NCBI GenBank assembly: GCA_965215365.1
Contig: CBDCDS010000003.1
Span: 1,312,001 to 1,376,000 of the forward strand
DNA from: Gammaproteobacteria bacterium
GTDB lineage: Bacteria > Pseudomonadota > Gammaproteobacteria > Eutrophobiales > Eutrophobiaceae
DNA: 64,000 bases
Reading direction: 5' to 3'
In this document: one piece after another, positions 1 through 64,000 of the stretch
How positions within the stretch are numbered: the first letter of the stretch is position 1
Layout of the letters: each line of letters opens with the position of its first letter
Made by a program: the position numbers and the translations under genes
Notes under the pieces: model-generated
Database searches by the model: none
Told to the model about the DNA's origin: nothing
The model's input: the letters and a program-made list of their open reading frames with translations, nothing else

Positions 1-285
1 TTTCTCAAGGTATGCCATGCCTGCCAGCATCATCAAACTGAGGGTAGTTATGCGCTGTTGCCCGTCAATAATGTCAAACCGCCTGTTGTCCGCAGACTGC
101 AACACCAGATAACCTAGGTAATGGGCTGGCTCGCCGCCTTCAGCAAACAAACCCAACATGTCCTGCCACAAGTCATCCCATTCATCTTCTGCCCAGGAAT
201 AATCCCGCTGAAAAGGAGGCACATGGTAGATCAGCCCGTTGCCCAGCAACTGCCGGAAGGTCTGGTTGGCGGTGTTGAAGTTCAT
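1..285 (-). CDS. DUF262 (GmrS/ParB-like) domain protein, 5' part; runs off the window
   Basis: Manual translation from ATG at 285: MNFNTANQTFRQLLGNGLIYHVPPFQRDYSWAEDEWDDLWQD...HYLGYLVLQSADNRRFDIIDGQQRITTL. Contains the DUF262 motifs VPxFQRxYxW and IIDGQQR. Absent from the ORF track because there is no stop in the window. Confidence 0.88.
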   Translation of the reverse strand, partial: MNFNTANQTFRQLLGNGLIYHVPPFQRDYSWAEDEWDDLWQDMLGLFAEGGEPAHYLGYLVLQSADNRRFDIIDGQQRITTLSLMMLAGMAYLEK

Positions 286-327
286 GACTGCTATGAGTGC
301 CGTTCCTCGATTCAGGCAGTGCTCGGA

Positions 328-597
328 TCAATCGTCATCGGGTTGGGCGGCATAAATCGTCAGGCGCAATTCCGTATCACCAAGCATCTCGTAAACAGGT
401 CTTCTGCCAGAAAGTCGTTCACTGCGTGCCAGAATAATTGGAACACCGTTCCCTATCAGCCTCGACTGGCTTCGCTGTTGAAACATGCGAGCAAGATAGT
501 CCGGCGACATGACTCGGTTACTATTACCCACTTTGACTTCGAGATAGGAGTCTTCCCGAAGCCGTATTTTATTGAGCAATTCCTCCTTATCGAACAT
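328..597 (-). pseudogene. Internally deleted remnant of an AlbA_2 (Schlafen-like)/RecG-C-type ATP-binding protein
   Basis: 89 aa that look like three joined pieces of such proteins: N-terminus (EELLNKIRLREDSYLEVK), post-AlbA linker (VGNSNRVMSPDYLARMFQQRSQSRLI) and C-terminus (GVPIILARSERLSGRRPVYEMLGDTELRLTIYAA). Confidence 0.6.
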
Positions 598-1462
598 AAC
601 CCCAATCCTGCCTTGGAAAGTTGAACTCCACTACGGTTTGCGTCTGTTGCCCCAAGCCACTTATGCCTAGGGTCATAGTGTCGCCGGCGTTGAGATACAC
701 GGGGGGCTTCTGCCCCAGTCCGACTCCCGGCGGTGTGCCGGTAGAAATCACGTCTCCTGGTTGCAGGCTCATAAACCGGCTGACGTAGCTTACGATGTAG
801 GCCGGGTCGAAGATCATGGTACGAGTGTTGCCGTCCTGGTAACGTCTGCCGTTCACCTCCAGCCATAAATCGAGGTCGAGTACGTTTTCTATTTCATCGC
901 AGGTCACCAGCCACGGGCCGATGGGGCCAAAAGTATCGCAACCCTTGCCCTTATCCCACTGACTGCCATAGTCGAATTGAAACTTGCGTTCTGACACGTC
1001 ATTAACGACACAGTACCCGGCGATGTGCTCCATCGCCTGCGCTTTTGTCACATAAGCGGCATGGCTGCCGATGACCACGCCCAGTTCCACCTCCCAATCC
1101 AGCTTGGCGCTGTCTAAGGGTTTAATGACATTATCGTTGGGGCCGCAGATCGCGCTGGTCGCCTTGGTGAAGATCTCCGGTGTCTCCGGTACCGCCATCC
1201 CGGACTCTTTGGCATGGTCAGCATAGTTCAGGCCAATGCAGAGAAATTTGCCGACCTTGCCGACACAAGGGCCGTAACGCACCCCGGCCCGTACCTGTGG
1301 CAGTCGGTCGAGCTCGATTTGGCGGAGGCGATGCAGCCCCTCCGGCGTTAATATGCTGCCATCGATGTCCGCCGCGTGGGCCGACAAATCTCTAATGTTT
1401 CCCTCACCATCCAGGATACCGGGCTGTTCCTGGCCCGGCTCACCATAACGTAACAGTTTCAC
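587..1462 (-). CDS. Fumarylacetoacetate hydrolase family protein (likely 2,4-diketo-3-deoxy-L-fuconate hydrolase)
   Basis: CIGLNYADH, DWEVELGVVIG, NDVSER, KGKGCDTFGPIGP and GDVISTGTPPGVG motifs. The specific function is inferred from operon context. Confidence 0.9.
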   Translation of the reverse strand: MKLLRYGEPGQEQPGILDGEGNIRDLSAHAADIDGSILTPEGLHRLRQIELDRLPQVRAGVRYGPCVGKVGKFLCIGLNYADHAKESGMAVPETPEIFTKATSAICGPNDNVIKPLDSAKLDWEVELGVVIGSHAAYVTKAQAMEHIAGYCVVNDVSERKFQFDYGSQWDKGKGCDTFGPIGPWLVTCDEIENVLDLDLWLEVNGRRYQDGNTRTMIFDPAYIVSYVSRFMSLQPGDVISTGTPPGVGLGQKPPVYLNAGDTMTLGISGLGQQTQTVVEFNFPRQDWGYVR

Positions 1463-1475
1463 TTTTTACCTCTGT

Positions 1476-3401
<1,926 letters not shown>

Positions 3402-3405
<4 letters not shown>

Positions 3406-3725
3406 GCTGTGAATCTCTGTTTGTAAGCGCTCGTTTCCTGCGGCTGTGCGCGGGTATGAGCAGGCATATAATCGCTTTTCATATTATGCAGGTGCACATG
3501 TTCTCCGGGGCGGATGTCCCGCACGGCAGAACCGATGGGCACGCCATATTTTACGATTTTATCACCCCCGGCTAAGGCGCGTACGGCAACTTTGTGGCCC
3601 AGTTCCACAGCCTCTGTCAGCGTAATGCTTGCTGTTCCTGTCGTGATGACAGCTCCCGCGGCAGACGGCTGGCAACAGACCAGCACGTTGTCTTGCGGGT
3701 GCAACCGGATAAATTTTGATTTCAT
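3402..3725 (-). CDS. UxaA-family SAF-domain small subunit
   Basis: LHPQDNV, GHKVA, KYGVPIG and GEHVHLHN motifs; 4-bp overlap with the large subunit gene. Confidence 0.9.
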
Positions 3726-3750
3726 CTGCGCTTGTCGAGTTGACTGCCGG

Positions 3751-4587
3751 TCACAAGCCGTAGCAATTTGCCGCGTTGTTTCCCAGGATCAGTTGCCGTT
3801 CCTCCGCACTTAAGTCGTGCAGGAATCGGTCGGTAAAACTGTTCCAGGTGTCATACTCAGCGGCCAGTTCCAGCACTGGCCAATCACTGCCCCAGAGCAG
3901 GCGTTCGGTGCCGAAACAACGCAACAGGTGACGCATGTAAGGCTCAACTTTATCATAGGTGAATGTTGCGCCCGCTTCTGTCAGCAGGCCCGAGAGCTTG
4001 CAAAAAGCGCCGGTGTCGGCAGCAATGGCTTCAATATCATCCGCCCAGGGTTGAAAGGCGCCGCCGGCGATATCCGGTTTGGCGCCATGGTCGATAATGA
4101 CGACCAGATCCGGGTGACGACGCAGCAGGTCATACAAATGTTGCAGGTGCTGCGGCTTGACCAGGGCGTCGAAACGGAGGCCCAGCTCCACCAGTTTTTC
4201 ATAAACCGGTTGTAGTTGCGCGCGCAGCATCCAGGCCGGGTCGGGAAGGTCTTGGAGCATCGGTCGGATGCCGAGCAGGTACGGGTGTTCGGCCAGGGCT
4301 TCCAGCTCGATGGCAACGTCCGGTTTTTCCATGTCCACCCAGCCGACCACACCGACAACAAAATCGGTTTCTTGCGCCAACTGCAACAGGTAACGGGTTT
4401 CAGCCAGGGTTGGGGCGGCCTGCACCACGATGGTTTGCTGGACTCCCGCACTTTTCAGGTGAGGACGCAAATCGTCCGGTGCGAAGTCCCGGTACAGTGG
4501 CGCCAGCTCTTTCGTCAGCCAGCCGTAGTCGCCTCGTTCCAGGCGCCAGAAGTGCTGGTGGCTGTCGATACGCGTCGCTTCGGTCAT
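3751..4587 (-). CDS. Amidohydrolase_2 family lactonase (L-fuconolactonase-like)
   Basis: IDSHQHFW, IDHGAKP, CKLSGL and WGSDWPV motifs. Confidence 0.88.
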   Translation of the reverse strand: MTEATRIDSHQHFWRLERGDYGWLTKELAPLYRDFAPDDLRPHLKSAGVQQTIVVQAAPTLAETRYLLQLAQETDFVVGVVGWVDMEKPDVAIELEALAEHPYLLGIRPMLQDLPDPAWMLRAQLQPVYEKLVELGLRFDALVKPQHLQHLYDLLRRHPDLVVIIDHGAKPDIAGGAFQPWADDIEAIAADTGAFCKLSGLLTEAGATFTYDKVEPYMRHLLRCFGTERLLWGSDWPVLELAAEYDTWNSFTDRFLHDLSAEERQLILGNNAANCYGL

Positions 4588-5648
4588 GCCGCGCCTGACT
4601 CAACGGTTGGTACCGGCGCCGCCGGGTGTAACAGGTTGCTATCCCACAGCGCTTGCCAGAAATCAGTCGGGACCGGGCTGGCAAACAGTGCCAGGGTATG
4701 AGCGACCTGTTGCGGGCTCCTCATGCCGACGGCGATGCTGGCTACAGTCGGGTGAGCTAAGGGAAACTGCAAAGCCGCCGCCGCCAGCGGCACCTCGAAT
4801 TGTGCACAGACTGCTTCCAGACGTTCTACCCGTTCGATAATCGCCGCCGGTGCCGGCTCATAATTGTAATAAGGTGTCTGCCCGGATTGGGTGCCGGTGG
4901 CCAGGATCCCGGAGTTATAGACACCGCCGATGATGACAGAAACGTTGCGCGCCGCACATTTGGGCAGGAAAGTGTCCAGCGCGCCCTGTTCCAGCAAGGT
5001 GTACCGGCCGGCCAGCAGAAAACAATCAAAATCGCCGTATTCCAGCGCATCTTCGCAGACCTCGTATTCGTTGACACCCAGCCCGAACGCGCGGATTTGG
5101 CCGCCGCGGCGCAACTCATCGAGGGCCTTATAGCCGCTATCCATGGCGATTTTGAATAACCGGGCATGGTCGTGACCATGGGTCACCTTGCCGATGTCGT
5201 GGAGATACAGGATATCGATACGGCTTAAGCCCAGGCGCTGCAGGCTGTCCTGGTATGAGCGCATGATGCCATCGTAGGAATAATCATATACCGGCGCAAA
5301 CGGCATGGGTGAGCAGTAGCCGTGCCGGGGTACGCCAGCATCCACCGCACCGCAGGGTTGCAACAGGCGCCCCACCTTGCTTGACAGCACAAAACTGTCA
5401 CGAGGTTCCTCCCGCAGTGCCTCTCCCACGCGCCGCTCACTCAGGCCGAAGCCGTAGTAGGGGGCGGTATCTATGTGGCGCAGCCCGGCACTCAACCCGC
5501 GCCGCACCGTCTCCCGGGCCTGTGTGTCGGTAACGGCGCAATACAGGTTGCCCAGGCCCGCACAACCCAGACCTAAAGGCGCGACCTCAAGGCCGGTGTT
5601 ACCGATTTTCCTGGCAGGCAAGGCGCAGCTGTCAGCATCCGGCTTCAT
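4584..5648 (-). CDS. Aldo/keto reductase (D-threo-aldose/L-fucose 1-dehydrogenase-like)
   Basis: DTAPYYGFGLSE, SSKVGR, DYSYDG, LLAGRYTLLEQ and YNSGILA motifs; first gene of the operon. Confidence 0.88.
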   Translation of the reverse strand: MKPDADSCALPARKIGNTGLEVAPLGLGCAGLGNLYCAVTDTQARETVRRGLSAGLRHIDTAPYYGFGLSERRVGEALREEPRDSFVLSSKVGRLLQPCGAVDAGVPRHGYCSPMPFAPVYDYSYDGIMRSYQDSLQRLGLSRIDILYLHDIGKVTHGHDHARLFKIAMDSGYKALDELRRGGQIRAFGLGVNEYEVCEDALEYGDFDCFLLAGRYTLLEQGALDTFLPKCAARNVSVIIGGVYNSGILATGTQSGQTPYYNYEPAPAAIIERVERLEAVCAQFEVPLAAAALQFPLAHPTVASIAVGMRSPQQVAHTLALFASPVPTDFWQALWDSNLLHPAAPVPTVESGAA

Positions 5649-5675
5649 AAAATTTCACTGGTTATATTTGTGGTA

Positions 5676-5701
5676 ACCCCTGAAAATGCATTGTCAGGGG
5701 T
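5676..5701. promoter_or_regulatory. 26-bp near-perfect palindrome, candidate operator in the divergent intergenic region
   Basis: ACCCCTGA-A-AATGCATT-G-TCAGGGGT, with one mismatched pair, ~27 bp upstream of the AKR start. Confidence 0.45.
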
Positions 5702-5804
5702 GCCTTTGTGTTTACGCCGACGGTACTGTACCATAATTTGTCGTGTATAATTTTTTTTTACAACTAAAAATAGCGAGTGTTACCGCCATTAATCAAGGAG
5801 CGCT

Positions 5805-7121
5805 ATGACCACATTGTTCCCGCATGATTTCAGTGAGGCGCGCTACTGCAAGGCCTTAAAGGGGTTATTCAAGGCCGGCACGGGCGTGGCGCCGCCCACT
5901 CTCGCCGGGCGCGACACCGAGACCGCGATCGCCTCCGATATGCTGTTAGACCCTTTAGCCGACGGCAACCCGCCGCCGGGAGATATGGTGCTCTTTGGCC
6001 CGCGTGGCAACGGTAAGACGGTGTTGCTCAAAGACTTAGAGCGGCGCGCCATCGAAGCCGGGATCGGCGTGCGGGCGCTGACTGCGCGCAATTTCAAAGC
6101 GCCCGGTGATCTTGCCGCGGTGTTGTTGAGACCGGCTTCGGCGACTGAGGGGGCGCCCGACAAGCCGGATTGGGCGATGCGCGGCACCGCCAAGGCGCTT
6201 GATACGGCAGGGCACCTGGCAAGCCAACCGCTCAGCGTCGACGGCGTTACCGTCGGCGCGCCCGGCCTTGGCACGGTGTCATTGGGGGCGTCTGGCGAGG
6301 CGGCGCTCATGGTCGAGCTGACCGAGCGTTTAACGCGGCAATGTCGCACACAACCGCTGTTGGTCACCGTGGACGAAGCGCATACGCTCGATATCGAGAT
6401 CGGCGCCGATCTGCTGAACCTCAGCCAGCAGCTGCGCAGCGCGGGTGTCCCGTTCGTCCTCATCCTGGCCGGTACGCCCAATCTCCAAGCGCATTTACGA
6501 CGCATGGACTCCACCTTCTGGAGCCGCTCCGAGATCCAGCCCATTGGCCGGTTGAGCGCTGTGGCCACGAAACAGGCCTTAACCGAGCCACTCGGTAACT
6601 ACTCGGTGACCATCGAGCCGGATGCCTTGGAGGCAGTGGTGGATGACTCACAGTGTTACCCGTATTTCATTCAGCTTTGGGGACGGGCGTTGTGTGGCGC
6701 CTTGGTCGGACAAGCACAAGGCCACACCGTGACCTTAGGGCTCTTCGAGCAGGTGGCGCCCGAAATCGAAGCGCGCCGGGCGCGCTATTACGGGGAGCGG
6801 TATCTGGAGCTCGAAGATCGCCACCTGCTCGAGGCGGCAGCGCTCATCGGTAAAGCCTTCAAGGACACTGCGAGCGCGCATAAGGCGACACTTGAGGCGA
6901 CGCTCGTCGAGGAGCTCGGCTTAGACGCCGAGGCGACCACGGCGGCGCTCAGCGAGATGGCGGCGTTGGGATATCTCTGGCGCAAGACCACGGCGAATGA
7001 TTTCTTTGAGCCGGGTATTCCCTCGCTGATGACCCATGTGCAAGAGCGCCTCGAAGTCGCCATGGATGAGGAAATGACGGCGGCGCCGCGGCCGGTTTTG
7101 TCCGGGTTCAGAAGCAAGTGA
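5805..7121 (+). CDS. AAA+ (AAA_16-like) P-loop ATPase, paralog 1
   Basis: PPTLAGRD, Walker A GPRGNGKT, Walker B VTVDEAH, YPYFIQLWG; RBS AAGGAG upstream. Confidence 0.88.
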   Translation: MTTLFPHDFSEARYCKALKGLFKAGTGVAPPTLAGRDTETAIASDMLLDPLADGNPPPGDMVLFGPRGNGKTVLLKDLERRAIEAGIGVRALTARNFKAPGDLAAVLLRPASATEGAPDKPDWAMRGTAKALDTAGHLASQPLSVDGVTVGAPGLGTVSLGASGEAALMVELTERLTRQCRTQPLLVTVDEAHTLDIEIGADLLNLSQQLRSAGVPFVLILAGTPNLQAHLRRMDSTFWSRSEIQPIGRLSAVATKQALTEPLGNYSVTIEPDALEAVVDDSQCYPYFIQLWGRALCGALVGQAQGHTVTLGLFEQVAPEIEARRARYYGERYLELEDRHLLEAAALIGKAFKDTASAHKATLEATLVEELGLDAEATTAALSEMAALGYLWRKTTANDFFEPGIPSLMTHVQERLEVAMDEEMTAAPRPVLSGFRSK

Positions 7122-7240
7122 GACTCTCATATTTGCTGAACCTGGACAGTCTATTGACTTAGGGCGCGCCGCAATGTACGCTGTTGAGCGTAGCAAGGAC
7201 ACTTCAAACTTACATCCACTGTCCTATCGAGAGGTCGGCC

Positions 7241-8518
7241 ATGACTGCACCGTTCCCGCATGATTTCAGTGATGCTCGCTACTGCAAGGCCTTAAAGAGG
7301 CTATTTAAGGCTGGCACGGGCGTGGCCCCGCCCAAACTTGCCGGGCGCGACACCGAGTCCGAGCTCGCTGCCGATGTGCTACTCGGCCCCTTGGCAGACA
7401 GCGAGGCCCCGGCAGGGGACTTAGTGCTCTTCGGGCCGCGCGGCAACGGCAAGACGGTGTTGCTCAAAAAGCTCGAGCGCACCGCCGCGGCGGGAATTGA
7501 GGTGATCGCGTTGACCCCACGCGCGCTCAAAACCCCAGCGGCGCTCGGCGCCGTGTTGCTCAGACCCGCCTCGATCCCTGATGGTTCACCCGCTAAGCCG
7601 GGCTTAGCCACGCGCGCCGGCGCCAAGGCCATAGACACCGCCGAACGCACCGCCGGTCAGCCGCTCGGCGTGGACGGCGTCAGTGTCGGCACACCGGGCC
7701 TCGGCACGGTGTCATTAGGTGTCCTTGACTCAGCGGCGCTGAATGTCGAGCTGACCGAGCGCTTAACGAAGCGCTGTCGCACATGGCCGCTGTTGGTCAC
7801 CGTGGACGAAGCCCATACGCTCGATATCGAGACCGGCGCCGATCTGCTCAACCTCAGTCAGCAGCTGCGTGCCGATGGTGTCCCGTTCGTTCTCATTTTG
7901 GCCGGCACGCCTAATCTTGAAGCGCATCTGGGCAAGATGAGCGCCACCTTCTGGGATCGCTCTGAGATCCTGCCGATCGGCCGGCTGAGCGCTAAGGCCA
8001 CCGAGCAGGCCTTAACCGAACCACTCGGTGATTGGTCGGTGACGTTTGATCCCGGTGCCTTGGCGGCGGTGGTGGCGGACTCACAGTGTTACCCGTATTT
8101 CATACAGCTTTGGGGGCGAGCGCTGTGTGGCGCCTTGGTCGAACAGGGTGCCGGCCACACGGTGACCGTGTCTCTCGTCGAGCAGGTCACCCCTGAAGTC
8201 GCCGCGCGCCGCGAACGTTATTACGGGAAGCGCTATCAGGAGCTCGAAGAGCGCGAACTGCTCGAGGTCGCGGCACTCGTCGCCGGCTGTTTCGAGAAGT
8301 CCGAGCAGGTAGCCGGGGCGACGCTCAAGGCGGCGTTGTGCAAGGGGCTCGGGTTAGACACCAAGGCCGTCATGGCGGCGCTCAGCCAACTCGCCGACTT
8401 AGGCTACACCTGGGCACCCGAGGGCGGTCGAGAGATCGAGCCCGGTATTCCGTCGCTGATGACCCACGTGCGCGAGGCGCTCGCTGAGGACATGGACTCA
8501 GCGCCGGCATGGATATGA
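7241..8518 (+). CDS. AAA+ (AAA_16-like) P-loop ATPase, paralog 2
   Basis: Same motifs as paralog 1. The start at ATG 7241 (MTAPFPHDFSDARYCKAL) aligns with the paralog 1 N-terminus; GAGG lies upstream. Confidence 0.88.
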   Translation: MTAPFPHDFSDARYCKALKRLFKAGTGVAPPKLAGRDTESELAADVLLGPLADSEAPAGDLVLFGPRGNGKTVLLKKLERTAAAGIEVIALTPRALKTPAALGAVLLRPASIPDGSPAKPGLATRAGAKAIDTAERTAGQPLGVDGVSVGTPGLGTVSLGVLDSAALNVELTERLTKRCRTWPLLVTVDEAHTLDIETGADLLNLSQQLRADGVPFVLILAGTPNLEAHLGKMSATFWDRSEILPIGRLSAKATEQALTEPLGDWSVTFDPGALAAVVADSQCYPYFIQLWGRALCGALVEQGAGHTVTVSLVEQVTPEVAARRERYYGKRYQELEERELLEVAALVAGCFEKSEQVAGATLKAALCKGLGLDTKAVMAALSQLADLGYTWAPEGGREIEPGIPSLMTHVREALAEDMDSAPAWI

Positions 8519-9684
8519 ACGCCATATTGCCCGAAGATCACCTTGACGCCACGTTAATCGGGCGGATTTGGCATCCTGCTAGGGAAGCGGCCTTAGCCGG
8601 TCCCTGCCTGGTTGCAGTCAAACAGGGGGGGCTTTATGAGCTGACCCAATACGCGCCGACCTGCGCCGGTCTCATGGGGCGGGCCGACAGAATGGCGGTG
8701 GTGACCAAGGCATTACGGCGGGCACCGTTGCTGGATCTGGAAACGGTGTTACAGAACAGTTGCCCCCGGCCCGATCCGCAGCAGGCTCATTTCCTAGCCC
8801 CGATAGACTTGCAGTGCATCAAGGCCGCCGGGGTGACGTTTGCCGAGAGCCTGCTGGAACGCATTATCGAAGAGCGTGCCGCCGGTGACTGGGCGCAGGC
8901 AGAAAGGATACGTGACGAGTTATCACAATCCATCGGCGCGGATTTGTCGAGCATCAAACCCGGCAGCAGGCTGGCCGAGCAACTGGCAAAGCGTCTGCGT
9001 GAGCAGGGGTTGTGGTCCCAATACCTAGAGGTAGGTCTCGGCCCGGACGCCGAGATCTTTACCAAGGCGCCGGTGCTGTCCGCCGTCGGCTACGGCCAGG
9101 AGATCGGGGTCAACCCGGCATCGGCGTGGAGCAACCCGGAGCCTGAAGTGGTGTTGGTGGTCAATGCCGGCGGAGAAATTGTCGGTGCCACGCTTGGCAA
9201 TGACGTTAACCTGCGCGATTTTGAGGGGCGTAGCGCCTTGTTGCTGGGCCGCGGCAAGGACAATAATGCCTCCTGCGCGCTGGGCCCGTTTGTGCGCCTG
9301 TTTGATGAGCATTTCAATCTGGACGATGTGCGCGCGCTGGAGGTGACCCTGGATGTGGCAGGGGCGGACGGCTACCAGCTGCATGGCTCAAGCTCTATGA
9401 CGGCCATCAGCCGGGATGTGACGGAACTGGTCAGACAGACGCTCAATGCCTCACATCAATACCCGGACGGCTGCGTGCTGATGACCGGCACCCTGTTCGC
9501 TCCGACCCAGGATCGCGAGCAGCCCGGCATGGGCTTTACCCATCACCCGGGCGATCGGGTGAGCATTGCCTCACCCAGGTTGGGTGCCTTAATCAATACC
9601 GTTACTACCAGCGATCAGGCGGCACCCTGGCAATTCGGCATCGGGGCGTTCATGCACAATCTGCAGCAGCGCCAACTCTTGTAA
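8515..9684 (+). CDS. FAH-family protein, XylX-like 2-keto-3-deoxy-pentonate dehydratase
   Basis: KAAGVTF, YLEVGLGPDAEIFTK, NPEPE, GNDVNLRDFEGRSALLL and GTLFAP motifs. ATGA overlap with the ATPase stop; alternative start at 8509. Confidence 0.82.
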   Translation: MNAILPEDHLDATLIGRIWHPAREAALAGPCLVAVKQGGLYELTQYAPTCAGLMGRADRMAVVTKALRRAPLLDLETVLQNSCPRPDPQQAHFLAPIDLQCIKAAGVTFAESLLERIIEERAAGDWAQAERIRDELSQSIGADLSSIKPGSRLAEQLAKRLREQGLWSQYLEVGLGPDAEIFTKAPVLSAVGYGQEIGVNPASAWSNPEPEVVLVVNAGGEIVGATLGNDVNLRDFEGRSALLLGRGKDNNASCALGPFVRLFDEHFNLDDVRALEVTLDVAGADGYQLHGSSSMTAISRDVTELVRQTLNASHQYPDGCVLMTGTLFAPTQDREQPGMGFTHHPGDRVSIASPRLGALINTVTTSDQAAPWQFGIGAFMHNLQQRQLL

Positions 9685-9830
9685 GGCCACCTCTCACAAA
9701 CACGAGGTGGCCGTGCAGTACAAGGATGTGCTGCCATTTTTAGTCACGTAAGTGACTGAAAATGAAGGAAATGAAAAATCATACTTTTTCATTTCCGTCT
9801 CTAAAAATACCACGGAGGGTATTTTTAGAG
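9685..9830 (+). other. Array of five back-to-back stem-loops in an intergenic region
   Basis: Stems at 9685-9712 (9 bp), 9715-9734 (8 bp, one GU), 9735-9764 (13 bp, one GU, GTAA loop), 9767-9796 (12 bp perfect) and 9799-9830 (13 bp perfect). Confidence 0.7.
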
Positions 9831-9868
9831 GTTACTATAAACCCGCAACACTGAGGTAACATGAAGCA

Positions 9869-11326
9869 GTGAAGACATACAACAACTACATCAATGGGGA
9901 ATGGGTAAGCAGTCAGCATCATACCGCGAACCTGAACCCCTCGGACCTGGCCGATACCATCGGCCACTATGCCCAGGCCGATGAGCAACAAACCGCGGCG
10001 GCCATTGAAGCCGCCGCGGCAGCCTTTACCACCTGGTCCCGCAGCGGCGCGCAGGCGCGTTTTGATATTCTGGATGCTGTCGGCACGGAAATTCTGGCGC
10101 GTAAGAAAGAGTTGGGCACGTTACTGGCGCGCGAGGAGGGTAAGACCCTGGCCGAGGGGATCGGGGAAATGACCCGTGCCGGGCAAATCTTCAAGTATTT
10201 TGCCGGTGAGGCGGTGCGCCTTAAAGGAGATATCCAGGCCTCGGTAAGAGCGGGTTTTGAAGTGCAGGTTACGCGTGAACCGGTTGGCGTGATGGGTATC
10301 ATCACCCCCTGGAACTTTCCCGTTGCCATCCCGGCCTGGAAGATTGCCCCGGCCCTGGCCTATGGCAATAGCGTGGTATTCAAACCGGCCGGACTAGTGA
10401 ACGCCTGCGCCTGGGCGTTGGTCGATATCCTGCACCGCGCCGGGTTGCCCCAGGGCGTGCTCAACCTGGTTATGGGTTCCGGCAGCACAATCGGCAATAC
10501 TCTGTTACATCACCGGGATGTGAACGCCATCAGTTTTACCGGTTCCGTGCAAACAGGCGCCAAAGTAGCGGCAGCCTGTAGCGCGCGCGGCGCCAGATAC
10601 CAGCTGGAAATGGGGGGGAAAAACCCGTTGCTGATCCTCGACGACGCCGACTTGGGCGTGGCGGTGGATTGCGCCGTCAATGGCGCCTTCTTCTCTACCG
10701 GCCAACGCTGTACCGCCTCCAGCCGTCTTATCGTCACGACCGGGATCCACGACCGTTTTGTGGACGCCTGCGTGAGCAAACTCAAATCGCTGCACGTCGG
10801 TCACGCCCTGCAAGAGGGAACCCATATCGGCCCGGTCGTGGACCAGTCACAACTGGACCAGGACTTGCAGTATATACAGCTTGGCCGTGAGGAGGGGGCC
10901 GAACTGGCCGTTGGCGGTGAACGACTGCAGCGGGAAACGGAGGGCTTTTATCTGTCGCCCGCGCTGTTCACGAATACCAGCAATAACATGCGCATCAACC
11001 GGGAGGAGATCTTCGGGCCGATAGCCACCGTGATCAAGGTAAGCGATTATGATGAGGCCCTGCACACCGCCAACGACACGGAGTTCGGCCTCTCAGCCGG
11101 CATCTGTACCACCTCATTGGCCGCCGCGACCGCCTTCAAGCGCGAATCACGCGCCGGTATGGTGATGGTCAACCTGCCGACTGCGGGCGTGGATTACCAT
11201 GTGCCGTTCGGTGGCTCCAAGGGCTCCAGTTTCGGCCCGCGCGAACAAGGCAGCTACGCCAAGGAGTTCTACACCACCGTCAAGACGACCTACGTCAACC
11301 CGCTGAAAGTCGCCACTTCAGGATAG
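9869..11326 (+). CDS. Aldehyde dehydrogenase (alpha-ketoglutaric semialdehyde dehydrogenase-like)
   Basis: ITPWNFP, FTGS, LEMGGKNP, GQRCTA and EEIFGP motifs; GTG start with GAGG upstream. Confidence 0.9.
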   Translation: MKTYNNYINGEWVSSQHHTANLNPSDLADTIGHYAQADEQQTAAAIEAAAAAFTTWSRSGAQARFDILDAVGTEILARKKELGTLLAREEGKTLAEGIGEMTRAGQIFKYFAGEAVRLKGDIQASVRAGFEVQVTREPVGVMGIITPWNFPVAIPAWKIAPALAYGNSVVFKPAGLVNACAWALVDILHRAGLPQGVLNLVMGSGSTIGNTLLHHRDVNAISFTGSVQTGAKVAAACSARGARYQLEMGGKNPLLILDDADLGVAVDCAVNGAFFSTGQRCTASSRLIVTTGIHDRFVDACVSKLKSLHVGHALQEGTHIGPVVDQSQLDQDLQYIQLGREEGAELAVGGERLQRETEGFYLSPALFTNTSNNMRINREEIFGPIATVIKVSDYDEALHTANDTEFGLSAGICTTSLAAATAFKRESRAGMVMVNLPTAGVDYHVPFGGSKGSSFGPREQGSYAKEFYTTVKTTYVNPLKVATSG

Positions 11327-11353
11327 CCCTGGGTTCCAATCAGGAGAAAACCA

Positions 11354-11563
11354 ATGCTGAAAAATCTGACTGAGTGGGTGCCACTGCTGGTGCTGCTGAT
11401 CTCATTAGGGGGCTTGCAACTGAGTCTCAATCTGGGCCTGCGCACAGATGTGCGCGCACTGACCGAGCAGGTGGCCGGTGTGCGCGAGCGCCTCGCCTCA
11501 CTGGAGACTCGAGTCGGTCACATCGAGTCCCGCTTGGTTGCGCGCCACGGCGAGGCGCCCTGA
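11354..11563 (+). CDS. Small membrane-anchored coiled-coil protein (paralog of 17765-18040)
   Basis: RBS AGGAG; hydrophobic N-terminal segment followed by heptads (RERLASLETRVGHIE); clear paralog in the window. Confidence 0.75.
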   Translation: MLKNLTEWVPLLVLLISLGGLQLSLNLGLRTDVRALTEQVAGVRERLASLETRVGHIESRLVARHGEAP

Positions 11564-11681
11564 TGCTGTTGGTAATATGAGACAAAAATAAAATTATGTT
11601 GCATAGATGGAATAACCCTGTACTATGGGCGCAGCGGCGCTTGTGAGGTTGCCCTGCGTAACATGAGACTTGGGGCGAGTC

Positions 11682-11710
11682 TTGACAAAATATTCTTGTT
11701 CAGGTACGGT
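11682..11710 (+). promoter_or_regulatory. Putative sigma70 promoter of the TonB-dependent receptor
   Basis: TTGACA-17 bp-TACGGT, about 100 bp upstream of the start. Confidence 0.45.
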
Positions 11711-11812
11711 CGCGAATGTTGGTTGGCAGTTCAGCGATTCGCTGGGTATGATGAATGGAACTGCTGTGAATAGTGCTAAACTAAACGTTAATGATGTCAG
11801 AGGAGTGTTGTT

Positions 11813-14350
11813 ATGAATATGATTAAATGTGCATTGTCCGGGAGCATCTCGAAGACGACCGCATCGGTTGCGGAAAAGATGCTTTGTTGTTCGGCGATAT
11901 TGTTGTTTATGACGGGTGCGGTGTCTCAGGCACAGGCGCAAGATGAAGGCGCTTCGTCCTCAGCGATTGAGGAAGTCGTGGTGCTTGCGCAAAAGCGCGA
12001 GCAGAACTTGCAGGATGTGCCGGCTTCGGTAGCGGTGATAACGGGTGAGGATATGGCGGCCATCGGTGCCAGCAGTGGTGTTGATATACTGAAGTTGACC
12101 CCGGCAATTACGCTGTACGGCGATCAGGACCCCAGGACAACCAATTTTTCCATTCGGGGTATTTCCAGCACGTTTCTTCGGTCGGCAATTGAGCCAAGCG
12201 CCAGCATTATCATCGACGGAGAGACTTTGCCTCGTTCATCAGCCCTCAATATGGATTTCCTGGATATTGAACGTGTTGAAGTTCTGCGTGGACCTCAAGG
12301 GACGCTGTTCGGTAAAAACGTTTCGGCCGGTGCTTTGCATATTGTGACGAAACGGCCGTCTCTGGATGGCTTCAGCGGTAATATGAACGTTACTGTGGCG
12401 GAGGATGATGAGTACATCACACGCGGTGGGGTCAATATACCGTTGAGTGACACTGCTGCGGTGCGTTTGAATGGCTATTGGCGTGATATGGGTGGCTGGA
12501 TTCCCAACCTGGACAGCACTGAGCCGGATGGTGGGCAGAAAGAGGGTTGGGGTGCGCGTGCACAGTTTCTGTACGAGCCTTCCGACAGATTGGAGGTACT
12601 GGCCAGGGTTGAGGTGTCAGGGGAGAATTATGGCCCAGGCGCCAAGGTGCTTACAGGAGTTCCCGGCGATGATCAGCTGACACCGGAAATGATTACTGCT
12701 CTGGAGCTTTCCGGCGACAGGAGAATCTCCGGCGAAAGGATAGTTGCCGACCGCAACAACGCGGCTTACAGCAGCAACAGGACAACTTCTCAAATCGGTG
12801 ATCGCGATTACGGTGATTTGGATAATCTGGCGTTTTCCTTGGAGAGCAGGTACGACGCGGGCGCATTTGACGTTGTTCTGGTGGGTTCCTACCGTGATCT
12901 GGAACTTTACACGAATGAGGATCAAACCTTGATTGCGGTTGACTCGGGGCAGTACTACTTCGCCGGCGACACCAATACTGAGGCCGTACAACTGGAAGGG
13001 CGCATCGAGTCCACCGGTGGTGGCCCGGTGAGCTACACCGCGGGGCTGTACTACAACCAGCAAGAGATCTACCGTAGCGAGAGGACAAAAGAGTGTATCC
13101 AGTACGGTAACCCCTCCGGTCTTCCGAGTGGCACTGTGATCGATCCGATAACTCGCAGAATTACCGATTGTGGCGGCACGGGTCTCGATCATATGCAAGA
13201 TCAGGAATTTCAGTCAACATTGGACGTTAAGAATTACGCGGTATTTACCAATTTTGAATGGCGCGTGCATGACTCGATCAATCTGTTTGCCGGGGCCAGA
13301 CTGCTGTATGAGGAACAGGACTTGACCCATGAGATATTAGCGAGCCCGAGCGGCCGGCCTGCGTATGGCAGTCCTGCTGGAGGGATTCCTGCATTTACGG
13401 TTGAGGCGGACGACACCGCGGTCATCGGCAGAGTAGGTGGGCAGTATTTTTTCAATGATGACACTATGCTCTATACCAGTTTTACGACTGGTTACAAGGG
13501 TAGGGCCTGGGACAACTGGTTCGGTCATTCCGGAATCTATATGGAGCCGGATTTTGCACAGACGTTTAAGGAGCAACGTCTGGCAGGTGCCGAGAAACCG
13601 CAGCAATGGGAAGTAGGTTTTAAGGGCGACTTTTTCGATGGTCGCGGTCGCCTGAATGCGACGTTCTTCCGCACCGACATCGATGGTTATCAGGATAATG
13701 TCCAGTTGCCCGACCCTGCCAGCCCCAGGGGGCTTGCTGGTGGCATCAGGCGTTTGCAGGGTGTGGATGTGCGCACGCAGGGCGTAGAGCTGGAGGTGAT
13801 AGTTGTGCCTGTTGATAATTTGACGCTGTCCGGCTCTTTCAGTTGGGTTGATGCCACTTATCAGGATGTGCATTATTCGGGGTGCACACCCATTGCGCGG
13901 GCTGACGGCGCTTGCGAGATGGTTGAGAGCTTTACGCTTGACGGGACACGTGAACTTCTGGAGCTGACCAACGCCAAAGGTGAGCAGATTGCTAACGCTA
14001 TTGAGTTCTCCTATCTTTTGAGCGCTGATTATCGGCTTGATTTACCGGGCGGGTATGCGGGTTCGGCCAGAATAACCTACCGGTGGATGGATAATCAGGA
14101 GTTTGCCTTCAAGCACCCCTTTCAGCAACGGGAAGATTACGGTGTTGCCAATCTCAGCATGCGTCTGGCCGCGCCGGAGAATCGATGGGCATTGACGTTC
14201 TTTATCAACAATCTGTTTGATGACGAGTATCACGAGCGTACCGGCGGCGCCTATGCAGTGGGTTATGCCGCTCCTCGTGGTGGCCGTTCCGACACCATGC
14301 CAAGAGATTACAAGCGTTACATGGGAGCCAACTTGAGTGTTAATTTTTAA
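11813..14350 (+). CDS. TonB-dependent receptor
   Basis: Signal peptide, TonB box IEEVVV, plug motif DIERVEVLRGPQGTLFGKN, C-terminal Phe. Confidence 0.93.
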   Translation: MNMIKCALSGSISKTTASVAEKMLCCSAILLFMTGAVSQAQAQDEGASSSAIEEVVVLAQKREQNLQDVPASVAVITGEDMAAIGASSGVDILKLTPAITLYGDQDPRTTNFSIRGISSTFLRSAIEPSASIIIDGETLPRSSALNMDFLDIERVEVLRGPQGTLFGKNVSAGALHIVTKRPSLDGFSGNMNVTVAEDDEYITRGGVNIPLSDTAAVRLNGYWRDMGGWIPNLDSTEPDGGQKEGWGARAQFLYEPSDRLEVLARVEVSGENYGPGAKVLTGVPGDDQLTPEMITALELSGDRRISGERIVADRNNAAYSSNRTTSQIGDRDYGDLDNLAFSLESRYDAGAFDVVLVGSYRDLELYTNEDQTLIAVDSGQYYFAGDTNTEAVQLEGRIESTGGGPVSYTAGLYYNQQEIYRSERTKECIQYGNPSGLPSGTVIDPITRRITDCGGTGLDHMQDQEFQSTLDVKNYAVFTNFEWRVHDSINLFAGARLLYEEQDLTHEILASPSGRPAYGSPAGGIPAFTVEADDTAVIGRVGGQYFFNDDTMLYTSFTTGYKGRAWDNWFGHSGIYMEPDFAQTFKEQRLAGAEKPQQWEVGFKGDFFDGRGRLNATFFRTDIDGYQDNVQLPDPASPRGLAGGIRRLQGVDVRTQGVELEVIVVPVDNLTLSGSFSWVDATYQDVHYSGCTPIARADGACEMVESFTLDGTRELLELTNAKGEQIANAIEFSYLLSADYRLDLPGGYAGSARITYRWMDNQEFAFKHPFQQREDYGVANLSMRLAAPENRWALTFFINNLFDDEYHERTGGAYAVGYAAPRGGRSDTMPRDYKRYMGANLSVNF

Positions 14351-14374
14351 GGTTCATCTCCCTGTAGATGAGGC

Positions 14375-14404
14375 AGCGGTCGCGCGCAAGCGCGGCCGCT
14401 TTTG
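14375..14404 (+). terminator. Rho-independent terminator/attenuator after the TBDR
   Basis: AGCGGTCGCGC-GCAA-GCGCGGCCGCT hairpin ending in a TTTT run. Confidence 0.6.
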
Positions 14405-14433
14405 GGTTGTGTGCAAAAGAGCGTTGCAATCTG

Positions 14434-15954
14434 ATGATTAACAGAGCTCGGGTGGTTATTGCCACGGCATGTTTCTTTCTTGTCACCTCATACATCGCCA
14501 TTCATGCCACCGAAACAAGTGTGGCAGGGAATGCTGGTAAAGGTGTTTTTCCAAACATTGTTCTGATTCTTGCGGACGATATGGGTTATGGCGATATTCA
14601 AAGCTATAACCCTGATAGTAAAATCCCTACCCCTCATCTTGACCGTCTGGTGTCGGCGGGCATGCGCTTCACCGACGCACACTCTCCGTCTGCAGTGTGT
14701 ACGCCCACTCGCTACGGATTGCTGACCGGCCGTTACGCGTGGCGTACCAGCCTCAAGAGTGGTGTCTTGTGGGGCTATTCTCCCTTGCTTATTGAAGAAG
14801 ACCGGGTGACGTTGGCGTCTTTGTTAAGAGCACGGGGTTATCATACGGCAGCGATTGGCAAGTGGCATTTGGGCATGGGCTCCCGTGAGGCCAATTACTT
14901 CGAAGCACCCATCGTCGATGGCAGGGATACCAGTTTTGATTTCGGTTACTTGCGGCCAGGCCCCAATGAGGTAGGGTTTGATTACTTTTTTGGCATTCCC
15001 GCCTCGTTGGATATGAAACCCTATATCTATGTGGAAAACGCCAGACCCTATACGCCGCTGACCGGCAAGTTGGTGGAAGCAAGTGCAATGCGTCGCTATG
15101 GAGGCGGGGGGTACTGGCGCAAAGGACAGATTGCCGAGGGTTTTGCACATGCAGAGGTGTTGTCACAAATAACCGATAAAGCTGTCGGCTATATTCAGCA
15201 ACGCGGACAGGATGACAATGACCAGCCGTTCTTTCTCTATTTTCCGTTGACCGCGCCGCACACTCCCTGGCTGCCTGCCAGTGAGTTCCAGGGGAAAAGT
15301 AGCGCCGGTTATTACGGAGATTTTGTGGCTCAAGTGGATGATACGGTCGGACAGATCATGGCGGCCTTAGCACAACAAGGTTTTGCTGATAATACACTGG
15401 TCATTTTTACGTCCGACAACGGCGCGCACTGGCTATCGACAGACATTGAGCAATTTGATCACCTAGCTAATGGTTTATGGCGCGGTCAAAAGGCAGACAT
15501 CTATGAGGGCGGCCATCGGGTGCCGTTCATCGCAAAATGGACCGGACGTATTCCTGCCGGTACGGTCAGTGAGCTGCCGATAGCGCATACGGATTTAATG
15601 GCCACTATTGCAGAGGTGGTTAATACCCCAATGGGCCCTGAGGCCGGTCCGGATAGTTTCAGTTTTTTACCTGCTCTACGGGGTGAGGCCGTGGCGCAAG
15701 ACGCGCGTCCGCCAATGGTGCACCATTCATTGTACGGCATGTTTGCCATCCGGGAGGGTGATTGGAAACTGATAGACGGCCTTGGTAGCGGCGGTTTTAC
15801 TGAGCCTGCCCAGGTTGAGGCCATCGCAGGTGAAGAGGCGGTACGCCTCTATAATCTGGCAACAGACCCTGCTGAAACAAACAACGTCGCGGCCGACCAT
15901 CCCCAACAGGTCGTTCGCATGCGGCAGCGCTTGGCGCAGATAAAACAGCTTTAG
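14434..15954 (+). CDS. Formylglycine-dependent (S1, Cys-type) sulfatase, exported
   Basis: ILADDMGYGD, CTPTRYGLLTGR, GKWHLG, SDNG and YEGGHRVP motifs. Start 14434 is preferred over 14368, whose reading runs through the terminator hairpin. Confidence 0.92.
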   Translation: MINRARVVIATACFFLVTSYIAIHATETSVAGNAGKGVFPNIVLILADDMGYGDIQSYNPDSKIPTPHLDRLVSAGMRFTDAHSPSAVCTPTRYGLLTGRYAWRTSLKSGVLWGYSPLLIEEDRVTLASLLRARGYHTAAIGKWHLGMGSREANYFEAPIVDGRDTSFDFGYLRPGPNEVGFDYFFGIPASLDMKPYIYVENARPYTPLTGKLVEASAMRRYGGGGYWRKGQIAEGFAHAEVLSQITDKAVGYIQQRGQDDNDQPFFLYFPLTAPHTPWLPASEFQGKSSAGYYGDFVAQVDDTVGQIMAALAQQGFADNTLVIFTSDNGAHWLSTDIEQFDHLANGLWRGQKADIYEGGHRVPFIAKWTGRIPAGTVSELPIAHTDLMATIAEVVNTPMGPEAGPDSFSFLPALRGEAVAQDARPPMVHHSLYGMFAIREGDWKLIDGLGSGGFTEPAQVEAIAGEEAVRLYNLATDPAETNNVAADHPQQVVRMRQRLAQIKQL

Positions 15955-16030
15955 ACCACTCCAACCCGGTGCATTGATAAAACCCATCCTTGCTATTGAA
16001 AAATACAATGAGACCGAGTTTCGTTTTCGC

Positions 16031-16059
16031 TTGATATCAAATACCGGCTTTGGTCTAAT
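16031..16059 (+). promoter_or_regulatory. Putative sigma70 promoter of the fucosidase, overlapping a 10-bp palindrome
   Basis: TTGATA-17 bp-TCTAAT with an extended TGn; TTGATATCAA palindrome over the -35. Confidence 0.4.
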
Positions 16060-16113
16060 GTCGGTATCTCATATTACCATTACGCTGTGTCGCTGATGTA
16101 GGAGGTAGTTGAA

Positions 16114-17703
16114 ATGTCCTGCGATTCTTGTTCTCTAACCTGTATGGAACGTCTGTTTTTCCGCAATGCCCCGTTGCTATCGGTCGGGTCTTTGGGAAAG
16201 TGGTTATCGGGTCTTGGTCTCGTTATTCTTTTGCAAATCCCGGGTGTGGGTGTTGCAGAGCAAACGGCGCCTCGTTACGAGGCCAACTGGCAGTCGCTGG
16301 ATCAGCGCCCGATCGCGGATTGGTTCGGCGCCGCTAAATTCGGCATATTCATTCACTGGGGCCCGTACTCCGTCCCGGCCTGGTCACCCAAAGGCACTTA
16401 CTCCGAGTGGTATCAGCACTGGATGCAGGGCAAGGCGCTGTTCGGCAATGGTGACTTCGAAGGTGATGAAGTTTATCAGTACCATGTCAAAACCTATGGG
16501 GATGATTTCACTTATTACCAGTTTGCCGATGAATTTACCGCAGACCTGTTCGAGCCGGACGCCTGGGCAAACCTGTTTGAGCAAGCCGGTGCCAGATACG
16601 TGGTCCTGACTTCCAAGCATCACGACGGTTTTACGTTGTGGCCGAACGAGCAAGCCAACGACCAGGGTTTCGCCTGGAATAGCGTGGAGCGAGGGGCGAA
16701 GCGTGACCTGGTGGGTGAATTATCTGCGGCGGTCAAGAAGACACCCCTGAAAATGGGGCTGTACTACTCGTTGTACGAGTGGTATCACCCCTGGTGGCTG
16801 AATGACAAGGAACGTTTTGTCTCAGAGCACTTCCTGCCACAGGCCAAAGATCTGGTGGAGCGCTACCAGCCGGATATCTTGTGGGCGGATGGCGAGTGGG
16901 ACATGGAGGCCGAGAAATGGCGCTCGCCGGAGTTGCTGGCCTGGCTGTTCAACGAATCCTCAGTGAAAGACACCGTCGTCATTAATGACCGCTGGGGGAC
17001 CGACCGCGCGGGGGAAATGTTGCGCGGTCGACACGGCGGCTACTACACTACCGAATATCAGGCCGACGGTGAATTTGACCGCCCCTGGGAAGAGATTCGC
17101 GGCATGGGGCTCTCGTTTGGCTACAACCGCAACGAAGATGCACAGGACTACAACAGTACCCGTACCTTGCTGTTGTTGCTGCTCGATGTGGTCAGTAAGG
17201 GCGGCAATCTACTGCTGAATATCGGCCCTGACCACCGCGGGCGTATTCCACCCATCATGCAGCAGCGGCTGCTGGAGATGGGGGCCTGGCTGAAGGTGAA
17301 TGGTGAGGCCGTTTACGGCACTGAGAAATGGCGTCAGTCGGTGCAATGGTCGGCAGGAGACCGCAACATTGACCTGCCGGACCTCCGCTATATCCCCGGC
17401 GATTACATCCTCAAGCAGACGCTTAATCCCCCTCCCGGCAAAGCGGTGAAAGAACTGTTTTTCACCCATAAGGGGGCAGACCTGTATGCCATATCCCCGA
17501 CCTACCCGAAAGGCAGGTTGGTCATTAAGGGAATCACGCCCACCGAGAGCACCACAATTACCCTGCTTGGCCACGAAAATCCTCTTGAGTACCAGTCAGA
17601 GGAAGGCAATATCATCGTGCAAGTGCCGCCGCTGAGCGTTGATGAATTGCCCTGCCAACATGCCTGGAGTTTCAGGATTACCGGGGTACTCGGCGATTTG
17701 TAA
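16114..17703 (+). CDS. GH29 alpha-L-fucosidase
   Basis: AKFGIFIHWG, SEWY, TSKHHDGF, LWADG (nucleophile), INDRWG and GGNLLLNIGP motifs; RBS AGGAGG. Confidence 0.93.
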   Translation: MSCDSCSLTCMERLFFRNAPLLSVGSLGKWLSGLGLVILLQIPGVGVAEQTAPRYEANWQSLDQRPIADWFGAAKFGIFIHWGPYSVPAWSPKGTYSEWYQHWMQGKALFGNGDFEGDEVYQYHVKTYGDDFTYYQFADEFTADLFEPDAWANLFEQAGARYVVLTSKHHDGFTLWPNEQANDQGFAWNSVERGAKRDLVGELSAAVKKTPLKMGLYYSLYEWYHPWWLNDKERFVSEHFLPQAKDLVERYQPDILWADGEWDMEAEKWRSPELLAWLFNESSVKDTVVINDRWGTDRAGEMLRGRHGGYYTTEYQADGEFDRPWEEIRGMGLSFGYNRNEDAQDYNSTRTLLLLLLDVVSKGGNLLLNIGPDHRGRIPPIMQQRLLEMGAWLKVNGEAVYGTEKWRQSVQWSAGDRNIDLPDLRYIPGDYILKQTLNPPPGKAVKELFFTHKGADLYAISPTYPKGRLVIKGITPTESTTITLLGHENPLEYQSEEGNIIVQVPPLSVDELPCQHAWSFRITGVLGDL

Positions 17704-17764
17704 GATCCGGTTTGAACGGCTATACTGAACTGAACTGAACTCAACTCAACTGTGGGAGAATACC

Positions 17765-18040
17765 ATGCTTGAACAACTGAATGACTGGGCGCCGTTACTG
17801 ACTATCCTGGTGAGCCTGGGTGGCCTGCAGCTGGGCTTATACCTGGGCCTGCGCACCGATATGCGTGCCTTGGTCGAGGTCCTGGCTGGGGTGCGCGAAC
17901 GTCTCGCGGCCTTAGAAGCGCGCGTCGGTAATTTAGAGACCAGCGTCGGCAATTTAGAGACCCGCGTCGGTAATTTAGAGACCAGCGTCGGCAATTTAGA
18001 GACCCGCGTCGGCCATGTCGAGGCCCACCTAAAAGCATAG
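17765..18040 (+). CDS. Small membrane-anchored coiled-coil protein with heptad expansion
   Basis: Paralog of 11354-11563 with extra repeats (R/S)VGNLET x4; RBS GGAG. Confidence 0.75.
   Translation: MLEQLNDWAPLLTILVSLGGLQLGLYLGLRTDMRALVEVLAGVRERLAALEARVGNLETSVGNLETRVGNLETSVGNLETRVGHVEAHLKA
17921..18012 (+). repeat. In-frame VNTR: 42-bp unit x2 (21-bp heptad x4)
   Basis: CGCGTCGGTAATTTAGAGACCAGCGTCGGCAATTTAGAGACC occurs exactly twice, followed by CGCGTCGG. Confidence 0.9.
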
Positions 18041-18294
18041 CGGTAGCTATGGTTATGCCCCCCCCCCACAGCGCTTGTTCGTCTTCGGCTGACGACATGT
18101 TGAGGCAGGCGCACCGGCTAGGATGCTGGCCGGTATCTAATCTATTTGATTACCGGCCGGCCAGACCGGGAGCTGCGTCGGGTAATCCTTGCATGGCGCC
18201 AAGCCTCATGCTGTTAGCCACTGCGCTGAGCCGCTATGTGCAGTCGGTGCGGGCGGCCTCGATGGTGAGCCTTCAATAGGCAGGAGCTAAAGCC

Positions 18295-21200
18295 TTGTCT
18301 GTGATCCGCATGATGTATCGAACGGCAGGCTTTGCGCACCGCCCGGCGCTCGCCGGGTTGCTGCTGTCAGTGGGGGTGGTCCTGGCCGTCTCCGGTCTGC
18401 TCCGGGCCGGGCCCGTTGCAACGCCCGGTGCCCGCCTCACCGCTGGCGACCTGACGGTCTCTATGGACGAGACCGGCCTCATCACCGGCCTGACCGCTCC
18501 GTCCGGGCGCGACTATCACGTGAACGAGCCGCCCACTGCGCTGCTCAGCCTCATTGTTGAAGATAAACCCACCGACCTACCGTCCGCCGGTACGGCCGCC
18601 CACTATCGCCCCCTCCGCTGGCGTTTTACACCCGGGACACCGCAGCTCGGCGAGACCGCGCGCGGCACTTACACGTTTGACTTTGCCGAGCACCTCAGCG
18701 TGACGGTGGCGTTCGTGGAAAAGCCCGGCTATGCCACTCTGGCCGTAACTGCCCTGCACAATCCCGCCGGCAAGGATGTGCGGCATATCTTGTGGGGGCC
18801 GCTCAGTACCTCTATTACCGAGAGTGTCGGCGAGACGGTGGGCGTGGTGCGCAGTCGTGACTTTGCCATCGGCTTATTCGGCACCAATGCCAAGACCTTA
18901 GGCGGCTGGGCGCGCGCATATCCGGCCACGGGGCTCAAATCCTTAGCCGCCGGTGAGGACACCGCCGGGGATGTGCGTACCGTCGCACAGGACTTTGCAA
19001 CCGCCGCGGCGGTGCGCACGGTGCCGGGCAGTATTCTACAAGCCCATACCCAAGACTACACCCAAGGGCGCATGGTGGAGGTGGCGCCCACCGGTGGTCA
19101 GGAAGGGCGCCGCCGGTGGGTACCCGCTCTGACGGGAGAGTTCGCCACAGCCGGGCAACTAGTCGGCTCGCAGGTGGCGTTGTTCGGTGTCGCCGGCACC
19201 GATGCCGCCGCCGTGACGCATGCGTCACGGCGCGAGGCCTTGTATGTCAAGGTGCTGGCGCGCATTGGCGCTATTGAGGTAGGGGAGGGCATGCCCCATC
19301 CGCAGCTCGATAAGGTCTGGGCTAAGCAAGCACTGCGCGCCAATGCGCCGTATTTGCTGTTAGAGGACTTAGACAGTCACAACTTGGACACCGCCTTGCG
19401 CTGGGCTAATGAGCTCGGCTGGGACACGGTCGCTAAAGACGCCTGCTGGGGCGTGTTCGCGCGCGGGGGTGATTTCCCTGTCAGTGACGCCTTCGGCGGC
19501 TCGGACAATGCCTTGCGCTCGGTCATTGAACGCGCCCGCGCCCGACACACCACGCTGGGCGTGGACATCCGCTCGAACTGGTTACCGGCACCCTATGCCA
19601 CGACCCACCTCGGCGGGTTAGCAGCGGCACAACATGCCACCTTAGCCGCACCCGTCACCGCCACGGCCACGACACTGACCGTGGCACCGTTACCGGGCGG
19701 TGATTTGCAGCCCGGGTTCGCCACCACGGGGTACGTGGTCATCGGCACGGAGCTGATGGGTTATACCGAGACCACCCCTGTGGCCGGCAACCTGGTATTG
19801 TCGGGACTCACGCGCGGGGTCGATGCCACCTTAGCCCAGGGCCATGCAGTCGATGCACCGGTCAAGCGGGTGATTCGCAAGACGCAGTGCGGGGAATATC
19901 TGGCCGGCTTGACGCTGATGCGCGGGCGGGTTGCCGAGCGGCTCATCGAGGTACTGGACTTAGGCCTGGGCGGCGTGTCCTTAAGCGGTGCTGAGGCGCT
20001 GGCGGCAGACGGCTACGGTGCGCTGGCGGCGAACCTGGTGATGGACAAAATCTATCGCGCCCTGGCCGACAACGACAACCTCATTACCGAGCTCAGTGTG
20101 CTCACGCCTTATACTTGGCATGTCAACACCCGTGCCGGTGCGGTCAATCAGGACCGGCGCATTTTGTCATCGGGCTTAGCCGCCCCGCAGGTGTCTTATC
20201 CGTGGGGTGCGCAGGTCTCTGCCCGGCGTAATTATCTGGCGCGCCCGATGCTGGGACGCTGGCATATCCCAGACGCCAATGGCTGGCGTTGGGCGCTGGG
20301 CAAGGCCGCCGCGCTCGATGCCGGGTTGGCCTATGTCGGGCGCGTGCGCGATGCGGCCCGGCATGACGCCCCGTTGCGCCGTGAGATTCGCCACTGGCGC
20401 TATGCCGCACTGGCCGGTGCCTTCGATGCGCCCAATCGCTTAGTGATGCAAGAGCGGGGCGCGTATTTTAAGTTAGACCGGGTGCGCCATGCCGGGGCCA
20501 TTGGCCCGACCTGGAAATTATCCGACTGGGCACCGCTCGGCGCCGCCGGCGGGCAGCGCCGCAACAGCCGTTATTTAGCCCCGCAGCTGCGGGGTTTTCC
20601 CACCGCCAACTTAGCGCGTGATGCCGAGGTGACGGTGTCCGGCGCCTTAGCGCCGGAATTTGACGGCGCGCACGCGCTCGATGGGTTCACGGTGACCGGT
20701 CACGATGGCGGTGCCGGGGAATGGGCGCTTGCTGCCGGTGCCCGTGAGAAGTGGATTGAGCTGACCTGGGAGACCCCCCGGCGGGTGCGTGAGATCATAT
20801 TGTTTGACCGCGCCTCCCCGCAGCAGAACGTGCGCGCCGGGAGTTTGACATTGACCCGGGCCGATGGCACCACCACCACGCAGCGGGTCGATGCCTTGCC
20901 GCTGACCGGCGGGGCGAAGCGCATCGCCCTGTCCGACCAAGCGCTGGTCAAGGCGCGTTTCACCCTGCACGCGACCCAGGGTGCCGCCCCGGGCTTAGCA
21001 GAGTTCGCAGTGTTAGGCCCCGCGCCGGTCTATCAGGTTAGCAACTTAGCCACCGGCGCCGTAGTCAGTGGCGTGACAGCCGGTCAGGGCGCGCGCATCA
21101 CTGACGGGGTGATAGCGCCCGGCGCCGAGCCGGCGGCGACACTGACCGGCACTTGGGCACAGTTGGACTTAGGCGGGCTGCATTATATCGGCGGGCTGAG

Positions 21201-24200
21201 CGTCTGGCATGCCTTCGGTGACGGGCGGCGCTACCAGGATGTGGTCTTCGAGCTGGCCGACAACCCGGCCTTTACTAACTCGACTATCGTCTTTAACAAC
21301 GATGCGGACAATTCTCTGGGGCTCGGTGCCGGGACCGACGCCCCGTACACCGAAACTGCCGCCGGCAAGCAGGTGCTGTTCGCCCCGACCCCGGCCCGTT
21401 ACCTGCGACTATGGTCACAGGGCAATACCGTCAACGATGCCAACCACTTAGTGGAAGTGGAAGTCTATGGCACCGGTCACGGCACGGCGACCGCCACGCT
21501 CAGCGCCTCGAGCACCGCGCCCGGGGATCTCCGCGCGGCGATAGACGGCCACCCCGACACCGCCATCGATCTCGGCACCGGCCCACAGTACTTACAGCTT
21601 GACTTAGGCACCCCTCGGCAGGTGAACAGCTTAGTCGTGCTGCGCGAGGGGGACTTGCGCGCCTACCGCAACGTGGTCTATCAGTTATCGAACGACGCCG
21701 ACTTCGCCGACACAGTGACCACGGTGTTTCACAACGACTATGACGCGGTGCACGGCTTGGGCCTCAAAGAGCCGTCCCAAGGCGAGTATGCCGAGACGCC
21801 CAACGGCCACTATGTGCGCTTTGCGCCCCGCCCGGCGCGCTATGTGCGCCTGTATTCCAACGGCTCAGACCGCGACCGCCACAACCGCTATCACGAAGTA
21901 CTGGTGGGCACCGAGCATGCGACCCGGTTGCCCACACCGACGCCGGCCTGGGCACCGGCCGAATCAGCGCAGGCCGACAACACGGCGCGGGCCGACAACG
22001 CAGCGCAGCAGGGCGCCCCGCCCGGCGCCCCAATCCCCGGCCCGGCGGCGGGCGGCGCCGGACTGGGCGCGCGGGCGTTGCTGGGGCCGCGCCAGGATCC
22101 CCCTGGGAAGCTGGTGAGTAACACCGGCGAGGTTGCGAGCAAGACCTTCCGAAACCACATCGCGACAAAATTCACAACGGGCAACTACAGGCGGGGCTAC
22201 GTGATTTCGTCGGTCGGTGTACACCTCGGCTCAGCCTCCCTGCCCTTAGGAACCAGCATTCCCCTGACCGTTAAAATTTTGCGGGGCAGCAGAAACCCCG
22301 GCACTAATGTGGTGGCCGAGCTGGGGGCGCCGGACCGTCTCACTGAGAATGCGGTCAACACCTTTACCGCGCCTGCAAACACAGTGCTGGCCGCCAACAC
22401 GACCTACTTCCTTAGTGTGTCGCCGAAGGGCCTATTAACACGAGCCAACATCCAAGTATCCGCGACCACCTCTGACAGCCAGACGGGTGCGACGGGTTGG
22501 AGCATTGCCAACAGCAGTCGCACCAGCACAAGGGTGCGTGGCAGAGATATCTGGCAGGATGACAACAGCTCTCTCATGTTTGTGATCAAGGGCATCAGCG
22601 CCCCCTTGCGCAAACCCAAGGGTTTTAAGGCAACGCCAGGCAACAGGAAGGTGACGCTGACCTGGACTAACCCGTCCGATAGCACCATCACCAAGTATCA
22701 GTATCGCCAAGGCACGGGCACGACCGTCACCTGGGGCGAGTGGACAAACATTCCCAGAAGTTCGGCCACCACCACCTCACACACCGTGACCGGCCTGGAC
22801 AACGGCACGGCCTACAGCTTTGAAGTGCGCGCCGTGGTCGACACGGAGATCGGTCTGGCCTCGGATGCCGTGACGGCCACGCCGGGCGTCCCCTTGAACT
22901 TCGTCACCTGGCACCTACCCCGTGAAGTGCTTTATTTGAAGGATGCGCCGATATTGGCACCGACGAGACTGCCCCGGGCCGGCAACAACGTGGGCACGGT
23001 GACCTATGCCTTAACACCGGCGCTGCCGACGGGCCTGCAATGGGACGCTAAGGAGCGCACGATTTCAGGCACCCCCACGGTGAACCAGGCGCGCACGCAA
23101 TACACCATGACGGCGACCGAACCTTCAAATGCGAACGCTGTCGACGGCGTCTACACCTTCCACCTGACGGTGGCGGCCGAGGATAACAAGCCCACCTTCG
23201 GCAGTGAGACGCAGGCCGACCTGTTACTGGCAAGAGGCACGGCCATGCCTACCGTCACACTGCCGAAAGCCACGGGCGGTGATGGCACGCTGACCTATCA
23301 GTTATTGCCGTTGAAGTGGAGTAACATGGGCTACAACCAGAACGCGGACCGGGAGAGCAACCAACCCCTGGACTATGCCGGGGTAGCGAACCTGCCGGCA
23401 GGGCTCAGCTTCAATACCACCACCCGCGCGCTGTCGGGCACGCCCACAGCGAACTGGACACGCGCGCTATATACCTTAGTGGCCACGGACGCTGATGGCG
23501 ACACGGCGGGCCTGAACTTCCATGTGGCGGTGGCAAACGCGTTAACCCCGGCCACCAGTTCCAGCACTCTGGAGGTCTGGACGGACGATGCGCTGAGCCA
23601 TGTCAACCGTAATGCCACTAAGCCGGGCTCGCCGTCGACCCGCATTGACTTACATGCGGCGCGCAATGAATATGAGAACGGCCAGATAGTGCTGCGTAGT
23701 GATGCGGATTTGACCATTACCGAAGTGGCGTTTAGTGACCTCACCAGCGGCAGCAACACGATTGCTAAGGCCCACCTTGACTATCGGTTTGTGGAATACC
23801 ACGTGCCGGTGATGCCGACCCGGGCGACCGATTTGCTCTACGCGGCCACTGTTCGTCCTAATCGCCCCGACCCCCTGTCCAATGCTCGCGCCATTATCGT
23901 ACCGGCGAACGTCACCCAACCCATCTTAGTGACGGCGTATGTCCCCAAGGGGCAGGCGGCGGGGACTTATACCGGCGATGTGACGGTCAAGGTCAAGACG
24001 GCGCAGGGAAATCAGACCAAGACCGTGCCCTTGAGCGTGAAGGTCTATGCGGTGCAGATTCCCGATGCCAAGGACAGCGAGTTCTTACAGTACAACTGGA
24101 CCGAGACGAACATGTACTCCGTGCGCAATGATGAGGACATGGGGTTTTCGTACTACGGGATTTATAAGTACTCCGATGACTGGTGGGGCTTAATGGGCAA

Positions 24201-27200
24201 CATGGCCGACACCATGTCCAAGCATCGTCAGAACATGACCATTGCCTGGACGGTGGCACTGCTGCGCGACGGCGGCAGTAAGGCCAAGTCCGATGGCACG
24301 TATGACTGGCAATGGGGGCTGTTCGATAAGTTCATCGACACTTATAACCAGGGTGGCATGTCGCATTTCGGTGGTGGGCATTTGTCGTTCCACTGGGAGG
24401 GCGGCAAACCGCGCAGTTGGGATGCTGCCCGGCATTTCGAGGTGGCGATGCTCGCGCCTGACGCGAACGGTGAGACGCGCATCGGCGGTGCCGTGGTGCC
24501 GACCTCGACGAGCAATGCCGACGACGAGCGCACGGTGGCCCGGGATTGGCTCAATGCTTATCTGCCGGAGCTGGACAAACATATTGCTGCGAAGGGCTTA
24601 CTCGGCGGTGCCAAGCTGCGCGATAAGTGGTTCCAACATCTCGGTGATGAGCCGGGCGGCAGCACTGATATCCAACAATGGGCGTATATGGCAGACACGC
24701 TCAAGGACAACGCGCCCAAGATACGTAATTTAGATGCAGCTCAGACCAGCGTCGGGGGGCTTTTGCAGGCTGCCAATGCGGCCCGGGTGAATGCCTGGAG
24801 TCCTTACCTGATCGAGTTTGACAAGCGCAAAACCTTATTTGCTGACCAGCAGGCGCTCGACAAGCCGGTGTTTGTCTATGTGATGTACACCCCCAGGGAC
24901 AAGAACGACTATAACCGCCTGTTCAACAACCATCTGGTATCGACTTCCACGCTGTATTGGTATTACTTCCGTCATAACTTAGACGGCAATCTGCACTGGG
25001 CACTGAACGTCTGGTCTATTACCGCGGGAGATGCTTCCAAGGGCGATACCCACATCGTCTATCCGGACATCGGCGGGCGCACCCTGCGCTCATCGCTGCG
25101 CTATGAAGCCGAGCGCGGCGGGCTGGAGGACTTAGAGCTATTAAAGCTGTATAAGAAGACCTCTGCCAGCGCGGCTAATACACTGGCTGAGAAGCTCACC
25201 ACCACGACCCGCACCAACCACAACAAGGATGTGTCAACGTACCGCACTGTGCGTGCAGAGTTGCTGAGTGCCGCCACCAATCCCCCAGAGCTGTCGATTA
25301 ACAGCGTAGCGGTATTGGAGGGCCGCACCGCGCGTTTTACGGTGAGCCTGTCGAAGGCGCACACCGCCAACGTCACGGTGCAGGCGGCCACCTCGAACGG
25401 CACGGCCACGGCGGGCAGCGACTACACGGCTAAGACGGCCACACTGACCATTGCCGTCGGCAGCACGAGCGCCACGTTTGACGTGGCCACCAGCGCTGAC
25501 GACGAAGTAGAAGGCACCGAGACCTTCGAGGTGACCCTGAGCGGCCCAACGAATGCCACGCTCAAGGAGGACGGTGACACCGGAGTCGGCGCCCTGCACG
25601 ACGGCGACGGCGGGACGCGCTTCGATGTGCCTCAGAATCACTCGGACGTCACCCGTGGTGGGGGGGCTTGGACGTGGGATTTTGGCCGCAACCCCCCCAA
25701 ATTTGACAACTACGGTAAAAATGGCTATGTCACCGGAGCTAACGGCGCCTATCTGGAATACACCTTTACCGGCACCGGGGTGGACTTTATCTCACAGGTT
25801 GGCCCTAACCACGGGGATGTGGATATCCATATCGACGGCACCAAGATGGCTACCGTGAACTTGTACCAAAGCGGCAGCGTCACCGGCAAGTACGTGGCCT
25901 ACAGCGTGCGCGACCTGACCGCCGGGGAGCATACCATCCGGGTGACTAAGCGGTCTGCTACCTGGCTCATCGTGGACGCCTTCTCTGTGTACGGCGCGCC
26001 CTTGAGCTTCGTTACTTGGCACCTGCCCCCTGAGGTGCGCTATGTGAAGGATACGGCGATATTGGCGCCGACCCGACTGCCTCGGGTCGGCAACGGCGCG
26101 GGGACGGTGACTTATGCCCTGACACCGACACCGCCGACAGGCCTGCAATGGGACGCTAAGGAACGCACGATTTCAGGCACTCCCACGGTGAATAAAGCGC
26201 GCACGCAATACACCATGACGGCGACCGATGCGATAGGTGGTACCAAGGCCTTTACCTTCCACCTGACGGTGGCTAACAAGGACAACAAGCCGACCTTCGG
26301 CACTGCCAAGCAAACCGACCTGTTGCTGAAGAAGGACTCAGCTAGGAGCGTGACACTACCGGCGGCCACGGGCGGCGATGGCACGTTGACTTATCAGTTA
26401 TTGCCGTTGAAGTGGAGTAACATGGGCTACAACCAGGGGGTACGAGAGAACAACCAACCCCTGGACTACGCCGGGGTGGCCAACCTGCCGGCGGGTGTGA
26501 GCTTCGATGCCACCACCCGCGTCCTCTCGGGCACGCCCACGGCGAACTGGACGCGCGCCTTGTACACGTTGGTGGCCACGGATGCCGACGGCGACACGGC
26601 GACGCTGAGCTTCCATGTGGCGGTAGTGACCGCACTGACCCCGGCTACCGGCTCGAGCACCCTGGAGGTATGGACGGACGATGCGCTCAAGCATGTCAAC
26701 CGCGATGCCACCAAGCCGTCCTCGCCGTCAACGGCCATCGCCTTACATGCGGCGCGCAATGAATATGAGAGCGGCCAGATAGTGCTACGCAGTGATGCGG
26801 ATTTGACCATCACCGAGGTGGCGTTTGACGACCTCACCGATGGCAGCAACACGATTGCTAAGACCCACCTTGACTACCGGTTTGTAGAATACCACGTGCC
26901 GGTGATGCCGACTCGGACGACCAAGCTGCTCTACCCGGCTGCTAATCGCCCCGATCCGCTATCGAATGCCCGCTCGATTGTGGTGCCGGCGAACGTCACC
27001 CAACCCATCTTAGTGACGGCATACATCCCCAAGTGGCAGGCGGCGGGCACTTATACCGGCGATGTGACGGTGAAGGTCAACACGGTCCAGGGGGTTAAGA
27101 CCAAAACTGTGTCGCTGAGCGTCAAGGTGTACCCCGTAGGGATCCCCGATGCCAAGGACAGCGAGTTCTTGCAGTACAACTGGACCGAGACGAACATGTA

Positions 27201-30200
27201 CTCCATCCGCAATGAAGAGGACATGGGGCGCTCGTACTACGGGATTGACAAGTACTCCGATGACTGGTGGGGCCTGATGGAAAACATGGCCGATACCATG
27301 TCGACGTATCGTCAGAACATGGCCATTGCCTGGACGGTGGGCTTGCTGCGCGATGGCGGCAGTAAGGCCAAGGCCGATGGCACTTATGAGTGGGACTGGC
27401 GGCTGTTCGACAAGTACATCGAGACTTATAACCAGCGCGGCATGAGCCACTTCGGCGGCGGGCATTTGGCATTGCACTGGACCGGCAAGCCCGGGAGTTA
27501 CAATGGTTATATTGACTTCCAAGTGGCGCTGCTGTCTCGTGACGCAGACGGTGAGACGCGCATCGCCGGTGCCCTGGTGCCGACCTCAATAGCCAATGCT
27601 GACGAGCGCACCGTTGCCCGCGATTGGTTGAATGATTATTTGCCAGAATTGGACACCCATATTGCGGCCAAGACCTTAGTGGGCGGCGCCAAGCTGCGCG
27701 CGCAATGGTTTCAGCATATCGCCGATGAGCCGCACGCGGGCAGCGAAATCGAACAATGGGTGTATATGGCGGACGCACTCAAGGCCAAGGCGCCGAACAT
27801 GCGTAACCTTGATGCGGCGCTGCATGGCATACCGGAACTGGTGAAGAACGCAGACAAGGTGACGGCCTGGAGTCCTTACATCGACAGCTTTGGCCAGAGA
27901 AAAGACTTCTTTGCCCAACAGCAAGCGGCCGGTAAGCCGGTGTTTATCTACGTGTTGGAGATTCCCAGCGGGCAGAATGACCTCAACCGCCTGTTCAAAA
28001 ACTACCTGGTATCGACCACCACGCTCTATTGGCATTACTTCCGCCATAATGCGGACGGCAATCTACACTGGGCGCTGAACGTCTGGTCCATTGCGTCGTC
28101 GAGCGGCAATGAAGGCGATACCCACATCGTGTACCCGGACATTGGCGGGCGCACCCTGCGCTCATCGTTGCGCTATGAAGCCGAGCGGGCCGGGTTGGAG
28201 GACTTGGAGTTGTTAAAGCTTTACAAGGCGGAATCTTCGGACGCGGCCAACACGCTGGCCGACAAGCTGTTAAGCCCCCCAGGCGCCGAGAACCGACAAG
28301 ACCATAATAAAAATTCGTCAGAGTACCGCGCCGTGCGTCAGGAGCTGCTGGAGGCGCTGCCAGCGGTACCGCTGCCGCCGTTGCCTAAGCCCACGGGTTT
28401 TACGGTGACTCCGGGCGGAGGTGAAGTGACGCTCGCCTGGTCTGAGCCTGCCGATAACGGTATCACCAAATATCAGTTCCGTCAGGGCGACGGCGTCCCC
28501 GTTACCTGGGGCGATTGGACGGACATTCCCAACAGCGATGCCGATACCACCTCGCACACGGTGACCGGCCTGACCAGCGGCGTGGCCTACAGCTTCGAGG
28601 TGCGCGCCGTGAGGGGGGCAACGTCCGGCTCGGCCACGGCTGCCTTGACCGTCATGCCGACAGCCCCCCAACTGGTGAGTAACACCGGCGAAGCTGTTGC
28701 GAGCAAGACCTTCCGAAACCACATCGCGACAAAATTCAGAACGGGCAAAGGCAGTGCGGGCTACGTGATTTCGTCGGTCGGTGTACGCCTCGGCTCAGCC
28801 TCCCTGCCCTTAGGAACCAGCATTCCCCTGACCGTTAAAATTTTGCGGGGCAGCAGAAACCCCGGCACTAATGTGGTGGCCGAGCTGGGGGCGCCGGACC
28901 GTCTCACTGAGAATGCGGTCAACACCTTTACCGCGCCTGCAAACACAGTGCTGGCCGCCAACACGACCTACTTCCTTAGTGTGTCGCCGAAGCTCCCATT
29001 AACACGAGCCTACATCCAAGTATCCGCGACCACCTCTGACAGCCAGACGGGTGCGACGGGTTGGAGCATTGCCAACAGCAGTCGCACCAGCACAAGGGTG
29101 CGTGGCAGAGATATCTGGCAGGATGACAACAGCTCTCTCATGTTTGTGATCAAAGGTACCAACCACAGCAATGCGAAACCCACAGAGCTTTCAGCGATAC
29201 CGGGTAACGGCAAGGTGACGCTCAGTTGGGCTGATCCCTCTGATATTACCATTACCAAGTATCAGTATCGCCAAGGCACGGGCACGACCGTCACCTGGGG
29301 CGAGTGGACAAACATTCCCAGCAGTTCGGCCACCACCACCTCACACACCGTGACCGGCCTGGCCAACGGCACGGCTTACAGCTTTGAAGTGCGCGCCGTG
29401 GGAGGGGAGGTGACCGGTCCGGCATCAGATGTTGTGTCCGCCACACCGGTCGTGCCCACTCTGAACTTCGTCACCTGGCACCTGCCCCCTGAGCTGCGCT
29501 ATGTGAGGTATAGGGCTATCCTGGCGCCGACCCGGCTGCCGCGGATCGATGGCGGCACGGGCACGGTGACTTATACCTTAACACCGGCGCTGCCCACGGG
29601 CCTGAAGTGGGACGCTAAGGAACGCACGATTTCAGGCACCCCCACCGCAGATAAGGCGCGCACGCAATACACCATGACGGCGACCGATGCGGCCAGTCGC
29701 ACTGCCACTTATACCTTCCACCTGACGGTCGCCGCCGCCGACAAAAAGCCCACCTTCGGCAGTAAGACGCAGGCCGACCTGCTGCTGAAAAGAGGCACGG
29801 CCATGCCTACCGTCACGCTACCGGCGGCCAGTAGCGGCGACGGCACGCTGACCTATCAGTTGTTGCCATTGCGGTGGACGAATCAGAGCTATAACAAAGG
29901 AGTGCGGGAGACCAACGCACCCTTGGACTACGCCGGGGAGGCCAACCTGCCGGCCGGGCTCGGTTTCAACACCGGCACGCGGGTACTTTCAGGCACTCCC
30001 ACCGAGAATTGGACACGCGCCCTTTATACCTTAGTCGCCACAGACACCGATGGCGACACGGCGGCGCTGAACTTCCATGTGGCGGTGGTGGATGCGTTGG
30101 CCCCGGCCACCAGCTCTAGCGCTTTGAATATATGGACGGACGATGCGCTCAACCGTGTGAACCGCGACGCCACCCAGCCGAACTCGCCGTCCAAGGCCAT

Positions 30201-33200
30201 TGCCTTACATGCGGTGCGCAACGAGTATGAGAGCGGCCAGGTAGTCCTGCGCAGCAATGCGGACTTGACCATTACCGAGGTGGCGTTTACCGACCTCACC
30301 AGCGGCAGCAACACGATTGCCAAGGCTAATCTTAACTACCGGTTTGTGGAATACCACGCGCCGCTGATGACCACCCGGGCGGCGCCCAAGCTGATTTACC
30401 CGGCTTCTGAGAAGCCGGATCCGCTGTCGAATGCCCGTACCATTGTGGTGCCGGCGAACGTCACCCAACCCATCTTAGTGACGGCGTATGTCCCCAAGGG
30501 GCAGGCGGCGGGGACCTACACCGGCACGGTGACGGTCAAGACCACCCAGGGGGACAAGACGGTGTCTTTGAGCGTCAAGGTCTATCCGGTGGAGATTCCC
30601 GATGCCAAGGACAGCGAGTTTAAGCAGTACAACTGGACCGAGACCAACATGTACTCCATCCGCAATGAAGAGGACATGGGCTTTTCGTACTACGGGATTG
30701 ACAAGTACTCTGATGATTGGTGGGAATTGATGGAGAACATGGCCGATACCATGTCGACGTATCGCCAGAACATGGCGATTGTGTGGGCGGTGGGTCTGCT
30801 GCGCGATGGCGGCAGTAAGGCCAAGGCCGATGGCACTTATGAGTGGGACTGGCGGCTGTTCGACAAGTACATCGAGACTTATAACCAGCGCGGTATGAGC
30901 CACTTCGGCGGCGGGCATTTGTCGTTGCACTGGACCGGTAAGCCCGGGAGTAACAATGTGCTTAATAATTTTCAGGTGATGCGCTTAGCGCCCGATGCCG
31001 ATGGTGAGACGCGCCTTGCAGGCGGGTTTGTGCCGGTCTCGGCGGACGGTACCCCGCCTGCTTACACGACCGCCAAAGACACACAGGCCACCACCGCGGC
31101 CGATGCCGAAGCGAGCAAGGCCGCCGGGAAGTGGTTGGAGGCTTACCTGACGGCCTTGAACACCCGCGCTTCGGCCACAACCCTAGCCAACGGCAAGAAG
31201 CTGGTCGATCACTGGTTTCAACATCTCGGCGATGAGCCGGAAGGCTCGCAGGGGCCGCAATGGGCGTATCTGGCCGATCAGGTCAAAGCCCATGCACCGC
31301 GCATGCGCAACATCGATGCGATCGGGTCGTCGGGTGCGAAAGTCCTGGTACAGGCTGCGAATGCGGCCAGGGTGACGGCCTGGAGTCCGTTCATTGCTGA
31401 GATTGATAACAGAAGAATGTTCTTCGCCGGCCAGCAACTCGCTGGCAAGCCGGTGTTTGCCTACATTGCGCTGGTGCCCGTGCACCCGTCCTTTAACCGC
31501 ATGTTCGCCAACGAACTGATCTCGACTTCCACGCTGTATTGGTATTGGTTCCGCCATAATCTCGACGGCTATTTGCACTGGGCGTTGAACGTGTGGTCGC
31601 TGGGGACGGGCAGTGGTTATGAAGGCGATACCCACATTGTCTATCCGGACATTGGCGGGCGCACGCTGCGCTCGTCGTTGCGCTATGAGGCCGAGCGCGG
31701 CGGGCTGGAGGACCTGGAGATATTGAAGCGCTATCAGGCGGCGGCGCCGGGCGCGGCCTATGCGCTGGCCGATGAGTTGGTCGACCCGGACGGCATCGGC
31801 GGTCTGATTACTCACACCAAGGATGTATCGTTGTACCGCACGGTGCGCACAGAGTTGTTGGAGAAAGCCGCCGCACAGGTCCCGGAAGTCGCGGTGGCGC
31901 CCCCGGTGCTGTCGATTAACAGCGTGGCGGTCACGGAGGGGGCGCCAGCGTATTTTGCGGTGCGCTCATCGCAGGTCCACACGCAACACTTACAGGTGAC
32001 GGTGGCCACCTCGAACGGCACGGCGACGGCGGGCAGCGACTACACGGCGACGACGACCACGCTGACCATCCCGGCCGGGAGCACGAGCGTCATCTTCGCG
32101 GTGCCGACGACCACCGACAGCACCTCGGAGTCCGCCGAGACGTTCACGGTGACTCTGTCCAACCCCACCGGCGGCGCCACCATCGACCCCGACGCCGGCG
32201 TGGGCACGGGCGCCCTGTACGATCCGGGCGGCACGCTCGTCAATGATGATGCCTCTGCCATTACCTACCAGTATGCAGGCGGTGACACCCGCGGCCAGGC
32301 CTGGCGGTCGGTGTCTCGCTCTGGCAGCAGCTACAATAATGACGTCCACATCACCCCGAGACCGGGCGCGTACTTTGACTATACGTTTACCGGCACCGGC
32401 GTAGACCTTATCTCGGAAACCGACTCCCGCTACGCGGAGGTTGACATCTACCTGGACGGGAACAAAGTGGCGCGCGCATCGCTGGTCAGCGCCAGCCGCG
32501 CCGGGAAAGTGCTGGTCTACAGCGTGCGCGGGTTGAGCGCAGGGAGCCATACCATCAAAGGTGTAAGGGTGGGGGTTAGCGTTAACAAGAATTTTGTGGT
32601 AGATGGCTTTTTGGTGCATACGAGCGATGCCTTTTTTGCCGATAGGTTAAAGCCCACCGGCTTAACTGCCACGCCGGGCGACAAGCAGGTGACGTTGAGC
32701 TGGCTCGATCCGTCCAACAGCGCCATCACCAAGTACCAGTATCGCCAGGGCGCCGGCACGACCGTCGTCTGGGGTGGCTGGACCGACATCGCCAACAGTG
32801 ACAACACCACCACCTCGCACACCGTGACGGGCTTAACCAACGGCACGGCCTACAGCTTTGAAGTGCGCGCCGTGGTCGGGACGGCAACCGGCGCCGCCTC
32901 AGGTGCCGTGAGCGCGACACCGGCCACCCCCAGCACCCTGCCAGAGCTGTCGATTAACAGCGCGACGGCATTAGAAGGCCGCACGGCAAGTTTTACGGTC
33001 ACCCTGTCACGCGCCCACACCGCCGATGTCACAGTACAGGCGGCCACCTCGAACGGCACGGCCACGGCAGGCAGTGACTACACGGCGAAGACGGCGACAT
33101 TAACCATTGCAACCGGCAGCACCAGCGCCACGTTTGACGTGGTCACCACCGACGATGCGGCGGTGGAAGGCACCGAGACCTTCGAGGCGACCTTGGCTAA

Positions 33201-36200
33201 CCCGTCTAAGGCCACGCTCAAAAAAGACGGCGACACCGCCACCGCCACCGTTTACGACGGCGACGGCGGGACGCGCTTCGATGTGCCTCGGAATCACTCG
33301 GACGTCACCCGTGGCGGGGGAAGTTGGACATGGGATTTTGGCCGCAACCCCCCCAAATTTGACAACTACGGTAAAAATGGCTACGTCACCGGAGCTAACG
33401 GCGCCTATCTGGAATACGCCTTTACCGGCACCGGGGTGGACTTTATCTCACAGGTTGGCCCGAACCACGGTAATGTGGACATCCATATTGATGGTACCAA
33501 GGTAGCCACCGTGAACTTGTACCAAAGCGGCAGCGTCACCGGCAAGTACGTGGCCTACAGCGTGCGCGACCTGACCGCCGGGGAACATACCATCCGGGTG
33601 ACCAAGCGGTCTGCTACCTGGCTCATCGTGGATGCTTTTATTGTGTACGGCGCCCCCTTGGACTTCGTCACCTGGCACTTACCCCGTGAGCTGCGCTATG
33701 TGAAGGATACGGCCATCCTGGCCCCGACCCGACTGCCTCGGGTCGGCAACGGCGCGGGCACGGTGACTTATGCCTTAACACCGACACTGCCGACAGGCCT
33801 GCAATGGGACGCTGAGGAGCGCACGATTTCAGGCACCCCCACGGTGAACCAGGCGCGCACGCAATACACCATGACGGCGACCGATGCGATAGGTGGTACC
33901 GAGGTCTTTACCTTCCACCTGACAGTGACTAACAAGGACGATAAGCCGACCTTCGGCAGTGAGACGCAAGCCGACCTGTTACTGGTGAAGGATGCGCTAA
34001 TGACCGCGGTCACACTGCCGGTGGCTACGGGCGGCGATGGCACGCTGACCTATCAGTTATTGCCGTTGAAGTGGAGTAACATGGGCTACAACCAGAACGC
34101 GGACCGGGAGAGCAACCAACCCTTAGACTACGCCGGGGTGGCCAACCTGCCGGCGGGGCTCAGCTTTAATGCCGGCACACGGGTGCTGTCGGGCACACCC
34201 ACTGAGAACTGGACGCGCGCCCTTTATACTTTAGTAGCCACGGACGCCGATGGCGACACGGCGGGTCTGAACTTCCATGTGGCGGTGGCAAACGCGTTAA
34301 CCCCGGCCACCAATTCCAGCACTCTGGAGGTCTGGACGGACGATGCACTCAAGCATGTCAACCGCAATGCCACTAAGCCGAGCTCGCCGTCGACCCGCAT
34401 TGACTTACATGCGGCGCGCAATGAGTACGAGAACGGCCAGATAGTGCTACGCAGTGATGCGGATTTGACCATTACCGAAGTGGCGTTTAGTGACCTCACC
34501 AGCGGCAGCAACACGATTGCCGCCAAGGATAACCTTGACTACCGGTTTGTAGAATACCACTCGCCGGTGATGCCGACCCGGACGACCAAGCTGCTCTACC
34601 CGGCTGCTAATCGTCCTGATCCGTTGTCCAATGCCCGCTCGATTGTGGTGCCGGCGAACGTCACCCAACCCATCTTAGTGACGGCGTATGTCCCCAAGGG
34701 GCAGGCGGCGGGCACTTATACCGGCGAGGTGACGGTGAAGGTCAACACCGCCCAGGGGGACCAGACCAAGACCGTGCCCTTGAGCGTTAAGGTCTATGCG
34801 GTGCAGATTCCCGATGCCAAGGACAGCGAGTTCTTACAGTACAACTGGACGGAGACGAACATGTACTCCGTGCGCAATGATGAGGACATGGGGTTTTCGT
34901 ACTACGGGATTTATAAGTACTCCGATGACTGGTGGGGCTTAATGGGCAACATGGCCGACACCATGTCCAAGCATCGTCAGAACATGACCATTGCCTGGAC
35001 GGTGGCACTGCTGCGCGACGGCGGCAGTAAGGCCAAGTCCGATGGCACGTATGACTGGCAATGGGGGCTGTTCGATAAGTTCATCGACACTTATAACCAG
35101 GGTGGCATGTCGCATTTCGGTGGTGGGCATTTGTCGTTCCACTGGGAGGGCGGCAAACCGCGCAGTTGGGATGCTGCCCGGCATTTCGAGGTGGCGATGC
35201 TCGCGCCTGACGCGAACGGTGAGACGCGCATCGGCGGTGCCGTGGTGCCGAAGTCCACGTCCGATACCGCCGGCACGCGCGCGAACGCCCGGGATTGGCT
35301 CAATGCTTATCTGCCAGAGCTGGACAAACATATTGCTGCGAAGGGCTTACTCGGCGGTGCCAAGCTGCGTGATAAGTGGTTCCAACATCTTGGCGATGAG
35401 CCGGGCGGCAGCACTGATATCCAACAATGGGCGTATATGGCAGACACGCTCAAGGCCAAGGCGCCCAAGATACGTAATTTAGATGCAGCCCAGACCAGCG
35501 TCGAGGGGCTTTTGCAGGATGCCAATGCGGCCCGGGTGAATGCTTGGAGTCCTTACCTGATCGAGTTTGACAAGCGCAAAACCTTATTTGCCCAACAGCA
35601 ACAAGCCGACAAGCCGGTGTTTGTCTATGTGATGTACACCCCCAGGGACAAGAACGACTATAACCGCCTGTTCAACAACCATCTGGTATCGACTTCCACG
35701 CTGTATTGGTATTACTTCCGCCATAACTTAGACGGCAATCTGCACTGGGCACTGAACGTCTGGTCTATTACCGCGGGAGATGCTTCCAAGGGCGATACCC
35801 ACATCGTCTATCCGGACATCGGCGGGCGCACGCTGCGCTCATCGCTGCGCTATGAAGCCGAGCGTGGCGGGCTGGAGGACTTAGAGCTATTAAAGCTGTA
35901 TAAGAAGACCTCTGCCAGCGCGGCTAATACACTGGCTGAGAAGCTCACCACCACGACCCGCACCAACCACAACAAGGATGTGTCAACGTACCGCACTGTG
36001 CGTGCAGAGTTGCTGAGTGCCCTCACCGCCACCGCCCCCCCGGAGCTGTCGATTAACAACGTGGCAGTGACAGAGGGTGCGGCGGCATATTTTACGGTGA
36101 CCCTGTCGGCGGCCCACACCGCTGACGTCACGGTGCGGGCGGCCACTTCGGACGGCACGGCCACGGCGGGCAGCGACTACACGGCGAAGACGGCCACGCT

Positions 36201-39200
36201 GACTATTGACGCCGGCGCTACCAGCGCCACCTTCGAAGTGTTGACGACCGCCGACAGTACTACGGAGTCCTCTGGCGAGACGTTCAAAGTCACCCTGTCC
36301 AATCCCGGCGACATTGGCACCATCAAGTCCGGTGCCGGCGTGGGCACGGCCACCCTGTACGACGCGGGAGGCGTGTTTGTCAATGATGATGATAGTGCTG
36401 TCACATATTTGAATCTTAATCCTTTTTGGAAGGATGCTGACCGCTCCAAGGGGGGATTCAACAACTATGATGATGATATCCGCTCCACTAATGTGCAGGG
36501 CATGTACTTTGAATACACGTTTATCGGCACCGGCGTGGATTTTATCTCAGAGACTAACAAAGACCATGGCGAGGTTGACATCTATATTGACACGGCCAAG
36601 GTGGCGCGTGTGTCGCTGCACAGTGCGACCCGCACCGGCAAGGTGCTGGCCTACAGCATGCGTAGGTTGCCTTTCGGGAAACATACTATCCGGGGGGTGA
36701 AGGTGGGCAGCGACGCCGGCAAGTATTTGGTAGTGGATGGCTTTTTTGTTTATGGGACGCCTAAACCCGCGGGGCTGACCGCGACACCAGGCGACAAGCA
36801 GGTGAAACTCACCTGGGCCGACCCGTCAGACGGTGCCATCACCAAATACCAGGTTCGTCAGGGCACTGGCACGACCGTCGCCTGGGGTGCTTGGGCGGAC
36901 GTTCCCAGCAGCTCGGCCACCACCACCTCGCATACCGTGACCGGCCTGACCAACGGCACGCAATATAGCTTTCAGGTGCGCGCCGTGGACGGGACGGCAA
37001 CCGACGTGGCTTCGCACACCGTGACCGCAACACCGGCAGGCTACGAGCTGTCGATTAACAGCGTGGGAGTGACGGAGGGAGCGGCGGCGTATTTTACGGT
37101 GAGCCTGTCACGCGCCCACACCGCTGACGTCACGGTGCGGGCGGCCACCTCGGCCGGCACGGCCACGGCGGCCAGCGACTACACGGCGACGACGGCCACG
37201 CTGACCCTTGCCAAGGGAGAAACCAGCGCCACCTTCGCGGTGCCGACGACCGCCGATGCTACTGCGGAGGGCAGTGAGACCTTCAAGGTGACCCTGAGTA
37301 ATCCCACCGGTGGCGCCACCATCGAGCGCGGCGGCGGTGTGGGTACGGCCACCCTGTACGATGGCGGCGAGGATGGCGGCGGCATGCTCGTCAATGATGA
37401 TGACAGTGCTATTGACTACCAGAATGGCAGTAGCTCATTCGGCCGTGGGTGGTTTTCTGGTGCTCGCAATCCGAGATACTTCAATAGCTACAATGATGAC
37501 ATTCAAGGCGCCACGAGACCGGGCGCCTACTTTGAATATACGTTTGCCGGCACCGGCGTGGATTTTATCTCGGAAACTAGTAGCACCTACGGGAAGGTTG
37601 ACATCTACCTTGACGAGACCAAGGTAGCGCGCGTGTCGCTGCACAGTGCCACCCTAACCGGCAAGGCGCTGGCCTACAGTGTGCGCGGGTTGCCTTTCGG
37701 GGAATATACCATCAAGGGTGTGAAAGTGGGGAACATCGCCGAGGTGCTGGTGGTAGATGGCTTTTTTGTTTATGGGACGCTCAAGCCCACGGGGCTTACC
37801 GCGGGGGCGGGCGACGGGCAGGTGGTGCTTACCTGGGACAACCCCTCCAACGATGCCATCACCGGCTACCAGTATCGCTGGGGTACGCTCTCGGCCCTCT
37901 CTAGGTCGCATTTTGGGCTCGACTCTTATTTAGAAGCTGTCCGCTGGGGGAATTGGCTGACAATGTCCGGCAGCCTGGACACCACCACGTCACACACGGT
38001 GCGCTTCCTGACCAACGACACGCAGTACTATTTCCAGGTGCGCGCCGTGGTCGGGGCAGTACCCGGCGCGCCCTCAAATGTCGTATTCGCCAGACCACGG
38101 ACGGCCGGCATGAACTTCATCACCTGGCATCTGCCCCGTGAAATGCGCTATGTGAGGGGTACGCCGATATTGGCGCCAACCCGACTGCCGCGGGTCCAGG
38201 GTGCCACCGGCGCCGTGACTTATGCCTTAACACCGGCACTGCCGACCGGTCTGGAGTGGGACGATGAGGAGCGTACGATTTCAGGCACCCCCGCCGCAGA
38301 TAGGGCGCGTACGCAATACACCATGACGGCGACCGATACCAACGATAAAATCGGCGAATACACCTTCCACCTGACCGTAGCGGCCACCGACAACAAGCCC
38401 AGCTTCGGCACGACGCAGGCCGATTTGCTATTAGTCAAGGACGCGGCCATGACCGCCGTCACACTACCGGCGGCCACCGGCGGCGACGGCACGCTGACCT
38501 ATCAGTTACTGCCGTTGAAGTGGAGTAACCTGGGCTACAACCAGGGAGAACGGGGGAACAACCAACCTCTGGACTACGCCGGTGTGCCCAACCTGCCGGC
38601 GGGTGTGAGCTTCAATGCCAGCACGCGCGAGCTGTCGGGCAGGCCCACGGCGAACTGGACGCGCGCCTTGTACACGTTGGTGGCCACAGATGCCGATGGC
38701 GACACGGCGGGTCTGAACTTCCACGTGGCGGTGGCGAACGCACTGACCCCGGCTACCGGCTCGAGCGCCCTGGAGGTCTGGACGGATGATGCGCTCAACC
38801 ATGTCAACCGCGATGCCACCCGGCCGAACTCGCCGTCCACCCGCATTGACTTACATGCGGTGCGCAATGAGTATGAGAGCGGCCAGATAGTGCTACGCAG
38901 TGATGCGGATTTGACCATCACCGAGGTGGCGTTTAGTGACCTGACCGATGGCAGCAACACGATTGCTAAGACCCACCTTGACTACCGGTTTGTAGAATAC
39001 CACTCGCCGGTGATGCCGACCCGGGGAGATACGCTACTTTATCCGGCCTCTAATCGTCCCGACCCCTTGTCCAACGCCCGTTCGATTGTGGTGCCGGCGA
39101 ACGACACCCAACCGATACTGGTGACGGTGTATGTCCCCAAGGGACAGGCGGCGGGCACTTACGCCGGCACGGTGATGGTGAAGGTCAACACGGCGCAGGG

Positions 39201-42200
39201 GGTTAAGACTAAAACCGTCCCGCTGAGCGTGAAGGTCTATGCCGTGGAGATCCCCGATGCCAAGGACAGCGAGTTCAAGCAGTACAACTGGACCGAGACC
39301 AACATGTTCTCCATCCGCAACGAGGAGGACATGGGCTTTTCGTACTACGGGATTGACAAGTACTCTGATGATTGGTGGGAATTGATGGAGAACATGGCCG
39401 ATACCATGTCGACGTATCGCCAGAACATGGCGGTATCCTGGACGGTGGGTCTGCTGCGCGACGGCGGCAGCAAGGCCAATGTTGACGGCACGTATGAGTG
39501 GGACTGGCGGCTGTTCGACAAGTACATCGACACCTATAACCAGGGTGGCATGAGCCACTTCGGCGGCGGGCATTTATCGTTCCACTGGAACGGGAGGCCG
39601 GGGAGTTTCAGTGGTAAGCATGACTTCCATGTGATGCAGTTGTCTCGCGACTCAGATGGCGAGACGCGTCTTAGCGGCGCATTGGTGCCGACCTCGGCGA
39701 CCGATGCCACTACCACGCGCAAGGCCGCCGCGGACTGGTTGGATGCCTACTTGCCGGAATTGGACAAACAAGTCAAGGCCAAGACCTTGGTCGGCGGCGT
39801 CAAGCTGCGCGACCAATGGATCCAGCACATGGGGGATGAGGCGGGTGCAGGTGCACAATCCCAACAATGGGCTTATATGGCGGACAAGGTCCAATTTCAT
39901 GCACCTGGTATGCTGACCATGGATGCAGCATATAGTCTTGGTTTGCACGACCATGCAACGAAAGTAAAAGCCTGGAGTCCTTGGATCAACATTTTTGATG
40001 AATACAAGGATTTCTATATTGAACAACAAGCCGCCAACAAGCCGGTGTTTGCTTACTACATGTGGTATCCCCGACATCCGTTAATGAACCGCATGTTCGC
40101 TAACCATTTGATCGCGACCTCAATGATCTACTGGTATTACTTCCGCCACAATCTGGCCGGCAATCTGCACTGGGCGCTGAACGTGTGGTCTCTCCCGTTG
40201 ACAGAAACCAAAGACGACAACGGAATCGGTGCCGAAGGCGATACCCACATCGTCTATCCGGACGTCGGTGGGCGCACTCTGAGGTCATCGCTGCGCTATG
40301 AAGCTGAGCGTAACGGGCTGGAGGACCTGGAGATCTTGAAGCGGTACAAGGTGGGGGCACCGAGCGCGGCCAATACGCTGGCCGACGGACTCATAAACCC
40401 CAACGGCGTCACCGCGGTCCCAAGTTCCGTCAACACCCTTGCCGAATACAACACAAATGTATCAACGTACCGCACCGTGCGTGCCGAGTTGCTGGAGGCG
40501 GTGTCTCCGATGCTCACAGGGCTGACCGTGACACCGGGCGACGGGCAGGTGACGCTGAGCTGGGATGATCCTGGCGATGCCAGCATTGCTCGCTACCAGT
40601 TCGACACGCGCTGCTCCTCGGGCCTCTGGGGCGGCTGGCGGAACGTCCCCGCCTCCAGGGCCACCACTACCACCGCCACGATAAGCGGCTTGACTAACGA
40701 CACGCAGTGCGACTTCCGCATCCGCGCCAGAAGAGGGGGGGAGCGCGGCCCGCCCTCGGCTGTCGTGAGCGCCACGCCGATAGAGTCCCTGCCCTTCGTC
40801 ACCTGGCACCTGCCCCCTGAGCTGCGCTACGTGAAGGGTGAGGAAATCCTGGCGCCGGTGCGCCTGCCGCGGGCCGACACCACGCAGCGGGTGATTTACC
40901 TGCTGAGGGGTCGGTTTTCGGGCACCTTTGCCGGGGACGATTTGCCTGATGGGCTGATTTTCGATGCCGAACAACGCACCATTTCCGGTACGTCGACGAA
41001 GCGCATGGCGCGTAGGCGCTACGAGCTCATTGCTCGTGCTTTAGACGGTCGGGAGGGACGGTTCAGCTTCCACCTGACGGTGGCTAACAAGGACAACAAG
41101 CCCACCTTCGGCAGTGAGACGCAAGCCGACCTGTTACTGGTGAAGGATGCGCTAATGACCGCGGTCACACTGCCGGTGGCTACGGGCGGCGATGGCACGC
41201 TGACCTATCAGTTATTGCCGTTGAAGTGGAGTAACATGGGCTACAACCAGAACGCGGACCGGGAGAGCAACCAACCCTTAGACTACGCCGGGGTGGCCAA
41301 CCTGCCGGCGGGGCTCAGCTTTAATGCCGGCACACGGGTGCTGTCGGGCACACCCACTGAGAACTGGACGCGCGCCCTTTATACTTTAGTAGCCACGGAC
41401 GCCGATGGCGACACGGCGGGTCTGAACTTCCATGTGGCGGTGGCAAACGCGTTAACCCCGGCCACCAATTCCAGCACTCTGGAGGTCTGGACGGACGATG
41501 CACTCAAGCATGTCAACCGCAATGCCACTAAGCCGAGCTCGCCGTCGACCCGCATTGACTTACATGCGGCGCGCAATGAGTACGAGAACGGCCAGATAGT
41601 GCTGCGCAGCGATGCGGATTTGACCATTACCGAGGTGGCGTTTACCGACCTGAAAGATGGCAGCAACACGATTGCTAAGACCCACCTTGACTACCGGTTT
41701 GTGGAATACCACTCGCCGGTGATGCCGACCCGGACGACCCAGCTGCTCTACCCGGCCGATAATCGTCCTGATCCGTTGTCCAATGCCCGCTCGATTGTGG
41801 TGCCGGCGAACGTCACCCAACCCATCTTAGTGACGGCGTATGTCCCCAAGGGGCAGGCGGCGGGCACTTATGCCGGCGATGTGACGGTCAAGACCACCCA
41901 GGGGGACAAGACCGTCCCGCTGAGCGTGAAGGTCTATGCGGTAGAGATTCCCGACGCTAAGGCCAGCGAGTTCTTACAGTACAACTGGACGGAGACGAAC
42001 ATGTACTCCGTGCGCAATGATGAGGACATGGGGTTCTCATACTACGGGATTTATAAGTACTCCGATGACTGGTGGGACTTAATGGGCAACATGGCCGACA
42101 CCATGTCCAAGCATCGTCAGAACATGACCATTGCCTGGACGGTGGCACTGCTGCGCGATGGCGGCAGTAAGGCCAAGTCCGATGGCACTTATGAGTGGGA

Positions 42201-45200
42201 GTGGGGGCTGTTCGATAAGTTCATCGACACTTATAACCAGGGTGGCATGTCGCATTTCGGTGGTGGGCATTTGTCGTTCCACTGGGAGGGCGGCAAACCG
42301 CGCAGTTGGGATGCTGCTCGGCATTTCGAGGTGGCGATGCTCGCGCCTGACGCGAACGGTGAGACGCGCATCGGCGGTGCCGTGGTGCCGACCTCGACGA
42401 GCAATGCCGACGACGAGCGCACGGTGGCCCGGGATTGGCTCAATGCTTATCTGCCGGAGCTGGACAAACATATTGCTGCGAAGGGCTTACTCGGCGGTGC
42501 CAAGCTGCGTGATAAGTGGTTCCAACATCTTGGCGATGAGCCGGGCGGCAGCACTGATATCCAACAATGGGCGTATATGGCAGACACGCTCAAGGCCAAG
42601 GCGCCCAAGATACGTAATTTAGATGCAGCCCAGACCAGCGTCGAGGGGCTTTTGCAGGATGCCAATGCGGCCCGGGTGAATGCTTGGAGTCCTTACCTGA
42701 TCGAGTTTGACAAGCGCAAAACCTTATTTGCCCAACAGCAACAAGCCGACAAGCCGGTGTTTGTCTATGTGATGTACACCCCCAGGGACAAGAACGACTA
42801 TAACCGCCTGTTCAACAACCATCTGGTATCGACTTCCACGCTGTATTGGTATTACTTCCGCCATAACTTAGACGGCAATCTGCACTGGGCACTGAACGTG
42901 TGGTCCATCGGGCCGGCGGGCGGCTCTGAAGGCGATACCCACATCGTCTATCCGGACATCGGCGGGCGCACGCTGCGCTCATCGCTGCGCTATGAAGCCG
43001 AGCGCGGCGGGCTGGAGGACTTGGAACTGTTGAAGCTGTACAAAGCGACCTCTGCCAGCGCGGCTAATACACTGGCTGAGAAGCTCACCACCACGACCCG
43101 CACCAACCACAACAAGGATGTGTCAACGTATCGCACCGTGCGTACCGAGTTGCTGGAGGCTGTGGCCGCCGCCCTACTGCCTAAACCCACGGGTTTTACG
43201 GCGACTCCGGGCGACGAGCAGGTGAAGCTCACCTGGGCTGACCCTGCCGATAACAGAATCACCCGCTACCAGTATCAGCAGCGGGTCGGGAACGCCGATT
43301 GGGGCTCGTGGATTAACATCTCTGGCGCCAACGCGACCACGACCACCTTTACGCGCGCCGGCCTGACCAACGGCACGCAATACAGCTTCCGCATCCGCGC
43401 CGCAAGGGGGCCGGTAGCCGGTGCGGCTTCGGATGTCGTGAGCGCCACACCAATGCCCCTCCCCGAGCTGTCGATTAACAGCGTGGGAGTGACGGAGGGA
43501 GCGGCGGCGTATTTTACGGTGAGCCTGTCACGCGCCCACACCGCTGACGTCACGGTGCGGGCGGCCACCTCGGCCGGCACGGCCACGGCGGGCAGCGACT
43601 ACACCACGAAGACGGCCACGCTGACTATTGCGGCAGGGAGCGCCAGCGCCACCTTCGCGGTACCGACGACCGCCGACAATACTGCCGAGTCTGGCGAGAC
43701 GATCAAGGTGACCCTGTCCAATCCCGCCGGCGGCGCCACCATCAAGTCCGGCGGCGGTGTGGGTACGGTCACCCTGTACGATCCGGGGAGCGAGTTCGTC
43801 AATTATAATGCCCCTGCTGTCAGCTATCAGAATGGCAGTAACACAACAGGCTTGGCATGGTCTTTTGGCACTTTCATCGGGGGAGACTCCAACAGCTACG
43901 TTACCTCTAGGCCGGGCGCTTATTTTGAATATACATTTACCGGCACCGGCGTGGATTTTATCTCGGAGACTAACTCTGACCACGGTGAGGTTGACATCTA
44001 CCTTGACGAGACCAAGGTAGCGCGCGTGTCGCTGCACAGTGCCACCCTAACCGGCAAGGCGCTGGCCTACAGTGTGCGCGGGTTGCCTTTCGGGGAATAT
44101 ACCATCAAGGGTGTGAAGGTGGGGAGCGATGCCAGCAAATATTTAGTAGTGGATGGCTTTTTTGTTTATGGGACGCTCAAACCCACGGGGCTTACCGCGG
44201 CGGCGGGCGACGGGCAGGTGGTGCTTACCTGGGACGACCCCTCCAACGATGCCATCACCGGCTACCAGTATCGCCAGGGTACACCCCTGTTCTTGCCTTG
44301 GTGGTATTTTGTGTTCGACCCTTATTTAGAACCTGCCCGCTGGGAGGATTGGACCGACATTCCTAGCAGCTCGGCCGCCACCATTTCGCACCTTGTGACC
44401 GGCCTGACCAACGGCACGCAGTACTATTTCCAGGTGCGCGCCGTGGTCGGGGCAACGACCGGCGCGCCCTCAAATGCCGCATCCGCCAGACCACGGACGG
44501 ACGGCCTGAACTTCATCACCTGGCACCTGCCTCCTGAGTTTCGGTATGTGAATGGCGAGGCGATATTGGCGCCGACCCGGCTGCCGCGGCTCGATGGCGG
44601 CACGGGCACGGTGACTTATACCTTAACACCGGCGCTACCCACGGGCCTGAAATGGGACGCTGAGGAGCGCACGATTTCAGGCACCCCCGCCGCAGATATG
44701 GGTCGCGCGGTATACACCATGAAGGCAACCGATGCGAACGATGAGTCCGCCGCCTACACCTTCCACCTGACCGTAGCGGCCACCGACAACAAGCCCAGCT
44801 TCGGCACGACGCAGGCCGATTTGCTATTAGTCAAGGACGCGGCCATGACCGCCGTCACACTACCGGCGGCCACCGGCGGCGACGGCACGCTGACCTATCA
44901 GTTACTGCCGTTGAAGTGGAGTAACCTGGGCTACAACCAGGGAGAACGGGGGAACAACCAACCCCTGGACTACGCCGGTGTGCCCAACCTGCCGGCGGGT
45001 GTGAGCTTCAATGCCAGCACGCGCGAGCTGTCGGGCAGGCCCACGGCGAACTGGACGCGCGCCTTGTACACGTTGGTGGCCACAGATGCCGATGGCGACA
45101 CGGCGGGTCTGAACTTCCACGTGGCGGTGGCGAACGCACTGACCCCGGCTACCGGCTCGAGCGCCCTGGAGGTCTGGACGGATGATGCGCTCAACCATGT

Positions 45201-48200
45201 CAACCGCGATGCCACCCGGCCGAACTCGCCGTCCACCCGCATTGACTTACATGCGGTGCGCAATGAGTATGAGAGCGGCCAGATAGTGCTACGCAGTGAT
45301 GCGGATTTGACCATCACCGAGGTGGCGTTTAGTGACCTGACCGATGGCAGCAACACGATTGCTAAGACCCACCTTGACTACCGGTTTGTAGAATACCACT
45401 CGCCGGTGATGCCGACCCGGGGAGATACGCTACTTTATCCGGCCTCTAATCGTCCCGACCCCTTGTCCAACGCCCGTTCGATTGTGGTGCCGGCGAACGA
45501 CACCCAACCGATACTGGTGACGGTGTATGTCCCCAAGGGACAGGCGGCGGGCACTTACGCCGGCACGGTGATGGTGAAGGTCAACACGGCGCAGGGGGTT
45601 AAGACTAAAACCGTCCCGCTGAGCGTGAAGGTCTATGCCGTGGAGATCCCCGATGCCAAGGACAGCGAGTTCAAGCAGTACAACTGGACCGAGACCAACA
45701 TGTTCTCCATCCGCAACGAGGAGGACATGGGCTTTTCGTACTACGGGATTGACAAGTACTCTGATGATTGGTGGGAATTGATGGAGAACATGGCCGATAC
45801 CATGTCGACGTATCGCCAGAACATGGCGGTATCCTGGACGGTGGGTCTGCTGCGCGACGGCGGCAGCAAGGCCAATGCTGACGGCACGTATAAGTGGGAC
45901 TGGCGGCTGTTCGACAAGTACATCGACACCTATAACCAGGGTGGCATGAGCCACTTCGGCGGCGGGCATTTATCGTTCCACTGGAACGGGAGGCCGGGGA
46001 GTTTCAGTGGTAAGCATGACTTCCATGTGATGCAGTTGTCTCGCGACTCAGATGGCGAGACGCGTCTTAGCGGCGCATTGGTGCCGACCTCGGCGACCGA
46101 TGCCACTACCACGCGCAAGGCCGCCGCGGACTGGTTGGATGCCTACTTGCCGGAATTGGACAAACAAGTCAAGGCCAAGACCTTGGTCGGCGGCGTCAAG
46201 CTGCGCGACCAATGGATCCAGCACATGGGGGATGAGGCGGGTGCAGGTGCACAATCCCAACAATGGGCTTATATGGCGGACAAGGTCCAATTTCATGCAC
46301 CTGGTATGCTGACCATGGATGCAGCATATAGTCTTGGTTTGCACGACCATGCAACGAAAGTAAAAGCCTGGAGTCCTTGGATCAACATTTTTGATGAATA
46401 CAAGGATTTCTATATTGAACAACAAGCCGCCAACAAGCCGGTGTTTGCTTACTACATGTGGTATCCCCGACATCCGTTAATGAACCGCATGTTCGCTAAC
46501 CATTTGATCGCGACCTCAATGATCTACTGGTATTACTTCCGCCACAATCTGGCCGGCAATCTGCACTGGGCGCTGAACGTGTGGTCTCTCCCGTTGACAG
46601 AAACCAAAGACGACAACGGAATCGGTGCCGAAGGCGATACCCACATCGTCTATCCGGACGTCGGTGGGCGCACTCTGAGGTCATCGCTGCGCTATGAAGC
46701 TGAGCGTAACGGGCTGGAGGACCTGGAGATCTTGAAGCGGTACAAGGTGGGGGCACCGAGCGCGGCCAATACGCTGGCCGACGGACTCATAAACCCCAAC
46801 GGCGTCACCGCGGTCCCACGTTCCGTCAACACCCTTGCCGAATACAACACAAATGTATCAACGTACCGCACCGTGCGTGCCGAGTTGCTGGAGAAAGCAA
46901 CTAAAGCCCTCGCCGGCCTGCCGGAGCTGTCGATTAACAAAGTGGCGGTATTGGAAGGCCGCCCGGCGCGCTTCACGGTGAGTTTGTCGGCGGCGCACAC
47001 TGCCGATGTCACGGTACAGGCGGCCACCTCGAACGGCACGGCCACGGCAGGCAGCGACTACACGGCGAAGACGGCGACATTAACCATTGCAACCGGCAGC
47101 ACCAGCGCCACGTTTGACGTGGTCACCACCGACGATGCGGCGGTGGAAGGCACCGAGACTTTCAAGGTAATCCTGACTAACCCGTCTAAGGCCACGCTCA
47201 AAAAAGACGGCGACACCGCCACCGGCAGCGTTTACGACGGCGACGGCGGGACGCTCTTCGATGTGCCCGAGACCGACTCGTCTGTCAGCCTCACCAACGG
47301 CACCAACCCTGGGGGTGTGTGGTACTGGAATAAGACGCGTGACGCCAGCCTTAATAACCACAATGACAATGCCTATGGCGTGGGTGATAGCACCGGTGGC
47401 GGTAATGGCGCGTATCTCGAATACACCTTTACCGGCACCGGGGTGGACTTTATCTCACAGAGAGGCCCGAACCACGGTGATGTGGACATCCATATCGACA
47501 ACACCAAGGTGGCCACCGTGAGCTTGTACCAAAGCGGCAGCGCCGCCGGCAATTACGTCGCCTACAGCGCGCGCGACCTGACCCCCGGGGAGCACACCAT
47601 CCGGGTGACTAAGAAGTCCGGCAACTACCTGATCGTGGATGCTTTTACTGTGTATGGAATCCCCTTGAGCTTCGTCACCTGGCACCAGCCTTATGATCTG
47701 CGTTACGTGAAGGATACGGCGATATTGGCGCCGGTGCGGCTGCCGCGGGTGAGTGGCGGTACGGGTATGGTGGTCTATACCTTGTCGCCGGAACTGCCGA
47801 CGGGACTGAAATGGGACGCCAAGGAGCGCACCATCTCAGGCGCCCCCACTGTGAACAAGAGGTACACGCGCTACACCATGACGGCGACCGACGAAGCCGG
47901 TGTTACCGCCACCTATCCCTTCAACCTGACGGTGGCCGATACGGATAACAAGCCCAGCTTCGGCACCAAGACGCAGGCCGACCTGCTGTTAGTCAAAGAC
48001 ACGGCCATGACCGCGGTGACGTTGCCGGAGGCCAGTGGCCTCCACCGCCCGCTGACCTATCAGTTATTGCCGTTGAAGTGGAGCAACCTGAGCTACAACC
48101 AGAACAAGGACCGGGAGAGCAACCAACCCTTAGACTACGCCGGGGTGGCCAACCTGCCGGCGGGGCTCAGCTTTAATGCCGGCACACGGGTGCTGTCGGG

Positions 48201-51200
48201 CACACCCACTGAGAACTGGACACGCGCGCTCTATACCTTAGTCGCCACAGACACCGATGGCGACACGGCAGCGCTGAACTTCCATGTGGCAGTGGTGACC
48301 GCACTGACCCCGGCCACCGGCCCGAGTACCCTGGAGGTGTGGACGGACGATGCGCTCAAGCATGTCAACCGAGATGCCACCAAGCCGAACTCGCCGTCGA
48401 CAGACATCGCCTTACATGCGGCGCGCAATGAGTACGAGAACGGCCAGATAGTGCTACGCAGTGATGCGGATTTGACCATTACCGAAGTGGCGTTTAGTGA
48501 CCTCACCAGCGGCAGCAACACGATTGCCGCCAAGGATAACCTTGACTACCGGTTTGTAGAATACCACTCGCCGGTGATGCCGACCCGGGCGACCGATGTA
48601 CTCTACGCGGCCAATAATCGCCCTGATCCCTTATCCAATGCCCGCTCGATTGTGGTGCCGGCGAACGTCACCCAACCCATCTTAGTGACGGCGTATGTCC
48701 CCAAGGGGCAGGCGGCGGGCACTTATGCCGGCGATGTGACGGTCAAGACCACCCAGGGGGACAAGACCGTGCGGCTGAGAGTGAAGGTCTATGCGGTAGA
48801 GATTCCCGACGCTAAGGCCAGCGAGTTCTTACAGTACAACTGGACGGAGACGAACATGTACTCCGTGCGCAATGATGAGGACATGGGCTTTTCGTACTAC
48901 GGGATTTATAAGTACTCCGATGACTGGTGGGACTTAATGGGCAACATGGCCGACACCATGTCCAAGCATCGTCAGAACATGACCATTGCCTGGACGGTGG
49001 CACTGCTGCGCGACGGCGGCAGTAAGGCCAAGTCCAATGGCACGTATGAGTGGGAGTGGGGGCTGTTCGATAAGTTCATCGACACTTATAACCAGGGTGG
49101 CATGTCGCATTTCGGTGGTGGGCATTTGTCGTTCCACTGGGAGGGCGGCAAACCGCGCAGTTGGGATGCTGCTCGGCATTTCGAGGTGGCGATGCTCGCG
49201 CCTGACGCGAACGGTGAGACGCGCATCGGCGGTGCCGTGGTGCCGACCTCGACGAGCAATGCCGACGACGAGCGCACGGTGGCCCGGGATTGGCTCAATG
49301 CTTATCTGCCGGAGCTGGACAAACATATTGCTGCGAAGGGCTTACTCGGCGGTGCCAAGCTGCGTGATAAGTGGTTCCAACATCTTGGCGATGAGCCGGG
49401 CGGCAGCACTGATATCCAACAATGGGCGTATATGGCAGACACGCTCAAGGACAACGCGCCCAAGATACGTAATTTAGATGCAGCTCAGACCAGTGTCGGG
49501 GGGCTTTTGCAGGCTGCCAATGCGGCCCGGGTGAATGCTTGGAGTCCTTACCTGATCGAGTTTGACAAGCGCAAAACCTTATTTGCTGACCAGCAGGCGC
49601 TCGACAAGCCGGTGTTTGTCTATGTGATGTACACCCCCAGGGACAAGAACGACTATAACCGCCTGTTCAACAACCATCTGGTATCGACTTCCACGCTGTA
49701 TTGGTATTACTTCCGCCATAATGTGGACGGCAATTTGCACTGGGCGCTGAACGTCTGGTCCATCGGGCCGGCGGGCGGCTCTGAAGGCGATACCCACATC
49801 GTCTATCCGGACATCGGCGGGCGCACGCTGCGCTCATCGCTGCGCTATGAAGCTGAGCGCGGCGGGCTGGAGGACTTGGAGCTATTAAAGCTGTACAAGA
49901 AGACCTCTGCCAGCGCCGCCAACACACTGGCCGAGAAGCTCACCGGTACGGGTGATCGCACCAACCACAACAAGGATGTGTCAACGTACCGCACTGTGCG
50001 TGCAGAGTTGCTGGAGGCTGTGGCGCAGGGGCAGGCGCCCACAGGGCTGACTGCAACGCCAAGCGACAAGCAGGTGACGCTCACCTGGGTCGCCTCCTCC
50101 AACAGCGCCATCACCAAGTACCAGTATCGCCAAGGCACCGGCAGTCCCGTCAAATGGGACGATTGGACGGACATTCCCAGCAGCTCGGCCACCACCACCT
50201 CACACACTGTGAAGGGCCTGACCAACGGCACACAGTACAGTTTTGAGGTCCGCGTCGTGGTCAGGACGGCAACCGGCTTGGCCTCGGACATCGTGTCCGC
50301 TACGGCGGGAGTTTACGAACTATCGATTAACAACGTGGCGGTATTAGAAGGCCGCACGGCGCGTTTCACGGTGAGCTTATCTGCGGCATACACCGCCGCC
50401 GTCACAGTACAGGCGGCCACCTCGGATGGCACGGCCACGGCGGGCAGCGACTACACGGCCAAGACGGTGACATTAACCATTGCGACCGGCAGCACCAGTG
50501 CCACGTTTGATGTGGCCACCAGCGCTGACGACGCAGTAGAAGGCACCGAGACCTTCGAGGTGGCCCTGACCGGCCCGACCAATGCCACGCTCAAGACAAA
50601 CAGTGACACCGGCACGGGCACCCTTTACGACGGCGATGGCGGGACGCTCTTCGATGTGCCTGAGACTGACTCGTCTGTCAGCCGCAACGACGGGGGCGGG
50701 AGAGAGTGGTATTGGAATGGGAATCGTTCGGGCTTTAATAACTACGGAGACAATATCTACGCCATTGGCAGTAGCAGTGGTGCCGGTAACGGCGCCTACC
50801 TGGAATACACCTTTACCGGCACCGGGGTGGACTTTATCTCACAGATTGGTCCTAACCACGGTGATGTGGACATCCATATCGACGGTACCAAGGTGGCCAC
50901 CGTGTCCTTGTACCAAAGCGGCAGCACCACGGGCAAACACGTGGCCTACAGCGTGCGCGACCTGACCCCCGGGGAACACACCATCCGGGTGACCAAGCAG
51001 TCCGGTAAATACCTCGTGGTGGATGCTTTTACGGTGTATGGCACCCCCTTGGACTTCATCACCTGGCACTTGCCCCCTGAGCTGCGCTATGTGAAGGATA
51101 CGGCCATCCTGGCCCCGACCCGACTGCCTCGGGTCGGCAACGGCGCGGGGACGGTGACTTATGCCTTATCACCGGTGCCACCCACGGGCCTGAAGTGGGA

Positions 51201-54200
51201 TGCTAAGGAACGCACGATTTCAGGCACCCCCACCGCAGATAAGGCGCGCACGCAATACACCATGACGGCGACCGACAAGGCTAGTAGTACCGCCACCTAT
51301 ACCTTCCACCTGACGGTAGCGGCCGCGGATAACAAGCCCACCTTCGGCAGTAAGACGCAAGCCGACCTGTTACTGGAGAAGGATGCGCTGATGACCGCGG
51401 TCACACTGCCGGTGGCTACGGGCGGCGATGGCACGCTGACCTATCAGTTATTGCCGTTGAAGTGGAGTAACATGGGCTACAACCAGGGGGTACGAGAGAA
51501 CAACCAACCCTTGGACTACGCCGGGGTGGCCAACCTGCCGGCGGGTGTGAGCTTCAATGCCACCACGCGCGTCCTCTCGGGCACACCCACGGCGAACTGG
51601 ACACGCGCGCTCTATACCTTAGTCGCCACGGATGCCGACGGCGACACGGCGACGCTGAGCTTCCATGTGGCGGTGGTGCCCGCACTGACCCCGGCCACCG
51701 GCTCGAGCGCCCTGGAGGTATGGACGGATGATGCGCTGAGCCATGTCAACCGCGATGCCACCAAGCCCAATTCCCCGTCGACGGACATTGATTTACATGC
51801 GGCGCGCAATGAATATGAGAGCGGCCAGATAGTGCTGCGCAGCGATGCGGATTTGACCATTACCGAGGTGGCGTTTGACGACCTGACCGATGGCAGCAAC
51901 ACGATTGCTAAGACCCACCTTGACTACCGGTTTGTAGAATACCACGTGCCGGTGATGCCGACCCGGACGACCCAGCTGCTCTACCCGGCCGATAATCGTC
52001 CTGATCCGTTGTCCAATGCCCGCTCGATTGTGGTGCCGGCGAACGTCACCCAACCCATCTTAGTGACGGCGTATGTCCCCAAGGGGCAGGCGGCGGGGAC
52101 GTACACCGGCGATGTGACGGTCAAGGTCAAGACGGCGCAGGGAAATCAGACCAAGACCGTGCCCTTGAGCGTGAAGGTCTATGCGGTGCAGATTCCCGAT
52201 GCCAAGGACAGCGAGTTCTTACAGTACAACTGGACGGAGACAAACATGTACTCTATCCGCAATGAAGAGGACATGGGGCGCTCGTACTACGGGATTGACA
52301 AGTACTCCGATGACTGGTGGGACTTAATGGGGAACATGGCCGACACCATGTCCAAGCATCGTCAGAACATGACCATTGCCTGGACGGTGGCACTGCTGCG
52401 CGACGGCGGCAGTAAGGCCAAATCCGATGGCACGTATGAGTGGGACTGGCGGCTGTTCGATAAGTTCATTGACACTTATAACCAGCGCGGCATGACCCAC
52501 TTCGGCGGCGGGCATTTGGCGATGCGCTGGAACGGGCAGCCGGGGAGTTACGATGCGGCCTTGGATTACCAGGTGGGGTTGCTGTCTCGCGACGAAAACG
52601 GTGAGACGCGCATGGGTGGCGAGAAGATTCCGCTCTCGATATTATTTGAATTTTTGTATCCCGACGCTCGGGCCTGGCTGGATGCCTATCTGCCGGAATT
52701 GGACACCCATATTGCGGCCAAGACCTTGGTCGGCGGTGCTAAGCTGCGCGATAAGTGGTTCCAACATCTCGGTGATGAGCCGAAGTCGAGTCAACTCCCG
52801 CAATGGGCGTATATGGCGGACATCCTCAAGGGCAACGCGCCCAAGATACGTAATTTAGATGCAGCTCAGACCAGTGTCGGGGGGCTTTTGCAGGCTGCCA
52901 ATGCGGCCCGGGTGAATGCTTGGAGTCCTTACCTGATCGAGTTTGACAAGCGCAAAGACAAATTTGCTAAACAGCAACAGGCCGACAAGCCGGTGTTTGT
53001 CTATGTGATGTACACCCCCAGGGACAAGAACGACTATAACCGCCTGTTCAACAACCATCTGGTATCGACTTCCACGCTGTATTGGTATTACTTCCGCCAT
53101 AACTTAGACGGCAATCTGCACCGGGCGTTGAACGTCTGGTCCATCGGGCCGGCGAGCGGTGCCGAAGGCGATACCCACATCGTCTATCCGGACATCGGCG
53201 GGCGCACCCTCAGGTCATCGCTACGCTATGAAGCTGAGCGCGGCGGGCTGGAGGACTTGGAGCTGTTGAAGCTGTATAAGGCGACCTCTGCCAGCGCGGC
53301 CAACACACTGGCCGAGAAGCTCACCACCACGACCCGCACCAACCACAACAAGAATGTATCGAAGTACCGCACCGTGCGTACCGAGTTGCTGAAGGCTGTG
53401 GCTGTGGCCGTCCCCGCCGTCACCGCCACCGCCACCGATACCGCCGCCACCGAAGACGACACCAGCGCCACGGCCACTTTCACGGTGGTACTCGACACCG
53501 AGCCGTCCGCCGACGTCACCGTCACCGTCACCGCGCCCACGGGCTTAGATCTCGACGGCCCGGACAGCGCGAAGACCTTCACCTCCAGTGAAGACCTCAC
53601 CTTCACCGATAGCACCTGGAGCACCGCCCAGACGGTCACCGTGCGCGCCCCCGACGACAGCACCGACAGCCCCAGTCAACGGGAACTGACCGTCACCTAC
53701 GCCGCCACCTCGACCGACACCGATTACAGTGGCCTTAACGGCACTGCCGCCACCGTCACCGTCACGGATAATGACGCCACTGAGGTGACCTTGGCCGGTA
53801 GCGCCGGGGATGTCACCGAGGGCGGCACCAAGGAGTTCACGGTCAAGTTAAACCGCGGCTTGGTCAACGGCGAGGTCCTGCCTGTGCCGCTGACGGTTGC
53901 CACCGGTAATGGCACGGCGACTCGCAACACCGACTACACAATAGCTTGCCCCAACGCGCCGCCCGTCGGCGTGACGTGTAATGACCTGAACACTGCGACC
54001 ACTCCCACCGTGACCTTCACCGGCCCCTCCACCGGCGCCACCGCCACTGAGATCACCTTGACCCTCACCGCAACGACCGATTCCATCGCCGAAGCTGGCG
54101 GGGAGTCCGTCACCCTTGGCCTCGGCACGCTTAACACCAGCTCTGGCACCGGCTTGGACGGCGGCGCTTTGGGCACCGACAGTCTGGCGGACTTCACCAT

Positions 54201-57200
54201 CTTCGACCCGGCCATCGCTCTGGCCGCCCCCACCAGCTTCACCGCCACGCCGGGCGACAAGCAGGTGACGTTGAGCTGGGATGATCCGTCCAACAGCGCC
54301 ATCACCAAGTATCAGTATCGCCAGGGCACCGGCACGACCGTTGTCTGGGGTGGCTGGAAGGACATCCCCAACAGCGATGCCGATACCGCCTCGTACACGG
54401 TAACGGGCTTAACCAACGGTACCGCCTACAGCTTCCAGGTGCGCGCGGTCGCCGGCACCACCCTCGGCGCGGCCTCGGCCACCGTCACCGCCACCCCTAA
54501 TACCGAGGCGCAGGCGCAGACCGTCACGTTCGTAAGCAATCTGGATAGCTCACGCGACGATGCTAATCCATATGACGTGCGCCAAGCGCAATCCTTCACT
54601 ACGGGTGCTGAAAGTGCCGGCTATCTCCTGTCGTCCGTCCGCATCTATCTCCATGGAGATGCCTCTGGCAGTGGGACCCCTGTGGTCGTCATCCGCGCAA
54701 ACAGCAGTGGCGACCCCGGTGACATCTTCGTCACCCTGACCAACCCGGGCAGCTTTTCCAGTAGTGCGGGCCTGGCCACCTTCACCGCCCCGGCCGACAC
54801 GACGCTCGCCGCGAGCACCACCTACTGGGTGGTCATCAACGACTCAGGCGGTAGAAAGCTTTCCTGGCAGGCGGCCGACAGCAACACATCTACGGGACAG
54901 TCCGGCTGGAGCATGGGTGCTTCAAAGTATCGAGCTAGTGACTCTTGGAAAACTAGTGGCGCATATCTATCAATGGACCTCCGCGGCACGTTCAAAACGA
55001 CCACCCCCGCCAACACCGCCCCCACAGTGGCCAATACCATCCCCGACCAGGAGGCACTCACCGGCCAGGCCTTCAGCTACCAGTTCCCGGCCAATACCTT
55101 CAACGATGCCGACAGTGGCGACACGCTCACTTACACTGCCACGCTGCTCAGCGGCACGGCGCTGCCCGCCTGGCTGAAATTTGCCCCCGACACCCGCACT
55201 TTCTCTGGCACACCGAAACAGATAAACGTCGGCAAGTTTACGGTGAAGGTCACCGCCACAGACGGCGACGCCGCTTCGATCAGCGACAATTTTGTTATTA
55301 CCGTGACGCGCACAGAGGCCACGGTACAGTTCTCGCAGGCAACCAATTCCATTACCGAGGGCAACGCCGCCACCGTGACCCTGCAACTGTCCAAGGCGGT
55401 GGCCAAAGTGGTGGACATCTACCTCAAGGTCACTGCCGGCACTGCCACTTCGGGCACCGACTACACCGCCGGCACGGTGACCGCGCCCGACAGCACCGCC
55501 GGCACCTACAGGGTCACTATTGCGGCGAGTGCCACCTCGGGCTCAGTGAGCATCCCCACGACTGACGACTCGGCCTTCGAGGGCAGCGAGTCCTTCACTT
55601 TGAGCATCCATCAGATTGCCAGCGACAGTGTCATCGGGCGCGGCACCGCCACCACGCAAACCGTGACCATCGAGGACAACGAGCCAACCGTGGTGTTATC
55701 ACAAACGAGCCGCACGGTCACCGAGGCCACCGGCAGCGGGCGCACCGCACAATACACCGTCAAGCTGCCCGCCCAGCCCACGGCCGATGTCACCGTCGCG
55801 GTGGCTAGTGCTGCGGTCACCGTGGCCACGGTGTCCCCCACCAGCCTGACCTTCACTGACAGCACTTGGAGTACGGCGCAAACCGTCACCGTCACCGCCG
55901 TGGACGATAACCTCTACCAGAGCACCGACCGCACCACGACTATCACCCATACACCGTCCTCGACCGACACCCGCTTCACGAGCGGCCCCCACCCCAGCGT
56001 GGCCGTCACCGTCACTGATGATGAAACGCCGGCGGCCCCGGACGCCCCGACCGGCCTGACGGCCATGGCGGGCGACGCTGATGTCGCCCTGAGCTGGACT
56101 GACCCGAGCAACGCCAGCATCACCGAGTACGAATACCAGCAGCGCACCGGCACTGGCAACTGGGGTAATTGGACGGATTTCACCAGCGCTGCCGACACCA
56201 CGACCCACACGGTGACGAACTTGACCAACGGCACGGAGTACGACTTCCGAATCCGCGCCGTTAACGCGGGCGGGAACAGCGCTGCGTCGGACGTCGTGAC
56301 CGCCACCCCGCTGGCGGCGACCGCCCCCAGCAAGCCACGGAACCTGAGGGCCGAGCCGGGCGGCGGGCAGGTCGTTCTGAATTGGCGTGCCCCCGGAACT
56401 AATGCTGACGCGATCACGAAGTACCAGTACCGCCGAGGCTCGGGCGACCCCTTCGTCTGGGCAGCGTGGGCGGACGCCTCCGGCACCACCACCCACACAG
56501 TGACGGGTCTGACGAACGGCACACAATACCGCTTCCAGGTGCGCGCGGTGGCGAGCGCGGTGTTCGGCGCGGCGTCGGACACCGTGGAAGCGACTCCCAA
56601 CCCGAAACCGGCCGCCCCGACGAACTTCACGGCTGTAACGGGGGATAAAAGCGGCGAGGTGGACTTGAGCTGGACGGCCCCGACCGGCACCATCACCAGG
56701 TATGAACACCGCCGCCGCCCGGTCGGGGGCAACTGGCCACAAATCTGGACCCCTTTGAATATCCCCAGTGCCACCAGATTCACGGCGGGGAGCCTGACGG
56801 ACGGCACGGAATACCAGTTCGAGCTGCGCGCCGTTAACGATTCGGGTGCGGGCGCCACCGCCAGCGCGACCGCGACCCCGCTGAACCCGAGCGCCCTGGC
56901 CGCCCCGACCGGCTTCACGGCCGCGGCGGGGGATGCCAGCGGCGAGGTGGACTTGAGCTGGACCGCCCCGACCGGCACCCTCAGCGGCTACCAGTACCGC
57001 CGGGGTATGGGTAGTCCTCTGGTCTGGGTGGCGTGGACGGACATCGCGAACAGCGCCGCCCTGACCAGCTATACGGTGACGGGTCTGACGGACGGCACGG
57101 CCTACAGCTTCCAGATCCGCGCAGTCAGCGGGACGGGCGGCTCGACGGTGCTCGGTGCAACCTCAGGCACCGCCACCGCCACGCCGTCCGCCCCGGGCAA

Positions 57201-60200
57201 CACCGCCCCGACGGTGGCCAATGCCATCCCCAACCAGCCGGCGTTCACCGAGCAGGCCTTCAGCTACCAGTTCCCGGCCGATGCGTTCACCGACGCCGAT
57301 AACGACGCGCTCACTTACCGCGCCACGCAGGGCGACGGCACGGCACTACCGAACTGGCTGACCTTTACCAAAGCCACCCGCACCTTCTCCGGCACGCCGA
57401 CCGCGGCCGGCACGCTGACAGTCAAGGTCACCGCCGCTGACGGCAACGGCGGCACGGTCAGCGACGAGTTCGATATCACCGTGACCGTGAGCAAGCGCCT
57501 GCCGTTGACCTTAGCCGCCATCGCCACGGACAACACCATCAACATCGCCGAGAAAGCCGCCGGCTTTGCGATTACCGGCGCCACCGGCACCGAGGGCGGG
57601 GCGACCGTGACGGTGACGGTGGGCAGCGGGACGTTGACCACCACCTCGGCCACCTCGGGCACGGTCGGTGCCTGGTCGGTCAGTGTGCCGGGCAATCAGT
57701 CCTACATCACCGGCACGTCCGTGGCCGTCGCGGTCGATGCCACCAAGTCCGGGCTGGCCGATGCCACGCAACAGGCCCGCACGTTGACTGTGGACTTGGT
57801 CAAGCCCACCGCCACCTACACCGCGCCGGGCAGCTTGCAGGTGGGCACGGCCATTACCGACATCGCTCCGACCAACCCCAGCGCCGACATCAAGACCGGC
57901 GGCTACACGGCGAGCGCCCTGCCGGCGGGCCTGGAGATAAACGCCAACACCGGCGAGATTACCGGCACGCCGACCACGGCCAAGACCGCCACCACCACCG
58001 CCACGGTGACGCTCGAAGATACCGCCGGTAACACCAATGAGGTTGACATTGACTTCCCGGCGGTCACTAAGGGCGCGCAGACCTTGGCCGGCCTGGCCTA
58101 CGCCCCGAGCGCGGCGGGCGTGGGCGCGAAGGTAGACCTGACCGCACCCACGGTGTCCCCGGCGGCGAGCGGTGCCCGCGGCGCTATCACCTACAACACT
58201 GGCGATGCGACCGTCTGCACGGTCGACACCACCACCGGGACGCTGACCCTCAAGAAGGTGGGCACCTGCGTGGTCACCGCCACCGCCGCCGGGGATGCCA
58301 ACTACGACGCCGCCACCGACACGTTCACCGTGACCGTGCAGGCGAACCTGCCGTTGACCCTGGCCGCCATCGCCGGCGATGACACCATCAACATCGCCGA
58401 GAAGACCGCCGGCTTTACCATCACCGGCACCACCGGCACGGTCAGTGGGGCGTCCGTCACGGTCACGGTGGGCAGCACTGCGTTGACGGCCGTCACCTCG
58501 GGCAACGACGGCACCTGGTCGGTCAGTGTGCCGGGCAATCAGTCCTACATCACCGGCACGTCCGTGGCCGTCGCGGTCGATGCCACCAAGTCCGGGCTGG
58601 CCGATGCCACGCAAGCGACCCGCACGTTGACTGTGGACTTGGTCAAGCCCACCGCCACCTACACCGCGCCGGGCAGCTTGCGGGTGGGCACGGCGGTGAC
58701 CGTGACCCCGACCAACCCCAGCGCCGACATCAAGACCGGCGGCTACACGGCGAGCGCCCTGCCGGCGGGCCTGGAGATAAACGCCAACACCGGCGAGATT
58801 ACCGGCACGCCGACCACGGCCAAGACCGCCACCACCACCGCCACGGTGACGCTCGAAGATAATGCCGGTAACACCGCCGAGGTCACGATTAACTTCCCGG
58901 CCGTGGCCAAGGGCACACAGACCTTGGCCGGCCTGGCCTACGCCCCGAGCGCGGCGGGCGTGGGCGCGACGGTAGACCTGACCGCACCCACGGTGTCCCC
59001 GGCGACGAGCGGTGCCCGCGGCGTTATCACCTACAACACTGGCGATGCGACCGTCTGCACGGTCGGCACCACCACCGGGGCGCTGACCCTCAAGAAGGTG
59101 GGCGCCTGCGTGGTCACCGCCACCGCCGCCGGGGATGCCAACTACGACGCCGCCACCGACACGTTCACCGTGACCGTGCAGGCGAACCTGCCGTTGACCC
59201 TGGCCGCCATCGCCGGCGATGACACCATCAACATCGCCGAGAAGACCGCCGGCTTTACCATCACCGGCACCACCGGCACGGTCAGTGGGGCGTCCGTCAC
59301 GGTCACGGTGGGCAGCACTGCGTTGACGGCCGTCACCTCGGGCAACGACGGCACCTGGTCGGTCAGTGTGCCGGGCAATCAGTCCTACATCACCGGCACG
59401 TCCGTGGCCGTCGCGGTCGATGCCACCAAGTCCGGGCTGGCCGATGCCACGCAAGCGACCCGCACGTTGACTGTGGACTTGGTCAAGCCCACCGCCACCT
59501 ACACCGCGCCGGGCAGCTTGCGGGTGGGCACGGCGGTGACCGTGACCCCGACCAACCCCAGCGCCGACATCAAGACCGGCGGCTACACGGCGAGCGCCCT
59601 GCCGGCGGGCCTGGAGATAAACGCCAACACCGGCGAGATTACCGGCACGCCGACCACGGCCAAGACCGCCACCACCACCGCCACGGTGACGCTCGAAGAT
59701 AATGCCGGTAACACCGCCGAGGTCACGATTAACTTCCCGGCCGTGGCCAAGGGCACACAGACCTTGGCCGGCCTGGCCTACGCCCCGAGCGCGGCGGGCG
59801 TGGGCGCGACGGTAGACCTGACCGCACCCACGGTGTCCCCGGCGACGAGCGGTGCCCGCGGCGTTATCACCTACAACACTGGCGATGCGACCGTCTGCAC
59901 GGTCGGCACCACCACCGGGGCGCTGACCCTCAAGAAGGTGGGCGCCTGCGTGGTCACCGCCACCGCCGCCGGGGATGCCAACTACGACGCCGCCACCGAC
60001 ACGTTCACCGTGACCGTGCAGGCGAACCTGCCGTTGACCCTGGCCGCCATCGCCGGCGATGACACCATCAACATCGCCGAGAAGACCGCCGGCTTTACCA
60101 TCACCGGCACCACCGGCACGGTCAGTGGGGCGTCCGTCACGGTCACGGTGGGCAGCACTGCGTTGACGGCCGTCACCTCGGGCAACGACGGCACCTGGTC

Positions 60201-63200
60201 GGTCAGTGTGCCGGGCAATCAGTCCTACATCACCGGCACGTCCGTGGCCGTCGCGGTCGATGCCACCAAGTCCGGGCTGGCCGATGCCACGCAAGCGACC
60301 CGCACGTTGACTGTGGACTTGGTCAAGCCCACCGCCACCTACACCGCGCCGGGCAGCTTGCGGGTGGGCACGGCGGTGACCGTGACCCCGACCAACCCCA
60401 GCGCCGACATCAAGACCGGCGGCTACACGGCGAGCGCCCTGCCGGCGGGCCTGGAGATAAACGCCAACACCGGCGAGATTACCGGCACGCCGACCACGGC
60501 CAAGACCGCCACCACCACCGCCACGGTGACGCTCGAAGATAATGCCGGTAACACCGCCGAGGTCACGATTAACTTCCCGGCCGTGGCCAAGGGCACACAG
60601 ACCTTGGCCGGCCTGGCCTACGCCCCGAGCGCGGCGGGCGTGGGCGCGACGGTAGACCTGACCGCACCCACGGTGTCCCCGGCGACGAGCGGTGCCCGCG
60701 GCGTTATCACCTACAACACTGGCGATGCGACCGTCTGCACGGTCGGCACCACCACCGGGGCGCTGACCCTCAAGAAGGTGGGCGCCTGCGTGGTCACCGC
60801 CACCGCCGCCGGGGATGCCAACTACGACGCCGCCACCGACACGTTCACCGTGACCGTGCAGGCGAACCTGCCGTTGACCCTGGCCGCCATCGCCGGCGAT
60901 GACACCATCAACATCGCCGAGAAGACCGCCGGCTTTACCATCACCGGCACCACCGGCACGGTCAGTGGGGCGTCCGTCACGGTCACGGTGGGCAGCACTG
61001 CGTTGACGGCCGTCACCTCGGGCAACGACGGCACCTGGTCGGTCAGTGTGCCGGGCAATCAGTCCTACATCACCGGCACGTCCGTGGCCGTCGCGGTCGA
61101 TGCCACCAAGTCCGGGCTGGCCGATGCCACGCAAGCGACCCGCACGTTGACTGTGGACTTGGTCAAGCCCACCGCCACCTACACCGCGCCGGGCAGCTTG
61201 CGGGTGGGCACGGCGGTGACCGTGACCCCGACCAACCCCAGCGCCGACATCAAGACCGGCGGCTACACGGCGAGCGCCCTGCCGGCGGGCCTGGAGATAA
61301 ACGCCAACACCGGCGAGATTACCGGCACGCCGACCACGGCCAAGACCGCCACCACCACCGCCACGGTGACGCTCGAAGATAATGCCGGTAACACCGCCGA
61401 GGTCACGATTAACTTCCCGGCCGTGGCCAAGGGCACACAGACCTTGGCCGGCCTGGCCTACGCCCCGAGCGCGGCGGGCGTGGGCGCGACGGTAGACCTG
61501 ACCGCACCCACGGTGTCCCCGGCGACGAGCGGTGCCCGCGGCGTTATCACCTACAACACTGGCGATGCGACCGTCTGCACGGTCGGCACCACCACCGGGG
61601 CGCTGACCCTCAAGAAGGTGGGCGCCTGCGTGGTCACCGCCACCGCCGCCGGGGATGCCAACTACGACGCCGCCACCGACACGTTCACCGTGACCGTGCA
61701 GGCGAACCTGCCGTTGACCCTGGCCGCCATCGCCGGCGATGACACCATCAACATCGCCGAGAAGACCGCCGGCTTTACCATCACCGGCACCACCGGCACG
61801 GTCAGTGGGGCGTCCGTCACGGTCACGGTGGGCAGCACTGCGTTGACGGCCGTCACCTCGGGCAACGACGGCACCTGGTCGGTCAGTGTGCCGGGCAATC
61901 AGTCCTACATCACCGGCACGTCCGTGGCCGTCGCGGTCGATGCCACCAAGTCCGGGCTGGCCGATGCCACGCAAGCGACCCGCACGTTGACTGTGGACTT
62001 GGTCAAGCCCACCGCCACCTACACCGCGCCGGGCAGCTTGCGGGTGGGCACGGCGGTGACCGTGACCCCGACCAACCCCAGCGCCGACATCAAGACCGGC
62101 GGCTACACGGCGAGCGCCCTGCCGGCGGGCCTGGAGATAAACGCCAACACCGGCGAGATTACCGGCACGCCGACCACGGCCAAGACCGCCACCACCACCG
62201 CCACGGTGACGCTCGAAGATAATGCCGGTAACACCGCCGAGGTCACGATTAACTTCCCGGCCGTGGCCAAGGGCACACAGACCTTGGCCGGCCTGGCCTA
62301 CGCCCCGAGCGCGGCGGGCGTGGGCGCGACGGTAGACCTGACCGCACCCACGGTGTCCCCGGCGACGAGCGGTGCCCGCGGCGTTATCACCTACAACACT
62401 GGCGATGCGACCGTCTGCACGGTCGGCACCACCACCGGGGCGCTGACCCTCAAGAAGGTGGGCGCCTGCGTGGTCACCGCCACCGCCGCCGGGGATGCCA
62501 ACTACGACGCCGCCACCGACACGTTCACCGTGACCGTGCAGGCGAACCTGCCGTTGACCCTGGCCGCCATCGCCGGCGATGACACCATCAACATCGCCGA
62601 GAAGACCGCCGGCTTTACCATCACCGGCACCACCGGCACGGTCAGTGGGGCGTCCGTCACGGTCACGGTGGGCAGCACTGCGTTGACGGCCGTCACCTCG
62701 GGCAACGACGGCACCTGGTCGGTCAGTGTGCCGGGCAATCAGTCCTACATCACCGGCACGTCCGTGGCCGTCGCGGTCGATGCCACCAAGTCCGGGCTGG
62801 CCGATGCCACGCAAGCGACCCGCACGTTGACTGTGGACTTGGTCAAGCCCACCGCCACCTACACCGCGCCGGGCAGCTTGCGGGTGGGCACGGCGGTGAC
62901 CGTGACCCCGACCAACCCCAGCGCCGACATCAAGACCGGCGGCTACACGGCGAGCGCCCTGCCGGCGGGCCTGGAGATAAACGCCAACACCGGCGAGATT
63001 ACCGGCACGCCGACCACGGCCAAGACCGCCACCACCACCGCCACGGTGACGCTCGAAGATAATGCCGGTAACACCGCCGAGGTCACGATTAACTTCCCGG
63101 CCGTGGCCAAGGGCACACAGACCTTGGCCGGCCTGGCCTACGCCCCGAGCGCGGCGGGCGTGGGCGCGACGGTAGACCTGACCGCACCCACGGTGTCCCC

Positions 63201-64000: not shown

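Follow-up and report, generated by a model that had tools for sequence, protein, structure and literature searches.

The 64,000-nt stretch of DNA analysed here (the window, G000:C3:1312001-1376000) holds the first 15,235 codons of one real gene, which probably encodes an exported giant protein of 1.94 MDa in which an adhesin-like scaffold carries nine beta-N-acetylgalactosaminidase modules predicted to be active. None of the searches made turned up a second case of nine same-family catalytic modules on an adhesin-like stalk. The ORF lies on the forward strand, as do all window features described below, and begins at a TTG start codon with a ribosome-binding-site-like AGGAG 8 nt upstream. It occupies 18295..63999 of the window in the ORF listing, with its 3' end open (18295..64000 to the window's edge), and continues for 9,803 nt to a stop at C3:1385803, giving a total of 18,502 aa and 55,509 nt. 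The sequence-only reading had described a frame +1 ORF of more than 45.7 kb, open for more than 15,200 codons, and the window translation in that frame indeed contained 0 stops; the stop and C-terminus that it sought beyond the window were also located, the latter comprising Calx-beta domains and a conserved C-terminal domain. Over the complete ORF the terminal stop was the only one in frame +1, compared to 677-785 stops in the other forward frames and 257-864 in the reverse frames, and about 401 were expected from base composition in the first 13,060 codons. Scans for promoters and terminators returned nothing usable above chance.

Read evidence was drawn from Logan contigs, all pieces of which were no longer than about 2.3 kb. 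Short contigs from four runs in three studies covered all 30 bins of the gene's first 20 kb, and contig pieces from run X1 matched it exactly. Contigs from run X6 were diverged from the gene, and the single-base indels listed there were mostly compensating pairs, indicating that the reading frame has been kept in a diverged relative. Given their length, these contigs do not prove module order, module number or contiguity. Many contig joints (e.g. 25266>28382 and 22095>36038) began or finished at module or domain borders; their interpretation as structural variants was rejected, as cross-mapping between the paralogous modules, and with a paralogue of the gene, would account for them. It is improbable, in our assessment, that the architecture is partly an artefact of assembly, with repeats mis-joined or over-expanded so that the true locus would hold fewer modules or stalk repeats, or several genes. 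The shortness of the supporting contigs and their many joints between repeated parts would suit such an origin, as would 12 consecutive 840-nt stalk units that are 100% identical in nucleotides (10,080 nt) and the exact repeats of 913 and 926 nt shared by modules 5 and 7. However, the frame remains open over every junction across 55.5 kb, the genome was assembled into only three contigs, one of 2.63 Mb, and independent relatives with single-contig genomes carry homologous giant ORFs (one of 13,397 aa in G003, which also has 18 stalk repeats of this type, and another of 14,032 aa, provided the contig holding it is circular). Furthermore, dS values of 0.3-0.8 separate at least five module lineages, which therefore cannot be assembler-made copies. 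The earlier concern that copy number was inflated is thus answered for the module lineages (dS up to 0.77), whereas the 12 identical stalk units could be mis-counted.

The domain order of the protein is a signal-peptide-like start, a head, lectin-like domains, the nine GH123/DUF4091-type modules, approximately 18 Ig-like repeats of 281 aa and a Calx-beta tail. The start (18295..18429) comprises basic residues followed by a hydrophobic stretch, PALAGLLLSVGVVLAVSGLL, as judged by eye from the translation, and a lipobox Cys was absent from the N-terminus read in the same way. The uncharacterized head of about 730-770 aa (18430..20607) has standalone homologues of 766 aa at 48% identity. No match to it was found in Pfam, NCBIfam or the PDB, the latter by sequence or by profile. 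Its predicted model was poor (pLDDT 52.1, pTM 0.42), and the Foldseek matches of this model were weak (TM 0.19-0.25), comprising GH97, GH36, GH129-like and other glycosidases with an alpha-galactosidase-like (beta/alpha)8 fold; we treat these, and the Atlas leads below 0.9, as leads only and do not claim the head as an enzyme. Pfam then placed DUF7402 (aa 772-906) and two F5/8 type C discoidin, galactose-binding-like domains (aa 928-1200) at 20608..21894, upstream of the first of three choice-of-anchor R domains at 22111..22596 (NF041539, 74 bits, cut-off 30), the other two being found at aa 3460-3622 and aa 12079-12232. Following the modules, a non-catalytic connector (53392..57498) with Calx-beta-like, fn3, choice-of-anchor R and He_PIG domains and four consecutive fn3 domains (aa 12584-12964) leads to the stalk. 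This begins at 57499, fills the window to 64000 and runs past it as approximately 18 tandem repeats of about 281 aa (aa 13069-18039), each with a He_PIG domain and weak matches to Ca2+-stabilized adhesin and Ig-like domains (Ca_tandemer at 36.1 bits, under the cut-off of 50, and a weak Ig_like_ice match). The array is succeeded by Calx-beta domains and a C-terminal domain conserved in relatives; within the last 1,000 aa Pfam detected only Calx-beta and He_PIG, and no RTX repeats. This layout agrees with the earlier description of modules set among Ig (He_PIG), fn3, Calx-beta and CBM-like (CE2_N-type) domains, with a signal-like start before them and a stalk after. Neither cohesin nor dockerin was detected by Pfam in aa 1-2560, aa 11701-13340 or the last 1,000 aa, pieces in which, according to a self-similarity map, each repeated domain type is represented at least once. 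The term 'cellulosome-like' used previously is an analogy only.

Module 1 (23545..25266, aa 1751-2324; DE at QHLGDE) has an fn3 and two He_PIG domains on its N-terminal side, and Calx-beta and a CE2_N-like beta-sandwich on its C-terminal side. Module 2 (26638..28350, aa 2782-3352; DE at QHIADE) is followed by module 3 (30100..31860, aa 3936-4522), the most divergent copy, which is 67-71% identical to the others and bears a 17-aa insertion, and by module 4 (34300..36015, aa 5336-5907), which is of GH123 type, as are modules 6 (41455..43155, aa 7721-8287) and 8 (48307..50013, aa 10005-10573). Module 7 (45142..46890, aa 8950-9532) is 99% identical to module 5 (38746..40494, aa 6818-7400; DE at QHMGDE) and represents a recent duplicate of it (dN 0.002, dS 0). 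Module 9 (51688..53391, aa 11132-11699) retains the DE pair, but Arg replaces its conserved substrate-recognition Trp (GNLHR).

The motifs GDTHIVYP and W[FI]QH[LIM][GA]DE, the latter containing the adjacent Asp-Glu pair, each occurred nine times in the ORF, matching the count of nine modules made in the earlier reading. Nine matches to PF13320 (GH123_cat) were found within the single open frame at 89-112 bits (89.1 lowest, cut-off 23.1), and in module 1 the PF13320 match (92.3 bits) was accompanied by PF22680, an N-terminal beta-sandwich (49.3 bits, cut-off 27). The best PDB sequence match of module 1 was NgaDssm (8k2j, E 1.4e-34), whose QHLADEP aligned to QHLGDEP; canonical GH123 structures matched at E 8e-13, versus 1e-34 for 8k2j. 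An AlphaFold model (pLDDT 68.9, pTM 0.73) displayed a beta-sandwich followed by a beta/alpha region, with 145 of 590 residues below a pLDDT of 50 in low-confidence loops, some of them near the barrel. Foldseek ranked 8k2j first for this model (E 7.9e-35, TM 0.67/0.74; 24% identity to NgaDssm in the structural alignment) and placed BvGH123 at E 6.6e-26, and all 18 matches listed at ranks 1-22 were GH123/DUF4091-type enzymes. [quoted passage not shown] The 'GH123-like' label originally given stands at the level of the superfamily and not for canonical GH123, as the modules appear closest to Group 3, NgaDssm-type enzymes. Among solved structures 8k2j (Group 3; PMC11087588) was the best match by a wide margin in both sequence and fold. 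The nearest natural homologues are uncharacterized and at most 38% identical.

According to the available part of that publication, DE is the catalytic motif of the superfamily and DE mutants lose activity (PMC11087588); the pair was kept in 9/9 modules of the giant and in 2/2 modules of the paralogue. The same text lists nine residues conserved in all groups (NgaLy D95, W115, D327, E328, Y392, G427, W431, Y466 and R478), of which modules 1-8 keep eight and module 9 keeps seven, as mapped via the 8k2j alignment and residue spacing. The position of the structural Trp (NgaLy W115) is Leu in all nine modules by the 8k2j alignment, and that of the substrate-recognition Trp (W431) is Arg in module 9 by alignment and spacing. 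The W115A substitution is reported to have rendered NgaLy insoluble (PMC11087588).

The nine modules are mutually 68-99% identical, module 3 marking the lower end. Values of dN/dS were 0.16-0.38 in 54 of 55 module pairs, these being all that were computable, and dS within the gene reached 0.77. Such values suggest that the copies are old and constrained, as opposed to assembly clones, and indicate that purifying selection is acting on every module copy. Four to five diverged types can be distinguished among the modules (68-78% identical), and their subsite specificities may not be the same. It is highly improbable that the gene is silent or decaying and yields no functional protein. The genome's own paralogue (C3:1680131-1692586, 4,149 aa, two modules) is such a relic, disrupted by Mu-like phage remnants, and one of the ordinary GH123 genes located elsewhere in this genome contains an in-frame TAG, both of which lend this reading some plausibility. 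Nonetheless, all 18,502 codons of the giant are intact, dN/dS was below 0.4 in each of the 54 computable module pairs, and the indels listed in the diverged X6 relative were mostly compensating.

We consider it unlikely that the modules are mainly glycan-binding, lectin-like domains, in which case the giant would turn over little or no substrate and act as a multivalent adhesin on surfaces that bear GalNAc. The adhesin-like scaffold and the two discoidin-type lectin-like domains in the head part are compatible with such a role, as are the Leu at the structural Trp position in every module, the lack of the substrate-recognition Trp in module 9, and the giant of a relative (G006) that shares head and tail and has no recognizable catalytic domain. 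Binding-only derivatives of glycosidases, however, usually lose their catalytic residues, whereas here DE persists in 9/9 modules over dS of up to 0.77 and the full two-domain enzyme fold is predicted to be kept in each. The neighbouring sulfatase, fucosidase and TonB receptor genes likewise suggest degradation and uptake.

These three genes lie upstream of the giant gene and are co-directional with it: a TonB-dependent receptor (11813-14350), a sulfatase (14368-15954) and a GH29 alpha-L-fucosidase (16114-17703). NgaDssm is reported to cleave GalNAc-beta and, with 183.8% relative activity, GalNAc4S-beta, whilst chondroitin sulfates are described as not cut by OR-type enzymes of the superfamily in the available text (PMC11087588). 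Its activity on 4-sulfated GalNAc-beta fits the presence of a sulfatase adjoining the giant gene. On the 3' side, a 79-nt gap separates the giant gene from an RTX gene, such that RTX repeats sit in a separate downstream gene, and this is followed by gspC, D, E, F and G, all co-directional. In both G003 and G006, a co-directional secretin gene lies about 5 kb downstream of the end of the homologous giant gene. As the genome contains three secretin genes, the adjacency of giant and T2SS is suggestive only, and a folded 1.9-MDa substrate far exceeds classical T2SS cargo. T2SS-like loci beside giant genes have been reported for Omnitrophota in a preprint (10.1101/2023.11.21.568195, available part).

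In the preferred reading of nine active modules, the protein is most likely a multi-catalytic beta-GalNAc-ase, putatively exported by the T2SS, that would act together with the sulfatase, fucosidase and TonB receptor encoded beside it. It would cross the inner membrane via its N-terminal signal sequence and leave through the T2SS encoded directly downstream, after which its stalk and conserved C-terminal tail probably retain it on the cell surface or close to it. The display far from the cell put forward in the earlier reading is a proposal of the same kind. Held in this way, the lectin-like head and the nine modules, which all have Ig- and CBM-like flanks of their own, would face a glycan that contains GalNAc and is probably both sulfated and fucosylated. 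GalNAc or short oligosaccharides would be released by substrate-assisted catalysis, in which Asp would orient the 2-acetamido group and Glu act as acid/base, whilst the sulfatase and GH29 fucosidase would trim the same glycan and the TonB-dependent receptor import the products.

Giants of the same genus displayed a common head and tail with different cargo. The head was 73% identical in G006 and 54% identical in G003, no GH123 match was found in either genome, and the body of the G006 giant contained Big_12, fn3, Calx and He_PIG domains only. The 11 modules of giant and paralogue appear to form one clade, as inferred from mutual identities of 67-99% compared to no more than 38% outside. Derivation from the genome's own ordinary GH123 genes was rejected (20.5% identity over 185 aa). 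We infer that a single-module GH123+CE2_N-like cassette, which is most closely related to surface enzymes with one such module from Gram-positive bacteria and Armatimonadota, may have been captured by a pre-existing genus-specific giant scaffold and then amplified in place. A broader reading, possible though short of an even chance, is that the genus carries T2SS-linked, megadalton, cargo-swapping surface scaffolds, in which head, stalk and C-terminal anchor are conserved and the body takes up foreign modules; here a Gram-positive-type GH123+CBM cassette would have been captured and amplified to nine diverging active sites, with the head perhaps a tenth glycosidase of a different kind. Giant adhesin scaffolds would then be a general evolutionary platform for polyenzymes, the T2SS would handle cargo of roughly 2 MDa, and the protein would constitute a single-chain glycan-degrading brush with the highest count of same-family glycosidases per polypeptide in the searches made.

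An HMMER search of 1.84 billion protein representatives gave 8,086 family matches, and among the best 150 the only protein with more than one module was the genome's own disrupted paralogue, a set in which distant two-module proteins under about 250 bits could be missed. A word-indexed search, limited to proteins of 1,034-2,950 aa and hence weak, revealed no longer protein that contained the module. Two adjacent GH123-type matches occurred at 6 of 127 loci, in no case (0/6) within one ORF. Protein, genome, metagenome and literature searches yielded no second example of the giant's architecture, in line with the earlier reading, which knew of no described example; the idea of several same-family catalytic domains on one chain does have a precedent in reported six-GH5 proteins (PMC5831590, available part).

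Few glycoside hydrolases possess more than two or three catalytic domains, and bacterial surface proteins of giant size are generally regarded as non-catalytic adhesins. The gene described here unites polyenzyme and giant surface protein, with nine constrained, diverging sites of a recently expanded beta-GalNAc-ase superfamily. If the modules are active, a small 2.7-Mb genome devotes 2% of its DNA to one extracellular degradative machine, which would offer a route to the natural substrates of Group 3-type beta-GalNAc-ases, nine related modules for the study of specificity and proximity effects, and a test case for the T2SS size limit. Relatives that combine a common scaffold with other cargo provide natural comparisons for studying how domains are captured and amplified.

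RTX/T1SS giant repeat adhesins have, to our knowledge, been described as non-catalytic. [quoted passage not shown] Adhesins of this type are characterized by C-terminal RTX nonapeptide repeats and a T1SS signal and have no Sec signal peptide. The giant differs in lacking RTX repeats in its last 1,000 aa and in its Sec-like N-terminus, C-terminal stalk, T2SS neighbour and nine enzyme modules. Omnitrophota giants (West-Roberts et al. 2023, 10.1101/2023.11.21.568195) likewise lie beside T2SS-like genes and have proposed attachment and carbohydrate-degrading domains, but belong to another phylum and carry other domains, for example a GH76-like fold identified by structure prediction only; the available part of that report describes no nine-module, same-family catalytic array. 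The ORFs of about 1,900 aa with six consecutive GH5 domains from the rumen Bacteroidetes Ca. MH11 (Naas et al. 2018, PMC5831590) also place same-family catalytic domains on one secreted chain, yet, by the available account, are approximately ten times smaller, belong to GH5, are exported by T9SS and are without an adhesin-like stalk. Canonical GH123 exo-beta-N-acetylgalactosaminidases (BvGH123, 5l7r; CpNga123, 5fqe; NgaP) have PF13320, the DE dyad and the fold in common with the modules, but contain one catalytic domain per protein and are more distant from them than 8k2j. In a cellulosome, separate enzymes are assembled on a scaffoldin through cohesin and dockerin, whereas all modules of the giant are on one chain. 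NgaDssm (8k2j; Sumida et al. 2024, PMC11087588), a Group 3 oligosaccharide/monosaccharide-releasing beta-N-acetylgalactosaminidase, shares the two-domain fold and the aligned DE with the modules, which differ from the superfamily consensus by the Leu at the conserved structural Trp position; it is a single-domain enzyme with a 542-aa chain, whereas the giant presents nine copies on an 18,502-aa chain with Ig- and CBM-like flanks.

The giant ORF was found to occupy window positions 18295 (+) through the last codon in frame +1, comprising 15,235 codons with 0 stops from a TTG start, with an AGGAG motif 8 nt 5' of this start. This agrees with the sequence-only reading, which had proposed a frame open for more than 15,200 codons and suggested extending the contig to find its stop. 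The window corresponds to G000:C3:1312001-1376000 of the source genome (2.73 Mb in three contigs) and, beyond it, the frame reached a stop at C3:1385803, so that the gene measures 55,509 nt, takes up 2% of the genome and encodes a product of 18,502 aa (computed 1,937 kDa, pI 5.15). Across the gene region, frame +1 contained only the terminal stop whilst the other five frames contained 257-864, and approximately 401 stops were expected from base composition in the first 13,060 codons. Minus-strand ORFs of up to 2,047 aa were also present at window 55699-63999 (-), inside a G+C-rich (GC 0.69) tandem-repeat region; we read those at 55.7-64 kb as shadows of the repeats rather than as genes.

Pfam and NCBIfam matches were combined with a self-similarity map to define domain order. 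The N-terminus is signal-like, with basic residues ahead of a hydrophobic stretch, and precedes an uncharacterised head of ~730 aa. The head is followed by DUF7402, a pair of F5/8 type C domains and the first of three choice-of-anchor R domains. Nine units each comprise two He_PIG Ig-like domains and a GH123-type module, the spacers between them being fn3, Calx-beta with a CE2_N-like beta-sandwich, or both. After module 9, a connector including four fn3 domains leads to a stalk of ~18 tandem repeats of ~281 aa each, then a tail of Calx-beta domains and a C-terminal domain, in which neither a transmembrane segment nor RTX repeats were found. The previously proposed order, in which the modules are threaded among Ig, Fn3, Calx-beta and CBM-like domains after a signal-like start and before a repeat stalk, was thereby confirmed. 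Within the stalk, twelve consecutive 840-nt units were 100% identical, forming a perfect array of 10,080 nt.

The modules had been described as GH123/DUF4091-like, and running Pfam on the frame +1 translation, as had been suggested, supported this assignment. Nine matches to GH123_cat (PF13320; 89-112 bits) were identified, all in the single open frame, and module 1 (92.3 bits, cut-off 23.1) also matched the GH123 N-terminal domain PF22680. Comparison of a module to all PDB sequences yielded 8 distinct matches at E up to 0.01, all to beta-N-acetylgalactosaminidases or GH123 proteins. The top match was 8k2j (E 1.4e-34), the structure of the Group 3 enzyme NgaDssm, whose QHLADEP aligns with QHLGDEP of the module. 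An AlphaFold model (pLDDT 68.9, pTM 0.73), for which the nine modules were aligned with two outside homologues, predicted a fold that likewise best matched 8k2j (E 7.9e-35, TM 0.67/0.74), followed by BvGH123, CpNga123 and the remaining groups. According to Sumida et al. 2024 (PMC11087588), the DE motif of this superfamily is the catalytic pair in substrate-assisted catalysis, mutants in it lose activity and nine residues are conserved superfamily-wide. The adjacent Asp-Glu pair noted in each module was indeed present in 9/9 and aligned with the catalytic motif of 8k2j. When mapped via the 8k2j alignment, modules 1-8 kept 8/9 of the conserved residues, the exception being Leu at a structural Trp position that is occupied by Trp in the two nearest outside homologues; in module 9, on the same mapping, a substrate-recognition Trp is additionally replaced by Arg. 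The same paper gives GalNAc and Gal-beta1-3GalNAc as products of NgaDssm, and reports activity on GalNAc4S-beta-4MU at 183.8% of that on the unsulfated substrate (PMC11087588).

Pairwise dN/dS was 0.16-0.38 in 54/55 pairs drawn from the nine modules and two paralogue modules, so that purifying selection is evident in these modules alongside their domain identities and active-site motif. Protein identity among the nine was 68-99%, and dS between modules inside the giant gene reached 0.77. Modules 5 and 7 were the only recent duplicate pair (dS 0) and belong to a segmental duplication of He_PIG and GH123 at window 38400-40494 and 44800-46890 (aa ~6689-7405 and ~8821-9537), in which exact nucleotide repeats of 926 and 913 nt are the longest outside the stalk. 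These values indicate at least five old, distinct and constrained lineages. Inflation of copy number by assembly, named as a refutation in the sequence-only reading, therefore cannot account for the diverged modules, but does bear on the stalk, where the copy number of the perfect array is assembly-dependent. Contigs from four public runs in three studies covered 30/30 bins across the first 20 kb. The pieces were exact in one run, near-identical in two and 1-10% diverged in the fourth; in this last run, the listed single-base indels fell mostly in compensating pairs, and an unpaired 2-nt deletion at 29458 was among those listed. As these contigs were at most ~2.3 kb, they do not prove module order. 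Relatives' genomes assembled as single contigs carried homologous ORFs of 13,397 aa (18 stalk repeats) and, assuming a circular contig, 14,032 aa, indicating from independent genomes that genes of such size and build are normal in the genus.

The first 1,270 aa of the giant were 98% identical (over 1,267 aa) in a second ORF of the source genome, which is 4,151 aa long and has two GH123-type modules, 73% identical in two ORFs of the same-genus genome G006 and 54% identical in ORFs of another, G003. Head-sharing giants without GH123 measured 6,359 aa, and 14,032 aa given circularity, on G006:C1 (L094, L095, L096, L154), and 13,397, 7,373 and 1,981 aa on G003:C1 (L097-L101). The scanned part of the 14,032-aa body contained only Big_12, fn3, Calx-beta and He_PIG, and the 13,397-aa protein displayed DUF5703_N and FG-GAP repeats ahead of its stalk repeats and Calx tail. 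The C-terminal domain was also conserved between the giant and those of its relatives. The shared head, stalk and tail and differing bodies indicate a conserved scaffold with a variable body. Across the species representatives searched, GH123 cargo of this kind is specific to the source genome. The locus of the paralogue lies outside the window at G000:C3:1680131-1698378 (L092, L102). Its 3' side comprised an aberrant tail, then ORFs for Phage_Mu_F, an AAA_22 ATPase and a phage virion morphogenesis protein, and next an 817-aa frame whose 3' part was 96% DNA-identical to the last ~506 codons of the giant. The paralogue is broken, and looks to have been split by Mu-like phage remnants. Two adjacent AAA_22/AAA_16 ATPase ORFs in the window (5805-7121, 7184-8518) resemble the AAA_22 ORF of this locus.

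Genes for a TonB-dependent receptor, a sulfatase and a GH29 alpha-L-fucosidase precede the giant gene and share its direction. Beyond them on the upstream side (window 2212-11326) were an altronate/galactarate dehydratase-type enzyme, an aldo-keto reductase, a fumarylacetoacetate-hydrolase-family protein and an aldehyde dehydrogenase, which we presume may serve deoxy-sugar or fucose catabolism. A 91-aa ORF between the fucosidase and giant genes (window 17765-18040 (+)) contained tandem 21-nt repeats (VGNLETS/R heptads), and the only Pfam matches it gave were weak ones of coiled-coil type that fell short of their cut-offs. The gene 79 nt 3' of the giant's stop (L001:9883-13038 (+)) encodes a 1,051-aa protein in which 14 RTX nonapeptide-repeat matches and a PPC domain were identified. 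All of its matches to family models for RTX toxins and serralysin scored far below the cut-offs. Next in order are gspC, D, E, F and G. In both G003 and G006, ~5 kb separates the 3' end of one giant gene from a secretin gene that lies downstream in the same direction. Taking together the signal-like N-terminus, the T2SS gene context and the absence from the giant of features of T1SS, T5SS or sorting signals, we consider it most plausible that the protein would cross via Sec, then type II secretion. We infer a scheme in which the stalk and tail would lie on the cell side, with the head and the nine catalytic modules directed outward, where they may act on sulfated, fucosylated, GalNAc-bearing glycans, and the TonB receptor may import the products. 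The giant would then be surface-displayed, and by analogy might be called cellulosome-like, as the sequence-only reading had it; the identification made there was right in every tested point.

A module profile searched against 1.84 billion protein representatives recovered 8,086 family members. Among the best 150 of these, only the source genome's paralogue (P0008) had two modules, and the longest other match was 2,386 aa. The best identity of a module to outside homologues was 38%. Scanning one genome per species (185,579 species) revealed 76 loci at 25-36% identity in Paenibacillus, Cohnella, Kribbella, Streptomyces, Nonomuraea and Armatimonadota, and a metagenome scan revealed 51 at 23-39%. 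Two adjacent GH123-type genes occurred at 6/127 of these loci, with a fused pair at 0/6. The separate tandem genes, of the modules' subgroup, were found in Kribbella, Cohnella, Armatimonadota and one metagenome contig (L021, L023, L025, L050, L064, L113), and such unfused pairs are the counterpart of the giant's array. Outside homologues were single-catalytic-domain surface proteins, 3/5 of those scanned combining GH123 with the same CE2_N-like domain. Any GH123 match was present in 2/40 relatives, both of ordinary type. The source genome's own ordinary GH123 genes, considered as possible kin of the modules, were unrelated by comparison. Their two loci (G000:C3:108066-112787) display an in-frame TAG inside one match and a split of the other in two within an 823-aa frame, and have orthologues in two other genomes compared, G001 and G007. 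The EF-Tu of the source genome (G000:C3:1471779-1472966; L086) ranked with proteobacterial sequences. It was the sole member of its 90%-identity cluster among ~15 billion proteins, although 22 species of its genus were represented among the genomes, and the lineage seems sparsely represented at protein level.

The sequence-only reading knew of no described example with such an architecture, and none emerged from the protein, species-genome, metagenome or literature searches, the literature searched yielding no multi-GH123 protein. Among these searches, the giant is unique in module number and scale. It joins two known kinds of protein, the giant repeat adhesin and the multi-catalytic CAZyme. 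The nearest precedent, as described in PMC5831590, is a set of ~1,900-aa ORFs with six consecutive GH5 domains, whereas the giant carries nine GH123-type modules in 18,502 aa.

Follow-up and report, generated by a model that had tools for sequence, protein, structure and literature searches.

The window, the whole stretch of 64,000 nt that we analysed, carries a TonB-dependent receptor gene, a sulfatase gene and a GH29 alpha-L-fucosidase gene, the latter two lying directly upstream of a giant ORF (Table 1). As the ORF adjoins the sole sulfatase and the sole fucosidase of the genome, the target glycan is suggested to be sulfated and fucosylated, though with one sulfatase in the genome, a repertoire for many sulfation patterns is not favoured. 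The part of the ORF inside the window (18295..63999) comprises 15,235 codons with zero stops, and the full frame, stop-free over 55.5 kb, encodes 18,502 aa (G000:C3:1330295-1385803) in a 2.7 Mb genome of 3 contigs.

Table 1. Features of the locus (positions in the window; residue numbers are those of M1)
Feature	Position	Strand	Remarks
TonB-dependent receptor gene	11813..14350	+	
Sulfatase gene	14368..15954	+	Only PF00884 match in genome
GH29 alpha-L-fucosidase gene	16114..17703	+	Only PF01120 match in genome
Giant ORF	18295..64000	+	One frame, open at the 3' end of the window
M1, type A	23569..25278	+	N-terminal beta-sandwich and (beta/alpha)8 catalytic domain; DE dyad 24646-24651
Divergent central block, M1 residues about 270-455	24376..24933	+	Equivalents exist in M2-M9
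Variable catalytic-face loop after beta3 (M1)	24376-24522	+	
Variable catalytic-face loop after DE dyad (M1)	24649-24672	+	
Variable catalytic-face loop after beta5 (M1)	24742-24780	+	
Variable catalytic-face loop after conserved Tyr (M1)	24883-24933	+	
Further variable loop after beta8 (M1)	25018-25041	+	
M2, type B	26662..28362	+	DE 27724-27729; unique central block 27460-28005, also in contigs of other public runs
M3, type C	30124..31872	+	DE 31231-31236; 17-residue insertion ahead of helix a3
M4, type A	34324..36027	+	DE 35395-35400; distal beta3-loop segment of its own
M5, type D	38770..40506	+	DE 39835-39840; 7-residue insertion in post-beta8 loop
M6, type A	41479..43167	+	DE 42535-42540
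M7, type D	45166..46902	+	DE 46231-46236; 3 nonsynonymous and 0 synonymous changes relative to M5
M8, type A	48331..50025	+	DE 49390-49395
M9, type E, mosaic	51712..53403	+	DE 52774-52779; Trp 477 to Arg, codon CGG at 53122-53124

The giant protein starts with a Sec-type, signal-peptide-like segment, contains many Ig-like domains in series (He_PIG, fn3, Calx-beta) and ends in approximately 17 near-identical 280-aa repeats. The latter correspond to tandem 840-nt units that were detected with blastn, whilst Tandem Repeats Finder, with a longest period of 500, reported no repeat. An anchoring or secretion signal was not identified at the C-terminus. The N-terminal 741 aa yielded a predicted fold of low confidence (pLDDT 55.5), which Foldseek paired with GH101, GH129 and GH36 at TM ~0.3, a lead only. 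An RNA run containing the stretch was not found among the public runs listed.

Nine GH123 modules are present in the ORF and fall into five types: A (M1, M4, M6, M8), B (M2), C (M3), D (M5, M7) and E (M9). The identity matrix and the tree returned the same groups, as the original prediction had proposed for a span of 23569-53391, which agrees with the M1 start and M9 end. The motifs by which it had told the types apart were likewise all present in the modules named, namely DEPGGSTDIQ / VYVMYTPRDKNDYNR (M1, M4, M6, M8), DEPHAGSEIE / IYVLEIPSGQNDLNR (M2), DEPEGSQGPQ / AYIALVPVHPSFNR (M3), DEAGAGAQSQ / AYYMWYPRHPLMNR (M5, M7) and DEPKSSQLPQ (M9), together with the strings WEGGKPRSW, WTGKPGSY and WNGRPGSF in the loop after HW. 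Identity was 68-78 % between types, 99.5 % between M5 and M7, and 85 % between M9 and type A. Type A, with an internal identity of 92-95 %, is not uniform: two loop sub-variants occur in all four combinations among its members. Two further module variants, X1 and X2, were identified in a paralogue of 4,157 codons 350 kb away, and the 11 modules formed a single clade relative to the nearest outside proteins (support 100/100).

All nine modules matched Pfam GH123_cat (PF13320, formerly DUF4091) at 89.1-112 bits against a cut-off of 23.1. In a separate scan M1-M3 scored 90-96 bits to this family, and the N-terminal beta-sandwich family PF22680 was matched in M1-M3, the three of the nine modules scanned; no NCBIfam model matching a module was found. 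The N-terminal region was 67 % invariant across the nine modules, with the sandwich spanning residues 1-163 of an AlphaFold model of a module (pLDDT 90.4, pTM 0.93). The 18 best-ranked Foldseek chains listed were all GH123-type (ranks 1-21, E 1.6e-45 to 9.4e-27, TM 0.63-0.87), followed by GH66 and GH10 at TM about 0.3. The DE dyad, encoded by GATGAG in every module, sits at the end of barrel strand 4, and D360/E361 was invariant in 55/55 aligned sequences. Of 32 family-conserved positions checked, 29 were identical in all 11 modules, the exceptions being F252 (V in X1), H338 (R in M3, Q in M5/M7) and W477 (R in M9). Apart from W477R in M9, the predicted -1 sugar-binding residues, mapped by homology, were kept in all nine. 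Nine residues conserved across beta-NGA groups are given by Sumida et al. 2024 (PMC11087588) as NgaLy D95, W115, D327, E328, Y392, G427, W431, Y466 and R478; mapped by alignment and spacing, eight of these would be retained in M1-M8 and seven in M9. By homology, the modules are putative beta-N-acetylgalactosaminidases (or hexosaminidases).

The types had been predicted to differ mainly in their loops, and this was borne out only in part. Strongly variable sites were modestly enriched in catalytic-face loops (51/149) over the rest of the barrel (42/188; odds ratio 1.8, p 0.02), with p 0.10 against helices alone. However, helices a3, a4 and a6 of the contiguous central block varied about as much as its loops (fraction of variable sites 0.70-0.88 vs 0.65-0.89), and catalytic-face loops 1 and 2 were nearly invariant. 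The variable segments begin directly after E361, Y437, W477 and probably W276, on the catalytic face, as judged from the secondary-structure topology of the model and residues named in PMC11087588, the residue roles being taken by homology from solved GH123 enzymes described there. Equivalence of W276 to the substrate-binding Trp of NgaP2 or BvGH123 is by motif spacing, with MAFFT placing W276 in an insertion where 45/46 outside homologues have a gap. Variable loops displayed indels of 7 and 17 residues, large charge shifts and aromatic counts that swapped from 0 to 3.

The check that had been proposed, per-site variability and dN/dS over the aligned modules, gave the highest dN/dS in the catalytic-face loops, with none of the segments computed significantly above 1. 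Pooled loops reached 0.59 (interval 0.43-0.78) against 0.28 (0.14-0.44) in helices, 0.22 in the N-domain and 0.2 elsewhere. The loop-helix contrast is drawn from pooled pairwise counts that are not independent of one another and in which synonymous sites approach saturation (pS up to 0.7). The post-DE loop displayed a value of 1.05, with an interval (0.45-2.34) that takes in neutrality, and pN/pS in 20-codon windows was below 1 throughout (maximum 0.75). Tree-based codon site models were unusable for these modules because recombination is pervasive. Identical runs in 17/48 between-type pairs exceeded anything in 1000 permutations; module flanks were homogenised between types, whilst types B, C and D kept distinct central blocks. 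M9 is a mosaic: its beta3 and post-DE loops are particular to it, those after beta5 and beta7 are of type A, and position 477 is Arg. The M5 and M7 cassettes shared 95.5 % identity over 3 kb. The highly conserved framework of the original prediction was thus observed, but it is partly a product of gene conversion and concerted evolution, not constraint.

The reading that we prefer, to which we give an even chance, is that these are nine paralogous GH123 units with common -1 chemistry and differing neighbouring subsites, directed at several GalNAc contexts of one glycan. The modules would have arisen by duplication inside a giant secreted protein of an uncultured gammaproteobacterium, with gene conversion continuing to reshuffle them. 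Each may act in the same way, hydrolysing a beta-linked GalNAc (or HexNAc) bound at -1 by the retaining, substrate-assisted mechanism described for GH123 (PMC11087588), and would differ from the others in the subsites next to -1. The -2-side contacts in GH123 come from the beta1, beta2, beta3 and beta8 loops according to the same source, so barrel geometry suggests that the post-beta4, beta5 and beta7 loops face the leaving-group side. With modules differing in neighbouring subsites, a single polypeptide mounted on Ig-like domains could thus act on GalNAc linkages that occur in different structural surroundings within one complex glycan. Retention of the -1 residues, variable segments placed right after them and a loop dN/dS of 0.59, never significantly above 1, make such a repertoire plausible. 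The specificity repertoire of module types originally proposed, for different linkages or sulfation patterns, is accordingly worded here as a predicted function that is plausible but unproven: variable loops adjoining catalytic and contact residues, their higher dN/dS and the nearby sulfatase speak for it, whilst the absence of any dN/dS significantly above 1, the diverged helices, the near-duplicate modules and the concerted evolution of part of the framework speak against it.

The main rival, less probable yet a serious contender, is relaxed drift of redundant copies, whereby all modules share one specificity, the array provides dosage, avidity or reach along a polymer, and the loop changes are near-neutral, tolerated where older duplicates are least constrained and yet to be erased by conversion. 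Whole-module dN/dS of 0.16-0.34 with no segment significantly above 1 would be expected on these terms, as would divergence of the central helices. The pS of the central block (0.55, against 0.36-0.39 in the flanks) indicates that the block may simply be older or less often converted, and since six of the nine modules fall into two near-identical groups (four type-A, two type-D), the array looks more like dosage than repertoire. Conversely, loop dN/dS was about twice that of the adjacent helices, and the variable segments sit right after catalytic or contact residues, not surface-wide, with loops 1 and 2 spared. The loop indels and aromatic swaps also speak against drift, and GH123 loops of this kind determine exo versus oligosaccharide-releasing specificity according to PMC11087588.

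We consider it rather unlikely that recombination itself drives the repertoire, such that conversion, both among the modules and with the paralogue 350 kb away, would exchange discrete loop cassettes of the active site around a -1 site that stays invariant, leaving every module with a different loop combination and producing a self-diversifying, multi-specific depolymerase for one sulfated, fucosylated GalNAc glycan. If true, this would amount to a novel means by which a bacterium with a genome as small as 2.7 Mb evolves glycosidase specificities and keeps them in one gene.

It is improbable that some variants are no longer enzymes, with M9 and perhaps others having turned into carbohydrate-binding or spacer units and the types partly reflecting lost catalysis. 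This reading draws on position 477, where M9 has Arg (TGG to CGG) and 45/46 outside homologues have Trp, and which by spacing corresponds to NgaLy W431, a residue whose replacement by Ala removed most of the activity (PMC11087588). All nine modules also have Leu at position 120, the predicted equivalent of NgaLy W115, where 40/46 outside homologues carry a structural Trp. Nevertheless, the DE dyad, Tyr 437 and most other conserved residues checked were intact in all nine modules, purifying selection acts on the open frame, and the 477 substitution affects a single residue in a single module.

Public runs belonging to three studies contained contigs for the central blocks that are unique to M2 and to M3. 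These contigs showed 0 to 4 differences over 378-1078 nt, except for one from the P2 run, over M2, which had 31 differences and 4 gaps across 1952 nt. Support from these runs is only partly independent, because the best-matching run may be that of the source sample. Read depth in both blocks was 3-9-fold below that of the shared flanks, which is what unique sequence flanked by repeats should show. That the variants are chimeras from a mis-assembled repetitive region is very improbable: the long near-identical repeats (the M5/M7 cassettes and the 840-nt tandem units) mean that copy numbers could be wrong, but the 55.5-kb frame is stop-free in a genome of three contigs, the M2 and M3 blocks recur across three studies, and the depth pattern fits unique sequence.

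Relatives of the modules were distant. A scan of assembled-genome contigs revealed no close relative and one distant locus at 33 % identity, whilst of two scans of metagenome contigs the first returned nothing and the second one locus at 29 %. No full module was found in 40 relatives (22 of the same genus), in which the matches were weak and partial, spanning 84 residues at most with E 1e-6 or weaker. Among 1.84 billion protein representatives the best outside protein was 41 % identical, and 15 single-locus relatives in proteins of 999-2850 aa gave no indication of arrays, in a search that gives no copy numbers. Our literature searches did not find a paper describing tandem GH123 arrays.

Repetition of a catalytic domain within one protein is rare among glycoside hydrolases, and nine GH123 modules with distinct catalytic-face loops on an 18.5-kaa chain would be an extreme case. 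The array is a natural experiment on how loops relate to subsite specificity in GH123, a family with few known natural substrates. Should the types differ in specificity, they would offer a ready-made panel of beta-GalNAc-cleaving enzymes for glycan analysis and show intragenic recombination building enzyme repertoires; should they not, the locus is still a striking instance of catalytic-domain amplification and concerted evolution.

In size, Ig-like arrays and repeats the giant protein resembles RTX-type adhesins and other giant bacterial surface proteins, but it differs in combining a Sec-type signal at the N-terminus with nine enzyme modules. Multi-catalytic glycoside hydrolases such as Caldicellulosiruptor CelA (GH9-GH48) and Paenibacillus ChiW (two GH18) likewise place more than one catalytic domain on a chain, with binding or Ig-like modules between, yet have two each, in contrast to nine of one family in 18,502 aa. 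For GH48, the CANDy paper (PMC11238990) gives recurrence of the catalytic domain within one protein in 2.8 % of cases. At the level of single modules, the closest PDB match by sequence and fold, at only 26 % identity, was the GH123 Group 3 (NgaDssm/NgaBa) enzyme NgaDssm (8k2j; phmmer E 8.8e-34, Foldseek TM 0.81/0.87). Sumida et al. 2024 (PMC11087588) describe NgaDssm as a Group 3 oligosaccharide/monosaccharide-releasing beta-N-acetylgalactosaminidase that cleaves 4-sulfated GalNAc better than unsulfated substrate (Table 1 therein). The modules share with it (PDB 8K2J/8K2K) the beta-sandwich and (beta/alpha)8 domains, the DE at the end of beta4, the conserved Tyr/Trp and extra beta-hairpins after beta3. 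Unlike NgaDssm, a single-module protein of 542 residues, they lack the loop bearing H479, have their own 'HW' insertion after beta3 and the Leu at position 120, and carry Ala or Gly where NgaDssm L485, BvGH123 W482 and NgaP2 F489 position the sugar. BvGH123 (5L7R/U/V), CpNga123 (5FQE etc.), NgaP2 and NgaLy (Group 4) have the same fold and dyad (TM 0.69-0.76) at 13-19 % identity, and in these enzymes added beta2 and beta8 loops shut the -2 subsite into a pocket (PMC11087588). The post-beta8 loop of the modules is shorter than that of NgaDssm, which suggests an open cleft.

To the end of the window the giant gene is one open frame of 15,235 codons with zero stops. In the genome as a whole (2.73 Mb in 3 contigs, 97.6 % complete) it spans 55.5 kb, approximately 2 % of the total, and encodes a protein of 18,502 aa that begins with a signal-peptide-like hydrophobic segment. 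A Pfam scan of the protein in pieces placed DUF7402 and an F5/8-type-C domain near the N-terminus and identified GH123 N-terminal and GH123 catalytic domains, as well as numerous fn3, He_PIG and Calx-beta domains; a phmmer scan added a second, weaker F5/8-type-C copy. Genome-wide, PF13320 gave nine matches within the giant frame, scoring 89–112 bits against a cut-off of 23.1. The phmmer map revealed that two He_PIG-like domains precede every catalytic unit, and that each unit is followed by a variable set of Calx-beta, CE2_N-like and fn3 domains. The first 741 residues past the signal peptide are without a Pfam or NCBIfam family match, and their fold was predicted with low confidence (pLDDT 55.5; matches at TM about 0.3). 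A protein-atlas search and this predicted fold give a weak lead towards alpha-galactosaminidase or galactosidase folds of the GH101/GH129/GH36 kind, and the region could be a tenth catalytic domain, different in kind from GH123. About 17 tandem copies of an 840-nt unit (280 aa; He_PIG-type Ig domains) make up the final third of the protein, towards its C-terminus, and shifted self-matches are 97.6–98.7 % identical. The repeat is GC-rich and probably gives rise to a long antisense ORF as a side effect.

Coordinates of the giant gene, of features within it and of neighbouring or related loci
Feature	Window (nt)	Genome (G000:C3)	Remark
Catabolic gene cluster	2212-11326
Tandem AAA_22/AAA_16 ATPase genes	5805-8518
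TonB-dependent receptor gene	11813-14350		upstream of sulfatase/fucosidase pair
Sulfatase (PF00884) and GH29 alpha-L-fucosidase (PF01120)	14368-17703		side by side, directly upstream of giant gene
Giant gene	18295 to past 64000 (+)
N-terminal 741 residues	18385-20607
Position 120 of module M1	23926-23928
Module M5	38770-40506
Module M7	45166-46902
Codon 477 of module M9	53122-53124
C-terminal repeat array	57476-64000	to 1383597	gene nt 39182-53303
Antisense ORF	57511..63999 (-)
RTX-repeat protein and type II secretion operon		1385883-1395398	L024 9883-19398; directly downstream
Paralogue		1680116-1692586	outside window
Distant GH123-like ORFs		107457-112973	two ORFs

Aligning the nine GH123 modules (M1 to M9) located all nine Asp-Glu dyads at the expected places and recovered every motif named in the original prediction. 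The five proposed types were likewise recovered, both from pairwise identities and from a maximum-likelihood tree. Type A (M1, M4, M6 and M8) displayed 92–95 % mutual identity, types B and C comprised M2 alone and M3 alone, type D comprised M5 and M7 (99.5 % identical, their three differences all being nonsynonymous), and type E (M9) was 85 % identical to type A; identity across types was 68–78 %. Elsewhere in the genome a paralogue of 4,157 codons, with an N-terminus near-identical to that of the giant protein, carries X1 and X2, two more GH123 modules whose loops form variants of their own; X1 is 58 % identical to M1 and X2 80 %, and M9 and X2 have 100 % identical tracts in common. In the tree all eleven modules grouped as one clade (support 100/100) that excluded the nearest outside proteins. 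Two distant GH123-like ORFs were also present, one of which has its catalytic-domain match broken by an in-frame TAG and is a possible pseudogene.

Variation was located on an AlphaFold model of M1 built from a 55-sequence alignment (pLDDT 90.4, pTM 0.93), with barrel positions classed by the secondary structure of the model as strand, helix, catalytic-face (post-strand) loop or bottom loop. Differences among the nine modules were concentrated in a single contiguous block, residues ~270–455 in M1 numbering, which begins with the post-strand-3 loop and ends with the post-strand-7 loop, and catalytic-face loops 1 and 2 were almost invariant. Strongly variable positions, defined by three or more residue types, made up 51 of 149 in catalytic-face loops versus 42 of 188 elsewhere in the barrel (odds ratio 1.8, P=0.02) and 28 of 113 in helices only (P=0.10); within the block the counts were 43/79 for these loops versus 27/73 for helices (P=0.035). 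The proposal that the variants differ mainly in their loops was thus overstated at the amino-acid level: the enrichment in catalytic-face loops is modest, and helices a3, a4 and a6 of the block are about as variable as its loops. The loops do differ strongly among types in length, charge and aromatic content: the loop after the conserved Tyr contains two aromatic residues in type A, none in B, one in C and three in D, whilst the stretch after strand 8 is 7 residues longer in type D and the one before helix a3 is 17 residues longer in type C.

A nearest-neighbour scan in sliding windows along the codon alignment showed that nearest partners switch along the module, with 100 % identity between different modules in many 120-nt windows. 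M1, for example, is closest to M4 in one part and to M8 in the next, M9 pairs over its first 100 codons with X2, which lies in a gene ~350 kb away, and near column 241 M2 matches M3 at 99 % identity. When polymorphic sites were permuted, 17 of the 48 pairs of modules from different types carried identical runs unmatched in 1000 permutations. The modules do have the alike framework originally described as highly conserved, but this likeness is in part homogenization by gene conversion, since between-type silent divergence (pS) was lower in the flanks (0.36–0.39) than in the central block (0.55). Mosaicism extends to the types themselves: M9 has type-A loops after strands 5 and 7 but loops of its own after strand 3 and the dyad, and within type A the strand-5 and strand-8 loops each come in two sub-variants, with M1, M4, M6 and M8 covering all four possible pairings. 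Two of the three nonsynonymous differences between M5 and M7 fall in the catalytic-face strand-2 hairpin, numbers too small for testing. All nine modules are therefore distinct on the catalytic face. In sum, a single giant secreted protein contains GH123 modules that have been amplified nine-fold and reshuffled through gene conversion, and with these refinements the variation first noted is real and non-random.

Whole-module dN/dS was 0.16–0.34 for all pairs with measurable dS, and pN/pS across the five types reached at most 0.75 in 20-codon windows. Regional dN/dS was estimated from pooled counts with bootstrap intervals for seven representatives (M1, M2, M3, M5, M9, X1 and X2; 21 pairs). It was 0.22 in the N-terminal domain, 0.20 in the strands 1–3 region and 0.28 (0.14–0.44) in helices a3, a4 and a6 of the divergent block, compared with 0.53 in the loop after strand 3, 1.05 (0.45–2.34) in the eight residues after the dyad, 0.79 (0.42–1.34) in the loop after the conserved Tyr and 0.59 (0.43–0.78) in all five variable catalytic-face loops, values drawn from non-independent pairs with silent sites near saturation (pS up to 0.7). 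The loops therefore outpace their surroundings in evolution relative to silent sites. These pooled estimates did not demonstrate positive selection in the variable loops, and relaxed drift of redundant, partly homogenized copies is a serious rival explanation for the types. Where the loops lie, their chemistry and the rate at which they evolve are consistent with a possible built-in specificity repertoire, as originally proposed.

Parts of the sequence were also represented in public runs. At least 0.24 of sampled words from a 9.5-kb stretch were present in runs of at least four studies, and contigs from runs of three studies covered the blocks specific to M2 and M3, differing at 0 to 4 positions over 378–1078 nt; one further contig, from the P2 run and over M2, differed at 31 positions and contained 4 gaps across 1952 nt. 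Over these blocks, depth was 3–9 times below that of the shared flanks. One of the runs with matching contigs may be the source sample. A full module was not detected in any of 40 related genomes, no close relative was found in genome or metagenome contig collections, and the nearest outside protein among 1.84 billion representatives was 41 % identical.

Upstream of the giant gene are fucose-catabolism-like genes, a TonB-dependent receptor, a sulfatase and a GH29 fucosidase, the latter two being the only PF00884 and PF01120 members in the genome; a PL8 lyase was looked for and none was found. The clustered dehydratase, amidohydrolase_2, aldo/keto reductase, FAA-hydrolase and aldehyde dehydrogenase genes resemble a non-phosphorylative L-fucose or sugar-acid catabolic route, and are interrupted by two tandem ATPase genes. 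Directly downstream are a 1,051-aa RTX-repeat protein and a type II secretion operon (gspC-D-E-F-G), with GspE having its nearest named relatives in Gammaproteobacteria MAGs. This neighbourhood suggests that these genes form a system dedicated to a GalNAc-containing glycan that carries both sulfate and fucose. Because the genome has a single sulfatase, a repertoire for many sulfation patterns is not favoured.

No description of a tandem GH123 array was found in the literature searched, and a paper on GH48 architecture describes a catalytic domain occurring twice in one protein as uncommon (PMC11238990). A 2026 study put forward a depolymerase role for secreted GH123 enzymes, acting on a GalNAc-containing exopolysaccharide of bacterial origin (PMC13750104). 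CAZy has merged Groups 1–4 of Sumida et al. 2024 into GH123, and substrate contacts in GH123-type enzymes are described there as involving the DE dyad, a Tyr and a Trp (PMC11087588). Mapping named residues to M1 numbering via HMMER alignments identified W177 as the counterpart of NgaDssm W204, BvGH123 W206 and NgaP2 W196, Y437 as that of the conserved Tyr, W477 as that of NgaLy W431, and position 489 as that of BvGH123 W482, NgaDssm L485 and NgaP2 F489. The 'HW' Trp, W276, corresponds to NgaP2 W298 by GGHL-motif spacing, an assignment uncertain by one register, with MAFFT placing W276 in an insertion. The mapped residues are invariant in the nine modules except at W477, which is Arg in M9 via a single TGG to CGG change, and at position 489, which is Ala or Gly here versus mostly bulky residues elsewhere. 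Variable segments start immediately after W276, E361 and Y437; at W477 the variable segment starts a few residues further on. This arrangement is most economically read as a common -1 site with differing surroundings. From barrel geometry, we infer that the strand 4–7 loops face the leaving-group side, because published -2-side contacts come from strands 1, 2, 3 and 8. Position 120 is Leu in all nine modules and X2 and Phe in X1, and its equivalent is Trp in 40 of 46 outside homologues; this Trp is reported as strictly conserved and structural, joining the N-terminal domain to the barrel (Sumida et al., PMC11087588).

The best solved relative by sequence was NgaDssm (8K2J; E-value 8.8e-34), which was also the best fold match (TM 0.81/0.87, 26 % identity), with all other solved GH123-type structures ranking below. 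NgaDssm cleaves 4-sulfated GalNAc about twice as well as unsulfated substrate (PMC11087588). A specificity repertoire in the array would also be consistent, by analogy, with the known role of loops among GH123 enzymes, where an oligosaccharide-releasing cleft or an exo-acting pocket is set by extra loops and hairpins that strands 2, 3 and 8 contribute (PMC11087588).
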